This document shows, in pieces, positions 1-64,000 of a DNA stretch of 64,000 bases. Position 1 is the stretch's first letter; each line of letters opens with the position of its first letter. The notes under the pieces are model-generated. The model was given only the letters and a program-made list of their open reading frames with translations. It was not told the origin of the DNA and searched no databases. A program made the translations under genes and the position numbers. This DNA is from Planctomycetota bacterium (lineage in GTDB: Bacteria > Planctomycetota > B15-G4 > SIAN01), in contig JANNXA010000055.1 of NCBI GenBank assembly GCA_031409275.1, positions 1 through 64,000 of the forward strand. The letters run 5' to 3'.

Positions 1-42
1 CCCGATGCTCGCGTCGATCACCTGGTCATTCCCGGGCTCAAA

Positions 43-627
43 GTTGGCTGTTCACCAGCCCCGCGCTTTCTCGATCGAACAAAGAGCTCGAGAGCTTCCG
101 ACCGCGAAAGTTCGCGTCACCGCTTGGGGTGCCTGACCACCACGACGCGAACAGAGAGTCGGCGTCGTTTTCGGGACCGTCGTATCTCGCGCGACTGGCG
201 CGACTCGGGGCGAGGCTCGCGAGCGAGCGACGAGCGGCCTCTGTCAACCACGAGGGCTGCCGCGCTGACGGGCGAGGAGCGCGTTGGCTCCGCGAGCGAT
301 CAGAAAAAGCGAACTGCTCTCTGTTCGCATTCGGGTGCGATCGGGCATCCAAGACCAACTGCGACGCGAAAGCGAACAGCGTAGTGCTCTCGGTCAACAA
401 ACTTTGAGCGACGAGCCGTGGCGTGACAGAATCGTCGAGATTCGCTCCGCCTCGCGGCGTTGCGGTCGCCCGCCTTCGACTGCCGTGCTCTCGGCGCGAA
501 ACGAACGTGGTGGCAGGGGCCGTCGTCGAATCACTGGCTGAGCTCTGGCACGACCGATCCTCCAAGCACCGCATTCAGTCGCGGTTCGGCACGCGCTTCA
601 GCCACGGCCGTTCGGCTGCACCATAAG
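43..627 (+). repeat. Non-coding dispersed element, copy A (right part, ends in the TIR CGGCCGTTCGGCTGCACCATAAG)
   Basis: Very similar to 53841-54424 and shares its core with 7165-7500 and 8720-9004; no credible ORF. Confidence 0.85.
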
Positions 628-1359
628 GCCCCCCCGCCTGAACAACCCGCTGTACGCCACCGCCAGCGACCGGCTCCTCCGCACGTGCGTCGTCCACGTC
701 CGGAGACACTGCAGCAGCTTCGGCGACTCGCCTTCGATGCGACACAGCTCGAGGCCGGCGGCCGCGGCCCATCCGGTCAGCTCGGCGGGACGGATGAAGA
801 GGCGGGCGTCGTGCGTGCCGCGCGGGACGAGGCGCAGCCCCTCGGCGAGCGTGATGGCCAGGAACGACGCGCGCCACGTGCGGTTGAGCGTGCTGACGTA
901 GAGGCAGCCGCCGGGTGCGAGCAGCCGTGCCGCGCTCGCGAAGACCTCGCGCGGATCGCTCACGTGCTCCAGCACGTCGGAGAGCAGGACCAGGTCGGCG
1001 GCGCCGGTCCGGATCGGCGGCGAGCGGAGATCGGCACGCAGGTAGAGCGGCGGCGCGGCGAGGCCGGCGGCGTGCGCGTGGTCGCGCGCGACGGCGACGG
1101 AGGTGCCGCTCAGGTCGCAACCGATCACGCGGGCGCCGCGCGCGGCGAGCGGCTCGGCGAGCAGGCCGCCGCCGCAGCCGAGGTCGACGACGCGGGCGCC
1201 GGATAGCGCGTCGGTGCCGCGGAGTTCCTCGAGCCACGCGAGGAGGCGGCCGAAGCGATGGCGATGGACGGCGTGCAGCGAGCGGAAGCTCGGCGAGCGG
1301 TCGTCCCACCAGTCGCGCGCGTCGCGCTCGTAGATCGTCAGGTCATTGCGCGTGCGCAT
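598..1359 (-). CDS. UbiG-like class I SAM-dependent O-methyltransferase
   Basis: VVDLGCGGGLLAEPLA SAM motif, DVLEHV, STLNRT, VPRGTHD as in UbiG; last codons run into the element TIR. Confidence 0.85.
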   Translation of the reverse strand: MRTRNDLTIYERDARDWWDDRSPSFRSLHAVHRHRFGRLLAWLEELRGTDALSGARVVDLGCGGGLLAEPLAARGARVIGCDLSGTSVAVARDHAHAAGLAAPPLYLRADLRSPPIRTGAADLVLLSDVLEHVSDPREVFASAARLLAPGGCLYVSTLNRTWRASFLAITLAEGLRLVPRGTHDARLFIRPAELTGWAAAAGLELCRIEGESPKLLQCLRTWTTHVRRSRSLAVAYSGLFRRGGLMVQPNGRG

Positions 1360-2737
1360 GCATCACCGCGTGGCACGCCGAGCTGGCGAGCGTGCAGAGG
1401 AAGCGCGGCGCGAGCAGCGCCGTCGGCGGGCGGAGGTGGCCGATCACCGCGAGCAGCGACGTCATCTCCGCCGGCGAGCGCTGCAGGCGACGGGTGAGCG
1501 CGTCGGCGAGCGCCGGGCGTCGCAACAGAAACTGCAGCGCGCGATGGAACGGCCGCTGCTGGCGCGAGCGGCGGCGATGGGCGGTGGCGTAGCAAGCGAG
1601 AGCCTCGGCGAGGCCACGATCCGCAAGAGCCGTGTCCATGCCACGATCGTCACGCCCGTCACGCTCGCCGCGCAACGCCGGAATCAACGCGCTCGCGAGC
1701 AGTTCCGCGCCCTCGATCGCCTGGAGGATCCCCTCGCCGGTCAGCGGATCGACGAAGCCGGCCGCGTCGCCGATCAGCGCCGCGGGCGTCCCGCGAGTCA
1801 CCACCGGCGAACTCACGAGCGTCGTGAGCGGCGCGAGGTAGCGCACGGCGCCGACGAGCTCCGCCTTCGCGAATCGATCGCGCAGCAGCGACGAACGCGC
1901 GGCGGCTTCGCGCAGCCGATCGAAGCCGCTCTGCGATCGCACCGCCTCGGCCATCACGTCCGCGTCTACCACCCATCCCGCGTTCATCCGCCCATCGGGC
2001 AGCGGATCGAGCCCGAGGTAGCTGCCGTCGCGGAACAGGTGCATCTCGCCCTGATCGCCTTGATCGTCCCGGGCGCCCAGCTCGGCGACGCCACGCAACC
2101 ACGCGTGGATGACGCCGCGCTGCACGCCTCGCACGGGCTGCACGAGCCCGAACTGCTGCGCGACCGCGGAGAAGCGGCCGTCCGCGCCGATCACGAGGCG
2201 CGCGCGCCAGCGCTTGTCATTGATGGCATCACCACTCACGTCACTTGAAGGTTTCGCGTCCATCGCGCGCGTGACGACCTCGACCCCGTCGTCCGTCGCC
2301 TCGACGCGCACCACCCGTCGGCCGCGCTCGATGCGCGCGCCCGCCGCGAGCGCCGCCTCCTGCAGCGCCCCATCGAGCTCGACGCGCGGCAGCGAGAGCC
2401 CGCTCCTCGCCACGCCGCGCTCGTCCTGGAAGCGCGCCTCGACCGCGATCCCCGCCGGCGACACGATCCGCATCCCGCCGATCCGCCGCGCACCTCGCGC
2501 GTCCAGCGCGGGCAGCAACCCGAGCCGCTCGAGGATCTGCACCGCGCGCGGCCCGACGAACTCGCCGCAGATCTTCTCGACCGGCTGCGACTCGCGTTCG
2601 AGCACGACGACGGCGAGGCCGGCCCGAGCGAGCAGAGCGGCGGCGACGGATCCGGCCGGACCGGCGCCGACGACAAGGACGTCGCACCGATCACTCGTCG
2701 AGTTGATTCGTGCGGATGGAACGGCCCGCGGATCCAT
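1343..2737 (-). CDS. FAD/NAD(P)-dependent oxidoreductase (geranylgeranyl reductase/halogenase-like)
   Basis: VVGAGPAG Rossmann motif, KICGE, IGADG, IGDAAGFVDPLTGEGI. Confidence 0.9.
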   Translation of the reverse strand: MDPRAVPSARINSTSDRCDVLVVGAGPAGSVAAALLARAGLAVVVLERESQPVEKICGEFVGPRAVQILERLGLLPALDARGARRIGGMRIVSPAGIAVEARFQDERGVARSGLSLPRVELDGALQEAALAAGARIERGRRVVRVEATDDGVEVVTRAMDAKPSSDVSGDAINDKRWRARLVIGADGRFSAVAQQFGLVQPVRGVQRGVIHAWLRGVAELGARDDQGDQGEMHLFRDGSYLGLDPLPDGRMNAGWVVDADVMAEAVRSQSGFDRLREAAARSSLLRDRFAKAELVGAVRYLAPLTTLVSSPVVTRGTPAALIGDAAGFVDPLTGEGILQAIEGAELLASALIPALRGERDGRDDRGMDTALADRGLAEALACYATAHRRRSRQQRPFHRALQFLLRRPALADALTRRLQRSPAEMTSLLAVIGHLRPPTALLAPRFLCTLASSACHAVMHAHAQ

Positions 2738-2787
2738 GCGTTCACGGTACCGAGACGGACTCGACGGTCAGCAATCATCCTCTCCCC

Positions 2788-3222
2788 ATGAAACGCGACC
2801 GCATCGAGCCCATCGTCAGCGAAGTCCTCGCTGCCAGCCCGCGTCGGATCGCCGCCGCCTGGCTCTACGGCAGCATCGCGCGCGGCGACGAGCAGCCAGA
2901 CAGCGACGTCGATGTCGCGCTATTCCTCACCGACGGACCGACCGGGACGCTCGACGACGTTCCCGCGGAGCTCGAGTCGGAGCTGTCGAAGCGGCTCGGT
3001 GCGCATAGCCAGTGCCTGAGCCGGACGATCGTCATCGGCTCGGGTTCGCTGCGACACTCGCTCGCGGAATCCTGCGCCCATTACACTCGAGAACGACCGC
3101 ACCATGGAATCGGCAACGTGCTCATCGAGCCGAGCCCTCGGGTCGGGACCGCGAGCGGCCGAGTCGTGCGCGACTCGCGGCTCGGCGGCCTTCTCAGCTA
3201 TTACCACCGCCTCGCGGCGTAG
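2788..3222 (+). pseudogene. Truncated MNT-type nucleotidyltransferase fused in frame to the C-terminal fragment of an rve integrase
   Basis: LYGSIARGDEQPDSDVDVA motif, then CLSRTIVIG...RLGGLLSYYHRLAA matching the end of 11107-12174. Confidence 0.75.
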
Positions 3223-3242
3223 TTCACGCGACGCCCATGGCA

Positions 3243-3500
3243 GCCCTGCTCCTCACCACGACATTCGGTTCTTTTCCGTCGAGATCTCGACAGCCCGGGC
3301 GGGAAGAGGGCCGTCGATGTGGTCCGCGAAGTGGGGGCGCTGGCCACTGCGTGGTGCTCGCACCGAATGCATGTGCTCCTTGCGATCTCGGACGGCCGGT
3401 TCGTGCAGACGCACTCGGCGGTCGGTGATTCGGTCTCTCGTTAGGTCAGGCGCAGACGGCGCACCGACGCGCGGTTCGCGGCAATGCGCGCGGCACAAGC
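3243..3500 (-). mobile_element. Inverted remnant of the 3' end of the 13500-14996 transposase element
   Basis: Reverse complement resembles 14730-14996 (GTCGAGATCTCGAC palindrome, TGCGCCGTCTGCGCCTGA gene end). Confidence 0.7.
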
Positions 3501-3623
3501 GGTCCGGTGCGCTTCGGCGAGTCGGCGCGCGCTCGGCGCGACCGTCGTGCCGGCGCTCGTGCTCGAGCTGCTGCTGCGGATCGGCGCCGGCTTCGTCGAA
3601 GCGCGCGCACCGGCGACGCGCGC

Positions 3624-4160
3624 GTGACGATCGCGTTCGTCGGCGACAGCCACACCTGGGGCGTCTACTACCCGCGCTCCTCCAGCTATCCGGCGCAGCT
3701 GCAGCGGATCCTCGACGCGGTGCTCGGCGCCGGCAAGGCCGAGGTCGCCTCGCTCGGCCGGCCCGGTCGCGCGACGACGCAGGTCCGCGAGGGGCTCGAC
3801 GAGCTGCTGGCACGCTTCCGCCCCGACTTCCTGTCGTCCTCGCGGGGATCAACGATCGCTGGAACCACCCCGAGTCATCGGCGCTCTCCGAGTTCCTCGC
3901 GCGGCACAGCCGTCTCTGGACGCTCGCGCGCATCGCGCTCGCGCACATCGACGGCAACGTCGCGGCGATCATCGCGTCGCCGCGTGCTGCGCGCTGCCAG
4001 CCGCTCCTGCTCACCTACGCGCCGCCGGACCCGCCGTTCGCGGCGCGGGAACGTCGAGCTCCCGTTCGCGGCCGATGCGACGTTCCAGACCGCGCGCGCG
4101 GTGAAGTGATCCGGCGCTCTCCCGCACGAGCGCTTCCATCCGCCGAGTTCACGCCGTTTG
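3624..4160 (+). pseudogene. SGNH/GDSL hydrolase, frameshifted and truncated
   Basis: IAFVGDSHTWG block I in one frame; VVLAGIND block III continues in another frame near 3835; boundaries approximate. Confidence 0.65.
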
Positions 4161-4233
4161 AACAAACGGAAGGCTTCGGCGGCGACGGTCGGCCCTCCGC
4201 CATCGATCCTGCGCCGGGAAGGCGGCACAGTGT

Positions 4234-6006
4234 TTGCCATCCATCGCGCTGCCCATGCAGGCGATCGGTGCGCAGGCAGCGAACGTCACGCACCATGACG
4301 CCGACCGTGGTGAGCGAGCTACCGCGATGGAAACCTACGCCGAGAACGGGACGATGCTCCAGCCCGATCCGGCGCTCGCCGTCGGACCGTTGGCGCCGCG
4401 GAACAGCTTCGTCGCCGCGCCGGTGGCCGCGCGCCGGTTCGAACCGCCGCGAGGACGTCGGCTCGAGCGCGCTCTCGTCGTCGGCATCCTCGTCGTCCTC
4501 GGAGCGCTCCTCGCGGCTTCGATCGTCGGCTCCCTCGGCTGGAGGATGAAGCACGATCTCCCGTTGAGCCAGTATTCGGCGTTCATGCATCTCGAGCACG
4601 GGACCACGCCGTACCGAGGTCTCTTCGAGATCAGCTTCCCGGGAACGCTCCTCTTCCACCTCGCGATCGCGCGGCTCCTCGGCTTTTCCGACCGCGCGCT
4701 GATGATCGCGAACCTCGTCTGGTTCGTGGCGCTCGCCGCGGCAACCTACAAGCTGATGGCGCCGTTCGGGCGCCTCGTCGCGGCGACCGCGCTCCTCGCC
4801 TCCGGCGCCGCCTACTTCGGGTGCGACGCCGGGATGGTGCTGCAGCGCGACTGCGTCCTGATCCTGCCGGTGGCGCTCGCACTCGTGGTCCATTGCCATC
4901 CGTCGCTGCCGCCGTGGATCCGCCGCGGCGTCGTGGGCGCGCTGGTCGGCTGCGCGACGACGATGAAGCCGCACGCGGCGCTGGCGTTGCTGCCGTTGAT
5001 CGCGAACGACTGGCTCGAGTCGCGAGCGGCCCGACGGTTCGACGGCGGCGCGCCGAGCGGAGCCGCGCGCGCCGCGTCGGCCTACGCCTGCGGCTTCGCC
5101 GTGCCGTGGGCGTGCGCGCTCGGCTGGCTCGCGGCGACCGGAGGCCTCGGCGCGTGGTGGGAGATGGTCCGCGAGTACCTGCCGCTCTACCTGCAGCTCG
5201 ACGGCACCCACGCCACCACGACGGGAATCGAACGGCTGCGCCATGTCGCGCGCGGCCTGCTCGAGTTCGGCGGCCATTCCGGTTACTTCGTCGCCGCGGG
5301 CGTCGGCTCGCTGCTCGCGCTTCGGGTCACGCGGCTCTCGTCACGCTCCGCGAAGATCGCCGGGCTGCTGCTTGCGGAGGCGGTGGTGTTCGCGGTTTAT
5401 CCAGCCTTCGCCGGGCAGTTCTGGGACTACCACTACCTGCCGTTCGTCTACTTCCTCGCCCTGCTCGCCTCGCTCTGCCTGCTACCGGTGCACGCCCCCG
5501 CGAACCTCGGCGTGCGGCTGCTTCCGAGGCTGGCGCTGGTCTTGACGCTGGTCCAGGTCACGAAGGTCGCGCACTCGCTCGAAGCGTCCCTGGCCGGCGG
5601 CGCGGAGCCGGCGGTCAAGCAGGGGCAGGTGGACGAGATCGCGGCGTTCCTGCGGTCGAACCTGCGGCCGGGCGACACGGTGCAACCGCTCGATTGGACC
5701 GGTGGCGTCGTCCACGCGATGCTGATCGCGCGCGCGCCTCTCGCGACGCGCTTCATGTACGACTTCCATCTTTATCACCACGTCTCCCAGCTGTTCGTGC
5801 AGCTCCTCCGCCGCCGGTTCTTCGACGAGTTCGAGAGCTCGAAGCCCCGGTTCGTGATCGAGTACTTCGGGAACGACAAGCCGTGGCCGCGCGGCGTCGA
5901 CACGACGCGCGACTTCCCGAAGCTGCAGCAGATCCTGGCGACCGAGTACTCCATCCGCTCGTCGAGCGCGAAGTACCGGATCCACGAGCGGCTCGGCGGC
6001 GCGTAG
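4234..6006 (+). CDS. Multi-pass membrane protein, possibly a GT-C fold glycosyltransferase
   Basis: Many hydrophobic segments, PYRGLFEISFPG loop, soluble C-terminal domain; real start probably near 4328. Confidence 0.6.
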   Translation: MPSIALPMQAIGAQAANVTHHDADRGERATAMETYAENGTMLQPDPALAVGPLAPRNSFVAAPVAARRFEPPRGRRLERALVVGILVVLGALLAASIVGSLGWRMKHDLPLSQYSAFMHLEHGTTPYRGLFEISFPGTLLFHLAIARLLGFSDRALMIANLVWFVALAAATYKLMAPFGRLVAATALLASGAAYFGCDAGMVLQRDCVLILPVALALVVHCHPSLPPWIRRGVVGALVGCATTMKPHAALALLPLIANDWLESRAARRFDGGAPSGAARAASAYACGFAVPWACALGWLAATGGLGAWWEMVREYLPLYLQLDGTHATTTGIERLRHVARGLLEFGGHSGYFVAAGVGSLLALRVTRLSSRSAKIAGLLLAEAVVFAVYPAFAGQFWDYHYLPFVYFLALLASLCLLPVHAPANLGVRLLPRLALVLTLVQVTKVAHSLEASLAGGAEPAVKQGQVDEIAAFLRSNLRPGDTVQPLDWTGGVVHAMLIARAPLATRFMYDFHLYHHVSQLFVQLLRRRFFDEFESSKPRFVIEYFGNDKPWPRGVDTTRDFPKLQQILATEYSIRSSSAKYRIHERLGGA

Positions 6007-6014
6007 ACGCTCCC

Positions 6015-6752
6015 GTGCAATCGAACGAACCGGCCACCTCGCCCTGGCTGAAGCGCGCCGTACCCCTCGGCGCCGCGGCCGCCATCCTCGCGGCGATCGC
6101 GTTCAAGCTCGCGCTCCCGGAACCGTATTCGTGGTCGATCCGGGAGGATGGCCCGTTCGAGACCGCGACGTGCGCCGCCTACTTCGCCGCGAGCCTCGTC
6201 GCGAGCCTCACGGCGATGCGACTCCGCCGCCGCAGTCTTCCGCTCGACGCCGCGTTCTACGTCGTCCTCGCGCTCGGCTTCTTCTTCGTGGCGGGGGAAG
6301 AGATCAGCTGGGGGCAGCGTCTCTTCGGGGTGAAGGCGCCGGAGTACTTCCGGGAGCACAACTTCCAGAAGGAGCTCAACCTCCACAACTTCGCGACGTC
6401 CCGCATGGTTCACACGGCCTACATCCTGTTGAGCGCGTACGGCGCGATCGGGAGCTTCCTCGTCCCGCGCGCGTGGCGCGAGCGCGCTGCCGCGCGCGTC
6501 GACCGCCTCGTCCCGCAGCGCTTCCTCGCGCCGCTCTTCGTCCCCGCGCTGCTGCTGTTCAGCTACTTCGAGTACTTGAGCCCGTTCCTCGTCCGCCATT
6601 GGGGCGCGCAGTTCGGCTGGGGCAGGACCCATCTCCTCCTCGCGAAGGATCAGGAGCCCGCCGAGCTGCTGCTGGCGATCGGGTACCTCGTATTCGTCGC
6701 CGTGAACCGGTCGCGGCTGGCCGCGCCCCGGCCGCTCCCGTCTCGCGCGTGA
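6015..6752 (+). CDS. Conserved hypothetical membrane protein
   Basis: EDGPFE, EEISWGQR, QKELNLHN and QEPAE motifs between hydrophobic helices; GTG start 8 nt after the upstream stop. Confidence 0.7.
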   Translation: MQSNEPATSPWLKRAVPLGAAAAILAAIAFKLALPEPYSWSIREDGPFETATCAAYFAASLVASLTAMRLRRRSLPLDAAFYVVLALGFFFVAGEEISWGQRLFGVKAPEYFREHNFQKELNLHNFATSRMVHTAYILLSAYGAIGSFLVPRAWRERAAARVDRLVPQRFLAPLFVPALLLFSYFEYLSPFLVRHWGAQFGWGRTHLLLAKDQEPAELLLAIGYLVFVAVNRSRLAAPRPLPSRA

Positions 6753-6780
6753 CGACTCGGCAGGTGCGGCGGTTTCCCGC

Positions 6781-7500
6781 GTAGGGTGCAACCGAACGGC
6801 CGCCCGTAGGGTGCAACCGAACAGCCGCCCCAAAATCCCGGCTTCGTGTCCGATTCCTCGGCGGAATCAGCCGACCGGCCCCAAGCCGTTGCAGCGACGT
6901 TTCCGGCCGTACGCGAGACGCGCTCGTAGGAGGGCAGTGACGTTGTTCACCCTCGTTCGCGATGACGATGCACGCTCGTTCAAACCGGATCAGAACGCGT
7001 TCTCTCGCCGTCAACCAGAGAACGTGTTCGAGTCCTACTCGGTCCCTTTTCGGAACCGGCCTCGTCTCACGATCTCGCCGCTCTCTCGCGACCCAGCGCC
7101 GCAGGAGAAGCTGTCAACCGCAGAGCCGATGTTCGCACCAACGATGCGATTGGTGGGGTCCGGCCTCGGCTGTTAACCAGCCCCGCGCTCTCTCGATCGA
7201 TCAGAGAGTCCGAGAGCTTCCGGCCCCGAAAGTTCGCGTCGCCGCTTGGGGTACCCGATCACGCCGCCGCGAACAGAGAATCGGCGCCGTTTTCGGGATC
7301 GTCGTATCTCGCGCCACACGCGCGACTGGGGACGAGGCTCGCGAGCGAGCTACGAGCGGCCGCTGTCAACCGATTCGGCCGCGGCGCTGACGGGCGAGGA
7401 GCGCGTTGGCTCCCCAAATGATCAGAAAAAGCGAACTGCTCTCTGTTCGCGTTCGGCGGCGATCGGGTGCCCAGGACCAAGTGAGGCGCGAACGCGAACA
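6781..7500 (+). repeat. Non-coding dispersed element, copy B (left part; left TIR doubled at 6781 and 6806)
   Basis: GTAGGGTGCAACCGAAC twice at 25-bp spacing; colinear with 8368-9004. Confidence 0.85.
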
Positions 7501-7631
7501 TCTGCGACTTCGACTCGCGTCTTTCCGCGTGCAGTCCCGGCGATACCGCCCCGCCGCTCAACTCGCGGCTTGCCTTCGCCGAAACATGGTCTAGATTCAG
7601 CCCAGAATTCAGATCTCCTATGAGGTGCACC

Positions 7632-7910
7632 ATGAGCCCACTGCGCGTCTCCAAGGACCTTGTTCCGATCGCGACCTTCAAAGCGAAGGCTTCCGAGATG
7701 GTTCGCCAACTCCGCCGCCGCAAGCGGCCCTTCGTCATCACGCTCAACGGGCGGGCGGCGGCGGTTGTCCTGAGCCCGGAGGAGTTCGACCGCCTCGCCG
7801 ACGAATCTCGGTTCGTGGACGCGGTGCGCGAGGGACTTGCCGACTCCGAGGCTGGGCGCGTGGTCGCCGACGCCGACCTTGACCTCGACGAAGCGACGCC
7901 ACGTCGATGA
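7632..7910 (+). CDS. Phd/YefM family antitoxin
   Basis: PIATFKAKASE...PFVITLNGRAAAVVLSPEEF; ATGA overlap with the toxin. Confidence 0.9.
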   Translation: MSPLRVSKDLVPIATFKAKASEMVRQLRRRKRPFVITLNGRAAAVVLSPEEFDRLADESRFVDAVREGLADSEAGRVVADADLDLDEATPRR

Positions 7911-8209
7911 AACGATCTCTCCTCTGGACGCTGCGTGCGCGGAGGGATCTTGTCGCGATCCGGCGCTACATCGCGCACGACCACCCCGAGACGGCGCGCA
8001 AGTGGATCGAGCGACTGCGGACGCGAGCGCGGGCGGCCGCAGGGTTCCCTCTCGCCGGTCGCGGCGTGCCGGAGATCGAGCGCGAGGACGTGCGCGAAGT
8101 CATCGTCGGCGCGTACCGCATCGTCTACCGCGTACTGAACGACGCCATCCATGTGCTCTGCGTGTTCGAAGGACACCGCTCGTTTCCTCGCGATGCGATT
8201 GATCCGTAG
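7907..8209 (+). CDS. RelE/ParE family toxin
   Basis: WTLRARRDL, FPLAGRGVPE, REVIVGAYRIVYRV. Confidence 0.9.
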   Translation: MKRSLLWTLRARRDLVAIRRYIAHDHPETARKWIERLRTRARAAAGFPLAGRGVPEIEREDVREVIVGAYRIVYRVLNDAIHVLCVFEGHRSFPRDAIDP

Positions 8210-8367
8210 TAGGGTGCGCCGATGAACGTCGTCCGCTGGACCAGCATGAAGCAAGCCACCGCCGACGGCTTGAAGGAGTCGCTCGGCGGGTTCGGCGGTT
8301 GGTTCAGCGGCGGCGAGAAGAACCAATGCTGGAACGCCTACTTGGCAATACTCCCTTCCGAGAGCCC

Positions 8368-9004
8368 GTAGGGTGCACCCGAACGGCCGCCCCCGAGCCA
8401 CCGCATGGTGTCCGAGTGCCTGGCGGAATCAGCCGATCGGCCCCGAGCCGTCACAGCCACGTTTCCGGCTATTCGCGAGATGCGCTCGAAGAAGGGCGGT
8501 CACGCCCGTTCGCGATGACGATGCACGCTCGTTCAAACCGCATCAGAACGCGTTCTCTCGCCGTCAACCAGAGAACGTGTTCGAGTCCTACTCGGTCCCT
8601 TTTCGGAACCGGCCTCGTTTCAAGATCTCGCGGCTCTCACGCGACGCTCCGCCCCAGAAGAAGTTGTCAACCGGAGCGCCGATGTTCGCGTCAACGATGC
8701 GCTTGATGGGGTCCGGCCGCGGCTGTTAACCAGCCCCGCGCTCTCTCGATCGGTCAGAGAGTTCGAGAGCTTCGGACGCCGAAAGTTCGCGTCACCGCTT
8801 GGGGTGCCCAATCACGTCGACGCGAACAGAGAATCTGCGCCGCCTTCGTGACCGTCGTATCTCGCGCGACAGGCGCGACTTGGGACGAGGCTCGCGAGCG
8901 AGCTACGAGCGGCCGCTGTCAACCAGCGGGGCTGGCGCCCTGACGGGCGAGGAGCGCGTTGGCTCCCCGAGTGATCCGGAAAAGCGAACTGCTCTCTGTT
9001 CGCG
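8368..9004 (+). repeat. Non-coding dispersed element, copy C (left part)
   Basis: Starts GTAGGGTGCACCCGAACGGCCG; colinear with copy B. Confidence 0.85.
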
Positions 9005-9218
9005 TCTGCATCGCTTGGTGCCAAGACGGACTCGAACTTCGCGAGGCCGGTTGACAGCGGTCGGCGTCCCATTCGGCGTCGTCTCCCGGGGCGGCGGCTC
9101 CGAGCCGTGATCTCGGTTCGCGTTGGCCGGTCACTTGGACACCGAGTACGACTCGACCTCGCGCTCTCGGCTGACAGCTCGCACAACCTCGACGACGGCA
9201 GCTCGGTGGAGACACTCG

Positions 9219-9449
9219 TCACCCGGCCCGTCGACCTTCGTGAATGAAGCCGACGATCTCCTCGCGACTCAGGCCGAGCCGGATGCCCGGAACATCGAGC
9301 GGCGACTTCCCAATCGAGCGCCGCGGCGTCGGGCGAAGCTCGAACGTCTGACCGTCCCGGTGACGGATATGGACCAACCCGCCACGGCACGCCTCCTCAA
9401 GCAACGAGGCGAGATTCTGCCGAGCTTCCGAGTACGTGTAGACCTTCAT
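9219..9449 (-). CDS. Phd/YefM-like antitoxin (no partner toxin seen)
   Basis: MKVYTYSEARQNLASLLEEA...VHIRHRDGQTF. Confidence 0.8.
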   Translation of the reverse strand: MKVYTYSEARQNLASLLEEACRGGLVHIRHRDGQTFELRPTPRRSIGKSPLDVPGIRLGLSREEIVGFIHEGRRAG

Positions 9450-9459
9450 GCTCCAGACC

Positions 9460-9870
9460 TCAACTCGTCGGAAAAAGCTCGACCTCGACGCCGGGGATTC
9501 GCGGGAAACTGCGCTCGTCGCACGTCGCCACCGAAAAGCCTCGGGCGATCGCCGTGGCCGCGATCAGCAGGTCGTGCGCACCGACCATCGTGCCCTTCCG
9601 TCGAAGCTCCGCGCTCACTGCCGCATGGGCGCGTGCGCAGAGCAGATCGAACGGCACGAGCGGGAGGTCGGCCAAGACCGCCTCGACGAACGCCTCCGCG
9701 CGCGCCTTCTTGCCACCGTCTCGCATCAGATGCAAGCCGACGAGCAGTTCGGACGCCGTGATCGCTGAGATCGCCAGCAGCGCGTCGCGCGCATTCGCGG
9801 CGACGGCCTCAAGATCGAGATGCCCGCGTTGGGCCTCGATGATGACGCTGCTGTCGATCAGCGTGGCCAC
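9460..9870 (-). CDS. VapC family PIN-domain toxin
   Basis: LIDSSVII, ITASELLVG, GAHDLLIAATA, TCDERSFPRIPG. Confidence 0.9.
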   Translation of the reverse strand: MATLIDSSVIIEAQRGHLDLEAVAANARDALLAISAITASELLVGLHLMRDGGKKARAEAFVEAVLADLPLVPFDLLCARAHAAVSAELRRKGTMVGAHDLLIAATAIARGFSVATCDERSFPRIPGVEVELFPTS

Positions 9871-10175
9871 TTCTTGAACTCGGCAGGGGGTTGATTCCGG
9901 ATGCCGTCCTCGACCGCGCTCGCCCATTCGTCACCCGCCGAACCGGCGGCGTCGAGCAACGCCGCGAGGTCGCTCCAGGTGAACTTCCGCGGTTGCGCCG
10001 GCGGCACGATCTCGCAGACCTCTTCCCCGCCTCGCTCGACCAGCACGGTCTCGCCCTGGTAGCGCACGCGATTGAGAACCTCGGCGAAGTTGCGCTGGAC
10101 CTCCGTCGAGGTCAAACGCCGAACACGCCGGCGTCCGATCGTCGCGGGACGGCGCGGGGCCAGGGGACGAGCCAT
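9858..10175 (-). CDS. Phd/YefM family antitoxin paired with VapC
   Basis: LTSTEVQRNFAEVLNRVRYQGETVLVERGG; overlaps the toxin start. Confidence 0.85.
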   Translation of the reverse strand: MARPLAPRRPATIGRRRVRRLTSTEVQRNFAEVLNRVRYQGETVLVERGGEEVCEIVPPAQPRKFTWSDLAALLDAAGSAGDEWASAVEDGIRNQPPAEFKKWPR

Positions 10176-10347
10176 CTCAATCCTCCGTCGAACGGCAGCA
10201 GCCAACCACCAAAGTCAGATTATCTGATCTTCGGGGAACGTCAACCCGCCACGAGGCCCCGCACCGAGCGATGACCGCCCTCCGCATTCGCCGCCTCCTA
10301 TCCGCATGTGGATCGCTCCCCGCCCGAGAACGTCTACGATCGCGCCG

Positions 10348-10599
10348 ATGGGAACGGCATCGATCCCCTACGACGACAGCTTCCTGCTGCGCTCAGGGAA
10401 GAACCCCGACGAACTCGAGCGCGAGTTCCGCTTCCTGCTCGCGGTGAAGCTCTTCGAGACTGGCCGAGTGACGCTTGGCCAAGGGGCCGAGATGGCGGGC
10501 ATGGCGAAGCTGCGCTTCATGGCCGCGCTCGGTGACCTGCACGTCCCGGTGATCAACCTCGACCCGGACCAGATCGCGGACGAACTGCGCGGGATTTAG
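10348..10599 (+). CDS. UPF0175 family protein (putative antitoxin; usual DUF3368 partner absent)
   Basis: LAVKLFETGRVTLGQGAEMAGM. Confidence 0.8.
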   Translation: MGTASIPYDDSFLLRSGKNPDELEREFRFLLAVKLFETGRVTLGQGAEMAGMAKLRFMAALGDLHVPVINLDPDQIADELRGI

Positions 10600-10690
10600 A
10601 CGCACTGTCGTCACGAACAGCACGCGGCTGGACTTCCCCGATGCACGGTCTAGCTTCGGCCCAGAACCCGGAACTCCGCCGAGGTACGCC

Positions 10691-10963
10691 ATGAGCCCGC
10701 TCCGCGTCTCCGAGGACCTCGTTCCGCTCACCACGTTCAAGGCGAAGGCATCCGAACTCATCCGCCAGCTTCGCGCCGCGAACCGGCCCCTGGTCATCAC
10801 GCGCAACGGCCGAGCAGCCGCCGTGCTTCTGAGCCTCGCAGAGTTCAATCGGCTTGCCGACCAAGCGAACTTCCTGGAGGCCGTGCGCGAGGGATCGGCT
10901 GACTCCACGGCCGGGCGGGTGATCACCGACACCGAACTCGACCGGCAGTCGCCGCGTCGATGA
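10691..10963 (+). CDS. Phd/YefM antitoxin, paralogue of 7632-7910
   Basis: MSPLRVSEDLVPLTTFKAKASE; its upstream ~65 bp is also homologous to 7565-7631. Confidence 0.85.
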   Translation: MSPLRVSEDLVPLTTFKAKASELIRQLRAANRPLVITRNGRAAAVLLSLAEFNRLADQANFLEAVREGSADSTAGRVITDTELDRQSPRR

Positions 10964-11030
10964 ATCGGGCGCGCCTCGCCGTGGAAGACGCGATCGACGT
11001 GCTCTGAGCGTTCGAGGCGCACCGACTCCC
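10960..11030 (+). pseudogene. Internally deleted RelE/ParE toxin remnant
   Basis: Reads MNRARLAVEDAIDVL*AFEAHR, matching the DAIHVLCVFEGHR C-terminus of 7907-8209. Confidence 0.6.
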
Positions 11031-11106
11031 GCCCCATCCTCCGCGTTGAGCGCGTCGCCCCTGACGAGGCCGGTGCGCACGACGACGCGCTACGCTCCCG
11101 CGCCCC

Positions 11107-12174
11107 ATGCCGCCCCTCCTCCACGTCCTGACCGTGCTCTTCGCCGGCTGGCTCAATCGCCACCAGCAGCGCGTCCTCGACTACCTGCGCGAGGAGAACC
11201 GCATCCTCAAGGCGCAGCTCGGCCGCAGGAAGCTCCGGCTCTCCGACGCTGACCGCGCACGGCTTGCAGTGCGCGGCGTCGCGCTGGGCCGCAAGGTCCT
11301 CGACGAGTTCGCCTCGATCGTCACGCCGGAGACGATCCTGCGTTGGCACAAGGCGCTCGTCGCGCAGAAGTGGACCTTCCCGAGCCGGCAGCCGGATCGA
11401 AAGCTGGTGATGCAGCGGATCGCCGAGCTGGTCGTCCGCATGGCGCGCGAGAACCTGACCTGGGGCTACGACCGCATCCAGGGCGCGCTCAAGAACCTCG
11501 GCCATGTCGTTGCACCGAACACCATCAAGAGGATCCTGAAGAAGCACGGGATCGACCCCGCGCCGGAACGGGCGAAGCGAACGACCTGGCGGCAGTTCCT
11601 GCGAACGCACGCCGAATCGATCACGGCCGGCGACTTCTTCTCGACCGAGGTCTGGACGCCGCGTGGGCTGGTGACCTACTACACCTTCTTCGTCATCGAC
11701 CTCGCCACGCGCGCCGTGACCATCGTCGGCAGCACGCCGAACCCCGACGACGACTTCATGAAACAGATCGCAAGGAACCTGACCGACTGCGTCGATGGCT
11801 TCCTGCGGAAGAAGTGGTTCCTGATCCTCGACCGCGACGGGAAGTTCAGCGACGCCTTCCGCGGTGTCCTCGAAGACCACGGCATCCGGATCATCCTCTG
11901 TCCCGCACGCGCGCCGAACTGCAACGCGTTCGCTGAGCGGTTCGTGCGGTCGATCGAGAGCGAGTGCTTGAGCCACATGATCTTCATCGGGCCGGGTTCG
12001 TTGCGGCACGCGCTCACGGAGTACGTCGCGCACTACAACGCCGAGCGGAATCACCAAGGTATTGGCAACGTGCTCATCGAGCCGAGGTCTCACGACGGCG
12101 CCGTGAGCGGGAGCGTCGCACGCGACTCTCGACTCGGCGGGCTGTTGTCCTACTACCACCGCCGCGCGGCGTAG
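11107..12174 (+). CDS. Integrase core (rve) domain DDE transposase
   Basis: WGYDRIQGAL, DFF, ILDRDGKF, PNCNAFAERFVRSIESECL. Confidence 0.9.
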   Translation: MPPLLHVLTVLFAGWLNRHQQRVLDYLREENRILKAQLGRRKLRLSDADRARLAVRGVALGRKVLDEFASIVTPETILRWHKALVAQKWTFPSRQPDRKLVMQRIAELVVRMARENLTWGYDRIQGALKNLGHVVAPNTIKRILKKHGIDPAPERAKRTTWRQFLRTHAESITAGDFFSTEVWTPRGLVTYYTFFVIDLATRAVTIVGSTPNPDDDFMKQIARNLTDCVDGFLRKKWFLILDRDGKFSDAFRGVLEDHGIRIILCPARAPNCNAFAERFVRSIESECLSHMIFIGPGSLRHALTEYVAHYNAERNHQGIGNVLIEPRSHDGAVSGSVARDSRLGGLLSYYHRRAA

Positions 12175-12345
12175 CTTTCGCGACGCCCATGGCATCCACG
12201 TCATCGTCGCGACTCGATCGCGGCGAAAGGTCCCGCCGTCTGGACGTCGGCAGATCTCAGAAGGCACGATTCCGCCAACCGGCTTAATCGATCGCGCTCT
12301 GGCGCGCGATTCGGACACGGCTGTTCGCCTGCACCATAAGCCAGC

Positions 12346-12613
12346 ACGTGCGCCGAACTGCAACGCCTTCGCCGAGCGGTTCGTGCGGTCGATCAAGAGT
12401 GAGTGCCTGAGCCGAATGATCTTCATCGGACCGGGCTCGCTGAGGCACGCGCTCGCAGAATTCTGCGCCCATTACAATCGAGAAAGACCGCACCAGGGAA
12501 TCGGCAACGTGCTCATCGAGCCGAACCCCGAGCACGCCGACGCCACCGGCAAGATCGTGCGCCGGTCACGGCTCGGCGGCCTGCTCTCGCACTATCATCG
12601 CCTCGCGGCGTAG
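12346..12613 (+). pseudogene. C-terminal fragment of the same rve transposase
   Basis: APNCNAFAERFVRSIKSECL...HYHRLAA, starting directly after a right TIR at 12330-12340. Confidence 0.8.
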
Positions 12614-12891
12614 CTCTCGCGACGTCGTCGACCCACGCGTCACCGTCGCGACTCGATCGTGGCGAGTGCCCTGTCGTACGAGCCTCGGCCAGGTTCTACG
12701 CTCACGAATCAGCCAGCCGATGCGCTCAAGGGCAATCGAGCGCCAGATTCAGTCACGTTCGTTCGCGTGCACCAGACGGGGTTGCCCCACCGAGCCACTC
12801 AGGTAGCTGCCATGCCGAAACCGACGATTGCATGGGCGGAACTTTCATCCGCTGATCCTCCACAACATCGTGACGCACTGCACCATAAGGG

Positions 12892-13167
12892 TCACCTCTC
12901 GGCAATCGCTAGTAACACGGCAGCGAGCGTCCGCAGCATGAGCGGCTCCGGCGGCAGATTCCCACACTGAATTTCAGCCAAGTCATCAACATCAGAACAT
13001 AATTGACCGCACTCTAAGCTCGCCGGCCGCGCCTGCATGTTGTACCGATCGTCGCGTGGAACTATCCAATAGTAATCCACATTCAACTCAATGCTCCCAC
13101 CACGCTTCTCCAAGCAGTCGAAGAACATTCCAGCAACCTTTCGAAGGTGACCCACCTCGAGCTTCAT
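12892..13167 (-). CDS. Small hypothetical protein, possibly immunity-like
   Basis: Lower GC, GGGGGGG RBS-like run before ATG, DYYW-I...GQL motif. Confidence 0.6.
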   Translation of the reverse strand: MKLEVGHLRKVAGMFFDCLEKRGGSIELNVDYYWIVPRDDRYNMQARPASLECGQLCSDVDDLAEIQCGNLPPEPLMLRTLAAVLLAIAER

Positions 13168-13499
13168 GTCGCCCCCCCCCCTATCTACCACTTGTCCAAC
13201 CCCACGAGCTGCCGAGCGATTCCATTAATTTGTCGGCAAAGTCCAGTGATACGTCCATTAATTATGTCATCGTAGTACTTCGACGCGGCGTTCGCCAGCT
13301 TCCCTTGATTGTCATTGTCTGGCCTAAACGGATCCTCGCAATATCGAAGCAACTTGTCGATGTGTCTCACGAACACATCGTATTGAGCGCTGGTCCCGTG
13401 CTCCGCCGCGCAACAGCCTGAACTCTGCGTTCGAATGTTCGACGCGGTCAGGATGCAAGGGCTGGCACACGCCCCATCTTCCCTCCACCCCCCAATCTG

Positions 13500-14783
13500 A
13501 TGGAGTCTGGCGGTATGGAGCCCAAACGCCACCTCAGGATCTACGACCATCGGCTCGTCCAGCTCGTTCAGGATGCGGGGGACCCGACCATTGCGGTCCG
13601 GCTCGGCGTACCCCGGTCCACGGCGGCGGGATGGATTCGTCGAGCGCCCCGCTCGGTCACCGCGACCGCGGACGGAGACGCCTCCCTCGCGGAGTTGCGC
13701 CGTCGCGTCGCGCGACTCGAGAAGCGCAACCAGCGCCTGACCGCCGTCCTGCGGGTGCTCTTCGTCCTGCTGCGCACACTCGCACCGGACCTCTCCCGCC
13801 TCCGCGTCCCGGCGTTCGGCAAGGCACGGCTGCTGCGGGCCATCGAGCGCACCCGATCGGTCCTTGGCGTGCAGCGGGTCCTCGCGCTCCTCGGCCTGTC
13901 CGCCGCCCGGCTCCACGCCTGGAGAAACGCGGCGATGGTCTGCCAACTCGCGGACCAATCCTCCTGCCCGAACTCCTCGTCGCAGCAGTTGACGCCGACC
14001 GAGGTGGCGACGATTGGCGCGCTGGTGACTTCGGCGGACTACCGCCACATCCCGACCAGCCGACTTGCCGTGCTCGCGCAACGGATGGGTGCCGTGTTCG
14101 CGTCTCCGACGACCTGGTTGCGGCTCGTCGCGCAGCGCGGATGGCGTCGACCTCGCCTTCGCGTTCACCCCGCGCAACCTCGCGTCGGCATACGTGCCAC
14201 GCGGTCGAATGAAATCTGGCATATCGATACGACTTTGATCCGCCTCCTCGACCACAGCCGCGTCTACCTGCACGCCGTCATCGACAACTTCTCGCGCCGC
14301 ATCCTCGCGTGGCGACTGCTCGACCGCTTCGACCCGGCCAGCACGGTCGCGGTCCTCATCGAGGCCGGCCAAGAGGTCCATGGCTCCGACCTGATCCCGA
14401 CCGTGCTCGCCGACGCTGGAGTGGAGAACAAGAACGGCTCCGTCGATGCGCTCATCGCGTCCGGGCTTCTGAAGCGAGTCCTGGCCCAGACCGAGATCCG
14501 CTTCTCGAACTCCATGATCGAAGCGTGGTGGCGCTGTCTGAAGCATCAGTGGCTGTACCTGCACCACCTCGACTCGATGGCCAAGGTCCGCTCGCTCGTC
14601 GCGTTCTACGTCGCCGAACACAACTCGCGCCTCCCCCACTCGGCGTTTCGCGGCCAGACGCCCGACGAGATGTACTTCGGGACGGGTGCCGCCGTCCCTG
14701 ACGAACTTGACGAATCTCGACGAGCTGCCCGCGCAGCGCGCGTCGCCGCCAACCGCGCACGGCGATGCGCCGTCTGCGCCTGA
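13500..14783 (+). CDS. DDE transposase (rve/integrase core; IS3/IS481-like)
   Basis: N-terminal HTH, NEIWHIDTT, AVIDNFSR, ADAGVEN, NSMIEAWW, HNSRLPHSAFRGQTPDE. Confidence 0.85.
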   Translation: MESGGMEPKRHLRIYDHRLVQLVQDAGDPTIAVRLGVPRSTAAGWIRRAPRSVTATADGDASLAELRRRVARLEKRNQRLTAVLRVLFVLLRTLAPDLSRLRVPAFGKARLLRAIERTRSVLGVQRVLALLGLSAARLHAWRNAAMVCQLADQSSCPNSSSQQLTPTEVATIGALVTSADYRHIPTSRLAVLAQRMGAVFASPTTWLRLVAQRGWRRPRLRVHPAQPRVGIRATRSNEIWHIDTTLIRLLDHSRVYLHAVIDNFSRRILAWRLLDRFDPASTVAVLIEAGQEVHGSDLIPTVLADAGVENKNGSVDALIASGLLKRVLAQTEIRFSNSMIEAWWRCLKHQWLYLHHLDSMAKVRSLVAFYVAEHNSRLPHSAFRGQTPDEMYFGTGAAVPDELDESRRAARAARVAANRARRCAVCA

Positions 14784-15111
14784 CCCGAGGAGAGCAAACA
14801 GCACCGAACATCCTGAGCGGCGGCAAAAGCCAGCCAGCCGTGGCCCACTAGAAACAACATGCACTTGATGCGAGTACACGCCCCGTGACCAGCGCCCCAA
14901 CCGATCGCATCGCCACCCGTCGACGGCCGCTTCGCCACCACGCCCAGGTTGTCGAGATCTCGACGGAAAAGAACAGAATGTCGTGGTGAGGAGCACGGCG
15001 ACGAGGCAAGGCGGGGTTCACGTGACGCTTACCGCCAAGCGCGTCAATCTGCGACACCTCGGCACGGGATTCAGCCACGGCCGTTTGGTTGCACCATAAG
15101 CCATAAGAGAA

Positions 15112-16542
15112 TCATCGCTGCCGAGGTCGTTCAGCCCGGCTAGTCATGACTCGGACTTCGCAGCTTCCGGTACCGTCAACACGACCGTACGTCGGTGGCT
15201 CACCGCAGGGGTGAAATGAGAGCACTATGTCGTCAAACCAATGAGGCTTGGTAGCTGAATCGTCCGTCGAACCCGAACTGTCGCCCGTCTCGTGAATTGC
15301 CTCGAGCGACCGATCTAGCAATCGGCTGGTGTGCGCCGCCAGAATCAACGCCCCCGCTTCGCCGACAGCTACATAGACCGTGCCACAGGCCTCCTTGCCT
15401 TCGAGCATGCAGATTTCGAACTGCGGTGAGCCAGAGAATCCGGCGTCGTCCCATGCCGGCTGCACCAACTCGTCAAGGTCAATCTCTGCGATGCCCACCT
15501 CACCGGCACAGTTGATCTCAAGCGCGCGCCGCATGCTGCTCGACTTCCAGTCGAGTAGCCATTGCTGCGACGAGACGACCGCTTCGGCAGCCCGATGTAG
15601 CGTGACAAGCGACGACCAGTTGAAAGCTGGTCGCCCTTCCCGCAGGCGATTATACCAACGCACACGCGCGACGTTTCGCTGCGTCTTCGCCGTGAGTAGA
15701 AAGAGTATCGACTCCGGATGCACATCTACGTTACCCGTGGTAACGCTCTCAACATCGAACTGCGCGGCAATGTCGCTCCAACCTGCCATTGTTTGATACT
15801 CATTCTCGACCTGCTGAGAATTGAGCTCGCTCCTCAGATAGCCATACCAAAAGCCACTCGACCAGAATCGATCACCCCAGCAACTGGCACCATCAAGCAA
15901 CTTGTAGCAAACTGCGTCCGGGTCAGCGAATCCGCGCAGGGCTCGAGGAACGACAAGGTCGTCGCAACTGAAGGGCGGAGCGCCATCGATCGTAAGGCGC
16001 CACGGCAAACGCCACGGCATCACCGAATCGCTCTCTACGATGATCATATGGCCGCCGACTCGGAACTCTGCGCGGAAGGAGTAAGTTGTCGTGCTTCGCG
16101 GTCCCTGATGCGCGTACTTCAGAATGAGCGGGGCAACGCGCTCCCACTGCAGCATCGACTCGAGCTTGCCTGACAATTCGGTCTGCCCGAGATTGAGTGC
16201 CTCGGACGCCGGCGGCAGCGCGGTTTTCAATATGTCGCCGCGATGAGCTTCGAATCCCTCTCGCGTAACTCCTAGTTCGAAAAGAAGGTCTGGCACGTCT
16301 CGCCTGGCAGTAAGCAAAGCTTGCACGCTTGTCAAGACGTTGCCACGCGGTATCGATCGTTTATTCTCCGTGAAAATATCGTTCTTCTCGACCCAATCCG
16401 TCTCAACTATGACGTTATTGTGGTATGAACCAGATACTGTCTGGACGACTTTAATCGACTCTGCGGACGACTTTGAATCTTGTGGCTGGAGCGAGCAGAG
16501 CATCCATCCGACAACAACTGCGCGAGAGATCATCGTCGCCAT
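15112..16542 (-). CDS. Hypothetical exported protein (candidate Rhs immunity)
   Basis: 476-aa lower-GC ORF with a signal-like N-terminus, same strand as and downstream of Rhs. Confidence 0.6.
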   Translation of the reverse strand: MATMISRAVVVGWMLCSLQPQDSKSSAESIKVVQTVSGSYHNNVIVETDWVEKNDIFTENKRSIPRGNVLTSVQALLTARRDVPDLLFELGVTREGFEAHRGDILKTALPPASEALNLGQTELSGKLESMLQWERVAPLILKYAHQGPRSTTTYSFRAEFRVGGHMIIVESDSVMPWRLPWRLTIDGAPPFSCDDLVVPRALRGFADPDAVCYKLLDGASCWGDRFWSSGFWYGYLRSELNSQQVENEYQTMAGWSDIAAQFDVESVTTGNVDVHPESILFLLTAKTQRNVARVRWYNRLREGRPAFNWSSLVTLHRAAEAVVSSQQWLLDWKSSSMRRALEINCAGEVGIAEIDLDELVQPAWDDAGFSGSPQFEICMLEGKEACGTVYVAVGEAGALILAAHTSRLLDRSLEAIHETGDSSGSTDDSATKPHWFDDIVLSFHPCGEPPTYGRVDGTGSCEVRVMTSRAERPRQR

Positions 16543-16782
16543 CCCTCAAGTGTTTTCTGGAGCCAGTCACCCTGCGCTCGACTCACGAAGACGCGCGCCG
16601 GGTGATACGTTATCAAGAAGGCCGCGTCTGCTCCAAGACCAGGCTCATCTGACGTTCTCGCGACAGGCCTCAGCTGACCCAAATCGTCCGAAATTTCCCA
16701 TTCTTCCCGAGGCTTCGCATCGGATTCAGCACCTCGATGGCTTCCCATTCGACGCGGAAGGCCGTCGAGGTGGAGTCAAAGC

Positions 16783-17730
16783 CTAGCAGCCCGTCTGAAG
16801 AGCCCGGTTTTCACGACGGCGTGAGGTTACGCTACCCCGAATCGCTGACTGCAAGTTCGCTCGCCGTCCAGCGAGCCTGATCGCGAGATTCACGACCGCG
16901 TGAAGCATGACGTGCGGGAGTGCCAGCAATCGGCCAACGGATTCGCTCCAGAGCGAGGCGAGCGGTCTCGGTGTCCCGAGTCCGAAGAGCTTGCGCATCA
17001 TGATCGCAAGGTTGTGCGCAGCGACCTGCATCAGGTAGCGCTTGCTGACCGACTCTTCGCCGCGCAGCCATGTGCGTCGTGCGCCGCCCGTTTCGCACAC
17101 ATGCGCGAAGATCCTCTCGACTCACTCGCTTCGGCGCCGCTGCAGGCGTGGACTGCGGCGGCCCACGACGCGGCGGCGCGTTGCGTACACGGCGCACTTC
17201 AGTTCTTTCGACTTGTTCGCCCGGCGCCGCAGATGCTTGCGCTTGCGCTCGATGATGCACGTGAGCACGCACATGACCTCGCACTCCCGCACCGTCTCGG
17301 CCGCGTGGTAGCCTTTGTCCGCGACGGCTTCCTGCGCGCGCTTTTCGCTCCCGGACAGAAGCCGGTTCGTCTCCGCACGGACCAAGGTGTCCGGCAGCGT
17401 CTGCGCATCGGATCGGTCGGCGGGATGGATCGCCGCGGCCACGATCACTTCCGAATCCAGATCGACTGCGTGCTCGGCCTTGTACGCCAGGTGCGTGCGA
17501 CTATCCTTTTTCCGCGCGATCCGGCTGTCCGGGTCGCTGAGCGACTTCCAGTCGGCGTTCAAGACCTGCGTCCCTGGGCGCTGGCGATCGATGCGCCGCA
17601 GGTCTTCTGCTGCCGTCGAATTCTTGATTCCGGCCTGCTTCGCCAGCCGCGTCAGGTAGATCGACCAGCTCGCGCCCGTGTCACGGCGCACGATCGACTT
17701 CATCGACGCGTTGGCTTCGAGCATGGTGTC
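16783..17730 (-). pseudogene. IS1182-family transposase, 3' part, frameshifted
   Basis: EANASMKSIVRRDTG, DPDSRI, THLAYKAEHAVDLD, ADKGY, AAHNL; ends in ACGGGCTGCTAG. Confidence 0.8.
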
Positions 17731-18244
17731 GCGGCGCTGCGCACGCCGGTCGACACGCTCATCAGCAACTGGGCGTACATGGTGATGGCATCGCTCGCAT
17801 GGACCTTGAAGGCGTGGCTCGCACTGCTCCTGCCGGAAGACGGCCGCTGGGCGCGCCAGCGGTCGGGGGAGAAGCAGCGGCTGCTCACGATGGAATTCAA
17901 GCGCTTCTTGAACGCCTTCATCCGTGTGCCGGCGCAGATCGTGCGCAGCGGGCGGCGCGTCCTCTACCGTCTGCTGGCGTGGAACCCGTGGCAGCCAGTC
18001 TTCCTGCGCGCCGCGAGCGTGCTCGAGCATCCGCTGCGCTGCTGAACCGGAACGACTTGGCGCCGGAGTACGGACGCTCCGGCTCGCGCGGGTCCAATGA
18101 GCCACGGAAGCAAACAACATGACCGGAAACACAACTCAGGCGATCAGCACCGGCCACGAAGGCCGGACGAGAACAACATGTCCACCGACTCTGGAATCTT
18201 CTTGTAGCAAATCACTTCGGCGGACTCGCTTGTTTGAGGACTAG
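17730..18244 (+). pseudogene. IS1380-family transposase C-terminal fragment plus IS end
   Basis: SNWAYMVMASLAWTLKAW...MEFKRFLNAFIRVPAQIVRSGR; end CGCTTGTTTGAGG followed by ACTAG. Confidence 0.75.
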
Positions 18245-21200
18245 TTGACATCCGCACCAGGACAGTTCTTCTTGACCTCGCCAGCAACCGTTTCGGCCAC
18301 CTCTTGCGCCTTCGCTTGCTCCCTATCTTTCTTCTCCTTATCTGTCCCACTCCCCTTGTCGTCTTGCCCCTTAATGTGCCGGACAGCGTGTACAAGCTCA
18401 TGCGTGATGACGCGCGACAGATCCGGCTTGTCTTTAGTGGACGTAGTTGACGACGCGACGAGTGTGGTATCAACCTGACAAACTTGCGATGTCGTCGACG
18501 CATACAACTGCCAAAAACTAAGACCATCAGCTCTGCGAGGCTCTACCCCATGGTCAAAGATGGTGTTCCCCGGTGGTTGTGCTGGGACAAAGTTATATCC
18601 GTCAAGTGTCACTGGATCGCCCATCGGAATAATGTAGACTGTCCCGAAGCTATGTCCGGCAGCCGTATTGAACCAGATCCTAAATGTCTGGCTACACAGT
18701 CTCATGATTGTAATGGCTCTCTGAATCCTCTCCTCATCCGCCTTGTTCTCGGCAAGCACGTTGACAATTGTCCCCGCCGGATCGACAGTTGTAATGGGTC
18801 GCGACTGGCAGTACTCTAGCAGCGACGCCCCATCGACATATCCCAGAGGGTCACGCTGGTTCCATACCCCGATGCGCGACGAGAACAAGCGTCGCTGAGC
18901 GCTCATCAGCGCTAGAGCGCCACGCATTTCGCGATAGCCGCCATAGCCGGTTGCGTTCCCGAATGTGCTGAGAACAGCAAGCCCCATGTCGCTCGTAGCA
19001 CCAAGCGCGCTTGCTTTGTCCGAGGCGTCCACATCGCCATCAAGGTCAATATCGCCGCGAACGTCGTATGCGGACGTATCGATCAATCCCTGAATCACCG
19101 CGTTAGCATCCGTCGAATCACAATCTCCATCCGAGTCCGCATCTCCCTTCGGCATCCCAAACGGCACCCCGTGCGCCGAGTACTTCACCCACTCCGTCAT
19201 CTTGCCCGTGTCGTCCACGAGCCCCGTGACATCGCCGCGCCAGTTCTGCGCGTAGTAGTTCACCTGCTCAAGAGTGCCGTCAGACGCCGTCGTCCACGCC
19301 GTGTTCGCATCCTTGTACCGCGTCACCACCCCGTTGATGTACGAACTCCCGCCATTCCCGTCGTCCCCCGCCTGCTGCAACCAGAAGATCTCCTTCGGCG
19401 TCGTGTCGCTCTCCCGGAACGTCCCCACCCCCCGCCACCGCTCGTCGTACGCCGTGTAGTACCACTTGTCGTTCGCGTCGACGTCGCCATCCGTGTCGGT
19501 GTCGTAGTGCTCCCCGATCAGATGCCCGAGCCCGTTGTACGTCAGCTCCTCGACCAGTGCCTGCGTTGTCGTGTTCTTGATCTTGCGCAGCCGATAGAAG
19601 GCGTCGTACACGTACTCGTAGCTCTGCGCGTCGTCGGTCAAGTTGCCGGCGGGATCGTAGGTCAGGGTGTAGTTGTTGCCGGTGGTACCCGTCGTGCTGT
19701 CGAGGTCCTGCGTTCCAAGCTCGTTCACCGCGTTGTGCGTCCGCGTGTCATCGTGCTCGTCGGTGTCGCCCCAGTCGCCGTCACCGTTCAGGTCGAGCTT
19801 CTCGCGGCCCCAGTTCCCGGTGTGCGTGAGCGTCCACTCCTGCTCGCGAGTCTCAGTTCCAATACTTCCGCCGGAGAGGGTGCCCTCCTGCGCGCCCACC
19901 ACGCGATCGAGATCGTCCATCGTGTACTTGACGTCAAAGCCCGCGTGGACGCCCTCATCCACGCTCGTCACGTTCCCCGCCTCATCCCAGGCGATCGTCG
20001 TGTTGAAGAAGTGCCGATCCGTCGCGAGGTCTTTCGTCCACTTGTTCGTCGTCGGACGATTGAAGCGGTCGAAGTCGGCGTAGTCGCCAGGCGTGTTCGT
20101 GTGCACCTGTGACATCACGCTTGCCTGCGGATAGTCCGTTCCGACCACCGATCCCGATCCAAGGTACTCGTAGGCCGCCAGGACGACGGTGTCGTCCTTC
20201 ACCTTCGTCACCCGGCTCGCGTCGTTGTCGTAGCTGCCGGTCGTGACGTACTCGTACGACGCGGTCTTGTAAGCCGCGGCAGTGCCGTGATTCATCGCCA
20301 TGCTGGTCTTGCGCACCGCGTTGCGGCCGCCAGTCGACTTGGCGTAAGCGTACGTCACGCCGTAGTCGTCGACCGATCCGCTCCCATCGACCGCACCGTT
20401 CCGGTCCTCCTCGTACTTGGAGATGAGGCCCCAGTCGTTGTAGGTGAACTTCACGTCGTTCAGCATCGTGCCCGAGCCTGGCGTCGCGTTGTCGTACTGT
20501 CGGACCCGCAGGACCTGGCCCAAGTCGGTGTACGTCGTCGTGATCCGAAGCACATCCGCGTCAAAGCCAGTTCCCGGAGTCGTCACCCGGCGATGGATCT
20601 GGCGCCCGTTGTCGTCGTAGGTGGTCTGGATCACGTTCGCCGTGTGCCCGCTTGGCTCTTGGTCCCGGTGCCAAATCTCTTGGGCTTGCGCGTTGTAGGC
20701 GTACTTGACGACATCCAAGTCATCATCGGCCGCATCCACGACGTGCCCGTCCGGGTAGCAGACCTTTTTCAAGAGGTGGCCAGTCGCGATCTTCGACGTG
20801 CCTGCGCTCGTACCCTTGATCGTTCCATAGGTGTAGAGCGTCTGCTGATCGTCCGCTCCCGTCGGGACATCTGCCGTGAGCATGGTCATCAGGCCGTCGG
20901 TGTACGCCCACTTGGTGGTGACGTTGTCATCGGTGCCCGAAGGGCCACCGCTGTTCACGGTCGCGTCGTAGTGCCGGATCTCCTTCGTCTTGCGGCCTGC
21001 GGCGTCGTACTCGTACTTCGTGACGTGGCTCGTCGCAATCGTCGGGTCCTGCACCGTCGCCAGCGTTCCGTCCTCGTTGTAGGCGTACGAGGTGCGCAGC
21101 GCGGTCGTCGATCGCGACGGCACCGAGAGCGCGCTCCGAGTGAACGTCGACCCTCCGTAGCTTCCGTACTCGACGGAGTCCGACACGCCCTGAAGGCCGT

Positions 21201-24200
21201 TCCACGACGCGCTGATCTGGATCCGTCCCTTCACGTTGCTCGATGTGTAGACCAGCGCGTCTGAATCGGCGTTGGTATCGAGCGCGCCAGTGGTCGTCTG
21301 GTCATCATGAAATCGCTGGATCAGCGCCGTCATGACGACGTTGCCGTCACTTGAGTCGTAGGTCGTCTGCTGCTCCGCAAGCACGATGTCGCTGGTCAAG
21401 TCATCGGCGTCGGCATAGGTCGAGTCGGTCACCCGTGCCAGCGTGAAGTTGTGGGTCTGGCGTCCAAGCCGGTCGTAGAAGCTCTTCACCAGTTGAGAGC
21501 CGTCGACCTTGATGATCTGCCGATCGGCGTCGTACCAGGTGTCGGCGTAGAGCGTGTCGTCGTCCGAACCGTCAGCCGTGTCGATCTTGTGGTGAATCGT
21601 CCGCCAGACCTGGCCGATCTCGTCGTAGCTCGTTTCCGATAGTGCGAGGCGGTTCGTCGTCACGGTGGTTGCGTCGCTCGACGAGGTGAGCCCAGACGTG
21701 GAACTCATCAACGCGGAGGCGGTTCGGCGGCCCAGGTTGTCATAAGTGTGAAGGAGGTGCGGCGTTGCCGGTCGTGCCTCGACGATGACTCGTCCGCGCG
21801 CATCGTTGGTGTACGTCGTGACCCGTTGGTCCGTCGTCGAATCCTGGACGAAACTCGTCCGCGTGGTGACGTAGCCGTTGCCCTCGTCGACCCCGGCGTC
21901 GAAGACTGCGGAGGAAGTCTTCACCATGTCGGCCGTGCCGGTCGTGTCGCCGCCGGTGTAGCCGTTGTCGTTCATGCCGATCCACGAGGCGGTCACGTGC
22001 CCGCGGATGTCGTAGTCGGTCCGATTGACGGTCCCGTGCGGGGCTTCCGTTCGAATGCGATGGCCCATGTCGTCGTAGACGTAGGTCGTCGGGTCGTAGT
22101 GGGTGCCGTCCGTCCCCGGCTCGCTTGCCGGGATCGAGAAGTAGCTCCGCGACTCGGCCAGCTCGCGCCCAGTCGAGTCGTAGTGGTTCGTCGAGAGGCG
22201 CTTCACCGTGCCGGTGTCGACCGCGGTGATTGGGTCGTCATCGGTCTCGTCAATCAGCGCGGTCAACGCCGCCGTCGTCGAGTTACCCGTCAGGCCGATC
22301 ACTCCCGAGACCTCTCCACCGCCAGCCTGATTGCGCACGTCATAGCTGACCGGCCCGTAGTACGTCGTCGGAGACCCCGCGACGGAGTTGGTGAAGCCGA
22401 GCGTGACCGGGCGCTGATCCTTCAACCGCGAGTAGTACCGCTTGGGCGTGTAGCTATTCGCAGTCGATGTCGCAGCGCGCCCCTGATTGTCGTAGGTGGC
22501 GGTCGACTTCCGGTGCAGCTCCGTCCCGGTGCTGGTGAAGTTGGTCGGGATCGTGATCGAGGTGAAATCACTGTGCGCCGTGTCGGCATCCTCGATCAGC
22601 GTCACCTGCTGGCCGTTCGTGTATCCGTGGTAGGTGATGTACCCAAGCCCCGTCTTCTCGAACCCGAGCGTGCCTTCCTTGTTCCAGTACTTCCGGGTCA
22701 CGTTGGAGGCGTTCGAGCCGTTCTTGGCGGTCGTGACCGCCGGCTCCGTCGTGTCCAGGCGAGCCAGCGCCAGCAGGTCGGTGCCGCTTGCCCCGTGCCA
22801 GGTGTAGGTGTACGTCCAGAGGTTGCTGCCCGTCGTGCCGGAGCTGATCTTGCTCGCGTACTCGCGATCGGTTGCGACCACCGGCCGCACGACCTGCGAC
22901 TTCGTCTCCGCGCCATCGACCTGGTAGCTCGAATAGCCGTACGTCCAGGTCCGATCGAAGTACGCCGTTCCGCTCGTCCCCGCCTCCTTGAACTTTCGGT
23001 CCGTCGCAAAACCCTCCGTCGTGTAGCTGCTCCCGACCAGCGAATAGGTCCACACGAGCCCGGCACTCGTTGATCTCGTGAACGTCCCCACCGGCACCGC
23101 CGGCGTCCCGCTGCTGTGCGTGTACGCCGTCACGTTTGCCGGTGTCGAGACTTCCGCAACGATGCCGGCGCTGTTCCGGTCGACGTAGGTCGCCCAAAGG
23201 TCAGAAGCGCCGTCAGGGTCCGCACTGGTCAGGACGTGCGACAGAGGCTGAAAAGCCTCGTCGTAGTAGTGGGTCTCGTAGGCGTTGTCGGGGCGCTTGA
23301 CGATGGTGCGCCCGTACCACTCGTCCTCGTCGTAGCCGGCGGTGTTGTCCGAATAGGAGGGGTTGGTTTCGTACTCGTAGGTGTAGACGCCGTTGCCGGA
23401 ACCGCCGCCGCAGCCGCAGCCGCCGTTGGCGTAGGACTTGACCACCCGCTCGCTGCTGTCGTACTCGAAGTAGGCCTCGGCATAGGGTTCGAGGTTGGCT
23501 GTCGTCTCGGCGAGGAAGTCCTCATCGAACGTCGCGTCGCCGGTGAAGTCGTACTTCCGGCAGCCATCAAACCCGACAATCAGCTTGATCGCGTGCGCGC
23601 GGCCAGGGTTGGTGGTGGTGACGAAGGTGCTCTTCCAGTAGCGGTAGTACTTGCGCTGGACGAGATCGACGCCGGAGTCTGTGAGCGGCGTCGTGATCTT
23701 CACGACCTTCAGGTCGCCGTTGGTGCCGTAACCGTCGGTACCGTCGTGGTAGGAGTACTCGACCTTGCCGACGGTCGCGGTGACTGGCGAGGATGTCCAC
23801 GTCCCGCTCGTGAGGATCTCGGCGACGACTTGGCTGATCTGGCTGCCGGAGTAGCTGTAGGTGTAGCGCCGATTGGATGCGTCGTATGCCAGGGCCGGCT
23901 TGCCGGTGGAGTATCCGGCAGTGATCGCCGTGCTCGCCGTCGTCGCGTCGCCGAAGTACGCGGTATTGCCGGCAGGATCGACGACCTTCCAGAGCTGTCC
24001 GCCGGCAGCCCCCGCGTCCGCATCGGTGTCGAAGAAATAAGTCTGATTGCCGACTTGGTCGGTGTAGACAAATGTCCCCGGCTGCGACGTCGCGTCCTTG
24101 TTGTGCTTCACGACGCCGGCAGCGCCGTTCACGGCGCGAAACACGGTCTTCCCGTCGCCGATCCGCTTGAATTCGATGAAACGATCGGCGCCGTAGACGA

Positions 24201-24735
24201 GATAGAGGATGTCGCCCGCGCCCTCAGAGATCCCGTCCGACGGGTCGTCGTAAAGCAGCACCTCGGGGTTGCTGATCTGGAACCAGTTCCTTCCCTGGTA
24301 GCCGGCGCTGTCCAAGTGCGTCCCGCCGGAATCGGTCTGGCGCGCGTTGTAGGAGCGCCCCACGACCCAGTCGACTCCCGTCGATGGCAGCCGCAGATCA
24401 ACATCAAAGATCTCTGCGGCGCCCTGATCGAGGCGCAACCCGTTGCCGCGCACGCTGGTGCCGGAGCCATGGGCGAACGGGTTGCCACCGATGGCAAGCC
24501 CCAACCCCGTGCCAGCCCGCACCGCGCCATCGATCTGCGTGCCGCGTTGCCCGACGCGCGGACGCACGGTCTGGAGCGTGGTCGCCGTGGGCGGCAGGTA
24601 CGTGGTCAGCGAAGTCGCCGCGATCTCAAGGATCTTGTCGGGCTCGACCAGTACGCGATGGGCGTGCACTGCCGCAAGCCCGGCACTGCCAGCCACGAGC
24701 GTCGCGATCGAGAGGGCAGAGAGCGAAGCCTTCAT
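18241..24735 (-). CDS. Rhs/YD-repeat polymorphic toxin with Sec-type signal peptide and HExxH metallopeptidase-like tip
   Basis: MKASLSALSIATLVAGSAGLAAVHA leader, many YD repeats, core RDPLGYVDG...PITTVDPAG, tip ITHELVHA. Confidence 0.92.
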   Translation of the reverse strand: MKASLSALSIATLVAGSAGLAAVHAHRVLVEPDKILEIAATSLTTYLPPTATTLQTVRPRVGQRGTQIDGAVRAGTGLGLAIGGNPFAHGSGTSVRGNGLRLDQGAAEIFDVDLRLPSTGVDWVVGRSYNARQTDSGGTHLDSAGYQGRNWFQISNPEVLLYDDPSDGISEGAGDILYLVYGADRFIEFKRIGDGKTVFRAVNGAAGVVKHNKDATSQPGTFVYTDQVGNQTYFFDTDADAGAAGGQLWKVVDPAGNTAYFGDATTASTAITAGYSTGKPALAYDASNRRYTYSYSGSQISQVVAEILTSGTWTSSPVTATVGKVEYSYHDGTDGYGTNGDLKVVKITTPLTDSGVDLVQRKYYRYWKSTFVTTTNPGRAHAIKLIVGFDGCRKYDFTGDATFDEDFLAETTANLEPYAEAYFEYDSSERVVKSYANGGCGCGGGSGNGVYTYEYETNPSYSDNTAGYDEDEWYGRTIVKRPDNAYETHYYDEAFQPLSHVLTSADPDGASDLWATYVDRNSAGIVAEVSTPANVTAYTHSSGTPAVPVGTFTRSTSAGLVWTYSLVGSSYTTEGFATDRKFKEAGTSGTAYFDRTWTYGYSSYQVDGAETKSQVVRPVVATDREYASKISSGTTGSNLWTYTYTWHGASGTDLLALARLDTTEPAVTTAKNGSNASNVTRKYWNKEGTLGFEKTGLGYITYHGYTNGQQVTLIEDADTAHSDFTSITIPTNFTSTGTELHRKSTATYDNQGRAATSTANSYTPKRYYSRLKDQRPVTLGFTNSVAGSPTTYYGPVSYDVRNQAGGGEVSGVIGLTGNSTTAALTALIDETDDDPITAVDTGTVKRLSTNHYDSTGRELAESRSYFSIPASEPGTDGTHYDPTTYVYDDMGHRIRTEAPHGTVNRTDYDIRGHVTASWIGMNDNGYTGGDTTGTADMVKTSSAVFDAGVDEGNGYVTTRTSFVQDSTTDQRVTTYTNDARGRVIVEARPATPHLLHTYDNLGRRTASALMSSTSGLTSSSDATTVTTNRLALSETSYDEIGQVWRTIHHKIDTADGSDDDTLYADTWYDADRQIIKVDGSQLVKSFYDRLGRQTHNFTLARVTDSTYADADDLTSDIVLAEQQTTYDSSDGNVVMTALIQRFHDDQTTTGALDTNADSDALVYTSSNVKGRIQISASWNGLQGVSDSVEYGSYGGSTFTRSALSVPSRSTTALRTSYAYNEDGTLATVQDPTIATSHVTKYEYDAAGRKTKEIRHYDATVNSGGPSGTDDNVTTKWAYTDGLMTMLTADVPTGADDQQTLYTYGTIKGTSAGTSKIATGHLLKKVCYPDGHVVDAADDDLDVVKYAYNAQAQEIWHRDQEPSGHTANVIQTTYDDNGRQIHRRVTTPGTGFDADVLRITTTYTDLGQVLRVRQYDNATPGSGTMLNDVKFTYNDWGLISKYEEDRNGAVDGSGSVDDYGVTYAYAKSTGGRNAVRKTSMAMNHGTAAAYKTASYEYVTTGSYDNDASRVTKVKDDTVVLAAYEYLGSGSVVGTDYPQASVMSQVHTNTPGDYADFDRFNRPTTNKWTKDLATDRHFFNTTIAWDEAGNVTSVDEGVHAGFDVKYTMDDLDRVVGAQEGTLSGGSIGTETREQEWTLTHTGNWGREKLDLNGDGDWGDTDEHDDTRTHNAVNELGTQDLDSTTGTTGNNYTLTYDPAGNLTDDAQSYEYVYDAFYRLRKIKNTTTQALVEELTYNGLGHLIGEHYDTDTDGDVDANDKWYYTAYDERWRGVGTFRESDTTPKEIFWLQQAGDDGNGGSSYINGVVTRYKDANTAWTTASDGTLEQVNYYAQNWRGDVTGLVDDTGKMTEWVKYSAHGVPFGMPKGDADSDGDCDSTDANAVIQGLIDTSAYDVRGDIDLDGDVDASDKASALGATSDMGLAVLSTFGNATGYGGYREMRGALALMSAQRRLFSSRIGVWNQRDPLGYVDGASLLEYCQSRPITTVDPAGTIVNVLAENKADEERIQRAITIMRLCSQTFRIWFNTAAGHSFGTVYIIPMGDPVTLDGYNFVPAQPPGNTIFDHGVEPRRADGLSFWQLYASTTSQVCQVDTTLVASSTTSTKDKPDLSRVITHELVHAVRHIKGQDDKGSGTDKEKKDREQAKAQEVAETVAGEVKKNCPGADVN

Positions 24736-24856
24736 GAGCGATCCCCCAGAACTTCCGGCGGCGCGCCTTTGGCAGAACACGCCGAATGAATCGTGATCAA
24801 GCTGCGAACGACAATGACAGAAACGTCCTACGGCACCGTGAGAGTCGACCGAGCTA

Positions 24857-25681
24857 CTACTGCTCGTCGGCCGCTGCTGCGGCTTCCCACACGGCGGTGA
24901 TCTCGCCGAGCTTCGTTTCGAGGTTCACACGGGCGGTGGCCACCGACTGGTTCGCACGGACTTCGGCGAGGTGCGCCTGATCGTCGGCATCTGGATCCTC
25001 GCCGTACTTGGCCGAGATCTTCTCGTTGGCGAGTGCGGCGCGCAGGTGGACCCACTCCTCCTGCGTGCGGTCGACCACGAGGTATTCGAGCGGGACGTTC
25101 CAAGCGGCCTCGTTCGTGTGGACCCGCGAGACCAGATCCACCTGGTCCTTTGCGAGGCTCCGTGTGCCGGCGTCAAACACTCCCTTCAGCTTTGCCGCGC
25201 GTTCCGCCGCCACCCGGTCGTAGTCCGCCTTCGCGACTTGGCAGGCTGCGACTTCGTCCCGACTCGCAAGGCCCGATTGCACTTTGCGGATGAGCGCGTC
25301 CCGCGCCTTGGTCGCCTCGAAGAGCGCGTCGTCTGCTTCGCGCAGCGACGTGGGATGCTCGGCAATCCAGCTCTTCACGTTGAGCACGACATCGTCCGTG
25401 ACCGCCGCTTCAACCCCGGTCGCCGCCAGGCGCTCCGGCTGGAGACCGACGCGGTAGAGCGCGGTCGCGAGTTCCGGATCGAGCCGGATCTTCTGCTTCG
25501 CGTCGGTCTTGTTGGTCGCTTCCGGCTTTGCAGGCTTCGCCGCAGCGGCGACCACTGGGATGGCGTCCGAATCGCCCCGATCTCCCGCTCCGGATCGCAC
25601 CGCGGCGAGCGCGGCCCCACCTCCAAGCACCGGCACCAGCAACCAAGTCGAGCGCATCCGAGACCCCATGCGTGACCCCAT
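24857..25681 (-). CDS. Hypothetical exported alpha-helical protein co-oriented with Rhs
   Basis: Hydrophobic leader WLLVPVLGGGAALAAV followed by helical, charged sequence. Confidence 0.7.
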   Translation of the reverse strand: MGSRMGSRMRSTWLLVPVLGGGAALAAVRSGAGDRGDSDAIPVVAAAAKPAKPEATNKTDAKQKIRLDPELATALYRVGLQPERLAATGVEAAVTDDVVLNVKSWIAEHPTSLREADDALFEATKARDALIRKVQSGLASRDEVAACQVAKADYDRVAAERAAKLKGVFDAGTRSLAKDQVDLVSRVHTNEAAWNVPLEYLVVDRTQEEWVHLRAALANEKISAKYGEDPDADDQAHLAEVRANQSVATARVNLETKLGEITAVWEAAAAADEQ

Positions 25682-25782
25682 GCATCGCTCCTCACAGTGA
25701 TGGCGAGCACGGCATTGCCCGCTACATAGCTAGTCGTTTCTCGAGGACGTTTTTTCCAAGATTTCTGAGTTCTCCTGGGGAG

Positions 25783-26505
25783 TTAGGGTATTTCCTCAGT
25801 CGATTCAGGCGCGAGATCCGACCATCGCAGGAGTCCTCGCACGTAGTCGATGGCCTCCTGCAGTTCGCGGTGGGCGGCGGTCGCCGAGATGCCGTGCCGC
25901 TCGGCAATCACGGCGAGAGTCTCGCCCTCGATCACCGATCGCAGGAGCGCGTCTCGCTGCATTTGCGGGAGGCTCGCGATTGCTTGCGAGAGGAGACATG
26001 CCGCTTCTGAAGACATCGCGATCCTTCTTGGCTCATCGCACGTGACGGCCAACCTGTTCCAGACCCGCTGCAAGACCGCGGAACTGCGCCCCCTCGGCCC
26101 GTCGAGCACGTCGGTCGCAGACACGCTCTCCTCGTGAACGAGACGGCGCTGCGCCTGGCGTGCAAAGTCGACCACCGCAAACCGACTGACGGATCCCACC
26201 CAACGCGCGAGGCGCACCGCGTCCTGGATGCCGGTCGCTCGACGCGCGATCGCGCTCCAAACTCGCACAAGCACCTCTTGCGCGAGGTCGTTCGAGTGAC
26301 TCACCCGCACTCCGCAGCGAGCGCACGCGCCGCGCACGACACGCTGGATCACACGGATCAGATCGACAACGGATTGCTGAAGCGCGTCGACCGGCTCGCC
26401 GCTTCGAGGCGACATCGTGCCTCGTCGCAGACCGTTGATGCGGTCGCGATCCCCCAGAATGTCCTGCAAGTCGCGCGCGCGATCCGACGGGCAGCGTCGT
26501 CGCAT
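25783..26505 (-). CDS. ECF-type sigma-70 family RNA polymerase sigma factor
   Basis: Region 2 DLAQEVLVRVW; region 4 LPQMQRDALL...GETLAVIAERHGIS; start may be near 26416. Confidence 0.8.
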   Translation of the reverse strand: MRRRCPSDRARDLQDILGDRDRINGLRRGTMSPRSGEPVDALQQSVVDLIRVIQRVVRGACARCGVRVSHSNDLAQEVLVRVWSAIARRATGIQDAVRLARWVGSVSRFAVVDFARQAQRRLVHEESVSATDVLDGPRGRSSAVLQRVWNRLAVTCDEPRRIAMSSEAACLLSQAIASLPQMQRDALLRSVIEGETLAVIAERHGISATAAHRELQEAIDYVRGLLRWSDLAPESTEEIP

Positions 26506-26637
26506 GGGACCTCACTTTCGCTGTTGGGCGAGCTCGGTGGCACGATGTTCAACGTTGATGGCCTGCGCCGCTATCAGCGAAAACCCTCGAAAGTTGTGAC
26601 TTCCTTTGCAACGGTTGGACGCGCTACGCTCGTCTCC

Positions 26638-28974
26638 ATGCGTGACGCCCGACGCAGCCCGCGGGTTCCGCTCCATCACCCGAGAGGTTGGTCGCACAAG
26701 CGCCGCCTCGGCGCGGTCGCGTGTTGCTTGTTCGGATCGATCACGAGCACCGCAGCGATCCAAAGCACGGCTCGCGCGCAGGATGCTTCGCCGCCAGCGT
26801 CGGCACCAGCGTCACCGCAAACGATCGATGCCAACGATGCCGAACGTTCGCTGCTGGCCGAGCAGATCGACCTCGCGCGCCTCCTCGATCTGGCTGCGTC
26901 CCGGCTGAAACTCAACATCGAGTACGACCCAGCAGTCGTCAAAGGGACGCTCACGTTTCGTTTCTCGCAAGCCATCACCGACGAGCAACTCTGGACCCTC
27001 ACCAACCGCCTCTTGGCGAGTCACGGCTTCACCACCGTGCAGATGGCCGGCGAAAAGACGCTCTCGGTCGTCAAACTCGCCGATGCCGTTGGACAGGCCA
27101 GAATCGAGGGTTCTGATCCACTTCTCGCTTCGGCAGGCTTCATCCGCGTGATGCGTCGCCGGCAACATCGCGCCGCCAAGGACCTCATCGCACCGCTCCA
27201 ACTTGTTCTCTCAAAGCCCGGTGGCAGCGTCCTGCAAGCCGAGGGCAGCGATCTGCTGGTCATCGCCGATCTCAAGCCGCAGGCACTTAAGGCGCTTGAA
27301 CTGCTCGACTTGCTCGATGTACCGCGCGACGCGAGTGCGCTCGAAGAGTTCGCGGTGCAGCACCTCGCAGCGACCGAACTCGTAACGCTCGTCGATCGCG
27401 TGCTGACGACACAGGTGGGACTTGAGCCCGGCAGCCCGACCGGAAAGCTGGTGGCCACTCCTGATGAACGGCGGGTGATCATCGTGGCCCCCCGCGCGCA
27501 GATCGCACGCATCACGGACCTACTCAAGCGGTTCGATCAGCGCGAAGTGCAGACCACCGCCACCTACGCGCCCAAGGTCTTCTCTGTCACGGAGGTCGCG
27601 CGGCTCGTCACACAGACGCTCTCATCCGACGCCAAAGCGAGCGGTGCACCCGCGATCCGAATCGTCGAGGACAGCCTCACTGGGACCTTTTCGCTGCGCG
27701 CGACGGCCTCCCAGCACGCCCAAGTCGCGGCACTCGTCGCGCGGCTCGATGCTGCATCGAGTGCATCGAGCCGTCCGATCCGCTCGTTCAAGCTGCGCAA
27801 TCGCCCCGTGAGGGAAGTGCTGTCGCTGGTCGAGACGTTGGTCGCCACCGGCGCGGTCGAAGGCGCTGGCACCATGCGCGATCCATCGAGCGGCGAACGC
27901 TCGCCGCTGGCGCCGGCGGCGCCCGAGAAGTCCTCGCAGGGTGTCGAACGCGCGGCATCAAGTACCGAGCCGGCGAGCGGTGATCGGGCCACGCCGACAT
28001 CGTCTGAAGGCGGTCGACGCGCTGCTACGCGCGCGCTGACCACCGCCGACATCTCCCTCTCCGCCGACGAAGGGACCAACACGCTGATCGCGGTCGGCGA
28101 TGCACGCATGCTCGCGCAGCTCGATCAGCTGATCAGTGGGCTTGATGTACTTGAGCCCCAGGTGATGGTCGAGGCGCTGGTCCTGGCGCTCTCGGAGTCC
28201 GACGCGCTCGATCTTGGAGTCGAGCTGCAAAAGCTCGGAGTTGATGGCGACGCCATCGGCCGCATCGCTTCGATCTTTGGGCTTGGCGCCCCCACCGCCG
28301 CGGGCTCAACGCTGCCTACACCCAGCGGCGCTGGTTTCCAGGGGGTCGTCCTCGACCCAGGCAGCTACAGCGCGATCGTGCGCGCACTTGAGGTTTTGAA
28401 CGAGGGACGCACCCTGACGATCCCGCGCGTCCTCGTGAACAACCACCAAGAGGGCCGCCTCGACTCCGTCCTGCAAACCCCGTTTACGAGCACCAACGCT
28501 TCCGACACCGTCGCCACCACGTCATTCGGCGGCACCGTCGACGCCGGCACCACGATCACGATGCGCCCGCAGATCGCTGAGGGCGATCACCTCCTGCTCG
28601 AATACGACGTTTCGGTCAGCTCTTTCGTGGGCGACTCTGCGGACCCGGCGATTCCCCCGCCTCGCCAGCAGAACAAGATCGCGAGTTCCGTGACGATCCC
28701 CGATGGCTACACGGTGGTGGTCGGCGGGCTCTTGATCGACGCGGACTCGCGCGCTTCATCGCAGATCCCATGGCTCGCCAAGATCCCGCTGCTTGGTTGG
28801 CTTTTCGAGAGCACTTCGAAGACGAAGAACACGACCCGGCTCTACGTGTTTTTGCGGGCTGACGTGCAACGGGGGCTCGGATTCGAGCGGCTCAAGTACG
28901 CAAGCGACCTCGCCAAGGATGAAGCCGGGCTCGATGACGGGACGCCGCGGGTCGAGCCGAGGTTCATCAAGTGA
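26638..28974 (+). CDS. gspD: Type II secretion secretin
   Basis: N0/N domains, ADEGTNTLIA, LDVLEPQVMVEALV, VVVGGL, IPWLAKIPLLGWLF. Confidence 0.92.
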   Translation: MRDARRSPRVPLHHPRGWSHKRRLGAVACCLFGSITSTAAIQSTARAQDASPPASAPASPQTIDANDAERSLLAEQIDLARLLDLAASRLKLNIEYDPAVVKGTLTFRFSQAITDEQLWTLTNRLLASHGFTTVQMAGEKTLSVVKLADAVGQARIEGSDPLLASAGFIRVMRRRQHRAAKDLIAPLQLVLSKPGGSVLQAEGSDLLVIADLKPQALKALELLDLLDVPRDASALEEFAVQHLAATELVTLVDRVLTTQVGLEPGSPTGKLVATPDERRVIIVAPRAQIARITDLLKRFDQREVQTTATYAPKVFSVTEVARLVTQTLSSDAKASGAPAIRIVEDSLTGTFSLRATASQHAQVAALVARLDAASSASSRPIRSFKLRNRPVREVLSLVETLVATGAVEGAGTMRDPSSGERSPLAPAAPEKSSQGVERAASSTEPASGDRATPTSSEGGRRAATRALTTADISLSADEGTNTLIAVGDARMLAQLDQLISGLDVLEPQVMVEALVLALSESDALDLGVELQKLGVDGDAIGRIASIFGLGAPTAAGSTLPTPSGAGFQGVVLDPGSYSAIVRALEVLNEGRTLTIPRVLVNNHQEGRLDSVLQTPFTSTNASDTVATTSFGGTVDAGTTITMRPQIAEGDHLLLEYDVSVSSFVGDSADPAIPPPRQQNKIASSVTIPDGYTVVVGGLLIDADSRASSQIPWLAKIPLLGWLFESTSKTKNTTRLYVFLRADVQRGLGFERLKYASDLAKDEAGLDDGTPRVEPRFIK

Positions 28975-30467
28975 GCGACACGGGAGCGACCCTCGCGGGG
29001 CGAGACGCCGCCGCGTCGGTGGTCGATCCCCACCTTGCGACGCCTGAGTTCCTGCGGAGGATCCCGCGCGAGTTTGCACGCCACCACGCACTGCTTTCTC
29101 AGGGGCTGCTGCCCGATGGCAGCGAGCTCGTGGCCACCTCACCAAATACCTCTCCCTCGTCCATCTGGAACGTTTTTGTACGGGTGGGACGACCGATCGT
29201 CGCGAGGAGCGCGGATGTCGAGGTGGTCGTGCGCGCGATCGATCACGCCTACGCCGCGGTCGCGGCCACAGCCCGCCCGGCGGCGATCGCGCCCGAAGCT
29301 CCCGCGGGCCCTTCCCTTGATGAGCTGCTGCGCGAAGCAGACCAAGACCTCCTGCGCACACAGGGCAAGGGACGGGTCGTGCAACTCGTCGACGCGCTCC
29401 TGTTCGAGGCGGTCGGCCGCGGCGCGAGCGACATCCACATCCAACCGACCGACCACGAGGCGCTGGTGCGCTACCGCGTCGATGGTGCCCTTGCCACCGT
29501 GCGCACCATCCAAAAGACGCTCACCGCGGCGGTCTTAAGCCGCGTCAAGGTCATGGGCCGGATGGACGTCGCTGAGCGGCGCCTGCCACAGGACGGCCGC
29601 GCGACCGTGACGATCGGGACGCGGGCGATCGACCTGCGCATCGGCATCTTCCCCACCAGCTACGGCGAGCGTGCCGTGCTGCGCATCCTTGACTCCTCAC
29701 GTCAGGTGACCGACCTCGCCGGGCTTGGGATGACACCTGCGGTGCTGGCACCTTTCCTTCGCGCCGCCAACCGCGCCGACGGCTTGGTCCTCGTGACCGG
29801 CCCCACCGGCTCGGGCAAGACCACGACGCTCTACTCCACCCTCGCCAACATCGCGGCGCCCGACTTGAACGTCATGACCATCGAAGACCCCATCGAGTAC
29901 GACCTCGCGACGACGGGGCTGCCGGTCAGCCAATCGCAGGTGAACACCAAAAAGGGCGTCACCTTCGCAAGCGGGCTGCGCCACCTCCTGCGCCAAGACC
30001 CCGACGTCATTCTCGTGGGCGAGATTCGTGATGCGGAGACGGCCCGGATGGCGATCCAGTCTTCGCTGACTGGGCACTTGGTCTTTTCGACACTTCACAC
30101 CAACGACGCTGCGAGCGCCGTGACGCGCTTGATCGACCTTGGCGTCGAGCCGTTTCTAGTGAGCGCCTCGCTCGCGGGGGTCTTGGCACAGCGGCTGCTG
30201 CGCAAAGTCCATCCTGCCTGCGCCGGTCGCGGCTGCGCTGGCTGCCTCGCAACGGGGTATTTGGGTCGGATCGGCGTGTTTGAGCTGATCGAGATCGACG
30301 ACGCGATGCGAAGCCTCATCGCTCGCGGAGCGGAACTTGGCGAGCTGCGCGATGCGGCGAAGGCCCGTGGCATGCGGACGCTGCTTCAGGAGGGAGAGCG
30401 GCTCGTCGCCGAAGGTGCCACGACGCGCGTCGAACTCGAGCGAGTGATCCAAGGGGCCCTTGAATGA
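28971..30467 (+). CDS. gspE: Type II secretion ATPase
   Basis: ASDIHI, RRLPQDGR, GPTGSGKTTT, IEDPIE, LRQDPDVILVGEIRD, STLHTN. Confidence 0.95.
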   Translation: MSDTGATLAGRDAAASVVDPHLATPEFLRRIPREFARHHALLSQGLLPDGSELVATSPNTSPSSIWNVFVRVGRPIVARSADVEVVVRAIDHAYAAVAATARPAAIAPEAPAGPSLDELLREADQDLLRTQGKGRVVQLVDALLFEAVGRGASDIHIQPTDHEALVRYRVDGALATVRTIQKTLTAAVLSRVKVMGRMDVAERRLPQDGRATVTIGTRAIDLRIGIFPTSYGERAVLRILDSSRQVTDLAGLGMTPAVLAPFLRAANRADGLVLVTGPTGSGKTTTLYSTLANIAAPDLNVMTIEDPIEYDLATTGLPVSQSQVNTKKGVTFASGLRHLLRQDPDVILVGEIRDAETARMAIQSSLTGHLVFSTLHTNDAASAVTRLIDLGVEPFLVSASLAGVLAQRLLRKVHPACAGRGCAGCLATGYLGRIGVFELIEIDDAMRSLIARGAELGELRDAAKARGMRTLLQEGERLVAEGATTRVELERVIQGALE

Positions 30468-31735
30468 GCCTCTTCCGATATCGCGCGGTGTCGATCGTGG
30501 GCGCGCCGGTGGGAGCGCCCGGCAGCGTGCTCACTGGCGAATCATCTGGCGAGAGCGCGGCGGAGGTGCGCGCGCGGCTGCGCGCGGGTGGGCTTCAGGT
30601 GCTCGACCTCGCCCCCGTACGACCACCGTTTCGACTGCCGCAGCTCGGGATCGCCTCGACCATCGCCGCCGCAATCGAGCGCCATCTTCGCTCACGTCGT
30701 CACTCGCAGAAGGAGGAGGCGTGCGATGGGCTTGCGACGCTGCTCGAATCCGGGGTGCCGCTGGTCGAGGCTCTCGACACGGTGTCGCGCGGTGAAGCTG
30801 CGCGGGAGCCAGCACTTCGAAGAGTGCTCGCACTGACGGCGGATCAAGTTCGGGCCGGTGTCTCTCTTGCCGCGGCGCTTGGCGAACACAAGGGGTGGTT
30901 TGATCCCGTCGAAGTGGCGCTGATCGATGCGGCCGAGCACGGCGGCGACCTTGCATCGACGCTGTCGACGCTCGCCGCACGGCAGGCCAAGCACAGCGAG
31001 GTCGGGCAGAAGATCGCGAGCGCGCTGCTCTACCCGAGCATCGTCGGCATGGTCGGCATCGCCGTGTGGCTCTTCCTCAGCACCAAGACCCTGCCGGAGC
31101 TCGCCGGAATCCTTGAGGGTGCGCGGGTCGAAGTACCAACGCTTACTGCGGTGGTGATGGCCTCGGGAAAGTTCGTCGTCGAGCACGCGGCGGCGATCGC
31201 GCTGTTTTTCTTCCTGATTGGAGTCGCCGCTTCCTTGCTCACGACCCACTTCGAGCGGCGGCTGCACCGCCGTGCCGGCGTTACGAAGTTTCGCGCGCTG
31301 ATCGGCATCGGTGCGCTGCGCCGATTGCAACTCGCGCGGGCGACGGGCGCGCTCGCGGAGCTGCTGCGCGGAGGGGTGCCGCTGGTCGAGGCGCTGAAGG
31401 CGGTCGCCCCCACCACCGGCCGCGGAGCGTTGCGAGCTTCAATCGAGCGCAGTGCCGGTGCCATCGAGCAGGGCAAAAACTGGTCGCAGACTCAAGACGA
31501 TGCACGGCTCTATCCGGCCGAGTTCACGCGCTTGGTCGAGATGGGCGAAACGAGCGGTGACCTCGCGCCGCTGCTCGCACGCCTCGCCGACCGGATGGAG
31601 CGGAGTGCCGAGCGGCAGATCTCTCGACTCGCGGCACTCCTTGAACCGGCCGCGATCCTGCTGCTGGCCGCACTGATCGGCATCGTGGTCGCCGCGGCGA
31701 TCCTGCCGCTTACCCGTCTTCAGGGGATTGTTTGA
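30464..31735 (+). CDS. gspF: Type II secretion inner-membrane platform protein
   Basis: LATLLESGVPLVEAL, ALLYP, GETSGDL, LLEP. Confidence 0.93.
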   Translation: MSLFRYRAVSIVGAPVGAPGSVLTGESSGESAAEVRARLRAGGLQVLDLAPVRPPFRLPQLGIASTIAAAIERHLRSRRHSQKEEACDGLATLLESGVPLVEALDTVSRGEAAREPALRRVLALTADQVRAGVSLAAALGEHKGWFDPVEVALIDAAEHGGDLASTLSTLAARQAKHSEVGQKIASALLYPSIVGMVGIAVWLFLSTKTLPELAGILEGARVEVPTLTAVVMASGKFVVEHAAAIALFFFLIGVAASLLTTHFERRLHRRAGVTKFRALIGIGALRRLQLARATGALAELLRGGVPLVEALKAVAPTTGRGALRASIERSAGAIEQGKNWSQTQDDARLYPAEFTRLVEMGETSGDLAPLLARLADRMERSAERQISRLAALLEPAAILLLAALIGIVVAAAILPLTRLQGIV

Positions 31736-31778
31736 CGGGCGTTCGCCAATGCTCCACCGCCACGAAAGGACCGCCGCC

Positions 31779-32213
31779 ATGTCGCTGCCCCGCTCGCGAA
31801 ACTCCGCCGGGATGACCCTGGTCGAGATCCTGGCCGTGGTGGTGATCCTGGGCTTCATCGCAGCGACGCTCGCGATCGGCTTATCGGGGTCCTTTGGTAG
31901 GGCGAAGCACGAACTCGCGAAGACCGGCATCGGCCAGGTCATCGACCGGATCGAGATCTTTCGCATGGAGAAGGGGGTGTGGCCCACCAACGACCTCGGA
32001 TTGAAGGCTCTCTCCGATGGCTACGCCGCCCCCACCGAGCCCTATTACCTCGAACCTTCCAAGTTGCTTGATCCCTGGAATCGCCCGTACTTCTTCGTCG
32101 CACCCGGCCCGGACTTGCGCCCCTACGAAGTCGTCAGCTACGGCGCCGACGGCGCACCCGGTGGCCAGGGCGAGAACGCTGACATCTCGTCGGTCGACTT
32201 GCGAAAGAGCTGA
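31779..32213 (+). CDS. gspG: Major pseudopilin
   Basis: GMTLVEIL prepilin site, DPWNRPY, SYGADGAPGGQGENADI; GAAAGGA RBS. Confidence 0.95.
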   Translation: MSLPRSRNSAGMTLVEILAVVVILGFIAATLAIGLSGSFGRAKHELAKTGIGQVIDRIEIFRMEKGVWPTNDLGLKALSDGYAAPTEPYYLEPSKLLDPWNRPYFFVAPGPDLRPYEVVSYGADGAPGGQGENADISSVDLRKS

Positions 32214-32225
32214 CGAGACGGAGCG

Positions 32226-32693
32226 ATGGCGATGACTCACACCGGGAGCTTTCGAGGTCTGACACTGATCGAGGTGCTGGTCACCACGGTCTTGATCGGG
32301 CTGGTGGCGGCGGTGCTGCTTCACAGCTTTGGTGACGCGCAGCACGAGCGCGCCGCGTTTCGCGCGCTGCTGCGCGAGCTGCGCGACCTCGACGCGAGGG
32401 CCCGTCTGGTGGCGAGAAGTGGCGAAGCGGTCGAGCTGTCCCACGACGGCACGAGTGGCCGGGTCGTCATTCGCGGGAGTGGTGGCGGCAGCATCATTGC
32501 CGAGCGCGAGCTACCACCTGGGGCGACCTGTTCGATTCGGCTCAAGGGTGCACGGAGCGCGCGTGCGATCGCTTTTGACCCGATCGGAGCCTCGCGCGAC
32601 TACACGCTCGACGTCGAGTTCGGGCAGCAGCGGGCGCGACTCGACGTCGCTGGGCTCACGGGGTGGGTCACGCAGTCGGAGCCATCTCCGTGA
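32226..32693 (+). CDS. Minor pseudopilin (GspH-like)
   Basis: RGLTLIEVL N-methylation motif; position after gspG. Confidence 0.8.
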   Translation: MAMTHTGSFRGLTLIEVLVTTVLIGLVAAVLLHSFGDAQHERAAFRALLRELRDLDARARLVARSGEAVELSHDGTSGRVVIRGSGGGSIIAERELPPGATCSIRLKGARSARAIAFDPIGASRDYTLDVEFGQQRARLDVAGLTGWVTQSEPSP

Positions 32694-33112
32694 GTGGCAG
32701 CCGACGCGGGATGACCCTTCTTGAAGTCGTGGTCGCGATCGCGCTGCTCGCGATCATCGCTGTCGTGGTGCTGACGGTCATGATGGCCGCGACCGCGATG
32801 ACGGCTCCGAGGCGCGAGTCGATCGACCCGCACGTACTGCGCGCGCTCGTCGAGAAGCACTTTGCGAATGACGAGGCACTTGCGGCCTTTCGTGACGCTG
32901 GCGAGCTCACTTTGATGCTCGGGGACACAGGCCATCCCCACGACGTGCGATTGCGGTGGCTGCCTCAAGACGACGGGTCTCGGCTCCACGATTGGATCGA
33001 GGCGATCTGCGATGAAGAGAGAGTCCTCCTCTACGTCCGGCGACCGCGCGATGACGCCGTAGGTGCTGAAGCCTCGGTAAGGGCGCCTTCCACGAGTGAG
33101 CCGCGCAAATGA
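32690..33112 (+). CDS. Minor pseudopilin (GspI-like)
   Basis: RRGMTLLEVVVAIALL. Confidence 0.8.
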   Translation: MSGSRRGMTLLEVVVAIALLAIIAVVVLTVMMAATAMTAPRRESIDPHVLRALVEKHFANDEALAAFRDAGELTLMLGDTGHPHDVRLRWLPQDDGSRLHDWIEAICDEERVLLYVRRPRDDAVGAEASVRAPSTSEPRK

Positions 33113-33633
33113 AGCGTCGCGCCGCGGCTGGGCTCACGCTGCTCGAAGTGCTCCTCGCGGTGGCACTGCTGGCGACGGTCGTGTCCGGGACTTCGTGGTT
33201 TCTGCTGACGGCAGCAAAGCGAGCGGTCACCTCCGCGGCGGTAGTCGACGAGCGTGTCGCGCTGGCGGCGCTGTTTGCGGCGATCGATCGCGACCTCATC
33301 GTCGGCGATACAGATGCAAACGCCGTCGAAGGGAAGAGTGGCCGGGTGGCGGTCTCGTCGGATGGCCTGTGGATCGCGACGCGATCGAGCACCACGCACG
33401 TCGGTGCGGTGATCCGCGAGTACACCTGGCGCGCGACTACCCGGGAACTCCTGAGCGTCGAGCGCGCCCGCCTTAGCGCGACCACGGAGTCAAGCGTTCC
33501 GACAGCGGCGCGTGTCGTGCTCGGCGGGGTCGTCGCGTTCGCGACCGAACTGAGCCCGGGTAAAGAGTCGCTTGAGGTCGCCGTCGAGCTTGCATCCGGA
33601 GCAGGGATGCGCCGCGAATGGTCTCTGCCATGA
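33109..33633 (+). CDS. Minor pseudopilin (GspJ-like)
   Basis: AGLTLLEVLLAVALL, IDRDL. Confidence 0.8.
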   Translation: MKRRAAAGLTLLEVLLAVALLATVVSGTSWFLLTAAKRAVTSAAVVDERVALAALFAAIDRDLIVGDTDANAVEGKSGRVAVSSDGLWIATRSSTTHVGAVIREYTWRATTRELLSVERARLSATTESSVPTAARVVLGGVVAFATELSPGKESLEVAVELASGAGMRREWSLP

Positions 33634-34544
33634 ACGCGCGCGAAGCCGAGCCAGCGCGCCGCCCACGCAAGCCGCAGCGAAGCGAGCGGCGGGGAGCGGC
33701 ACTGCTCTTCGCGCTCGCGGTCCTTGCGTTGTTGATGCCCCTTTGCCTCGGCCTCTCAAAGACGATCACCACGTCGGCGCTCAGTCATCACGTCGATCAA
33801 GGCGTACGACTCGTTGACGACCTCCTCGCCGCATCCGAGGGGGCCATCGAAGAGTGGCTGGTGCACGAGGCGCGCTCGCTCGTCCTGCCGCCAAACAACC
33901 TGTATCCCGCCGCCTTGGTACTCGCCGATCACTTCGAATCAGACGGGGTGGATCGCGAGCTGACGATCATCGCGTGGGACCAACACGGGCTCGTGCCGCT
34001 CGCGATTGCGCGTGGCGCCTCGCCGCTGCGACTGGCGCTACCGCGTGGGGTGGCAAGCGCAATCGATCACGGCCCAAGCGGCGGTGAGCACCCGGGGCTC
34101 GACTGGTACCTCGAAAATGGCGACGGCGAAGCATTCCCGCCGATGCCACGGATCGAGAGCTCTACCGGGGAAGCAGTCCTTCGCTGGCCACAATCGACCG
34201 GGAGCAGCGTCGGCGCCTGGATCGCGACGCACGGTAGTGCTGCCATCAACGTCAGCACCGCTCCCATCGCCATCGTCGATGCCGCCCTGCGCGAGCTTGG
34301 CCGTGGCGGGATCGACCTCATCGTCGCTGCACGAGAGAAAGGCGAGTCGGTCCCCGTGCCGGCGCTTGATGGCAGCCACCGTCGCGACGAGCGGCCTGGC
34401 TTCGACTTGGTGTCGAGCAGCGATTGCTTCGCGTTTCGGATCGAGGCGCGGGCGGGACGCGCCAAGCGCAGTATCTGGGCGATCTACGACATGCACGAAG
34501 GGAAGTGGCGACTTGCGCAACGCCTCCTCATCCAGGGTGAGTGA
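33630..34544 (+). CDS. GspK-like pseudopilin
   Basis: RRGAALLFAL (no E+5) and INVSTAP motif typical of GspK. Confidence 0.8.
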   Translation: MNAREAEPARRPRKPQRSERRGAALLFALAVLALLMPLCLGLSKTITTSALSHHVDQGVRLVDDLLAASEGAIEEWLVHEARSLVLPPNNLYPAALVLADHFESDGVDRELTIIAWDQHGLVPLAIARGASPLRLALPRGVASAIDHGPSGGEHPGLDWYLENGDGEAFPPMPRIESSTGEAVLRWPQSTGSSVGAWIATHGSAAINVSTAPIAIVDAALRELGRGGIDLIVAAREKGESVPVPALDGSHRRDERPGFDLVSSSDCFAFRIEARAGRAKRSIWAIYDMHEGKWRLAQRLLIQGE

Positions 34545-35034
34545 GCCCTCCCGCGATCCGCGGCGAGTTTGGCGGCGCCGTTTCGCGGCGATCTGCGGGG
34601 GCGGCGCGTTGCTCGGCGGGGCGCTGGCGCAGTGGGCGCTGTCTCCGTTACCCGCGACCGATGACGTCCTTGAGAAAGATGTCCCTACGGAGGCCGCACC
34701 GGCGGCGGTGGCGGACAAAGTCCTCGCAGTCGATCGACGAGCGTTTGAGCGCCAGCTCTGGTGGGTGCTGCCGAAACTCGATGCCACCACGAAGAGTGAT
34801 GCCAGCGCGCAGCCGCCGCCCGCGCTGCCCCTCGAACTCGACTTGATCGGTGTCACGGAAGTGGGCGGTGTCTTGATCGCCGCCCTCTATGACCGACGCG
34901 CGGACCGACTGCGCCTTGTGCGTCAGGGCGAGCGGATCGAGGATGCGGACGTGGTCGAAGTCACGACGGAGCGGGTGCGACTGACGCGCCAAGACGGCGA
35001 GCTGCTGCTGACCCGACGCAGGCCAGGCCCATGA
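34537..35034 (+). CDS. GspC-like bitopic protein
   Basis: Single TM helix, then LELDLIGV...AAL...VRQGERI...VVEV HR-domain-like pattern. Confidence 0.6.
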   Translation: MSEPSRDPRRVWRRRFAAICGGGALLGGALAQWALSPLPATDDVLEKDVPTEAAPAAVADKVLAVDRRAFERQLWWVLPKLDATTKSDASAQPPPALPLELDLIGVTEVGGVLIAALYDRRADRLRLVRQGERIEDADVVEVTTERVRLTRQDGELLLTRRRPGP

Positions 35035-35942
35035 CCGACGCCGCGCCACCGACGCCCCACTGCGAGCGGCTCACTTGGCCGTCGTCACGCTGCTACTTCG
35101 CACTGCTCGATGCGTCGCGCGTGCCAGGCGGTGAGCGTGTCAGCGAAGAGCGCCTGCGCTTCATACTGGAGCCAGAGCTCCCGGAGCCGCTCGAAGACGT
35201 GCACGCGGCGTTTTTGAGAGTCAGCGCGACGCAGTGGATCGCGTGCGCGGTGCCGCGCCGGGCGATTGAGGCGGAGGTCGCAGCCAGCGTCGTGTCGCTG
35301 ACACCGGATGCCATTCCGAAGCAGCTGCTTGACGCGGTCGCCGCGATCGAAGGGTCGATCGCCCCCAGCGACTTTGAACTGCTGATCGGCGACTACGAAC
35401 CCAAGACGATCCGCGCGTGGCGGCGGCGCTGCATCACGGGTGCGATTACCGTCGTGGTGGTCGTGCTGGCCATCGCGCTCATCGGAGTCGAGCGGCGCAT
35501 TCGACAAGCGATCGGCCATGCTGAGAAGCTCCGAGCGCAACGCTTCGAACTCGTGGCGAAGGCGCTTGGCGAGGCGGGCGCAGCTGCATCGCTACCGCCG
35601 GAGCTTCGCCTCGTGGCGGCACTTCGCGCCCTGCGCCAGACCCGCCGTCAGGGGGACGCGATCGCGCCGGCACGCGATGCAACGGACGTGCTTGAGCAGC
35701 TGCTTCGAAGCTGGCCAGAGTCACTGCCGACGCGCACGGACTCGGTGGTGATCTCGGAGACGGCGGTCCACGTCCGCGGCATCGTCGCCGACAGCGACGC
35801 GGCGCAGTCGCTGGCATCCGCGACGGCGCCGCTTGCGGGGTTTGAGGCGGCGTTTCCGGCGGTGCAGTCCGCACCCGATGGCTGGCGCTTCGGGCTCGCA
35901 TGGCAGCGCAAGTCCACGGCGACTGGAGGGCAACAACCATGA
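35031..35942 (+). CDS. GspL-like protein
   Basis: Cytoplasmic part (EPELPEPLEDVH), one TM helix, coiled coil and periplasmic domain; operon position. Confidence 0.7.
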   Translation: MTDAAPPTPHCERLTWPSSRCYFALLDASRVPGGERVSEERLRFILEPELPEPLEDVHAAFLRVSATQWIACAVPRRAIEAEVAASVVSLTPDAIPKQLLDAVAAIEGSIAPSDFELLIGDYEPKTIRAWRRRCITGAITVVVVVLAIALIGVERRIRQAIGHAEKLRAQRFELVAKALGEAGAAASLPPELRLVAALRALRQTRRQGDAIAPARDATDVLEQLLRSWPESLPTRTDSVVISETAVHVRGIVADSDAAQSLASATAPLAGFEAAFPAVQSAPDGWRFGLAWQRKSTATGGQQP

Positions 35943-36478
35943 AGCGATCGCACGGTCGACTCATGGTGATGGCGGTCACGGCGGTGGCGGTCTTCACTGT
36001 CACGCTGCGGGCGCGCGCGCTTGGCGACGCGGTGGAGGCGGTGGAGGTGGAGGCTCGCGCCACGCATCAGACGACAAAAGACCTCCGCGAACTGGCGATG
36101 CTCAAGACGCAACGCGCGGTGGTCGCCGAAGCGAAGCGCCCCACCAACGACGTCATCGCGCAGGTGAACGCGGTGTTGCGCGACGCCGGGATCCCGACCG
36201 GAAGGCTGAAGTCGCTCGATCCGGAGGCCGACGTGCCACTTGGCGGGCGCTACCGCAGCCAGACCATTCGGCTCGCCCTCGATCGATTGGCACTCGGCGA
36301 AGTGGCCAGCTTTTTGTCGGCGTGGCGGGGTGCTGAGACGGTCTGGACGCCGCGATCGATCGAGCTGACCCATGTCGCTGCGACCGATGGAGCTGACCTT
36401 GGCGTTGACGTGCGAATCGTCATCGCCGCGACCTATCTCGCGGAACTAGCGGAACTTGTCCAGGAGCCCTCTCGATGA
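35939..36478 (+). CDS. GspM-like protein
   Basis: N-terminal TM helix, coiled coil, ferredoxin-like tail; follows the GspL-like gene. Confidence 0.65.
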   Translation: MKRSHGRLMVMAVTAVAVFTVTLRARALGDAVEAVEVEARATHQTTKDLRELAMLKTQRAVVAEAKRPTNDVIAQVNAVLRDAGIPTGRLKSLDPEADVPLGGRYRSQTIRLALDRLALGEVASFLSAWRGAETVWTPRSIELTHVAATDGADLGVDVRIVIAATYLAELAELVQEPSR

Positions 36479-37062
36479 GCACTTCGCCACGCCACCGCCA
36501 CCGCATGGTCGTGCTCGCGATGGTCGCCGCAGCTGCCGGATGCGCGGGTCCCTCGATCGCAGGGCCCTACAGCACCACCGATCCTGCGCACCGCGACGCT
36601 TCAAAAGCCGAGACGCTCACGCGCGACGCCGTCGAGTGCGCGGATGCCGATGCTGCACGCGCGGAAGCGCTGCTGCGCGAGGCGCTCACCGCCGATCTCT
36701 TCCACGGCCCCGCCCACAACAACTTGGGCGTCCTCTACTTTCGCCAGGGAAAGCTCTACGAGGCGGCCAACGAGTTTGAGTGGGCGAGGAAGCTCCTGCC
36801 GGGGCACCCCGATCCGCGCCTGAACCTCGCGCTCGTGCTTGAGCGCGCGGGTCAGGTGACGGAAGCGTTCACGGCGTATGACGCGGCGCTCGAGGCAGCG
36901 CCCGAGCACGTGCCGACGATGCAGGCGTACGCGCGGCTGGCGGTGCGGGAGGGAAGGCGGGACGAGAAGGTCGACGCGATGGTGAAGGCGATTGCGCTGC
37001 GGGGGGAGGATGAGCGGTGGCGAGCGTGGGCGCGCGCGCAAATGGCGCAAGTGGACCGGTAG
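36475..37062 (+). CDS. TPR lipoprotein, putative pilotin (PilF/PilW-like)
   Basis: Lipobox AAAGC; TPRs AHNNLGVLY and PRLNLALVL. Confidence 0.8.
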   Translation: MSTSPRHRHRMVVLAMVAAAAGCAGPSIAGPYSTTDPAHRDASKAETLTRDAVECADADAARAEALLREALTADLFHGPAHNNLGVLYFRQGKLYEAANEFEWARKLLPGHPDPRLNLALVLERAGQVTEAFTAYDAALEAAPEHVPTMQAYARLAVREGRRDEKVDAMVKAIALRGEDERWRAWARAQMAQVDR

Positions 37063-37101
37063 CGTTGCGACGGAATCAGTGTCGCGAGTCGAGCGCTGCC
37101 G

Positions 37102-38412
37102 TCATCGTCCCGAACCCGCGGGCTTTCGTTCGACCGAGACGTCCAGCTCGACGATCCCGCCGGCAAGCAGCGTTCCGGTCTCATCGAAGAACCGCAGATG
37201 CCCAAGTTCGGCACGGCGGACGAGTTCCGCTACGGAAAGGTGAGCTGTACCGACGTTGTCGTGGTCCTCGAGATCACGATCCCGAATCGTCACCGTGACA
37301 AGGCGCCCATCGCTCGCCGCCGTGTAGGGCAGCGTGAAACGCAGTCCCCAATGCGGCAAGAAGTCATCCTGATCGAACGTCCCCTCGCCGCCGAACATGT
37401 GGCCATCGACTTCAACGACAACGAAGCAGTCCGGTGCGGCCGATCCCCTTGAGACCGCGCCGCTCAGCAACGAGGCCGCACTCGTGACGAGCGGATTGGT
37501 CGTGGCGAGTAGCGCCAGCTCCTTCCCGAACTTCGAGACGTCGGCCCCGCCACCGAGCCCATCCCACGGCTTCCCCGACACTGGCTTCGCGGGGAGGATT
37601 ACTGCGCCCTGAATCGTGATCACGAGGTCAACGATCTCGGTCGCTGCGATGCGGGCATCGACGTATGAGGTATCGAGTTCGTGCTGCCGCGCTTGCTTGA
37701 AGCATTCGCACGCTCGGTCGAAGGACCGCTGATCACCACGTGCAGCAGCCGCTTCACCATCGGCCATCGACTTTGCGAAAGACGCTTCGCGATCAGCGTC
37801 CGGCCGGTCCTGTGCCTGACGAGCCCGCTCAAACTCCGCTGTCGCACCACCCCAATCCCGCGTGCTCAAGAATCGCCGCGCCGCTGCAACTCGCAGGTCG
37901 TACTCGACTGTCCGTGCAAGAGCGTCTGCCGTCCTGGCCTTGGCAAGAAGCTCTGACGCCTCGTCGCTCGGAGCGAGGGTCGCCGCGCGAGCAAGGAGTT
38001 CGACTGCCTCCGAGAACCGCTCCTGCTCAAGCGCCAGCCGACCATCACGCAAGCTTGCTGAACCTTCGACTGCCTGCGACTGCTGAAGACGGGCGCGGAC
38101 ATCCTCCGAAGGCCTTAACTGGTAGGCTCGCTCAAGGTGGCCGAGTGCTGCGCGATCATCGTGCAAGGCGCTGCTTTGGGTGGCGAGCGCCAGGTGCAGA
38201 TCGGCGGCGTGCTCGCGAGCTTCAAGGAGCCGTGCCTTGATCACCGCGATCGCGGCCGGGTCGTTCGTCGCCCGAACCGCCTCCTCATAGGCACCAACGG
38301 CCGCGTCCCAGTCATCTCTCGCGCGGGCCGCGTCGCCACGCTCAATTGCGGACGTACAGCCGATGCACATACCAAGGGAAACGCTCAGCATCATCCCCAA
38401 CAAGTGCTTCAT
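37102..38412 (-). CDS. TPR-repeat lipoprotein with C-terminal C2-like domain
   Basis: Lipobox CIGC, TPR helices, then PDCFVVV...DDFLPHW...VTIRDRDLEDHDNVG. Confidence 0.7.
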   Translation of the reverse strand: MKHLLGMMLSVSLGMCIGCTSAIERGDAARARDDWDAAVGAYEEAVRATNDPAAIAVIKARLLEAREHAADLHLALATQSSALHDDRAALGHLERAYQLRPSEDVRARLQQSQAVEGSASLRDGRLALEQERFSEAVELLARAATLAPSDEASELLAKARTADALARTVEYDLRVAAARRFLSTRDWGGATAEFERARQAQDRPDADREASFAKSMADGEAAAARGDQRSFDRACECFKQARQHELDTSYVDARIAATEIVDLVITIQGAVILPAKPVSGKPWDGLGGGADVSKFGKELALLATTNPLVTSAASLLSGAVSRGSAAPDCFVVVEVDGHMFGGEGTFDQDDFLPHWGLRFTLPYTAASDGRLVTVTIRDRDLEDHDNVGTAHLSVAELVRRAELGHLRFFDETGTLLAGGIVELDVSVERKPAGSGR

Positions 38413-38485
38413 TGCTCGCCCCTCAGCGCAATTGGCAGGTCCGGACATCACCGTGGCAGTACGAAGGCTACCATCGTTGTAGTTC

Positions 38486-39058
38486 ATGGTGTACGTAACC
38501 ATTGAATCGAATCACATCCCCAATCGTGAGGAGCACTCGTTGAAACGCGAGAAGCGCCTGTCCGCATCGTCGTCCACCCTCACCCTCGGCGACCTGTCGC
38601 GCCTCCTGCGCGAGCGCGAGTCGGCGATCGCCGAGATGACCTCTCGTCGTGACGCTCTCGCGGCGGAGATCGCGCGGGTCGACGAGGAGGTCGCCGCGGC
38701 GGTGGGTGAAGTGACGATGAAGCGCGGTCGCAAACCCGGCAAACGTGGTCCAGGTCGACCGCCGAAGATCGCGACGAAGGCGAAGCGCGGTCGTCCAGCC
38801 ACGGCGGCGAAAACCATGGAAAAGGCCAAGCGCTCCGGCCGCCCCGCCGGTCCGAAGGGGCAGAGCGGCCTCCACAATGCGATCCGTGCAGCGCTGACGG
38901 GCGCGACCGATCCGGTGAAGGCGGTCAACATCGCGAAGATGGTGCTCGCCAGTGGCTACGAGACCAAGAGCAAGGTCTTTCATCTCATCATCGGGCATCG
39001 GCTCGCCGAGATGTCGGACGTGGTGAAGCCTGAGCGCGGGCTGTACGCGCTGAGGTGA
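38486..39058 (+). CDS. Basic DNA-binding protein (coiled coil, AT-hook-like GRP motifs, C-terminal winged helix)
   Basis: KRGRKP, GRPPK, KRGRP, GRPA; start may be TTG near 38540. Confidence 0.7.
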   Translation: MVYVTIESNHIPNREEHSLKREKRLSASSSTLTLGDLSRLLRERESAIAEMTSRRDALAAEIARVDEEVAAAVGEVTMKRGRKPGKRGPGRPPKIATKAKRGRPATAAKTMEKAKRSGRPAGPKGQSGLHNAIRAALTGATDPVKAVNIAKMVLASGYETKSKVFHLIIGHRLAEMSDVVKPERGLYALR

Positions 39059-40026
39059 ATCGCCCAGGTGCCAAAAGGACAACACGTCGACCGCCGCGCA
39101 GTCGAGCATGTTCAATTCGGTTGCCGTCAACGCGTCGGCGTGCTCATCCGCCGTTGATCCGTCCGTCGAAGGTCTATCTCGACACGTCGCACTGGATTGG
39201 GCTGAGTCAGGGGCGGCATGCCGCGCCGGCGTTCGAGAGGCTCGTCGCAAATGGCGCCATCGCCCCGGTGCTCTCGTTCGCGCACATAAGTGACCTCGCT
39301 GCCAACGCCGACCGTAGCGGCCGTTCGCGCGCGGGAATGTACCTCGATCGAGTGTGCACCCTCGGAGCGGTCTTGTGGGTCCAGGGGTTGAACACGTGTG
39401 CCGCTGACGAGCTTCAAGCGTTCTACGAAACGGTGAAGCTGAAGCGACCGTTGGCGCAGCGGCGGTCTCCGTTCTCGACGATGCTGGTGGACTCTCTCGA
39501 CTTCAAGAATCACAGCAATCCGATCGACCTTGAAGCAGCGCGCCGTTTTGAGCGCAAACACTCTGTCGCCGAGATCATCGACGCCGTTGCTCAGTCCCCA
39601 GGGCGACCCGAGTACGCAGAGTTTCGGGCACAGCTTCCAGCCTCGATCACGAGAATTCGCGAGAGCCGCGGAGCTCTGAAAAGGTTCACATCGAGCGAGA
39701 TTCGGCAGTTCGTGCGCGACATCATCGCGAAGGCAAGCTTGGTTTTTCGGTCAGGCGCCGAGCAGGAGTTGTTCGTTGACGCGGTTCTTGCTCGTCAGGA
39801 CGAGCATCCTGCGCTGAACTTGCGACTGCGGTATCGACAGGGCGGCATCCTCACCGATAGCCCCGCTGCGCCGAGCGACGTCGAGGACTACGACCACCTT
39901 GCCGGATTCGCGTACTGCGACGTCGCATTCGCTGACAAGCGCACGATCGACGCCTTGCGGCGCGCAGGTTGCGACCGCCTTCCCCTGCCAAATGGCTGCT
40001 TTGATCGATGGCTCAAAGAGCGATAA
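39055..40026 (+). CDS. Hypothetical protein, PIN-like fold
   Basis: VYLDTSHW ... SDVEDYDHL...YCDVAFADK acidic pattern; true start probably downstream. Confidence 0.55.
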   Translation: MNRPGAKRTTRRPPRSRACSIRLPSTRRRAHPPLIRPSKVYLDTSHWIGLSQGRHAAPAFERLVANGAIAPVLSFAHISDLAANADRSGRSRAGMYLDRVCTLGAVLWVQGLNTCAADELQAFYETVKLKRPLAQRRSPFSTMLVDSLDFKNHSNPIDLEAARRFERKHSVAEIIDAVAQSPGRPEYAEFRAQLPASITRIRESRGALKRFTSSEIRQFVRDIIAKASLVFRSGAEQELFVDAVLARQDEHPALNLRLRYRQGGILTDSPAAPSDVEDYDHLAGFAYCDVAFADKRTIDALRRAGCDRLPLPNGCFDRWLKER

Positions 40027-40105
40027 TCGAAGCGGCGATCGGGGACCGTCCGCAGCACGGTTGAGTCAATTGATGGCGCTTCCCAATCCCGGGGAGCACC
40101 GTGCG

Positions 40106-41590
40106 ATGGCTGCGAATCCGCCGATCCATGAAGTTGAGATGTCGCTCGCCGACCTTGACGCCGCCCGCGCCGCCTACAACCCCCGCCTGATGCCCGAGCA
40201 CGAGGCCGCCGCCCTCAAGACCTCGATCGAACGCTTCGGACTCGTCCAACCGCTGATCTGGAACGCCCGCACCAAGCGCCTGGTCGGCGGCCACCAGCGC
40301 CTCGATGCCCTCCTCGCCATCGGTGAGACCCGTACCAAAGTGATCGTCGTCGACCTCGACGAGTGGGACGAGAAGGCGCTCAACCTCGCGCTCAACAAGG
40401 TCCACGGCGAATGGGACTGGCCAAAGCTCGACGCCCTCCTCCACGAGCTCGCCGAGCGCAATCCCGAGCTTCCTGCGATCGCCGGCTTCACCGAAGAGGA
40501 GATGCAGCAGATCACGGACGAGGGGCATCTGCTCTACCTGCGGCTGAGCGAAGCAAAGGCGGCAGCTCGCGCAGTCGAGGTGGCGAACGCCGCAGTCGTC
40601 GACCCCGCCGTCGATGACGGCGGCCCTGAGGAAGCGCCCGAGCAGCCGGTGACGCAGCTTGGCGACCTCTGGATCCTCGGCGACCACCGCCTCCTGTGCG
40701 GCGACTCGACCAAGGGGGATGACATCGCCCGCGTCCTCGCCGGCGAACAGGCCACTCTACTCGCGACCGACCCGCCTTACTGCGTCGACTACACCGGCAC
40801 CAACCGACCGAGCAGCGTCCGCGGCAAGTCGGGCGGCAAGGACTGGACGGACGTCTACCGCGAGATCGACATCCCTGACCTCGGGAGGTTCATTGACGCC
40901 TTCTTCACAGCGGTGCTGCCGCATCTGGCGGCGGACGCGCCGATCTACATCTGGCACGCGCACACCCAGCAGCCGGTGCTGCTCGCGACGTTCGCCAAGC
41001 ACAAGATCCTCTTCCATCAGGTGATCATCTGGGTGAAGCCGACCGGCGTCTTTGGCCACTGCTACTTCCAGTGGCGGCACGAGCCGGCAGCGTTTGGGTG
41101 GCGTCAGGGCCACATGCCGGCGCACGGTCAAGCGCAGCTCGACACGGTCTGGGAGTGCGACTGGGACGGCAAGGCGCGCTTCTCGACGTTTCACCCGACG
41201 TCCAAGCCGCCCAAGTTGTTCGAGATCCCGATGGCGCTGCACACCAAGCCGGGGGACATCGTGCTCGAAGGCTTCTCTGGCAGCGGTAGTCAGATCATCG
41301 CAGCGGAGCGCATGGGCCGCAGATGCCGGGCGATCGAGCTGTCGCCGGCGTTCGTCGACGGGACGATCCTGCGCTGGCAGAAGGCCACCGGAAAACTGGC
41401 GCGACTCGAGGGGGATGGACGGACGTTCGCGGAGGTCACTGGCGCGCGCGCTCTTGAGCCCGCCGCCGAGGCGGTCGCCACCACGACCACCGTGGTCGCC
41501 GCACCGGCGGTGCCGGCCGCGTCGGCGTCGGCGAGGCCGCAGCGATCGGCGCGGCGCTTCAAGGCGACCACGCGCGCGGCAGCACCGTGA
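40106..41590 (+). CDS. ParB-like N-terminal domain plus N4/N6 DNA methyltransferase
   Basis: YNPR, LVGGHQRL, HRLLCGDS, TDPPY, HPTSKP, FSGSGS. Confidence 0.92.
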   Translation: MAANPPIHEVEMSLADLDAARAAYNPRLMPEHEAAALKTSIERFGLVQPLIWNARTKRLVGGHQRLDALLAIGETRTKVIVVDLDEWDEKALNLALNKVHGEWDWPKLDALLHELAERNPELPAIAGFTEEEMQQITDEGHLLYLRLSEAKAAARAVEVANAAVVDPAVDDGGPEEAPEQPVTQLGDLWILGDHRLLCGDSTKGDDIARVLAGEQATLLATDPPYCVDYTGTNRPSSVRGKSGGKDWTDVYREIDIPDLGRFIDAFFTAVLPHLAADAPIYIWHAHTQQPVLLATFAKHKILFHQVIIWVKPTGVFGHCYFQWRHEPAAFGWRQGHMPAHGQAQLDTVWECDWDGKARFSTFHPTSKPPKLFEIPMALHTKPGDIVLEGFSGSGSQIIAAERMGRRCRAIELSPAFVDGTILRWQKATGKLARLEGDGRTFAEVTGARALEPAAEAVATTTTVVAAPAVPAASASARPQRSARRFKATTRAAAP

Positions 41591-41616
41591 GTGCGCACTA
41601 ACCACGGGAGCGCGCG

Positions 41617-42513
41617 GTGACCGAAGCACCGACGACCGCTACCACCAGCGAGTCCGCGCTCTCAGTGTCGGCGTACGCACAGCACCGCGGCGTCAGCCAC
41701 ACCGCCGTCCAGCGCGCGATCGCCGATGGCCGTTTGTCGCGCTCACTGGTACTTGCACCTGGGCGCCCGCCGCAGCTGTTGCCGAGCCTCGCCGACCTCG
41801 AATGGGAGGCCCACACAAGCCCAGCACACGCGCGCGCGACTGAATCCCCGACCCAGGTCACCGCCGCGTCGGCGCCGCGGATTTTCCCACCGCCGAGCGC
41901 TGAGCGGCGGAGCCCCACCGCCGACGACTATCGCCGGTCGCTGGTGCTCGAAAAGGTGGTGAAGACCAAGCTCGCCCAAGTCCGCCTCGACGAGCAACAG
42001 GGGCGTCTGATCGACGCGGCGGAAGCGGGGCACGCGCAGTTCGAGATCGCGCGCCTCGTTAGAAATCAGCTGCACGAACTGCCCGACCGGCTCGCCGACG
42101 AACTCGCACTCGAAAGCGACGCCCATCGCGTCCGCTCGATCCTGGCGCGCGAACTCGACGACGTGCTCCGCAAGCTCGCGCGCCGCCTCGACCCGAGCGT
42201 GGTGGTCCCACCAGCCGCGACCGCCCCGCTATCGCCAACGGTCCCGCGGATCGCGGCGCCGCTGCCCTCGCCGCCGCCCTCGCCGGCACCTACACCGACG
42301 ACACCACCCCCCTCTGCGATCGCGCGACCGACGCCTCCAACGTTGAAGACGCCGCCCGCTGCACCACCCGCCGAGTCGCAGGCTCTAACCGTGTCGCCGC
42401 GCGCTGCGCCCCCCACTCGGCACTTCCGCCCGCGCCTCTCGCAGCCGTCGCCACCCGCGCCGACACCACGCCCAACACCCTCAGAGGAGCGCCTCAATGC
42501 CCACCGCGCATGA
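41617..42513 (+). CDS. Terminase small subunit (Nu1-like) with proline-rich tail
   Basis: HTH SVSAYAQHRGVSHTAVQRAI, GRLIDA...VRNQL..LP; directly upstream of and overlapping GpA. Confidence 0.75.
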   Translation: MTEAPTTATTSESALSVSAYAQHRGVSHTAVQRAIADGRLSRSLVLAPGRPPQLLPSLADLEWEAHTSPAHARATESPTQVTAASAPRIFPPPSAERRSPTADDYRRSLVLEKVVKTKLAQVRLDEQQGRLIDAAEAGHAQFEIARLVRNQLHELPDRLADELALESDAHRVRSILARELDDVLRKLARRLDPSVVVPPAATAPLSPTVPRIAAPLPSPPPSPAPTPTTPPPSAIARPTPPTLKTPPAAPPAESQALTVSPRAAPPTRHFRPRLSQPSPPAPTPRPTPSEERLNAHRA

Positions 42514-44443
42514 CCTCTTCCGCCGGCAGTGGGCGCTCGGGCTCATGCCCGATGAGAAAGTCTCGCTTTGCGATTGGATCGAAGAGCACATCGTCCTCTC
42601 CGACGGCGAGACCAACTCGCCAGGCCCCTACCGCTTTCGGCGCACCCCTTATCTGCGCGCCGTGTTCGAGGCGCTCTCGCCCGACTCACCGGTGCAACGC
42701 GTCGTCGCAATGAAGGGGGGACAGCTCGGCTGGACCATCGGTGCCGCGGCGTTCGTCGGCTTTCTCATCGCGCAGGCGCCGCGCACGATCCTGTTCGTCT
42801 CGCCCACCGTCGATCTGGCGAAGCGCGCCTCAAGGCGCAAGGTCGGCCCGGTCCTAGAAAAGACCGAGATCGTCCGCGCACGGCTGCGCGACCTTGGACC
42901 GCGCCAGACCGGCAACACCACCCTCTTGAAGGAGTTTCCGGGCGGCGCGCTGCTCTTTGCTGGTGCCAACTCCGGTGCTGGTCTGCGCCAGACCTCCGCC
43001 GCCGTCGCGATCCTCGATGAGGTTGACATCTACCCAGCGTCGCTGCCAGGCGAGGGCGATCCGGTGCTCCTCGCCGAGCGCGCTACGAAGACCTTTCCCC
43101 GTAGAAAGCACCTCTACATCTCGACGCCGACGCTTGCCGGGCGCTCGCGCGTCGAGGAGCTTTACGCGCAGTCGGATCAGAGCCGCTACTTCGTCCCCTG
43201 CCCGACGTGCGGCCACTTTCAGGTCCTGGTCTTTCGCGACCGCGTGACCGGCAGGAAGGGGCTCTTGTGGGAAGGCACGCCTCCCAACCTGCGCGTCTGG
43301 TACGCGTGCGCTGCTTGCGCAGGCGCAATCGATGAGGGCAAGAAGGCCTGGATGCTCGAGCGCGGCGAGTGGAGAGCGCAGGTCCCGGCACTCTCGCATC
43401 ACTTCAGGGGCTTTCAGATCTCCTCGCTCTACGCTGCACCGGGCACGTTTTCTTGGCGCGACGTGGTCGAGCAGTTTCTGGCGGCCAAGGACGACGTCGA
43501 AAAGCTGCGCGTCTTCGTCAACCAAGTCTTGGGCGAAGTTTGGGAGGAGCGCGGCGACGCGCCGCCGTGGGAAGAGCTCTACCGGCGGCGCGAGAAGTAC
43601 CCGCGCGGCAGGGTCCCCGTGGGCGGCCTCGTGCTCACCGCAGGCGCCGACGTGCAACGCGATCGCATCGAGGTCGCCGTGGTCGCGTGGGGTAAGGGGC
43701 TTGAGAGCTGGTCGATTGACTACATCGTGATCCCCGGGGACTCCGCGACGGAGGCTCCTTGGAAGGAGCTCGACCGACTGCTCGCGCGGCCGTGGCCGCA
43801 TTCAAACGGCGTGTCGCTGCGCATCCGGGGGCTCGCGGTCGACTCCGGCTTCGAGACCCAGGGGGTCTACAACTGGACGCGTCGGAAGCCCGCCGACAGC
43901 GTCTTCGCCATCAAGGGCTCGGACGCGCTGTCGGCGCTGGTCGGACAGCCTTCGTACGTCGACTTCACCTGGAGGGGGCGTAAGGCCCCGCGCGCGATTC
44001 GGCTCTGGCACGTCGGCAGCAGCGTCGCCAAGCGCGAGCTCTACGGCTGGTTGCGACTGCAACCCCCTCTTCACCCCGAGCGTGGCGAGCCTTACCCACG
44101 CGGCTTCCTTCACTTCCCCGAGTACGACGAGGAGTACTTCCGCCAGCTGACCGCCGAACAACTCGTCGCCCGCGAGCGCCGCGGTGACCACAGGATCACC
44201 TACGTCTGGTCGAAGAAGCACGCGCGCAACGAAGCTCTCGATGCGACGATCTACAGCCGCGCCGCGGCCGCGATCATTGGCCTCGACCGCTACAGCGACG
44301 CCGACTGGCAGCGCGTCGCCGATGAATTGAAGCCGAAGCCACCCGCGCCAGTGACCCCGCCGGTGCGAAGGGTCCCGCCGCCGTCGCGTTATTCGAAAGG
44401 AGGGGAGTCGATGCGCGACTGGTGGGCGGGCCGGCGACGCTGA
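42497..44443 (+). CDS. Phage terminase large subunit, lambda GpA family
   Basis: RTPYL, KGGQLGWT, LDEVD, EGDP, ISTPT, CPTC, GADVQRDR, VDSG, RNEALD. Confidence 0.93.
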   Translation: MPTAHDLFRRQWALGLMPDEKVSLCDWIEEHIVLSDGETNSPGPYRFRRTPYLRAVFEALSPDSPVQRVVAMKGGQLGWTIGAAAFVGFLIAQAPRTILFVSPTVDLAKRASRRKVGPVLEKTEIVRARLRDLGPRQTGNTTLLKEFPGGALLFAGANSGAGLRQTSAAVAILDEVDIYPASLPGEGDPVLLAERATKTFPRRKHLYISTPTLAGRSRVEELYAQSDQSRYFVPCPTCGHFQVLVFRDRVTGRKGLLWEGTPPNLRVWYACAACAGAIDEGKKAWMLERGEWRAQVPALSHHFRGFQISSLYAAPGTFSWRDVVEQFLAAKDDVEKLRVFVNQVLGEVWEERGDAPPWEELYRRREKYPRGRVPVGGLVLTAGADVQRDRIEVAVVAWGKGLESWSIDYIVIPGDSATEAPWKELDRLLARPWPHSNGVSLRIRGLAVDSGFETQGVYNWTRRKPADSVFAIKGSDALSALVGQPSYVDFTWRGRKAPRAIRLWHVGSSVAKRELYGWLRLQPPLHPERGEPYPRGFLHFPEYDEEYFRQLTAEQLVARERRGDHRITYVWSKKHARNEALDATIYSRAAAAIIGLDRYSDADWQRVADELKPKPPAPVTPPVRRVPPPSRYSKGGESMRDWWAGRRR

Positions 44444-44552
44444 CGGGGCGATGGTCGGAAGCTGGCGACGACTTCGGCAGGCGAACAAAGCCCCGCTCGT
44501 CATCGACTGGAGAGCGCCGCGCGCCGGTCGGGCGAAAGGGGGGGTGGCGGTG

Positions 44553-44740
44553 GCACGTTGCAGCTGCACGTTGCAGCTGCACACGATTCGCAGGCACCAT
44601 TTCGAACCATCCCCCCGGGGAAGGGGCGGACTAGGCGCCATATCTGCACGTTGCAGTTGCAACGCCGAATTTCGGTACCGGACCCAAGCGAACCAGCGCC
44701 GCGGACGCCACCCCCGGGCAAAGGGGGCGGCGGAGGACCC
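44553..44740 (-). other. Putative cos site (cosQ GGGTCCT, cosN-like GGGTGGCGTCCG, three CTGCAACGTGC repeats)
   Basis: On the minus strand GGGTCCT (44740-44734) lies 20 nt before GGGTGGCGTCCG (44713-44702); plus-strand GCACGTTGCAG at 44553, 44566 and 44646. Confidence 0.6.
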
Positions 44741-44888
44741 ATGCCCGGGGGGTAGGGGCGGGCTCCCAGGGGGCATTGGGAGCATGTCGCCGGCGGCGCT
44801 GACGCGCTGGACTAGACTCGGGCGACGAGCCGTGGCCGGGCGGCGACGACCGGCGGCGCGCGTCGAATTCATTCAGTCACACTGCCCA

Positions 44889-46046
44889 ATGACCACGGCT
44901 CAACCACACGGCCCGCCTTGTGACCCGACACCAGCGCTGCCTGCCAGAGCGCACGTCATCGAACTCACCCCCGAGCAGCGAGCGCTGCAGCGACTGCGCC
45001 GCTTACTCGCTCTGCACGAACGCATGCTCGACCGCGTACGCGGCATCGAGATCTTCGAACGAGCCGCCATCGTATTCCACGGGGGCGAGGGCACGGCGGA
45101 AGACTTCCGACTCCTCCAGGTTCACTCGCAACCGCATTCGAGGATGCTCGTTCGACACGCGACCAAGTTCGTGCGTGCGATCTCACGAACCCGGCTTTGG
45201 ATCGCACCGATCCTGCCTCGGCTCGCGTTGCTTCGTCCGAACCCGCGAATTTCGAGCGACTTTCCGGGAGCATCCGCTGCATCCGCCGCATGGACTGCGG
45301 TGGAGATCCTCGCACGTGAGTTGAACGGAGCCCGTCGATGCGAGCAGCACGCCGAGGCAGGGGTGTTCCGTGCGGGAGATCATCTCACCACCCAGCAGTC
45401 GGTCCCGGAGCGTTGGGAGTACGAGGTCCGACGGAATGGCGCCGTTTCGAATGCGAACAGCTCTCAACCAGGCGACGCTGAGACCGCAAGCGAAGAAGCC
45501 GAGCGACGGCATGCCGAGATCGTGCGAGAAGTAGCTGCCGCCCCGATCTGCTGGCCCGACCTCGCTCAGCTCCTCGCGCTTCTCGGGAAGCAGTGTCCAG
45601 CAGGGGCATTCTGGCGACTGAACGACGAGCTTGCCTACGAAGCCCTGCATTCACCGCTCGTCGACACGAACACCGTCCGGACCGCCGCCAAGTCAGCCGC
45701 TCCGGCCGCAGGCTCATCAGCACCCGCACCCAGCGCAGCCAAACCGGTCGCGCCACGCCGGCTCATTCGGGGTTGGGCGGCGATCCTGAAGGAGCTGGGG
45801 CTGCCTGCGAGCAGGAACAACCGACGACTTGTTCGAGACTACGCGGTGCGCAACGGCAGCCCGATCAAGCTAGCGAAGCGAACAGTGACCGTCTTTGCCG
45901 ACCTACTAGTTCCGTGGTGGAACAGCGTACTCAACGCAACGGAAGGCGACGGTTCGCCGCTGATCGCGCCGGCCGCCGAGTTGAACAACGAACACCAACT
46001 TCGCGCCGCCGGGATGCACTCGTTGCGACGGCCGGCATCAGGCTGA
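44889..46046 (+). CDS. Hypothetical protein, possible C-terminal HTH
   Basis: Long ORF; LIRGWAAILKELG resembles a DNA-binding helix. Confidence 0.55.
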   Translation: MTTAQPHGPPCDPTPALPARAHVIELTPEQRALQRLRRLLALHERMLDRVRGIEIFERAAIVFHGGEGTAEDFRLLQVHSQPHSRMLVRHATKFVRAISRTRLWIAPILPRLALLRPNPRISSDFPGASAASAAWTAVEILARELNGARRCEQHAEAGVFRAGDHLTTQQSVPERWEYEVRRNGAVSNANSSQPGDAETASEEAERRHAEIVREVAAAPICWPDLAQLLALLGKQCPAGAFWRLNDELAYEALHSPLVDTNTVRTAAKSAAPAAGSSAPAPSAAKPVAPRRLIRGWAAILKELGLPASRNNRRLVRDYAVRNGSPIKLAKRTVTVFADLLVPWWNSVLNATEGDGSPLIAPAAELNNEHQLRAAGMHSLRRPASG

Positions 46047-46145
46047 CCGCCCAAGCTGCACAGGTCCCCCGAGCGGAACGGGCGGATGGCTCGCGGGGCC
46101 TCATGATGTCATTGACGTCACGGACACCGAATCGCGGCCGCGCGA

Positions 46146-46195
46146 TGACCAATCTTGACCAATCTTGACCACTGTCGACCAACCTTGACCGTACG
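46146..46195 (+). promoter_or_regulatory. Five phased 10-bp repeats (TGACCAATCT consensus)
   Basis: GACC at 46147, 46157, 46167, 46177 and 46187, upstream of the Xis-like gene. Confidence 0.65.
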
Positions 46196-46270
46196 GCCGG
46201 CGCAAGGCACCCCCTCCCATGAGGCCACGCATTTCGCGTCGGCCGACGGCGCAAGCCACGGGAGGGTCCG

Positions 46271-46606
46271 ATGCGTGTTCCGTGTTCCACCGGTGAAGCC
46301 GCTCGATTCCTTGGGACGACTGAGCCGCGACTGGCTGAGACGGTTCGTCGCGGTCGGGTGAAACCGCCTCCGGCGATCGTTGCCGGGCGTCGACTCTGGC
46401 TCCCCGCGCAACTCGCCCAAGCGGCGAGCCTGCTCGGCCTGCTGACCAATCAGCTGGCGGAGCGCCTCGGCGGTCTCGAGGAAGCCAGACACTTTGACGG
46501 TGACGCCAGAACCACCCTCGAGCGACCGATTGCGGACACGGCGCTGCGGCAGGACGAGGCGGTCAGCTTGCGCGCCACCAGATCAGGGACACGGACCGCG
46601 ACCTAG
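46271..46606 (+). CDS. Xis/MerR-like HTH protein
   Basis: STGEAARFLG...VRRGRVKPP...GRRLW; GGGAGG RBS. Confidence 0.7.
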   Translation: MRVPCSTGEAARFLGTTEPRLAETVRRGRVKPPPAIVAGRRLWLPAQLAQAASLLGLLTNQLAERLGGLEEARHFDGDARTTLERPIADTALRQDEAVSLRATRSGTRTAT

Positions 46607-46678
46607 CTCAGACAATCGACCGCTCCCGCACGGGCACCTTGACCGGGCACGCCCGAGCGGGAGCAGGGGAGAACTTGC

Positions 46679-47734
46679 GTGGACCATCCTAACGGCAACG
46701 CCAGGAAGAAGACCGCCGAATTCGAGCCAGTCGAGTTCGAACGCGGCAAGTGGAAGTCATTCGAGACGTACGCGACGGACTTCCTTACGAACACGGCCGC
46801 GCTCCCACTCGCAGCGGTGGGCGTCTACAGCCGGATGCGCGCATCGATCTGGGCCTACGGCAACGGCTGGTCGTTGACCGCGACGCTGCTCGCATGGCTC
46901 ACGCACAGCGGAGCTCGTGATTCCACCGAACTTGACGCCGCGATCGAGGTGCTCGAGCAACGCGGCATTGCCATCTTTGAGCGCGATGGCCTGAACTTGA
47001 CCGTGATCGAACCCTACATGCACGCCGACCTGCGGCGGAAGGAGAAGCGGCGCACGCAGAAGGTTCGGTCTCGGAAGACATCGCGTGAGACAGGGCATGC
47101 CACGTCTGTCGGGACATCGCACGCGACATCGCATGCGACATCGCATGAGACGTCGCATGAGACGTCGCGCGAGACATCGGTACTTCCTCCTTCCTCTGTC
47201 CCCCTTCCTCCGACCTCCACCTCCCCTGCCACTGCGACCAAGGCAAAGACCGCATCTCCGATTGGAGATGCTCGTCCCGCTGGCGCGGGACCAGCCGGGA
47301 CCGACTCGGGGCACCTTCCGCCAAATGCTCGACCAGGGCGTTCACCGCTGCGCATCGACTCTGCCGAGGTCGAGGCGGTCATCGCGCACTACGTCAGCTA
47401 CCACCCCAAGGCATTCCCAGGAGACAGGGAACGACGCCTCATCTGCGCGCGCCGGAAGGAGGGGTACTCGCCGGCCGACCTCTGCGAGGCCATCGACGGT
47501 TGCCACCGCTCGCCGTTCCACTGCGGCGTGAACGAGCGTGGCACGAAGTACCAATCGCTCGAGCTCATCGTCCGCGACTCAACGCGCGTCGCGCAGTTCA
47601 TCGAGATTGCCCGCGCCCCGCCCGCCACTGGTCCGATCACGCATCGCCAGTCGGCCGAGGACGCTGCCGAGGCGCGACTCCTCGCCCGCGCCGGCCTCCC
47701 ACCGAAGGAGCGTGCTAACCATGAACGCACTTGA
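46679..47734 (+). CDS. Phage-type replication initiator-like protein
   Basis: YdaU/DUF1376-like N-terminus, repetitive linker, C-terminal DLCEAIDG...KYQSLELIVR. Confidence 0.65.
   Translation: MDHPNGNARKKTAEFEPVEFERGKWKSFETYATDFLTNTAALPLAAVGVYSRMRASIWAYGNGWSLTATLLAWLTHSGARDSTELDAAIEVLEQRGIAIFERDGLNLTVIEPYMHADLRRKEKRRTQKVRSRKTSRETGHATSVGTSHATSHATSHETSHETSRETSVLPPSSVPLPPTSTSPATATKAKTASPIGDARPAGAGPAGTDSGHLPPNARPGRSPLRIDSAEVEAVIAHYVSYHPKAFPGDRERRLICARRKEGYSPADLCEAIDGCHRSPFHCGVNERGTKYQSLELIVRDSTRVAQFIEIARAPPATGPITHRQSAEDAAEARLLARAGLPPKERANHERT
47075..47182 (+). repeat. Nine tandem 12-bp repeats (consensus GAGACATCGCAT), candidate iterons
   Basis: Directly visible inside the rep-like gene, followed by a pyrimidine tract. 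Confidence 0.75.
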
Positions 47735-48287
47735 ACTCCCCGTCCTCTTCCATGAGCTGAGGAAGCTCTGCACGATCCATGGTCGGGTTTTCGACGAGAT
47801 GCTTGGCGAGACCTACGCCGAGACGTTGGCGGACGTGCCGATCAAGACCATCGTCGCGAACGCGCACGCGGCCATGCTCGCCGCACGCTTCCCCCGGCCG
47901 GTCGATCTCATGGCCGAAGCGAACGTGGAATCCCCCGAAGTCGCTGCGGTAAGGGCGTGGACCCTAACGCGACCGCACTTTGCGCGTCACACCCTGCCCG
48001 CTGATCCCATCGCGCGTGAAGTGGTGCGACTCCTGGGAGGCTCCGCAGCGATCGGCGGCAAGGACTCCGACGAGGTTGAGCGTTGGGTTCGCAGGGAGTT
48101 CCTTCGGCTCTACATCGAGTGCACCACGGACGCCAAGCGGCAGGAGATCGTCCGAGCCGCGCTCGATCGACCCGCCACTCGCGGCGTAGGAAGCGGCGAT
48201 GTGAACAGCAAGGACGGCCACACCATTCGGTCCGCGCTGCCGGAGAGCGCGTTAGAGCCGCGGAAGAAGGGGGCGGCGACGCCATGA
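47721..48287 (+). CDS. Hypothetical phage protein (DUF6475-like, downstream of rep)
   Basis: RFPRPVDL, DPIAREVVRLLGG, WVRREFLRLY; AAGGAG RBS. Confidence 0.6.
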   Translation: MNALELPVLFHELRKLCTIHGRVFDEMLGETYAETLADVPIKTIVANAHAAMLAARFPRPVDLMAEANVESPEVAAVRAWTLTRPHFARHTLPADPIAREVVRLLGGSAAIGGKDSDEVERWVRREFLRLYIECTTDAKRQEIVRAALDRPATRGVGSGDVNSKDGHTIRSALPESALEPRKKGAATP

Positions 48288-48496
48288 CCCCTCGCCTCGA
48301 CCCGACAGCCATGGCACCCACCGAACGCAAGGCTGAACTCGCGGCCCTTCTCGCCGCGGCTTACCTGCGCCTGCTCGCCTCCCGAAATGACCTTGAGTCG
48401 AGCCCCCAAGGCGAGCCCTCATGCGCACGGGTTGACCGACGCGAGAGGCACGGGGCTTCCGGCGTCGCAGCGACCCAGAAGGAGGACCACCGATGA
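48284..48496 (+). CDS. Small hypothetical protein typical upstream of DUF2924
   Basis: ERKAELAALLAAAYLRL; ATGA overlaps on both sides. Confidence 0.55.
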   Translation: MTPRLDPTAMAPTERKAELAALLAAAYLRLLASRNDLESSPQGEPSCARVDRRERHGASGVAATQKEDHR

Positions 48497-48960
48497 CACC
48501 CCTTGATGCCGAGCTCGCCGCGCTGCGCGCGCTTGCACCGGCCGCGCTCGCCGCCCGCTTCCGCACCGAGTTCGACCGCGAACCACGCTCGAAGCAGCCT
48601 GCATGGCTGCTGCGCCGCCTCGCCTTCAAAGCCCAGGAGCGCCGCCTGGGGGGTCTCTCCGAGGTCGCGCGGCGCCGCCTCGAAGCGCTGATCGCCGAGA
48701 TCGAGCTGCCCTTCAACCAGTGCGACCATGTGATGTCGCAGCGCCTTACACGAGCGCGGCGCCGCGGCGACCCGCTACCCGGCAGCACGCTCACCCGCGT
48801 CTGGCGCGACCGAGCGCTCGTCGTCCGTGTGCTCGACTCGGGGTTCGACTTCGACGGCACGGTCTACAAGAGCTTGAGCGCCATCGCGAAAGTCGTGACC
48901 GGCACCCACTGGAACGGCCGCCTTTTCTTCGGGCTCGCGGGACGCGGAGCGCAGCCATGA
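48493..48960 (+). CDS. DUF2924 domain protein
   Basis: RRLAFKAQE..GGLS, PGSTLTRVW, YKSLSAIAKVVTGTHWNGRLFFGL. Confidence 0.9.
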   Translation: MTPLDAELAALRALAPAALAARFRTEFDREPRSKQPAWLLRRLAFKAQERRLGGLSEVARRRLEALIAEIELPFNQCDHVMSQRLTRARRRGDPLPGSTLTRVWRDRALVVRVLDSGFDFDGTVYKSLSAIAKVVTGTHWNGRLFFGLAGRGAQP

Positions 48961-50543
48961 GCCCGACCGTGACGCCCTCCATGCGGCGCACCGCCACCAC
49001 CAGCGCACCGCCGAAGCGAGTCGCGGTCTACACGCGGCAAAGCGTCGACCGCGGCGACGAGTACGGCTCGACCGATGCGCAGCGCGAAGCCATCGTCGCC
49101 TACGTCACCTCGCAGCGCGCTCACGGCTGGGTCGCACTCGCAGCCCCCTACGACGATCGCGGTGAGTCTGGGTCAACGCTCGATCGCCCCGCGTTCAAGC
49201 GCCTGCTGCGTGATGTCGAGGCCGGCGATGTCGACGTGATCGCCGTCTACAAGATCGACCGCCTCTCGCGCTCGCTCCTCGACTTCACGCAGCTGATGCG
49301 GCGCTTCGAGGAGAGGGGGGTGGAGTTCGTGTCGGTGACGCAGCAGTTTTCGACGTCGACCAGCGTCGGCCGCATGACCTTGAACCTCCTTGCCACGTTC
49401 GCCCAGTTCGAGCGCGAGACCATCAGCGAGCGCACCCGCGACAAGATCGCCGCCACCCGCCGCAAGGGCATGTGGACCGGTGGGCACCTCGTCCTCGGCT
49501 ACGACGCGGTCGACGGCAAGCTCCGAGTGAACGCCGCCGAGGCGGAGCGCGTTCGCACGATCTTCGACCTCTACCGCCAGGCCAGGTCGCTCCACCCGGT
49601 GGCCGCCGAGCTGCGCGAGCGCGGATGGACGACCAAGTCATGGACCAACCGCGCGGGGGCCGTGGTCGCAGGCCGGGCGTTCTCGGTGCCGACGCTGCGC
49701 CGCCACCTGGAGAACGCCCTCTACGTCGGTCAGGTCCGGCTCGGCGACGAGATCCATCCGGGCGCGCACGAGGGCATCGTCGACCGCGCGCTGTTCGACG
49801 CCGTGCAGGACCTCCTCGCCGCGACGACCAGCCAACGTCCCGCCCTCCCGAAGCGCAACAAGTGGGGGGTGCTGCTGCGCGGCCTGCTCCACTGCGGCGC
49901 CTGCGCCAGCACGATGGTCCACCACTTCGCGAGTCGCGGGACTCGCCGCTACGGCTCCTACGTGTGCGCCCGCTACGCAAAGTCCGGCGCCGCGGCGTGT
50001 CCGGGTGCGCGGATCGCGGTCGGCGCCATCGAAGGGTTCGTGGTCGAACGGCTGCGCGCGATCGGGCGCGAGCCCGGACTGGTCGCGGCCACGCTCGCCG
50101 CCGCGCAGCGCGCCCTCGCCGAGCGCCGGCCGGCCGCGGAGAAGGAGATCGCGGGCTGCGAGGTCGACCGCAGAGGATTGCGCGACGAGCGCAAGCACCT
50201 CGTCGCCGCGGTCGGGAGAGGTGGCCAAGGATCGGCCCAGATCCTCGAACGACTCGGGGCGCTCGACTCCGGAGTCACCGCGCTCGACGAGCGGGAGCGC
50301 GCGCTTCGGCGCGAGATTGCGGCGCTTGAGGCGGCGGCGATTGATCCCGACGACCTGCGTGCGGCGCTCACGGCGTTCGACCCCCTGTGGGCGCGGCTCA
50401 GCGTGGCCGAGCGCACGCGCGTGATGCACCTCTTGCTCGAACGGGTGACCTTCGACGGCCGCACCAACGACGTCGCCATCACCTTCCGCGCGAACGGCCT
50501 GCGCTCGGTCGCCGCGGCGGCGAGCGGAGACGAGGCCCCCTGA
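48957..50543 (+). CDS. Large serine recombinase (resolvase + recombinase + zinc ribbon)
   Basis: AVYTRQS, YDDRGESG, VYKIDRLSRS, FAQFERETISER, LHCGAC. Confidence 0.93.
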   Translation: MSPTVTPSMRRTATTSAPPKRVAVYTRQSVDRGDEYGSTDAQREAIVAYVTSQRAHGWVALAAPYDDRGESGSTLDRPAFKRLLRDVEAGDVDVIAVYKIDRLSRSLLDFTQLMRRFEERGVEFVSVTQQFSTSTSVGRMTLNLLATFAQFERETISERTRDKIAATRRKGMWTGGHLVLGYDAVDGKLRVNAAEAERVRTIFDLYRQARSLHPVAAELRERGWTTKSWTNRAGAVVAGRAFSVPTLRRHLENALYVGQVRLGDEIHPGAHEGIVDRALFDAVQDLLAATTSQRPALPKRNKWGVLLRGLLHCGACASTMVHHFASRGTRRYGSYVCARYAKSGAAACPGARIAVGAIEGFVVERLRAIGREPGLVAATLAAAQRALAERRPAAEKEIAGCEVDRRGLRDERKHLVAAVGRGGQGSAQILERLGALDSGVTALDERERALRREIAALEAAAIDPDDLRAALTAFDPLWARLSVAERTRVMHLLLERVTFDGRTNDVAITFRANGLRSVAAAASGDEAP

Positions 50544-50547
50544 CCGC

Positions 50548-50988
50548 ATGTCGACGACACGAACGACCAGCCCCGCGCACCAAGGAGACGAAGCCATGCC
50601 AGCACTGACGGTGACCGGCCGCCTTGAGCGACCAGCGGCCCGACCGAGGACGGTTGCGCGCGATCCCGAACCCGGAGTCGACGGCGTCCCCAACGGGCCC
50701 GCAGCAACGCCGCCCATGCCGAGACCGGCCGGGACAGCACGTGTGGCGCGGCAGCTCGCGCTCGCTTACCACGTCGAGGCGCTGGTCGACTCCGGTTCAG
50801 TGCGCGACTACGCGGCGGTCGCGCGCGCGCTGGGGCTCACGCGCGCCCGCCTGTCGCAGATCGTGGCCCTGCGCTGGCTGCCGGTGGCGACCCAGGAAGC
50901 GATCTTGACCGGCGCTTCGACCGCGTCGGAGCGTCAGTTCCGCGCGGCGGCGGGTTCGCCTTGCAAGCGCGCCGACACCTCGCCCTGA
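50548..50988 (+). CDS. Hypothetical HTH protein accompanying the recombinase
   Basis: VARQLALAY...DYAAVARALGLTRARLSQIV; start may be 50596. Confidence 0.7.
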   Translation: MSTTRTTSPAHQGDEAMPALTVTGRLERPAARPRTVARDPEPGVDGVPNGPAATPPMPRPAGTARVARQLALAYHVEALVDSGSVRDYAAVARALGLTRARLSQIVALRWLPVATQEAILTGASTASERQFRAAAGSPCKRADTSP

Positions 50989-50996
50989 TCGCCGCC

Positions 50997-51224
50997 ATGA
51001 ACGAATCGCCGCACGACCAGCCGAAGTCGACCTCGCCGCCGAAGCCGCGGCTCAAGCTCATCGGCCGCGACGGGAACGTCTTCAACGTGATCGGTCTCGT
51101 TCGTCGGCGCCTGATCGACGCGGGCCGCCCAGACGCCGCCGCTGAGTTCACGGAGCGAGCGACGCGCACCAGCAGCTACGACCACGTCCTCCAACTCGTC
51201 TTCGAGTACGTCGACCCGTACTGA
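50997..51224 (+). CDS. Small conserved phage/ICE hypothetical protein
   Basis: LKLIGRDGNVFNVIG...SSYDHVL. Confidence 0.7.
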   Translation: MNESPHDQPKSTSPPKPRLKLIGRDGNVFNVIGLVRRRLIDAGRPDAAAEFTERATRTSSYDHVLQLVFEYVDPY

Positions 51225-51237
51225 CCGGAGCACCGCC

Positions 51238-51483
51238 ATGCCAACGACGACGGAGACCCTCTACCACTCGCCGGTGACGGGGGAGATCTGCTGCCCCGAG
51301 CATGCGCCGCGCCGCAAGACCGACTGCTGGTGGCGCGATCGCTGGTGCCGAGTGTCGCCGCGCTTCCGTACGACGTGGCCCGGCGACGAGCTCGGCGAGA
51401 TGCGCTGCGAGGTCTGCAAGTCGATCGAGCGAAGGGCGACCGCCGACGCCAACCGCCTCGCTGACCCCGCCGCCGGAGGATGA
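51238..51483 (+). CDS. Small Cys-rich hypothetical protein
   Basis: GGAG RBS, CCPEH and CEVC motifs. Confidence 0.55.
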   Translation: MPTTTETLYHSPVTGEICCPEHAPRRKTDCWWRDRWCRVSPRFRTTWPGDELGEMRCEVCKSIERRATADANRLADPAAGG

Positions 51484-51803
51484 CCATGCGCATCGGCCCG
51501 AACGACAAGTTCTGGTTGGTGACCGACCCGACGCCCACCTCGCAGCCGAACGACCACGTGACGCAAGCGTCGCTCAAGAACCTCGACTTGATGTTCAACG
51601 GCGGCCTCTCCATGACCGAGAACCCGACCCTGTTCACCGACAAGCAGGAGGCCGAGATCGAGGCGTACGGCCGGTACGTCGCGATGCGGGCGAAGCGGGT
51701 CATCGCCGAGCACGCCGCTGCGGGAAACTCGCTCAGCAACGTCGACCGGATCGAGATCCGCGACGCGAAGGGCGCGGTCGTATTCACGGCGCCGCTCGGG
51801 TAG
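51480..51803 (+). CDS. Hypothetical protein
   Basis: GGAGG RBS, ATGA overlap, coding-like sequence. Confidence 0.6.
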   Translation: MTMRIGPNDKFWLVTDPTPTSQPNDHVTQASLKNLDLMFNGGLSMTENPTLFTDKQEAEIEAYGRYVAMRAKRVIAEHAAAGNSLSNVDRIEIRDAKGAVVFTAPLG

Positions 51804-51844
51804 GGCCAACCGAACTTCGGATCGAACGGCTGAGATAGAATCGC

Positions 51845-51926
51845 AGCGCCGCCCGCCACTCCGGTGCGTCGGGACGCGAAACCCCTTCGCGATCCGGCCG
51901 GGCAGACCGGAGAGGCGGGCGGCGCT
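51845..51926. terminator. 21-bp GC-rich inverted repeat between convergent genes
   Basis: AGCGCCGCCCGCCACTCCGGT / ACCGGAGAGGCGGGCGGCGCT, one mismatch. Confidence 0.5.
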
Positions 51927-51991
51927 CTTGGTGAGATCCGCTGGCCATCGACCTGCGACCACCGGACCGGCGACCCTGTCAGAAGGGCATG

Positions 51992-53200
51992 TTAGCCTGC
52001 TGTTTCATCACCGGAGCCATCCGTCTCCTGCATGAAATACGCCTCTGCAAGTGGTTCTGGAAGCACGGTTCCGAACATGCGAACGTCCGGTCGATAGCCG
52101 AGTTGTTCCGTCCGCATGAACATCTCGATTGCTTGGCAATACTGATCCTGAAGGCATGTGAGTGCATGCCGAACGAACGAATCGACGACGTTCACGGCCG
52201 CGATCGCCTTGTCTGGTTCCAGCTGATGAATGGCGCTCCGGAGAGCGAATTCTGACATTGACCGCTCAGTCTTAAAAAGTGGGATGAACTTCTGGTCGAA
52301 GTAGATCTCTTCGAGGTCCTTGCGGTCGAATTGAATGCTCCCGTGAAGCTGTTGATTCCGGTCACGCATCAGGCCAAGGAACTCAGCTACCTCGGGTGAG
52401 TCGTCGGTGAGCGGGCGTATGAAGCCGAGGCAGTGTACGTGCAGCATCTTGACTCGAACATCGATTTGCTCGCGGAGCCGGGAATTGAGGACCACCTTGT
52501 CCCGGCGCAAATCGGGTCGAAGTAGCGTGAGTAGCAAGAGGTTTACGAACGCCTCGCCCATGACCGGAGCCAACATTCGAATGGAGAGGCTAAGCTCAGC
52601 CGCGCGGCCATACGCACGCATCGCCTTCGTCATCGCATGAGAACGTGAGGCAGCCTCACGGCGATGCACAGGCCGTGGCGGCACATGTATGGCATTTAGA
52701 TTGATACGGTTGAGCTGCCGCGTACGTCTGCGAACTACGTCCGTAATCCGGAAGTAGGGGTTGACGACAAGCGACCAGCGTTCAAAAGAGGACTTCATAG
52801 ACTCAAGCGCGGGCCCTAACTGATGGATGTCCTTCTTCAACTGCTTGGCGAGCGCCGTCCATTCATTCTTGTCGAACCCTGGATCTCCGGCGACCGCAAG
52901 CTTCATTTGAAAACTGTAACCCGTGATCATGAGCAACGATGTACCGGCCATCAGCCAGTACTCCCAGTGAACCAAATTGCTAACGGACTGATCACGCAAC
53001 GCCATCGCGGGACCATTCGGAAGTCCAAAACGAACTCTGAGGTACGCATACGTGTCGAGCGGCGACAGCAAACCATCGTTCCACCAGTTGGTGACCAGAT
53101 GGCGCATTGCACTGCCGGGTGCGAGCAAGCGAAGGAATGACGAGGCCTCGTCAGCCGTAGCGACTCGCCAACTACTGACATTGCATGCGGCGTGCGGCAC
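51992..53200 (-). CDS. Hypothetical protein with HEPN-like RxxxxH motif
   Basis: Lower GC; EAFVNLL helix followed by RNQQLH. Confidence 0.6.
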   Translation of the reverse strand: MPHAACNVSSWRVATADEASSFLRLLAPGSAMRHLVTNWWNDGLLSPLDTYAYLRVRFGLPNGPAMALRDQSVSNLVHWEYWLMAGTSLLMITGYSFQMKLAVAGDPGFDKNEWTALAKQLKKDIHQLGPALESMKSSFERWSLVVNPYFRITDVVRRRTRQLNRINLNAIHVPPRPVHRREAASRSHAMTKAMRAYGRAAELSLSIRMLAPVMGEAFVNLLLLTLLRPDLRRDKVVLNSRLREQIDVRVKMLHVHCLGFIRPLTDDSPEVAEFLGLMRDRNQQLHGSIQFDRKDLEEIYFDQKFIPLFKTERSMSEFALRSAIHQLEPDKAIAAVNVVDSFVRHALTCLQDQYCQAIEMFMRTEQLGYRPDVRMFGTVLPEPLAEAYFMQETDGSGDETAG

Positions 53201-53225
53201 TTGTGATCACCTCAGTGCAGTCAGG

Positions 53226-53483
53226 CTAGCACGCCCTTATTCCGCGCTCGACGCCAAGGTCGAAGTAGGCCGCCTCCCGCTTGGCACGGAGCTCGTCGGC
53301 TGCCGCCTCGAACTCGAGCCAGCGCCTCCGCTTGGTGCCAAGCGCCTTCACGATCGCGGCCGCCTTCGTCGTGACGACTCGCTGCAAGTCGCGGCGCCCA
53401 ACGCGCCGGCGGACCGTCCGGTCGACTGGGTGCTCGTAGCTCGGATCCTTCTCGATCGCGCGGTAGCTGAGGCGGGGTTTCAC
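53226..53483 (-). CDS. Small hypothetical protein
   Basis: Overlap-coupled to 53480-53701; AYFDLGVERG. Confidence 0.4.
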   Translation of the reverse strand: MKPRLSYRAIEKDPSYEHPVDRTVRRRVGRRDLQRVVTTKAAAIVKALGTKRRRWLEFEAAADELRAKREAAYFDLGVERGIRAC

Positions 53484-53840
53484 GCCTGGCTCCCGACGCG
53501 CGCCACCGCGAAGCTGGCGCCCGCCAGGAAGGCCTCGACGTACAGGTCGACTGCAGCGACGGCATCGAGCACCGCATCGGGCGTCAGTCGATCGTGGGCG
53601 CGCTCGTCTGCCTCAGTTCGCCATAAGGCATCGTCAGTGACCGCGGTCGGTCCCGCGGTCAGGGCATCGGATTCGATCGGCATCGTCGTCTCCAAGCGCA
53701 CGCGAAATGCGCGCGCGGGGAGACAGTCACGCTCTCGAGCGACCTGGAATCAAGATGGCGGAGCGACCCGTTCGCGCTCTGTTGGCGTCAACCAAGCTGT
53801 CCCGCGTTTGCATCACGCTTGGGGGCCAAGCGGATCTCGG

Positions 53841-54424
53841 GTTCGCTGTTTACCGCCCTCTTCCTCTCTTCCACGACGAGAGAGTCCGAGAGCAATCGCG
53901 GCCGAGAGTTCGCTGATGCGCGACGCGGGTCCAAGCGAAGCGCTGCGAACAGAGAAACGGCGGCGCTTTGGTGACCGCCGTATCTCGCGCGTGACGCGCG
54001 ACTTCCGACGAGGCCAGCGAGCGGGGTACGAGCGGCCGCTGTCAACCACCGGGGCTGCCGCGCTGACGGGCGAGGAGCGCGTTGGCTCCCCAAGCGATCA
54101 GGAAAAGCGAACTGCTCTCTGTTCGTATTCGCGGCCGATCGGGCACCCAAGTCCAACTGTGACGCGAAAGCGAACAGCGTCGTGCTCTCGGTCAACAAAC
54201 TTTGAGCGACGAGACGTGGCGTGACAAATCGTCGAGATTCGCTCCGCCTCGCGGCGTTGCGGTCGCCCGCCTTCGACTGCCGTGCTCTCGGCGCGAAACG
54301 AACGTGGTGGTAGGGGCCGTCGTCGAAGCACCGGCTGAGCTCTGGCACGACCGATCCTCCAAGCACCGCATTCAGTCGCGGTTCGGCACGCGATTCAGCC
54401 ACGGCCGTTCGGCTGCACCATAAG
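53841..54424 (+). repeat. Non-coding dispersed element, copy D (right part)
   Basis: Closely matches 43-627 and ends CGGCCGTTCGGCTGCACCATAAG. Confidence 0.85.
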
Positions 54425-54852
54425 GGCGTGGCGACGGTCGGGCAGCTCCGGTGCGCGACCTTGACGAAAACTCAAACTGCGGGCAACTGGTCGGCGCGGC
54501 GGTTCCGAGACTTGTCGGCCGGCGTGACATCGATCGCATCACGGAGCGGGTGTCCACGCCAATCGTGAGGGCGTCGGTCAGGCGCTCCGACTGTGGCTCC
54601 GGTTTGTGCCCGACCGACTTCCCCAGCCAGTAGCCATGTTTCGATCGGCGCACGGCGAACTCTCGGCAGATCCTCACTAGCGCCACGTCGGAGCGCCGTA
54701 CTTCCCCGCAGCGTCACGCGTCGGCTCGGACCAGACGGCTTCGTATATCTACTCGCGGGTGAGGTCGATGGATTCCAAGGGCATCGGTTGCGCTCACTCC
54801 GGAATGAGCACTGCGTCAAAACGTCTTATGTTACGGACTCGTTGTTCTGGTC

Positions 54853-56238
54853 TCATCTGGCACGCGCGCCTCGCAACGCAAAGGCTGGTCGATCGTCGTG
54901 GTTCGCGACGTAGCGACTGAGCGCATTCATGAAGTCCTCGCGTGGACGTAGCCGCCCCTCTTTCCGCGCTCGCACAAGGCGCATGAGCACGCCGCTTGCG
55001 GCGCGGAGCGAGAGTGGCTGTACGTGTAGATGTCGCCTTTCTGGCGCGAGGATCGACATTTCGGATAGCCGCTTCCGCGAGCAGTTGCCGACCGGCCCTT
55101 CGGGCTGGCTGCGCGCCTCGAATGCCTTTCCTTCACGGCTGAACGCGGCAAGGGGCCACGAGCGTCCAGACGCACGATCGAATGGGACGCCATCCTCCGT
55201 CACTGCGACAGGTGAAAGAAGTCGCTTGCCAATCCACTCGGCGACGCGGACGGGAACAGCGTTCCCGACATACTTCCAACGAGAGTTGTTTCGAACACCA
55301 GGCCCGCTGACATCAGTCCAGCCAACGGGAAAACCCTGGATCCGTTCCGCAAGTTCAATTGACGGTGTCGAGAACTCATTCGTGTCACGGAACCAGATCG
55401 CAGGGGGTGAAGGGATGCCGAGGCTCGATCCACCCTTGAGCGTCGGGATGGCCTCTGCTGCCCAGCCCAGCCCTCGGTTGCCCTCGGTCCAGTAGAAGCC
55501 ATAGCAGGAGCCGCTTTCTTCGTCAGACGGGAGTTCCTTCACAACGCCATCGGACGGGTCGAACAGGACGGATCGAGGATCGTCCTCGGGCGAGCGAGAT
55601 GCCAGGAAGAAAACGCGCCGACGGCGCTGGGGAAGACCAAACTGCAGCGAGTCGAATACTCTGTATGCCCACCAACGGTAGCCGAGCTTTTCGAATCCCT
55701 GGACCACGCATTCCATGGCGCGCCCAGACTGAAGCCGAAGCATGAACGGCACGTTCTCGAACAACACCCAGCGCGGAGCGGTGCCCTTGCGCTTCGCAGC
55801 GGCGAGGAGACGGAACACCTCGCTGACGAGTCCGCTCTTCTCGCCGTCGATGCCGGCGGTCAGCCCCGCCTGGCTCAAGTCCTGACACGGAAAACCAGCG
55901 GTGACAAGTTCCGCCCCGTCAAGATCGCGAAGTTGGCGGACATCGGAGTGAAGTCCGCCCTTCAGGCCAAACCGAGCGGCCAGGATCAACCGGGCGCCCG
56001 CGTCGATCTCGCACGCGAGCCGAAGTCCGCTGACGGAAAAGCCAGCGCGGTGAAGGCCCAGCTCGATCCCGCCGATTCCGGTGAACAGCGACGCGACCCG
56101 GCTGTCCCTACGGAGAGCAGGAGAGGCTGGATGTCCCTCCCTTGCCCGCTCGGATTCGGTGCTGATCCGCTTTGCGGTTGACTTGATCTCGGCGAGGGGC
56201 AAGGCCAACCTCCGATTGTTCCAGACAGATTGAACCAT
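54853..56238 (-). CDS. DNA (cytosine-5) methyltransferase (DrmMII-like)
   Basis: SLFTGIGG, GFPCQD, ENV, QRRRRVF, GNAV; start estimated. Confidence 0.92.
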   Translation of the reverse strand: MVQSVWNNRRLALPLAEIKSTAKRISTESERAREGHPASPALRRDSRVASLFTGIGGIELGLHRAGFSVSGLRLACEIDAGARLILAARFGLKGGLHSDVRQLRDLDGAELVTAGFPCQDLSQAGLTAGIDGEKSGLVSEVFRLLAAAKRKGTAPRWVLFENVPFMLRLQSGRAMECVVQGFEKLGYRWWAYRVFDSLQFGLPQRRRRVFFLASRSPEDDPRSVLFDPSDGVVKELPSDEESGSCYGFYWTEGNRGLGWAAEAIPTLKGGSSLGIPSPPAIWFRDTNEFSTPSIELAERIQGFPVGWTDVSGPGVRNNSRWKYVGNAVPVRVAEWIGKRLLSPVAVTEDGVPFDRASGRSWPLAAFSREGKAFEARSQPEGPVGNCSRKRLSEMSILAPERRHLHVQPLSLRAASGVLMRLVRARKEGRLRPREDFMNALSRYVANHDDRPAFALRGARAR

Positions 56239-56279
56239 AAACCGGGGGCGATCTCGAGCCCCCGGTGGCGAGACTGGCG

Positions 56280-56771
56280 TCAAGGCCGGAGAATCTGCTC
56301 GTCGCACCGCTCGCAGCGCCTTCGGGCGATTGAATCGAAGATCCGACCGGCGGCCTTGACGGGATCTTCGTGAGCCCAAACGCGGATGACCAGCCAACCC
56401 GCCAACCGAAGCCGACGGTCCGTATCCCTGTCCCTGCGTACGTTCGCAGCGAGCTTCGCGCACCACCAAACGGCATTCGACTTCGGTTGAGTTCCATGTC
56501 GCGGACAGCTGTGCCAAAAACAGCCGTCGACAAAAACTGCGACGCGTTCGCGTCGAAACATGACGTCGGCCCGGCGACGAAGTCCGGGCAGCGGCGCGGC
56601 GTCCACCAAGTACCGTAACCCAACTCCATGAAGAACACGACGAAGACGAAGTTCTTCGGGCGTGTCGCGCTTCTTCGTCGAGGCCATCCGCTTGCGAACC
56701 GCCGGGGACGACGCGAGCGGCCTGATCGTGTTAGACGGTGAGCGATTCGCCAACGGCATGCGATACATCAC
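56280..56771 (-). CDS. vsr: Very short patch repair endonuclease
   Basis: DTPE, RRADV, VFVDGCFWHSCP, NVRRD, RVWAH. Confidence 0.92.
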   Translation of the reverse strand: MMYRMPLANRSPSNTIRPLASSPAVRKRMASTKKRDTPEELRLRRVLHGVGLRYLVDAAPLPGLRRRADVMFRRERVAVFVDGCFWHSCPRHGTQPKSNAVWWCAKLAANVRRDRDTDRRLRLAGWLVIRVWAHEDPVKAAGRIFDSIARRRCERCDEQILRP

Positions 56772-57481
56772 TTAGCTTGGGCGAGAGACATGTATTGTTT
56801 CGTTTCAATGAACCGGCCAAGACTTCGAAGGAACCCTCGGACGTAGAGTTCCGTCTCCTTAGCCGTCCGCTTGAGGTCATCGAGCGTGACGTCGCGGCCG
56901 CATTCCGCGAACGACTTCTCGCCGTGGGCAAGAGCATTCCGCTGATCCTTGACGATGACGAGGCTGGCACCGCCCTTTGCGTTCTTGTGCACTTTGAGAC
57001 TCAAGTTGTGCCTCTCACATACCTTCCTGATTTTGGCTGCATCGAGACTGCCCGCACCGGGCAGCTCGTCGGCACTCAGATGTACGATCCTCTTTTGGAC
57101 GATTTCGTCGACGAGTTCTGAAGCCGCCTTGCGATAGTTCTCAGGAGACGCAGTCTCGAACCTCACAGCTCGATGCTTCTGGTCAATCCAGACTGCACGG
57201 ATCGACTCGCTCAGGTTGTGGCATGTGCATTGGTCAGTTTTCACCGCGAAGTACAGCCGTTCGAAACCCGACCTCACTGCCGATTCGACGAGGTTGTAAA
57301 TGAGCAAGTAGGCGGTGGCCTTTCCGATGACCCGCCAATTGTCTTCGACAGCAACCGAATGCGGCCTACCACCTGAACGACGACGAAGCACGGAGCCCGG
57401 GGACTCCATCCTCTTCAGCATCCTCAAATAACTCTGGATGTCTTTCGCACGCTGCTCGAAGTCCTTGACGACGGACTGCAT
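56768..57481 (-). CDS. HEPN-like nuclease (MAE_28990/MAE_18760-like)
   Basis: LLIYNLVES, GSLDA, KDQRNALAHGEKSF. Confidence 0.8.
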   Translation of the reverse strand: MQSVVKDFEQRAKDIQSYLRMLKRMESPGSVLRRRSGGRPHSVAVEDNWRVIGKATAYLLIYNLVESAVRSGFERLYFAVKTDQCTCHNLSESIRAVWIDQKHRAVRFETASPENYRKAASELVDEIVQKRIVHLSADELPGAGSLDAAKIRKVCERHNLSLKVHKNAKGGASLVIVKDQRNALAHGEKSFAECGRDVTLDDLKRTAKETELYVRGFLRSLGRFIETKQYMSLAQAK

Positions 57482-57483
57482 CG

Positions 57484-58536
57484 TCAGCCCTCGACACCGA
57501 GCAAATGGTCGCGGACGAATTCAACTCGTCCCCGAAGTCGTGGGCCGGAATTGCTCGCATGCGTCGTGGTGTGGTCCTCAAACTCTGCAGATGCAAGCCA
57601 CCTATGGACATCCGAGGGTGATAAATCTTGCTTCAACCTCAGTGCAAGGTTCGTTCCGACAGCAATCGCTTCGAATCGAACGCGGGGTGTGATCTGGGCT
57701 CCGGGACCCTTTGCGAATCCGTGAGGAAAGTGCTTCTCGACGAACTCCATTGTGCTGTCGAATTCGCTCTGGAGCCGCTTGGCCTCGAACGCCGTCCGAT
57801 GCTCACACGCATAGCGATCCAGAAACGAATCAACGTCGTGCCGAAAGTCCTTGTACGTGTCGGAATATGCAAAGAACCTCAACACAAGCTCCTCGTCCTC
57901 TCGACGCTTCTTCATCTTGTCGCTGATCGGACACAGTTCGACGAATCGTTTGTCGTTGGCCAGCTTCTTGACGAAGTCCATGAAAGGTCCCGTCAATGCT
58001 CCTCGGCGGACTTCGCTTGCTCGCGCCCTCACCCCGCTCGTATTCACTCTGTCGAACACCTCTTGTCGCAACTCAGGAGTCGTACTGTCTTCGAGAACTA
58101 CAACTCGGAGCGCCTTGGTTCCGAACTTGCGCTGTTGCGCAATCGGAAGATCAGAAAAGACGAAGCCTTCGAGGGACTTGAGTCGCTTGAGACCCTCCAA
58201 TCGAAGATCGGAGTTCGTGAACTCCTCAAGCGTCTGGATCCGTTGAGCTCCGTCCACGATCTCCAGTCGGCCGTCGTCCATGTCGGCGACGAACATCATC
58301 GGAATCGGAAGTCCGAGGATGACCGACTCGACGAATCTGCACTTGTGCGTCGAGGGCCAAATAAACTCCCGCTGGTACGGCGGCACGTAGAAGAACGACT
58401 CGCGAAACTTCGTGACGATGTAATCGATCGTGAAATCACGCAGGTCGTAGCGGACCTCGTGCTGCATCTCGCGGATCTCCTGCTCCGCTACTTGGCGCTC
58501 TTTGTCCCCGACTTTGTGGAGCAATTGCTGTTTCAT
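57484..58536 (-). CDS. DUF262 (ParB/Srx-like) domain protein
   Basis: PPYQREFIW, ESVILGLPIP, IVDGAQRI, FDRVNTSG. Confidence 0.88.
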   Translation of the reverse strand: MKQQLLHKVGDKERQVAEQEIREMQHEVRYDLRDFTIDYIVTKFRESFFYVPPYQREFIWPSTHKCRFVESVILGLPIPMMFVADMDDGRLEIVDGAQRIQTLEEFTNSDLRLEGLKRLKSLEGFVFSDLPIAQQRKFGTKALRVVVLEDSTTPELRQEVFDRVNTSGVRARASEVRRGALTGPFMDFVKKLANDKRFVELCPISDKMKKRREDEELVLRFFAYSDTYKDFRHDVDSFLDRYACEHRTAFEAKRLQSEFDSTMEFVEKHFPHGFAKGPGAQITPRVRFEAIAVGTNLALRLKQDLSPSDVHRWLASAEFEDHTTTHASNSGPRLRGRVEFVRDHLLGVEG

Positions 58537-58671
58537 GCCTTCCTCGCGTTCAGGTCGAAATCTGACTCAGCGTCTTTCGTGGTGGCCATTGCAACGAGGG
58601 TTCGACAAAGCGCCAGTATCTCGCCGGGATGGAAGTCACTAGAGGGGCGACATCGGGCGAGCGGCTCCGGA

Positions 58672-59493
58672 TCATGACGCATTGGCGTCTCCAAGCTCCG
58701 CGATCTGCGCCGAATTGACTAGCCAAGCGATTTGTTCCGCGACGCGCTTCGGACTCGGACCGCCTTCGATGAAAACACCAAGCTCCATGTTGAAGTCGAA
58801 TGCCGCCTCGGTCAGGTTTGCGCTCGTCACGAGCAACGTGGTCGAGTCGGCCAACGCGAACTTGGCGTGCAGTGCGCCGGGAGTCCCACGTCCACTCTTG
58901 GGACGGTTTTCGAGCCGCCACTCATAGACGACGGCTCCAAGATCGACGACGGACCGCAACGCCGAGATCCCGTCGTGCGTGATCCGTCCACCCCCGGACT
59001 CCCTTGATTCGAGGAGTAGCCGAACGCGCACGCCTCGCCGGAGGGCATCGACCAGTGCGTCCCGGATGCCGCTGATCGCGTACGCGACAAACGAGACGAT
59101 CCACAACTCGCTTCGAGCTCCCTGGACCAGCTCAGTCAGGGCTTGCTCGGTTCGCCGGAGGGCAGATCCCGGCTTCGTCGGCCCAGACCATACGAGTTCC
59201 ACTTGCTCACCGAGGCGCGCGGCCTCGACGGCACAAGAAGCACTCGAGATGGCCAACGCAATCGTGTCCGCTGTCACGGAGCCGCTGGCATTCCGCCAGG
59301 CAGCGACGAGAGAGTCGACGCGGTCACGACACTCAGCCGGGAATCCCGCCGGGGTGGGATCAATCCCGATTCGATCACCCGGTGTCGTTCCAAGCGACTG
59401 CAAGTGTCCGACGAGTTCCTCGGCGACGGCCGCCGGTAGGTCGGCAACAAGTTCCGCGATCTTCCGAGCCAGGAGATCAGCACGCGGGTCCAT
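58672..59493 (-). CDS. drmC: DISARM phospholipase D-like protein
   Basis: VELVWSGP, RRTEQ, single HKD LHAKFALAD, SANLT; follows drmB. Confidence 0.85.
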   Translation of the reverse strand: MDPRADLLARKIAELVADLPAAVAEELVGHLQSLGTTPGDRIGIDPTPAGFPAECRDRVDSLVAAWRNASGSVTADTIALAISSASCAVEAARLGEQVELVWSGPTKPGSALRRTEQALTELVQGARSELWIVSFVAYAISGIRDALVDALRRGVRVRLLLESRESGGGRITHDGISALRSVVDLGAVVYEWRLENRPKSGRGTPGALHAKFALADSTTLLVTSANLTEAAFDFNMELGVFIEGGPSPKRVAEQIAWLVNSAQIAELGDANAS

Positions 59494-59494
59494 G

Positions 59495-61351
59495 TCAGCT
59501 CGGCGCTCCTTCCATCCAGGGCGCGAGCGGCTTGCGAACGGTCACCGCAAGAACCGAGCGGTCGAGGTACTTGTTCCCGCGCTCGCACGATGTTTCGGAG
59601 ACGAACAAGCAGGAATGGCAGGCGGTGCCGTGGAGCACTCCTCGACCGCGCTCGGGTCGATGTTCGGCGCAAAGCGGATCCGACGAGCAAAGCTGGAGGC
59701 GCTGGAGTCCGATAGTCAGGTGTCGTCGAAGCGACTCCGATTCACCGAGGGCGACGAGCCCACCAAGCGTTCCTTCGCTGTCGGCTGCAGCTGTGAAGAG
59801 CAGGACGCCAGCCATCGCGCCGCCCTCCTCGTCCGCTCCGGCCGAGTAGATGCGTTCCTCGATACTGGCGGCCGAGTACCCGCATTCGATCGCGAACTGA
59901 CGAAGCAGCGTGTGCGACAGCGTGTGCAGGACGACATAACGCAGGCCGGGATACTGCTCCTCGGGATTGGGGATGTTGCGCGCGCGACGGAAAGAGACGT
60001 GCGCGCGGCGGAATTCGCCGTCGAGTTGTCTCGCCTCGGTCCCATCGAGCCACGCGGACAGCGTGTCCTCGCGCAAGCGGAGGAATACCCCCTCGCCCCT
60101 CACCTCGGTCGATGGGACCCAGGTCGGAGCCCCGCGTGAGAGCGGCCCGCGCTGGATCTGCGGAATTTGCGCTGGATCACCGAAATCACCGGGCGATTCG
60201 ATCCGTGTGAAGCCGATGCAGGCACGCACCACGCGCAGCCGTTCGACGAGGACGACTTCGGCGATGAACTTCTCGAACCCCCTCGGAGCCGTCGCGGACC
60301 GCACTCGGAAGTCGTCGGACTTCGGTGCAGCGGCAGGATTCGTGAGCACGCCCCACTCTTCCCGTCGCAGATCGCCGAAGGACTGAGTCGTCGCCTTCGT
60401 GATGGTTGCTCGGCGGCGCTCCTCGATGGCCTTCCAGACTTCATCCCGCGACCATGCACCGAACTGCGTCAGGACCATGAGGAGCGGCTTGAGCTGATCG
60501 ACGCTCGAGACCTCCTTCAAGACGGTCCAGATTTCGTCAACTTTCTGTCGCAGCTTTCCCTTGTCCGTCGGCAGCGACAGTGCAGAGAGCGGGATCGAAA
60601 ACCAGAGGTTCGATGCACCGATCAGCATCACGCGCGGCTTTTCCGTGCAGCCTTTGTCCTCGTAGTCGCGCCCAAGATGCGGATGCCTTCCCGTGCACTC
60701 TTGAGGCAGGTGCTTCAGCGCGTTGTCGCCGAACGCCAGCGTCATCGGCTTGCCCGCGTTGCACCCCTTGCAGAACACGCGCAGGTCGGCGACCTCGGAC
60801 GAAAGTCCGCTCTCTTGGAATTCGAGTGGCCCGGAACACCCCGGAGTCTTGTGCGCGATGAACTGGTCCCACGGGAAGTCGTCGAGATGGCCGTTCCGGC
60901 ACGCGACGACGAACCTCGCGGGAACGACCTGCGGCGGCTTGCCGATCTTGCAGTTCTTGTGCACGTAGCAGGTGCGATCCTGCCGGAATGGCTCCTCCTT
61001 CAACTCGAAGATCCCGAGATCGAGCGGCGCGAGCGTCTGGCAACGTGGGCAACGCACCCAGCGCGGGAACGTGACGACGGGCACCCCGGTGCGCGCGTCC
61101 TCGCTGAACGGATCGCTCCCGTCCCGATAGATCGGCGCGACCAGCCGTTGGACCTGGCTCCCGAGATGGCTCTGCACCAACGCGAGCAGTCGATCTTCGG
61201 TGATCTCGTTGAGAGGCGACGGTGCTGCCCACTGCTGCAATCCGGAAGGCATCACCGACATGCGCGGGAGATCGACGATGGAGCCGACCCCGTACGTGTG
61301 GAGGATCTGGCTACGCCTCGCTTGTCCGACTCGGAAGGGTGCGAACGGCAT
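59495..61351 (-). CDS. drmB: DISARM DUF1998 protein
   Basis: RRSQ..TYGVG, CRNGHLDDFPW, RGEGVF, LHTLSH, CSSDPLC, ACHSC...SETSCE. Confidence 0.9.
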   Translation of the reverse strand: MPFAPFRVGQARRSQILHTYGVGSIVDLPRMSVMPSGLQQWAAPSPLNEITEDRLLALVQSHLGSQVQRLVAPIYRDGSDPFSEDARTGVPVVTFPRWVRCPRCQTLAPLDLGIFELKEEPFRQDRTCYVHKNCKIGKPPQVVPARFVVACRNGHLDDFPWDQFIAHKTPGCSGPLEFQESGLSSEVADLRVFCKGCNAGKPMTLAFGDNALKHLPQECTGRHPHLGRDYEDKGCTEKPRVMLIGASNLWFSIPLSALSLPTDKGKLRQKVDEIWTVLKEVSSVDQLKPLLMVLTQFGAWSRDEVWKAIEERRRATITKATTQSFGDLRREEWGVLTNPAAAPKSDDFRVRSATAPRGFEKFIAEVVLVERLRVVRACIGFTRIESPGDFGDPAQIPQIQRGPLSRGAPTWVPSTEVRGEGVFLRLREDTLSAWLDGTEARQLDGEFRRAHVSFRRARNIPNPEEQYPGLRYVVLHTLSHTLLRQFAIECGYSAASIEERIYSAGADEEGGAMAGVLLFTAAADSEGTLGGLVALGESESLRRHLTIGLQRLQLCSSDPLCAEHRPERGRGVLHGTACHSCLFVSETSCERGNKYLDRSVLAVTVRKPLAPWMEGAPS

Positions 61352-61354
61352 CGA

Positions 61355-64000
61355 TCACTTCCCTCCCTTAGTGGCGTCCTCTTGGAGCACGAGACCGGGC
61401 GATGGCTCGACATCACGCAACGAGTTCAGGCACGTAAACGTCTCCCAATCCCGCTCTTCTGGCTTCTGGAGCAGCGGAACCGAGACGCCGTCCTTCCGAG
61501 CCCGGTAGACGAGCATCGGCTTCTTTCGCGCCATGTTCACCCACTCGTCGAGCACGCGGCGCAGTCGATCCGCGACCTCGTCGCCGAGAGCCTGGCTTCC
61601 CGAAACGCCTGCGACACGAGCGCGAACTTCTTGAATCGCCTGCTGTGCCGACACATCCGTCACCTGCGCGCGCGAAGCTCCGTCATTCGCTGTGAGGGTT
61701 GGAGAGCGAAGCCTTGCCAAGGAAATGAGCAATGCAGTGATCCCTCGATCGAGAGCTCGGGCCGAAAAGGGCGTCACCGAAAGTGGCTCGACCTGCTCGT
61801 AAAACGTCCCGTGGTAGTGACCAAACCTTTCGTAGTGCGACAGGTCACGCGGCCGCGCCCAGTTGTAGACCGTGCAGACGATGCCCGGATGCCGACGACC
61901 GACGCGGCTCGTCGCCTGGATGTACTCGGCCGTGCTCTTCGGCTGACCGGCGACGACCATCAGCCCGAGTCGACCGATGTCGACACCGACCGAGATCATG
62001 TTCGTCGAGAGCAGCACGTCGATCGGCTTCTGCGAAGTGAACGTCGTGCGCGCCTTCCGCTCGGCTTCGCGCTGCTTCTCCAACGCCGGATCGAAGACGG
62101 CCTCCATCAAGTCGAGCAGGCCGGGGATCTCCGTCGAGTTCCGCCGCGAGGTCAGTTCCTCGACCAACGGCCTCGGCCGCCGCGCGAGTCCGCGCTCGTT
62201 CATGCGCAGTAGTCGGTTGGCGACGTCGTCGTCCACCAGCCGTCGCATGCCGCCGAGTTCGCGGAGCGAGTTGAAGTAGCCGACGAGCGTGCACCACGGA
62301 TCCGTGTGCTTGCCGTACTGCTTGTCGTAGAGAAGCCACGTCGCCGCGAGGTAGGCCGTGTACGTTCGGATCAGAACGCCCTTGAGTCGACGACCTGGCG
62401 CGCACACTCCGACGTACAACCGCCCCGGCGTGTCCTCGCTCGACTTCCGACGAACCGAGAAGAAGTTGTCCGCGATGTCCGTTCCGGGCGGCGGGAACAC
62501 CGCGACCCTGCGCAGGAACAGCGAACGCACTTGGTGCGCCGCATTGCGGATCGTCGCCGTCGACACGATGACCTTCGGCCGCACCGTCTTGCCGCCGACC
62601 TTCCACGTACACATGGCGTCGACGGCAGTCTCGTACAGCCCGACCAAGCTCCCGAGCGGGCCGGAGATCAGGTGCAGCTCGTCCTGGATGACGAGATCCG
62701 GCGGCCGTAGCGGCGGGTGGTCGATCGTCTTGGTCGCCGGATGCGAGCCCTTTGCCGGATGCGAGTCGGCGTCCTCTAGGTCCGGCGCACGGAACCCGTG
62801 CCGTGGACAGAGGCGCAACACGCGGCCGAACAGGTTCTGCGTCGCGCCGTTCCACGGCATCTGCGCGAACTTGTCGACGGTCGCGATCAGGAGCGACGGC
62901 GGGCGTCGGTAGATTTCCTCGTCGACGACGAGGACGGGCAGTCCCTCGTCCTTCGACTTGGCCTTGCTGAACAGGCACTGGCCGTAGGTGTCACCGCAGT
63001 ACGTGATCGTGCGACAGCGCCCCTGCGCCACCGTCTCCACGTCGATGTCGCGCCCCTCCTTGATCTCGGAGCCGCACCACGGGCAGGAAGTGAGCTGAGC
63101 AGGTGATCCGCTCGCGCCTGTCTTGTGGAAGCCCTTGGAGCCACCGCCGCGCGCCTCCTGGATGTACTCGTGCGCCTCCTCGGTCCAGTTCGGCGTCGTA
63201 CGCGCGCCGACCCAGATGCCGATGCGGAACGGCTCCTCGCCCCAACGCTTGTCGCCCTTCTCAAGCGCCTCGCGGCGGATCGCCTCGCACGCGCACACGA
63301 GCACGGACGCGCGCTGGAACTGCTGCAGCGTCAACAGGCGCAGCGTGTAGCGCATCAGCACGGCGATGCCCTTCTCGCCCGAGTATCCTTCGACCATTCC
63401 CCGGAGACGGCGCAGGCCCATCACGTACGCGGAGAGCCCCAAGTACGCTTCCGTTTTTCCTCCGGCTGTCGGGAACCAGAGGAGATCGGCGACGGCCTCG
63501 CTCGCATGACTGCGCTCGGGGTGATGGAGATCCGTGCAGCTCGGCAGGTTGAGCAGGATGAACGCGAGCTGGAACGGCCTCCACAAGTGGTTCGCCGGAT
63601 CCGCGTCGATGGCCTCGAGGTCGGGCTTTCGACCGCGCCTGCGATCCTCGGCGAACTTGGAATGGATGCGCTGCTTCCACATCGCATAGTTCGCGAAGCG
63701 GAACGACTCGGCCGCCTGCTCGTCTCGCTCCAGCAGCGCGATGCCCGCCTCGACTCGACGTAGCGCCGCGCGGCAACTCGTGATCGCATCGTGCGCGGGC
63801 GACTGGTACTCGTCGAGTCTCGCCGCCGGATCCGTGATCTCGCCTTCGCGCAGGTCGATCCAGCGCTGGTACGCCTGAACGAGCGGCCGGAGCGCGGGTC
63901 CGAGTTCTGCCCGCGACTTGAAGGCCAGGACCTTCATGTCGAGTTCGAGGCCCTTGAGTCCCTCGAAGCCCTTATCGTTCTCGGTGGGCGCGTCGACGCG
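61355..64000 (-). CDS. drmA: DISARM helicase (partial; frame open to the window edge)
   Basis: WRPFQLAF, FPTAGGKTEAY, QDELHL, TNMISVGVD, QATSRVGR, RPRDLSHYE. Confidence 0.9.
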   Translation of the reverse strand, partial: RVDAPTENDKGFEGLKGLELDMKVLAFKSRAELGPALRPLVQAYQRWIDLREGEITDPAARLDEYQSPAHDAITSCRAALRRVEAGIALLERDEQAAESFRFANYAMWKQRIHSKFAEDRRRGRKPDLEAIDADPANHLWRPFQLAFILLNLPSCTDLHHPERSHASEAVADLLWFPTAGGKTEAYLGLSAYVMGLRRLRGMVEGYSGEKGIAVLMRYTLRLLTLQQFQRASVLVCACEAIRREALEKGDKRWGEEPFRIGIWVGARTTPNWTEEAHEYIQEARGGGSKGFHKTGASGSPAQLTSCPWCGSEIKEGRDIDVETVAQGRCRTITYCGDTYGQCLFSKAKSKDEGLPVLVVDEEIYRRPPSLLIATVDKFAQMPWNGATQNLFGRVLRLCPRHGFRAPDLEDADSHPAKGSHPATKTIDHPPLRPPDLVIQDELHLISGPLGSLVGLYETAVDAMCTWKVGGKTVRPKVIVSTATIRNAAHQVRSLFLRRVAVFPPPGTDIADNFFSVRRKSSEDTPGRLYVGVCAPGRRLKGVLIRTYTAYLAATWLLYDKQYGKHTDPWCTLVGYFNSLRELGGMRRLVDDDVANRLLRMNERGLARRPRPLVEELTSRRNSTEIPGLLDLMEAVFDPALEKQREAERKARTTFTSQKPIDVLLSTNMISVGVDIGRLGLMVVAGQPKSTAEYIQATSRVGRRHPGIVCTVYNWARPRDLSHYERFGHYHGTFYEQVEPLSVTPFSARALDRGITALLISLARLRSPTLTANDGASRAQVTDVSAQQAIQEVRARVAGVSGSQALGDEVADRLRRVLDEWVNMARKKPMLVYRARKDGVSVPLLQKPEERDWETFTCLNSLRDVEPSPGLVLQEDATKGGK

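Follow-up and report, generated by a model that had tools for sequence, protein, structure and literature searches.

A giant shell-like Rhs protein with swappable, likely toxic tips is repeatedly encoded beside its own outer-membrane pore gene, and more often beside the pore and its pilot alone than beside a whole type II secretion system (T2SS). The instance described here lies in 64,000 nucleotides from a Planctomycetota bacterium (contig JANNXA010000055.1, positions 1 to 64,000; hereafter the window). We consider it probable that this is a mobile module in which a predicted Rhs toxin passes via Sec to the periplasm and leaves through a dedicated secretin by a T2SS machine. This reading builds on what the genes encode, on leaders that resemble signal peptides, on tips that are hypervariable and rich in cysteine, on a conserved linkage and on a separate secretin lineage. 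From these we infer export of the Rhs protein, whose toxicity is likewise predicted.

The Rhs protein and its leader

The Rhs side of the locus comprises the following features:
15112..16542, minus strand: candidate exported immunity protein, 476 aa; hydrophobic N-terminus, GC3 0.64 (tip-like)
16832..18132, no strand: insertion-sequence remnants between Rhs and the candidate immunity gene; DDE_Tnp_1 and DDE_Tnp_1_4 matches
18241..24735, minus strand: Rhs/YD-shell polymorphic toxin, 2164 aa; TIGR03696, predicted model and fold search, motifs, 90 homologues
18241..18771, minus strand: variable C-terminal tip of Rhs, 176 aa, with HELVH motif; GC3 shift, zincin-like feature matches
24661..24735, minus strand: predicted Sec (SPI-type) signal peptide of Rhs; basic-hydrophobic-small-residue pattern
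24857..25681, minus strand: helper, unnamed; membrane-anchored N-terminus followed by a flexible linker and an all-helical domain
25783..26415 (or to 26505), minus strand: ECF-type sigma factor; TIGR02937, 55.2 bits against a cut-off of 42.9

The initial annotation had described a ~2160-aa Rhs protein with a helper and an ECF sigma factor, head-to-head with an operon running from gspD to a pilotin, and this layout was confirmed. A public contig covers positions 17470-29822 with zero differences, which is not independent confirmation because its run may be the source of the window DNA.

From the N-terminus, the Rhs protein consists of a leader (~1-25), the shell, a dockerin-like insert (~1865-1903), the core end DPAG (1985-1988) and the variable tip. 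In an NCBIfam profile search the Rhs core model TIGR03696 matched with 36.2 bits against a cut-off of 32.5, and the RDPLG and DPAG motifs are present, giving an RHS core with a DPxG end. The AlphaFold2 model of residues 30-1200 (pLDDT 88.8) matched Rhs, teneurin-like and Tc shells in Foldseek (best E 1e-29), with TM-scores of only 0.2-0.34; as modelled, the protein is predicted to have a YD-repeat β-shell. Dockerin matches in the window protein were weak (E 0.015), and 59 of 67 full-length homologues carry the dockerin-like insert. A single-protein query against the sequences of solved structures matched nothing.

The leader was assessed by a hydrophobicity rule, a heuristic and not SignalP. 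By this rule a signal-peptide-like leader is present in 73 of 75 Rhs homologues, in agreement with the Sec-like leader proposed initially, and 74 of 4053 control windows reached the hydrophobicity mark. Tat motifs were found in none of the 75 leaders and lipoboxes in two.

Delivery by a type VI secretion system (T6SS) would call for other domains. The reported lack of PAAR, VgrG and WXG100 stood, since no Pfam family whatever matched the window Rhs. PAAR was not found in any of five genomes searched, and TssC was present in one of the five, being absent from G006, G045, the closed G180 and the genome of the window (G000, 93% complete). Neither a PAAR, VgrG or adaptor domain in the protein nor TssC or PAAR in its genome was detected. 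In the remaining genome (G211), TssC lies ~25 kb from one module, which counts against our main reading.

Variable tips and candidate immunity genes

Along the Rhs body, identity among homologues is 0.3-0.6, and it falls to 0.04-0.07 across most of the tip; 43 parsed tips fall into 40 families. In the window, GC3 is 0.58 in the tip versus 0.84 in the core. A conserved body thus carries a hypervariable, compositionally foreign tip, as in polymorphic toxins. Within this family, tips contain 5.6% cysteine compared with 0.35% in the Rhs cores, and at least four cysteines occur in 42 of the 43. The tips look disulfide-like and some look repetitive. HExxH motifs occur in 6 of the 43 tips, and sister loci carry phospholipase A2 and HINT/WHH nuclease tips.

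The tip in the window is likely a zinc metalloprotease, as judged from its motif and from similarities of 0.90-0.93 to M85, PipA and M35 zincins among Atlas features, the latter being a lead only. Its Pfam search was empty, and no homologue was found among longer proteins, which is weak evidence.

At 14 of 14 other loci, an open reading frame starts within 110 nt of the tip, and in 13 its product has a hydrophobic N-terminus. Nineteen such downstream candidate immunity proteins show no mutual similarity, and none matched a known immunity family. By analogy with these loci, the 476-aa protein, which matched no Pfam, NCBIfam or PHROG family, is a candidate immunity protein, although in the window transposase remnants separate its gene from the Rhs stop. 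Among the joints shown by contigs aligned to the window, none skips the insertion sequences behind Rhs. Because the tips are hypervariable and cysteine-rich and the downstream product is usually exported, envelope-acting toxins with periplasmic immunity would fit.

The secretin operon

Divergent from the Rhs side, positions 26638-37062 on the plus strand carry gspD-E-F-G-H-I-J-K-C-L-M and a gene for a TPR lipoprotein:
26638..28974, plus strand: GspD secretin, Rhs-linked lineage; PF00263, PF03958 (three times), PF21305, trees
28971..30467, plus strand: GspE ATPase; PF00437, TIGR02533 best NCBIfam model, below cut-off
30464..31735, plus strand: GspF platform protein; PF00482, TIGR02120 best
31779..32213, plus strand: GspG major pseudopilin; PF08334, TIGR01710 with 91.9 bits against a cut-off of 88.85
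32226-32693, 32690-33112 and 33109-33633, plus strand: minor pseudopilins GspH, GspI and GspJ; N_methyl motifs, weak gspH/gspI/gspJ models
33630..34544, plus strand: GspK; weak NF037980, conserved in full loci
34537..35034, plus strand: GspC-like protein; NF041515 at E 1e-4, start set from coupling
35031-35942 and 35939-36478, plus strand: GspL-like and GspM-like proteins; position, topology and conservation in related operons
36475..37062, plus strand: TPR lipoprotein; TPR and PilW-like matches, beside gspD even when gspE-M are absent

Ten of the eleven junctions overlap as called, nine of them by 4 bases; if gspG starts at 31779, the more probable site, F and G are instead separated by a gap. 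The secretin has N0, N and C domains, and its best model is GspD, below the equivalog cut-off. No HMM matched the GspL-like and GspM-like proteins. Altogether the operon encodes an N0-N3 secretin, one GspE and one GspF, and GspG with four minor pseudopilins, which were assigned from weak matches and gene order. Readings as a T4P, Tad or T3SS locus were ruled out by the best HMM matches and by the lack of a PilT-type retraction ATPase gene in the operon. The expectation that a prepilin peptidase would be borrowed was supported: none is encoded in the locus, and one is found elsewhere in the genome (G000:C49:149577). Most of the listed homologues of the TPR lipoprotein have a lipobox-type cysteine, and this protein is likely the pilotin of the secretin.

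The helper and the sigma factor

The helper belongs to no Pfam, NCBIfam or PHROG family, and its own family comprises 1297 clusters at 50% identity. A hydrophobic N-terminus is found in 143 of 147 helpers, and at most loci the gene immediately precedes gspD in the same orientation. From sequence and predicted model (pLDDT 84.5), the protein would combine an N-terminal anchor with a helical periplasmic domain in the manner of foldases, and we predict that it acts as a periplasmic chaperone or adaptor. Fold searches yielded just generic helical hairpins: Foldseek gave no match at E 0.001, VIA gave a best Z of 9.3 for a helical hairpin only, and there was no usable Atlas match. Complex prediction for helper residues 62-272 with Rhs residues 30-809 scored 0.00 and carries no weight either way. 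No helper was found in the plasmids and viral contigs searched. Two genomes (G005, G007) were rejected as carriers of the module, as there the helper domain ends a 665-aa HEAT protein and no Rhs is present.

By tblastn, the sigma gene was found in none of 33 other loci with helper and gspD both in view, and by this comparison it is particular to the window locus. The description of the locus as ‘self-regulated’ was thus not upheld. The ECF-kinase pairs that follow the TPR gene at three loci (G006, G180a, G211b) are different proteins in another place, and regulation by the module's own sigma factor was dropped.

Linkage across genomes and the short form

Rhs, helper, secretin and TPR lipoprotein recur together in several families of what is likely the phylum Planctomycetota. 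As judged from gene neighbourhoods, the linkage of Rhs and secretin is conserved and not due to chance, and these four genes are the conserved core. Among 16 helper loci from the first genome sets, Rhs was present in 13, gspD in 8 and the full operon in 4. Twenty further loci, chosen on the helper alone, contained Rhs in all 20, gspD in 18 (one truncated), gspD directly followed by the TPR gene in 14 and gspE in none. In five genomes that are closed or nearly so, all 6 secretins of the clade lie at most 20 kb from an Rhs versus 0 of 34 other secretins; for this count G180 and G211 had been chosen because they show the linkage, and the position of one Rhs was taken from its gene coordinates. 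In G211, G087, G134, G181 and G353, members of the wider secretin clade have Rhs of unrelated families as neighbours.

The separation from housekeeping systems that the initial annotation proposed to examine was recovered in the secretin tree, where the Rhs-linked secretins form a group (SH-aLRT 99) that leaves out the housekeeping GspD encoded in their own genomes; both secretin trees were built by a quick method without bootstrap. In the first tree, an Rhs or Rhs remnant lies beside 15 of the 23 rows of this group. The proposed synteny recurs without the sigma gene, with a paralogous secretin lineage. The idea of an Rhs with its own T2SS held for the linkage with the secretin, whereas gspE-M are absent at most loci: the short form with Rhs, helper, secretin and TPR lipoprotein is the commonest (21 loci versus 5 full ones).

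Short-form secretins are intact (~690-740 aa), with a mutual identity of only 40-50%. They retain the N0 region, their alignments beginning before it; in T2SS secretins N0 binds GspC. With the query used, the matching clade GspK was not found in nine short-form genomes and was detected in the control G180. The best GspE in these nine reached only E 1e-86 to 1e-102 versus 1e-149, and the clade GspE was not found. Housekeeping GspC, GspL and GspM were not located by the searches, so that a borrowed motor stays hypothetical. G045 and G257 each have a housekeeping gspD-E-F-G cluster, to which G257 adds H, another pseudopilin and J. With 8 rows, the first tree seemed to support one origin for the short form (97); with more rows two changes were needed, although the form may have arisen just once.

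The lack of the motor genes at most loci counts against the main export reading, and so do several individual loci. Rhs and helper occur without a nearby secretin in G336 (2 loci), G211a, G009, L181 and L182. G220 has four Rhs, none within 100 kb of its eight secretins, and of twelve Rhs in G353 only one is closer than 20 kb to the clade secretin, another being 26 kb away. G006 has 17 Rhs cores, one of them 6 kb from an unrelated secretin. Conversely, full clade operons lack an Rhs in the DNA examined in G058, G273, G186 and G152, as do 4 of 6 full operons of the outer sister group.

Comparison with known systems

Export of Rhs by a T2SS is not unheard of, since the activity of Bcn-A of X. perforans (1398 aa) is lost in an xpsD mutant (PMC7259588), and a 2025 preprint predicts T2SS export for Xanthomonas and Ralstonia Rhs families from their linkage to gspG (bioRxiv 10.1101/2025.05.08.652813). 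The initial claim of an ‘uncharacterised route’ was therefore overstated. Of the dedicated Rhs secretin lineage and its platform-less form, we found no description in the literature. In the parts of these sources available, the Rhs proteins are likewise antibacterial, T6SS-independent and accompanied by accessory and immunity genes. There, however, Bcn-A relies on the general Xps system and gspG is the only linked gene named, whereas the present family carries its own secretin, pilot and anchor, with or without the whole operon, and its Rhs is ~2150 aa long with a clear leader.

The ‘T2SS/Sec-dependent’ polymorphic toxins of Zhang et al. 2012, with planctomycetes among the carriers, share the signal peptide, RHS repeats and variable tips including HExxH peptidases and PLA2; as far as the available text goes, only the signal peptide defines that class, signature genes in the neighbourhood are missing from its table and ‘secretin’ does not appear (PMC3482391). 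Bacterial teneurin-like proteins are also signal-peptide YD-shell toxins with variable tips, one of which was toxic only when a secretion signal was added; they differ in N-terminal architecture and phyla, and their authors saw no evident machinery for delivery (PMC13018210). The present family, by contrast, is consistently linked to a secretin. T6SS-delivered Rhs (RhsA, Tse5, Tse15, RhsP) share the YD shell caging a variable tip and the DPxG core end. Unlike these, the present family has no PAAR, VgrG or adaptor, and has a Sec leader, a longer shell, cysteine-rich tips and exported immunity candidates.

Substrate-dedicated T2SS paralogues and membrane-anchored chaperones are known from Pseudomonas (Xcp/Hxc, LipH) and Acinetobacter (CpaB). 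The module resembles a canonical T2SS in its GspC-M set, pilotin, borrowed prepilin peptidase and anchored helper beside the client. It differs in that the client is a polymorphic toxin shell, the pilot is of TPR type, the helper has no clear fold match and a stable form of secretin and pilot exists without a platform.

Proposed export and alternative readings

In the reading we favour, the leader would be cut and the shell would fold in the periplasm, where the anchored helper would assist or retain it, by analogy with lipase foldases acting on their T2SS clients. The tip would form disulfides and stay caged in the shell, its release probably occurring by DPxG self-cleavage, which is known for Rhs. 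The TPR lipoprotein would assemble the secretin. In the window, GspE-M of the locus would drive export; in the short form, the secretin would borrow the ATPase, platform and pseudopilins of the host. The tip, in the window a likely zinc protease, would attack the envelopes of bacteria nearby, and the downstream protein, exported as well, would shield kin. With 230 kDa, the shell would match or exceed known T2SS cargo in size, which counts against this reading.

Less likely, though it deserves some weight, is a self-contained two-partner-like system in which Rhs, anchor protein, secretin and pilot thread the shell or display it on the surface, gspE-M being optional or ancestral. The 21 loci with gspD joined straight to the TPR gene and intact secretins would agree with this, as would the failure to find clade GspK and GspE in the short-form genomes examined and the membrane-anchored helper, mostly placed directly before gspD. 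Yet short-form secretins keep the N0 region, the housekeeping clusters of G045 and G257 could lend a motor, and without one the energy source is not evident. Taken to its end, and with equal reserve, the four-gene unit of Rhs shell, anchor, secretin and TPR pilot would be a new toxin-export class in Planctomycetota, able to release caged, disulfide-rich envelope toxins of 230 kDa or to present them on the surface with no motor of its own; the anchor would replace the T2SS platform, and the full operon would be ancestral or accessory.

That the protein is exported as we propose but serves as a surface adhesin or kin-recognition tag seems improbable to us. The majority of tips and downstream proteins have no counterpart among toxin or immunity families, and the frequent dockerin-like insert and the disulfide-like, partly repetitive tips would suit such a role. 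The toxin types among the tips (HExxH, phospholipase A2, HINT/WHH nuclease) speak against it, as do the orphan Rhs cassettes of G346 and the variable exported gene tightly coupled behind the tip. We give still less credence to Rhs and T2SS genes being independent passengers of the same mobile elements, with Rhs released in vesicles or through the housekeeping system while the linked T2SS handles other cargo. At several loci both do adjoin terminase, methyltransferase, integrase or relaxase genes, carriers are scattered (none of 4 genomes from the same genus, 9 of 401 across the phylum), and signal-peptide Rhs without a linked secretin exist. Nevertheless, the linkage outlasts the loss of ten genes and a reshuffled gene order, and unrelated Rhs families show it too. 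Identities between pairs of loci also correlate among Rhs, helper, gspD and TPR (Spearman 0.34-0.76 across 9 loci, kin not being independent).

The module offers a candidate export machine in the form of a four-gene cassette. If it works as proposed, the secretin alone would set the choice of substrate, plugging into the motor of another system or working without one, and a T2SS could pass cargo of ~230 kDa. It would provide these poorly known bacteria, members of a phylum whose competition systems have received little attention, with a means of exporting antibacterial weapons that has hardly been studied. Cysteine-rich tips, candidates for exported immunity and a helper family of ~1300 clusters make the family a large and so far unused resource.

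Mobile context

One further feature flanks the module:
39899..50988, plus strand: flanking mobile element; ParB-methyltransferase, small and large terminase, replication protein, DUF2924 and serine integrase (PHROGs, Pfam)

With PHROGs and Pfam, no portal or capsid gene was recognised in this element. A scan of the genome contigs returned only an unrelated short match. A second copy of the flanking element lies at C55:72.6-84 kb.

The Rhs locus in the window

All genes that the initial annotation had placed at this locus were recovered in the window. The Rhs gene lies as follows.

18241-24735, minus strand: Rhs protein, 2164 aa

Its sole library match is the Rhs core (TIGR03696). Residues 30-1200 were modelled confidently (pLDDT 88.8, built from 46 sequences), and in a fold search this model resembles the shells of Rhs, Tc and teneurin proteins. 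The core terminates with DPAG at 1985-1988, behind which follows a 176-aa tip containing HELVH and of foreign base composition (GC3 of 0.58 vs 0.84 in the core). As a lead, language-model features (0.90-0.93) suggest a zincin protease. Upstream of Rhs are the helper, an unnamed membrane-anchored protein, and an ECF sigma gene; facing away from these runs a coupled gspD-E-F-G-H-I-J-K-C-L-M operon ending in a TPR lipoprotein gene. Each locus gene is present in one copy in the window's own genome (93% complete), which elsewhere carries a separate gspD-E-F-G cluster (contig C52), pilus clusters and a prepilin peptidase (contig C49), and in which neither TssC nor PAAR was found. Rhs homologues with names are mainly from Phycisphaerales or Phycisphaerae, which makes Planctomycetota the likely phylum. 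Convergent behind the operon, 37102-38502 (minus) encodes a TPR lipoprotein of 466 aa whose C2 domain is weak, with no counterpart seen in related loci.

The module adjoins a terminase-integrase element in which head genes were not recognised, as do L027 (a fetched locus) and loci in the compared genomes G211 (locus c), G080 and G346. The helper was found in none of four same-genus genomes. One integrative element is repeated:

Window 39899-50988; also contig C55 at 72.6-84 kb and contig C15 of the same genome: ParB-methyltransferase, terminase subunits, replication protein, DUF2924, serine integrase

No portal or capsid gene was recognised in it, and it is possibly a satellite.

Linkage of Rhs, helper and secretin

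Judged by sequence comparison, the Rhs module is real, conserved and mobile, and has its own secretin lineage. The helper is present in 5 of 41 relatives (the window's genome counted in) and in 9 of 401 genomes of the phylum, with matches, 5 of them weak, in 22 of the 251 genomes searched from another class and at 18 metagenome loci, 14 of these below 4 kb; its family comprises 1297 clusters at 50% identity. At the 16 helper loci of the first genome sets, Rhs adjoins 13, gspD 8 and the full operon 4 (G006, G180 twice, and G211 locus b). Twenty further loci were then drawn from the 29 stronger matches of the 251-genome search with the helper as sole criterion. Rhs was present at all 20, gspD at 18 (one truncated), gspD followed directly by TPR at 14, and gspE at none. 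Altogether, 21 loci of the short form, which lacks gspE-M (14 further loci, G045, G257 and 5 metagenome loci), contrast with 5 full loci, the window's among them. Rhs is visible at 19 of the 21; at the other two the contig ends. The window's ECF sigma gene has no counterpart at any of the 33 other loci where helper and gspD are both in view. In three full modules (L009:5986-9069, L046:14539-17321, L045:10660-13518), a pair of ECF sigma and Ser/Thr kinase genes lies right behind TPR. In G005 and G007 (L011:3965-5962, L012/L013), a 665-aa HEAT-repeat protein carries the helper domain fused at its end; its operon has no Rhs gene.

The reverse search, with the window secretin as query, reached E 1e-60 in at least 28 of 401 genomes, a lower bound since a stricter filter had been applied; 6 close loci and 12 less related ones were retrieved for inspection. 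In a secretin tree of 78 rows, built by a quick method, the window secretin falls in a group of 23 rows (SH-aLRT 99), outside which lie the housekeeping GspD of its own genome and of G006, G045, G257, G180 and G211. Rhs or Rhs remnants adjoin 15 of the 23; four are on contigs too short to judge, and around four (G058, G273, G186, G152) no Rhs was found in the retrieved DNA. In the outer sister group, Rhs lies beside 2 of 6. Next to the secretins of G211 (locus c), G087, G134, G181 and G353 stand Rhs from other families; HINT domains and tips resembling nucleases occur in some of them, and phospholipase A2 in one. Upstream in G134, G181 and G087 is a second helper domain unrelated to the first:

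L077:4342-5136; L088:3208-3813; C-terminus of L075:8053-16026: this second helper domain, likewise without a name, ahead of Rhs from other families by the same T2SS clade

In G220 and G353, Rhs is preceded by a third protein with no relation to the others. Open frames of ~4500-4600 codons containing secretin domains were also seen (G353:C1:2246527, G211:C1:2542301, G180:C1:1469780).

In five closed or near-closed genomes, Rhs lies within 20 kb of 6/6 clade secretins vs 0/34 others, a comparison in which G180 and G211 had been selected for linkage and one Rhs position was taken from gene coordinates. Speaking against general dedication, all 4 Rhs of G220, most of the 12 in G353 and most of the 17 in G006 lie away from such a secretin, and Rhs and helper occur without one at six loci.

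Probable export route and the short form

We consider it fairly probable that the module serves the export of envelope-acting toxins, in which Rhs would pass Sec first and then the T2SS. The rival reading, a secretin route that works without a motor, seems to us unlikely. Leaders were surveyed in 82 Rhs proteins (the window's and 81 homologues), of which 7 had no usable N-terminus, by our own hydrophobicity-type rule rather than SignalP. A leader of basic, hydrophobic and small residues, variable in sequence with its character kept, directly precedes the conserved mature start in 73 of the 75 scored; two have a lipobox and none a Tat motif. As control, 74 of 4053 equal-sized windows of mature chain attain leader hydrophobicity.

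The helper N-terminus is hydrophobic in 143 of 147 proteins, with anchor length in 130. A disordered linker leads to an all-helical domain, which was modelled confidently and for which fold searches gave no recognisable fold. Its position and a parallel with anchored foldases suggest that the helper may be a chaperone or adaptor. The TPR lipoprotein is retained next to gspD where all intervening genes are missing, staying with the secretin gene as a pilotin would.

Clade GspK was not found in G045, G257, G336, G285 and G009 (a search without positive control), nor in G438, G501, G554 and G473 (control G180 positive), and the best GspE in these nine genomes is a far weaker match than clade GspE. 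A housekeeping gspD-E-F-G cluster is present in G045 and G257, the latter adding H, a further pseudopilin and J; GspC, L and M of this system were not located in either. Short-form secretins are full length and strongly diverged among themselves, and thus are not fresh wrecks. Between L021 and L022, identity is 98% for the secretins and 44% for the N-terminal 900 residues of Rhs, so that one secretin type accompanies different Rhs.

As far as the accessible text of these sources goes, the 'T2SS/Sec' label of Zhang 2012 covers any toxin with a signal peptide, neighbourhood genes not being listed there (PMC3482391); an xpsD mutant loses Bcn-A activity (Marutani-Hert 2020, PMC7259588); a 2025 preprint takes a neighbouring gspG as ground for predicting T2SS export, stated there as unconfirmed (10.1101/2025.05.08.652813); T2SS-like loci precede giant Omnitrophota proteins (10.1101/2023.11.21.568195); and obvious delivery machinery is absent according to the authors of a teneurin-like paper (PMC13018210). 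Among the matches listed, which do not extend to subscription literature, none described an Rhs-dedicated secretin or the module in Planctomycetota.

Tips and candidate immunity genes

In 43 of 67 full-length Rhs (the window's included), a pattern match at the core end allowed the tip to be separated, visibly at the wrong place in about 5; these tips form 40 families. Cysteine makes up 5.6% of the tips vs 0.35% of the Rhs body, 42 of 43 tips have at least 4 cysteines, and 6 contain HExxH. A CxC pair (440/442) is invariant across 45 aligned Rhs. This cysteine pattern would fit folding in an oxidising compartment.

An ORF starts within 110 nt of the Rhs stop at all 14 loci giving a result (15 were submitted; L183 gave none), with a hydrophobic N-terminus in 13; similar ORFs follow in G045, L022, G181 and G180 (locus b), while those in G211 and G180 (loci a) look soluble. 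In G006 no coupled gene lies behind the module's Rhs, whose tip is a tandem repeat, and the genome has 17 Rhs cores. Nineteen downstream candidates compared are mutually unrelated, and none of 18 scanned matched an immunity family. The likely partner of the window's tip is a 476-aa ORF that has a leader and resembles the tip in composition; remnants of transposases lie between it and the Rhs stop.

At L021:2401-2787 (minus), the ORF directly behind Rhs is lipoprotein-like and gives a match to the T2SSG (GspG) domain (E 8e-7). Lone 'gspG' genes reported near Xanthomonas and Ralstonia Rhs might be proteins of this kind, not operon parts.

Elsewhere in the window, several toxin-antitoxin pairs occur at 7.6-11 kb, and 54853-63937 (minus) holds a defence-type cluster (helicase, MrfA Zn-binding protein, PLD domain, GmrSD, HEPN, cytosine methylase). 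At 12892-13500 (minus), beside an integrase-type insertion sequence, a frame end with cysteines and then an overlapping small ORF may represent an orphan tip and immunity pair.
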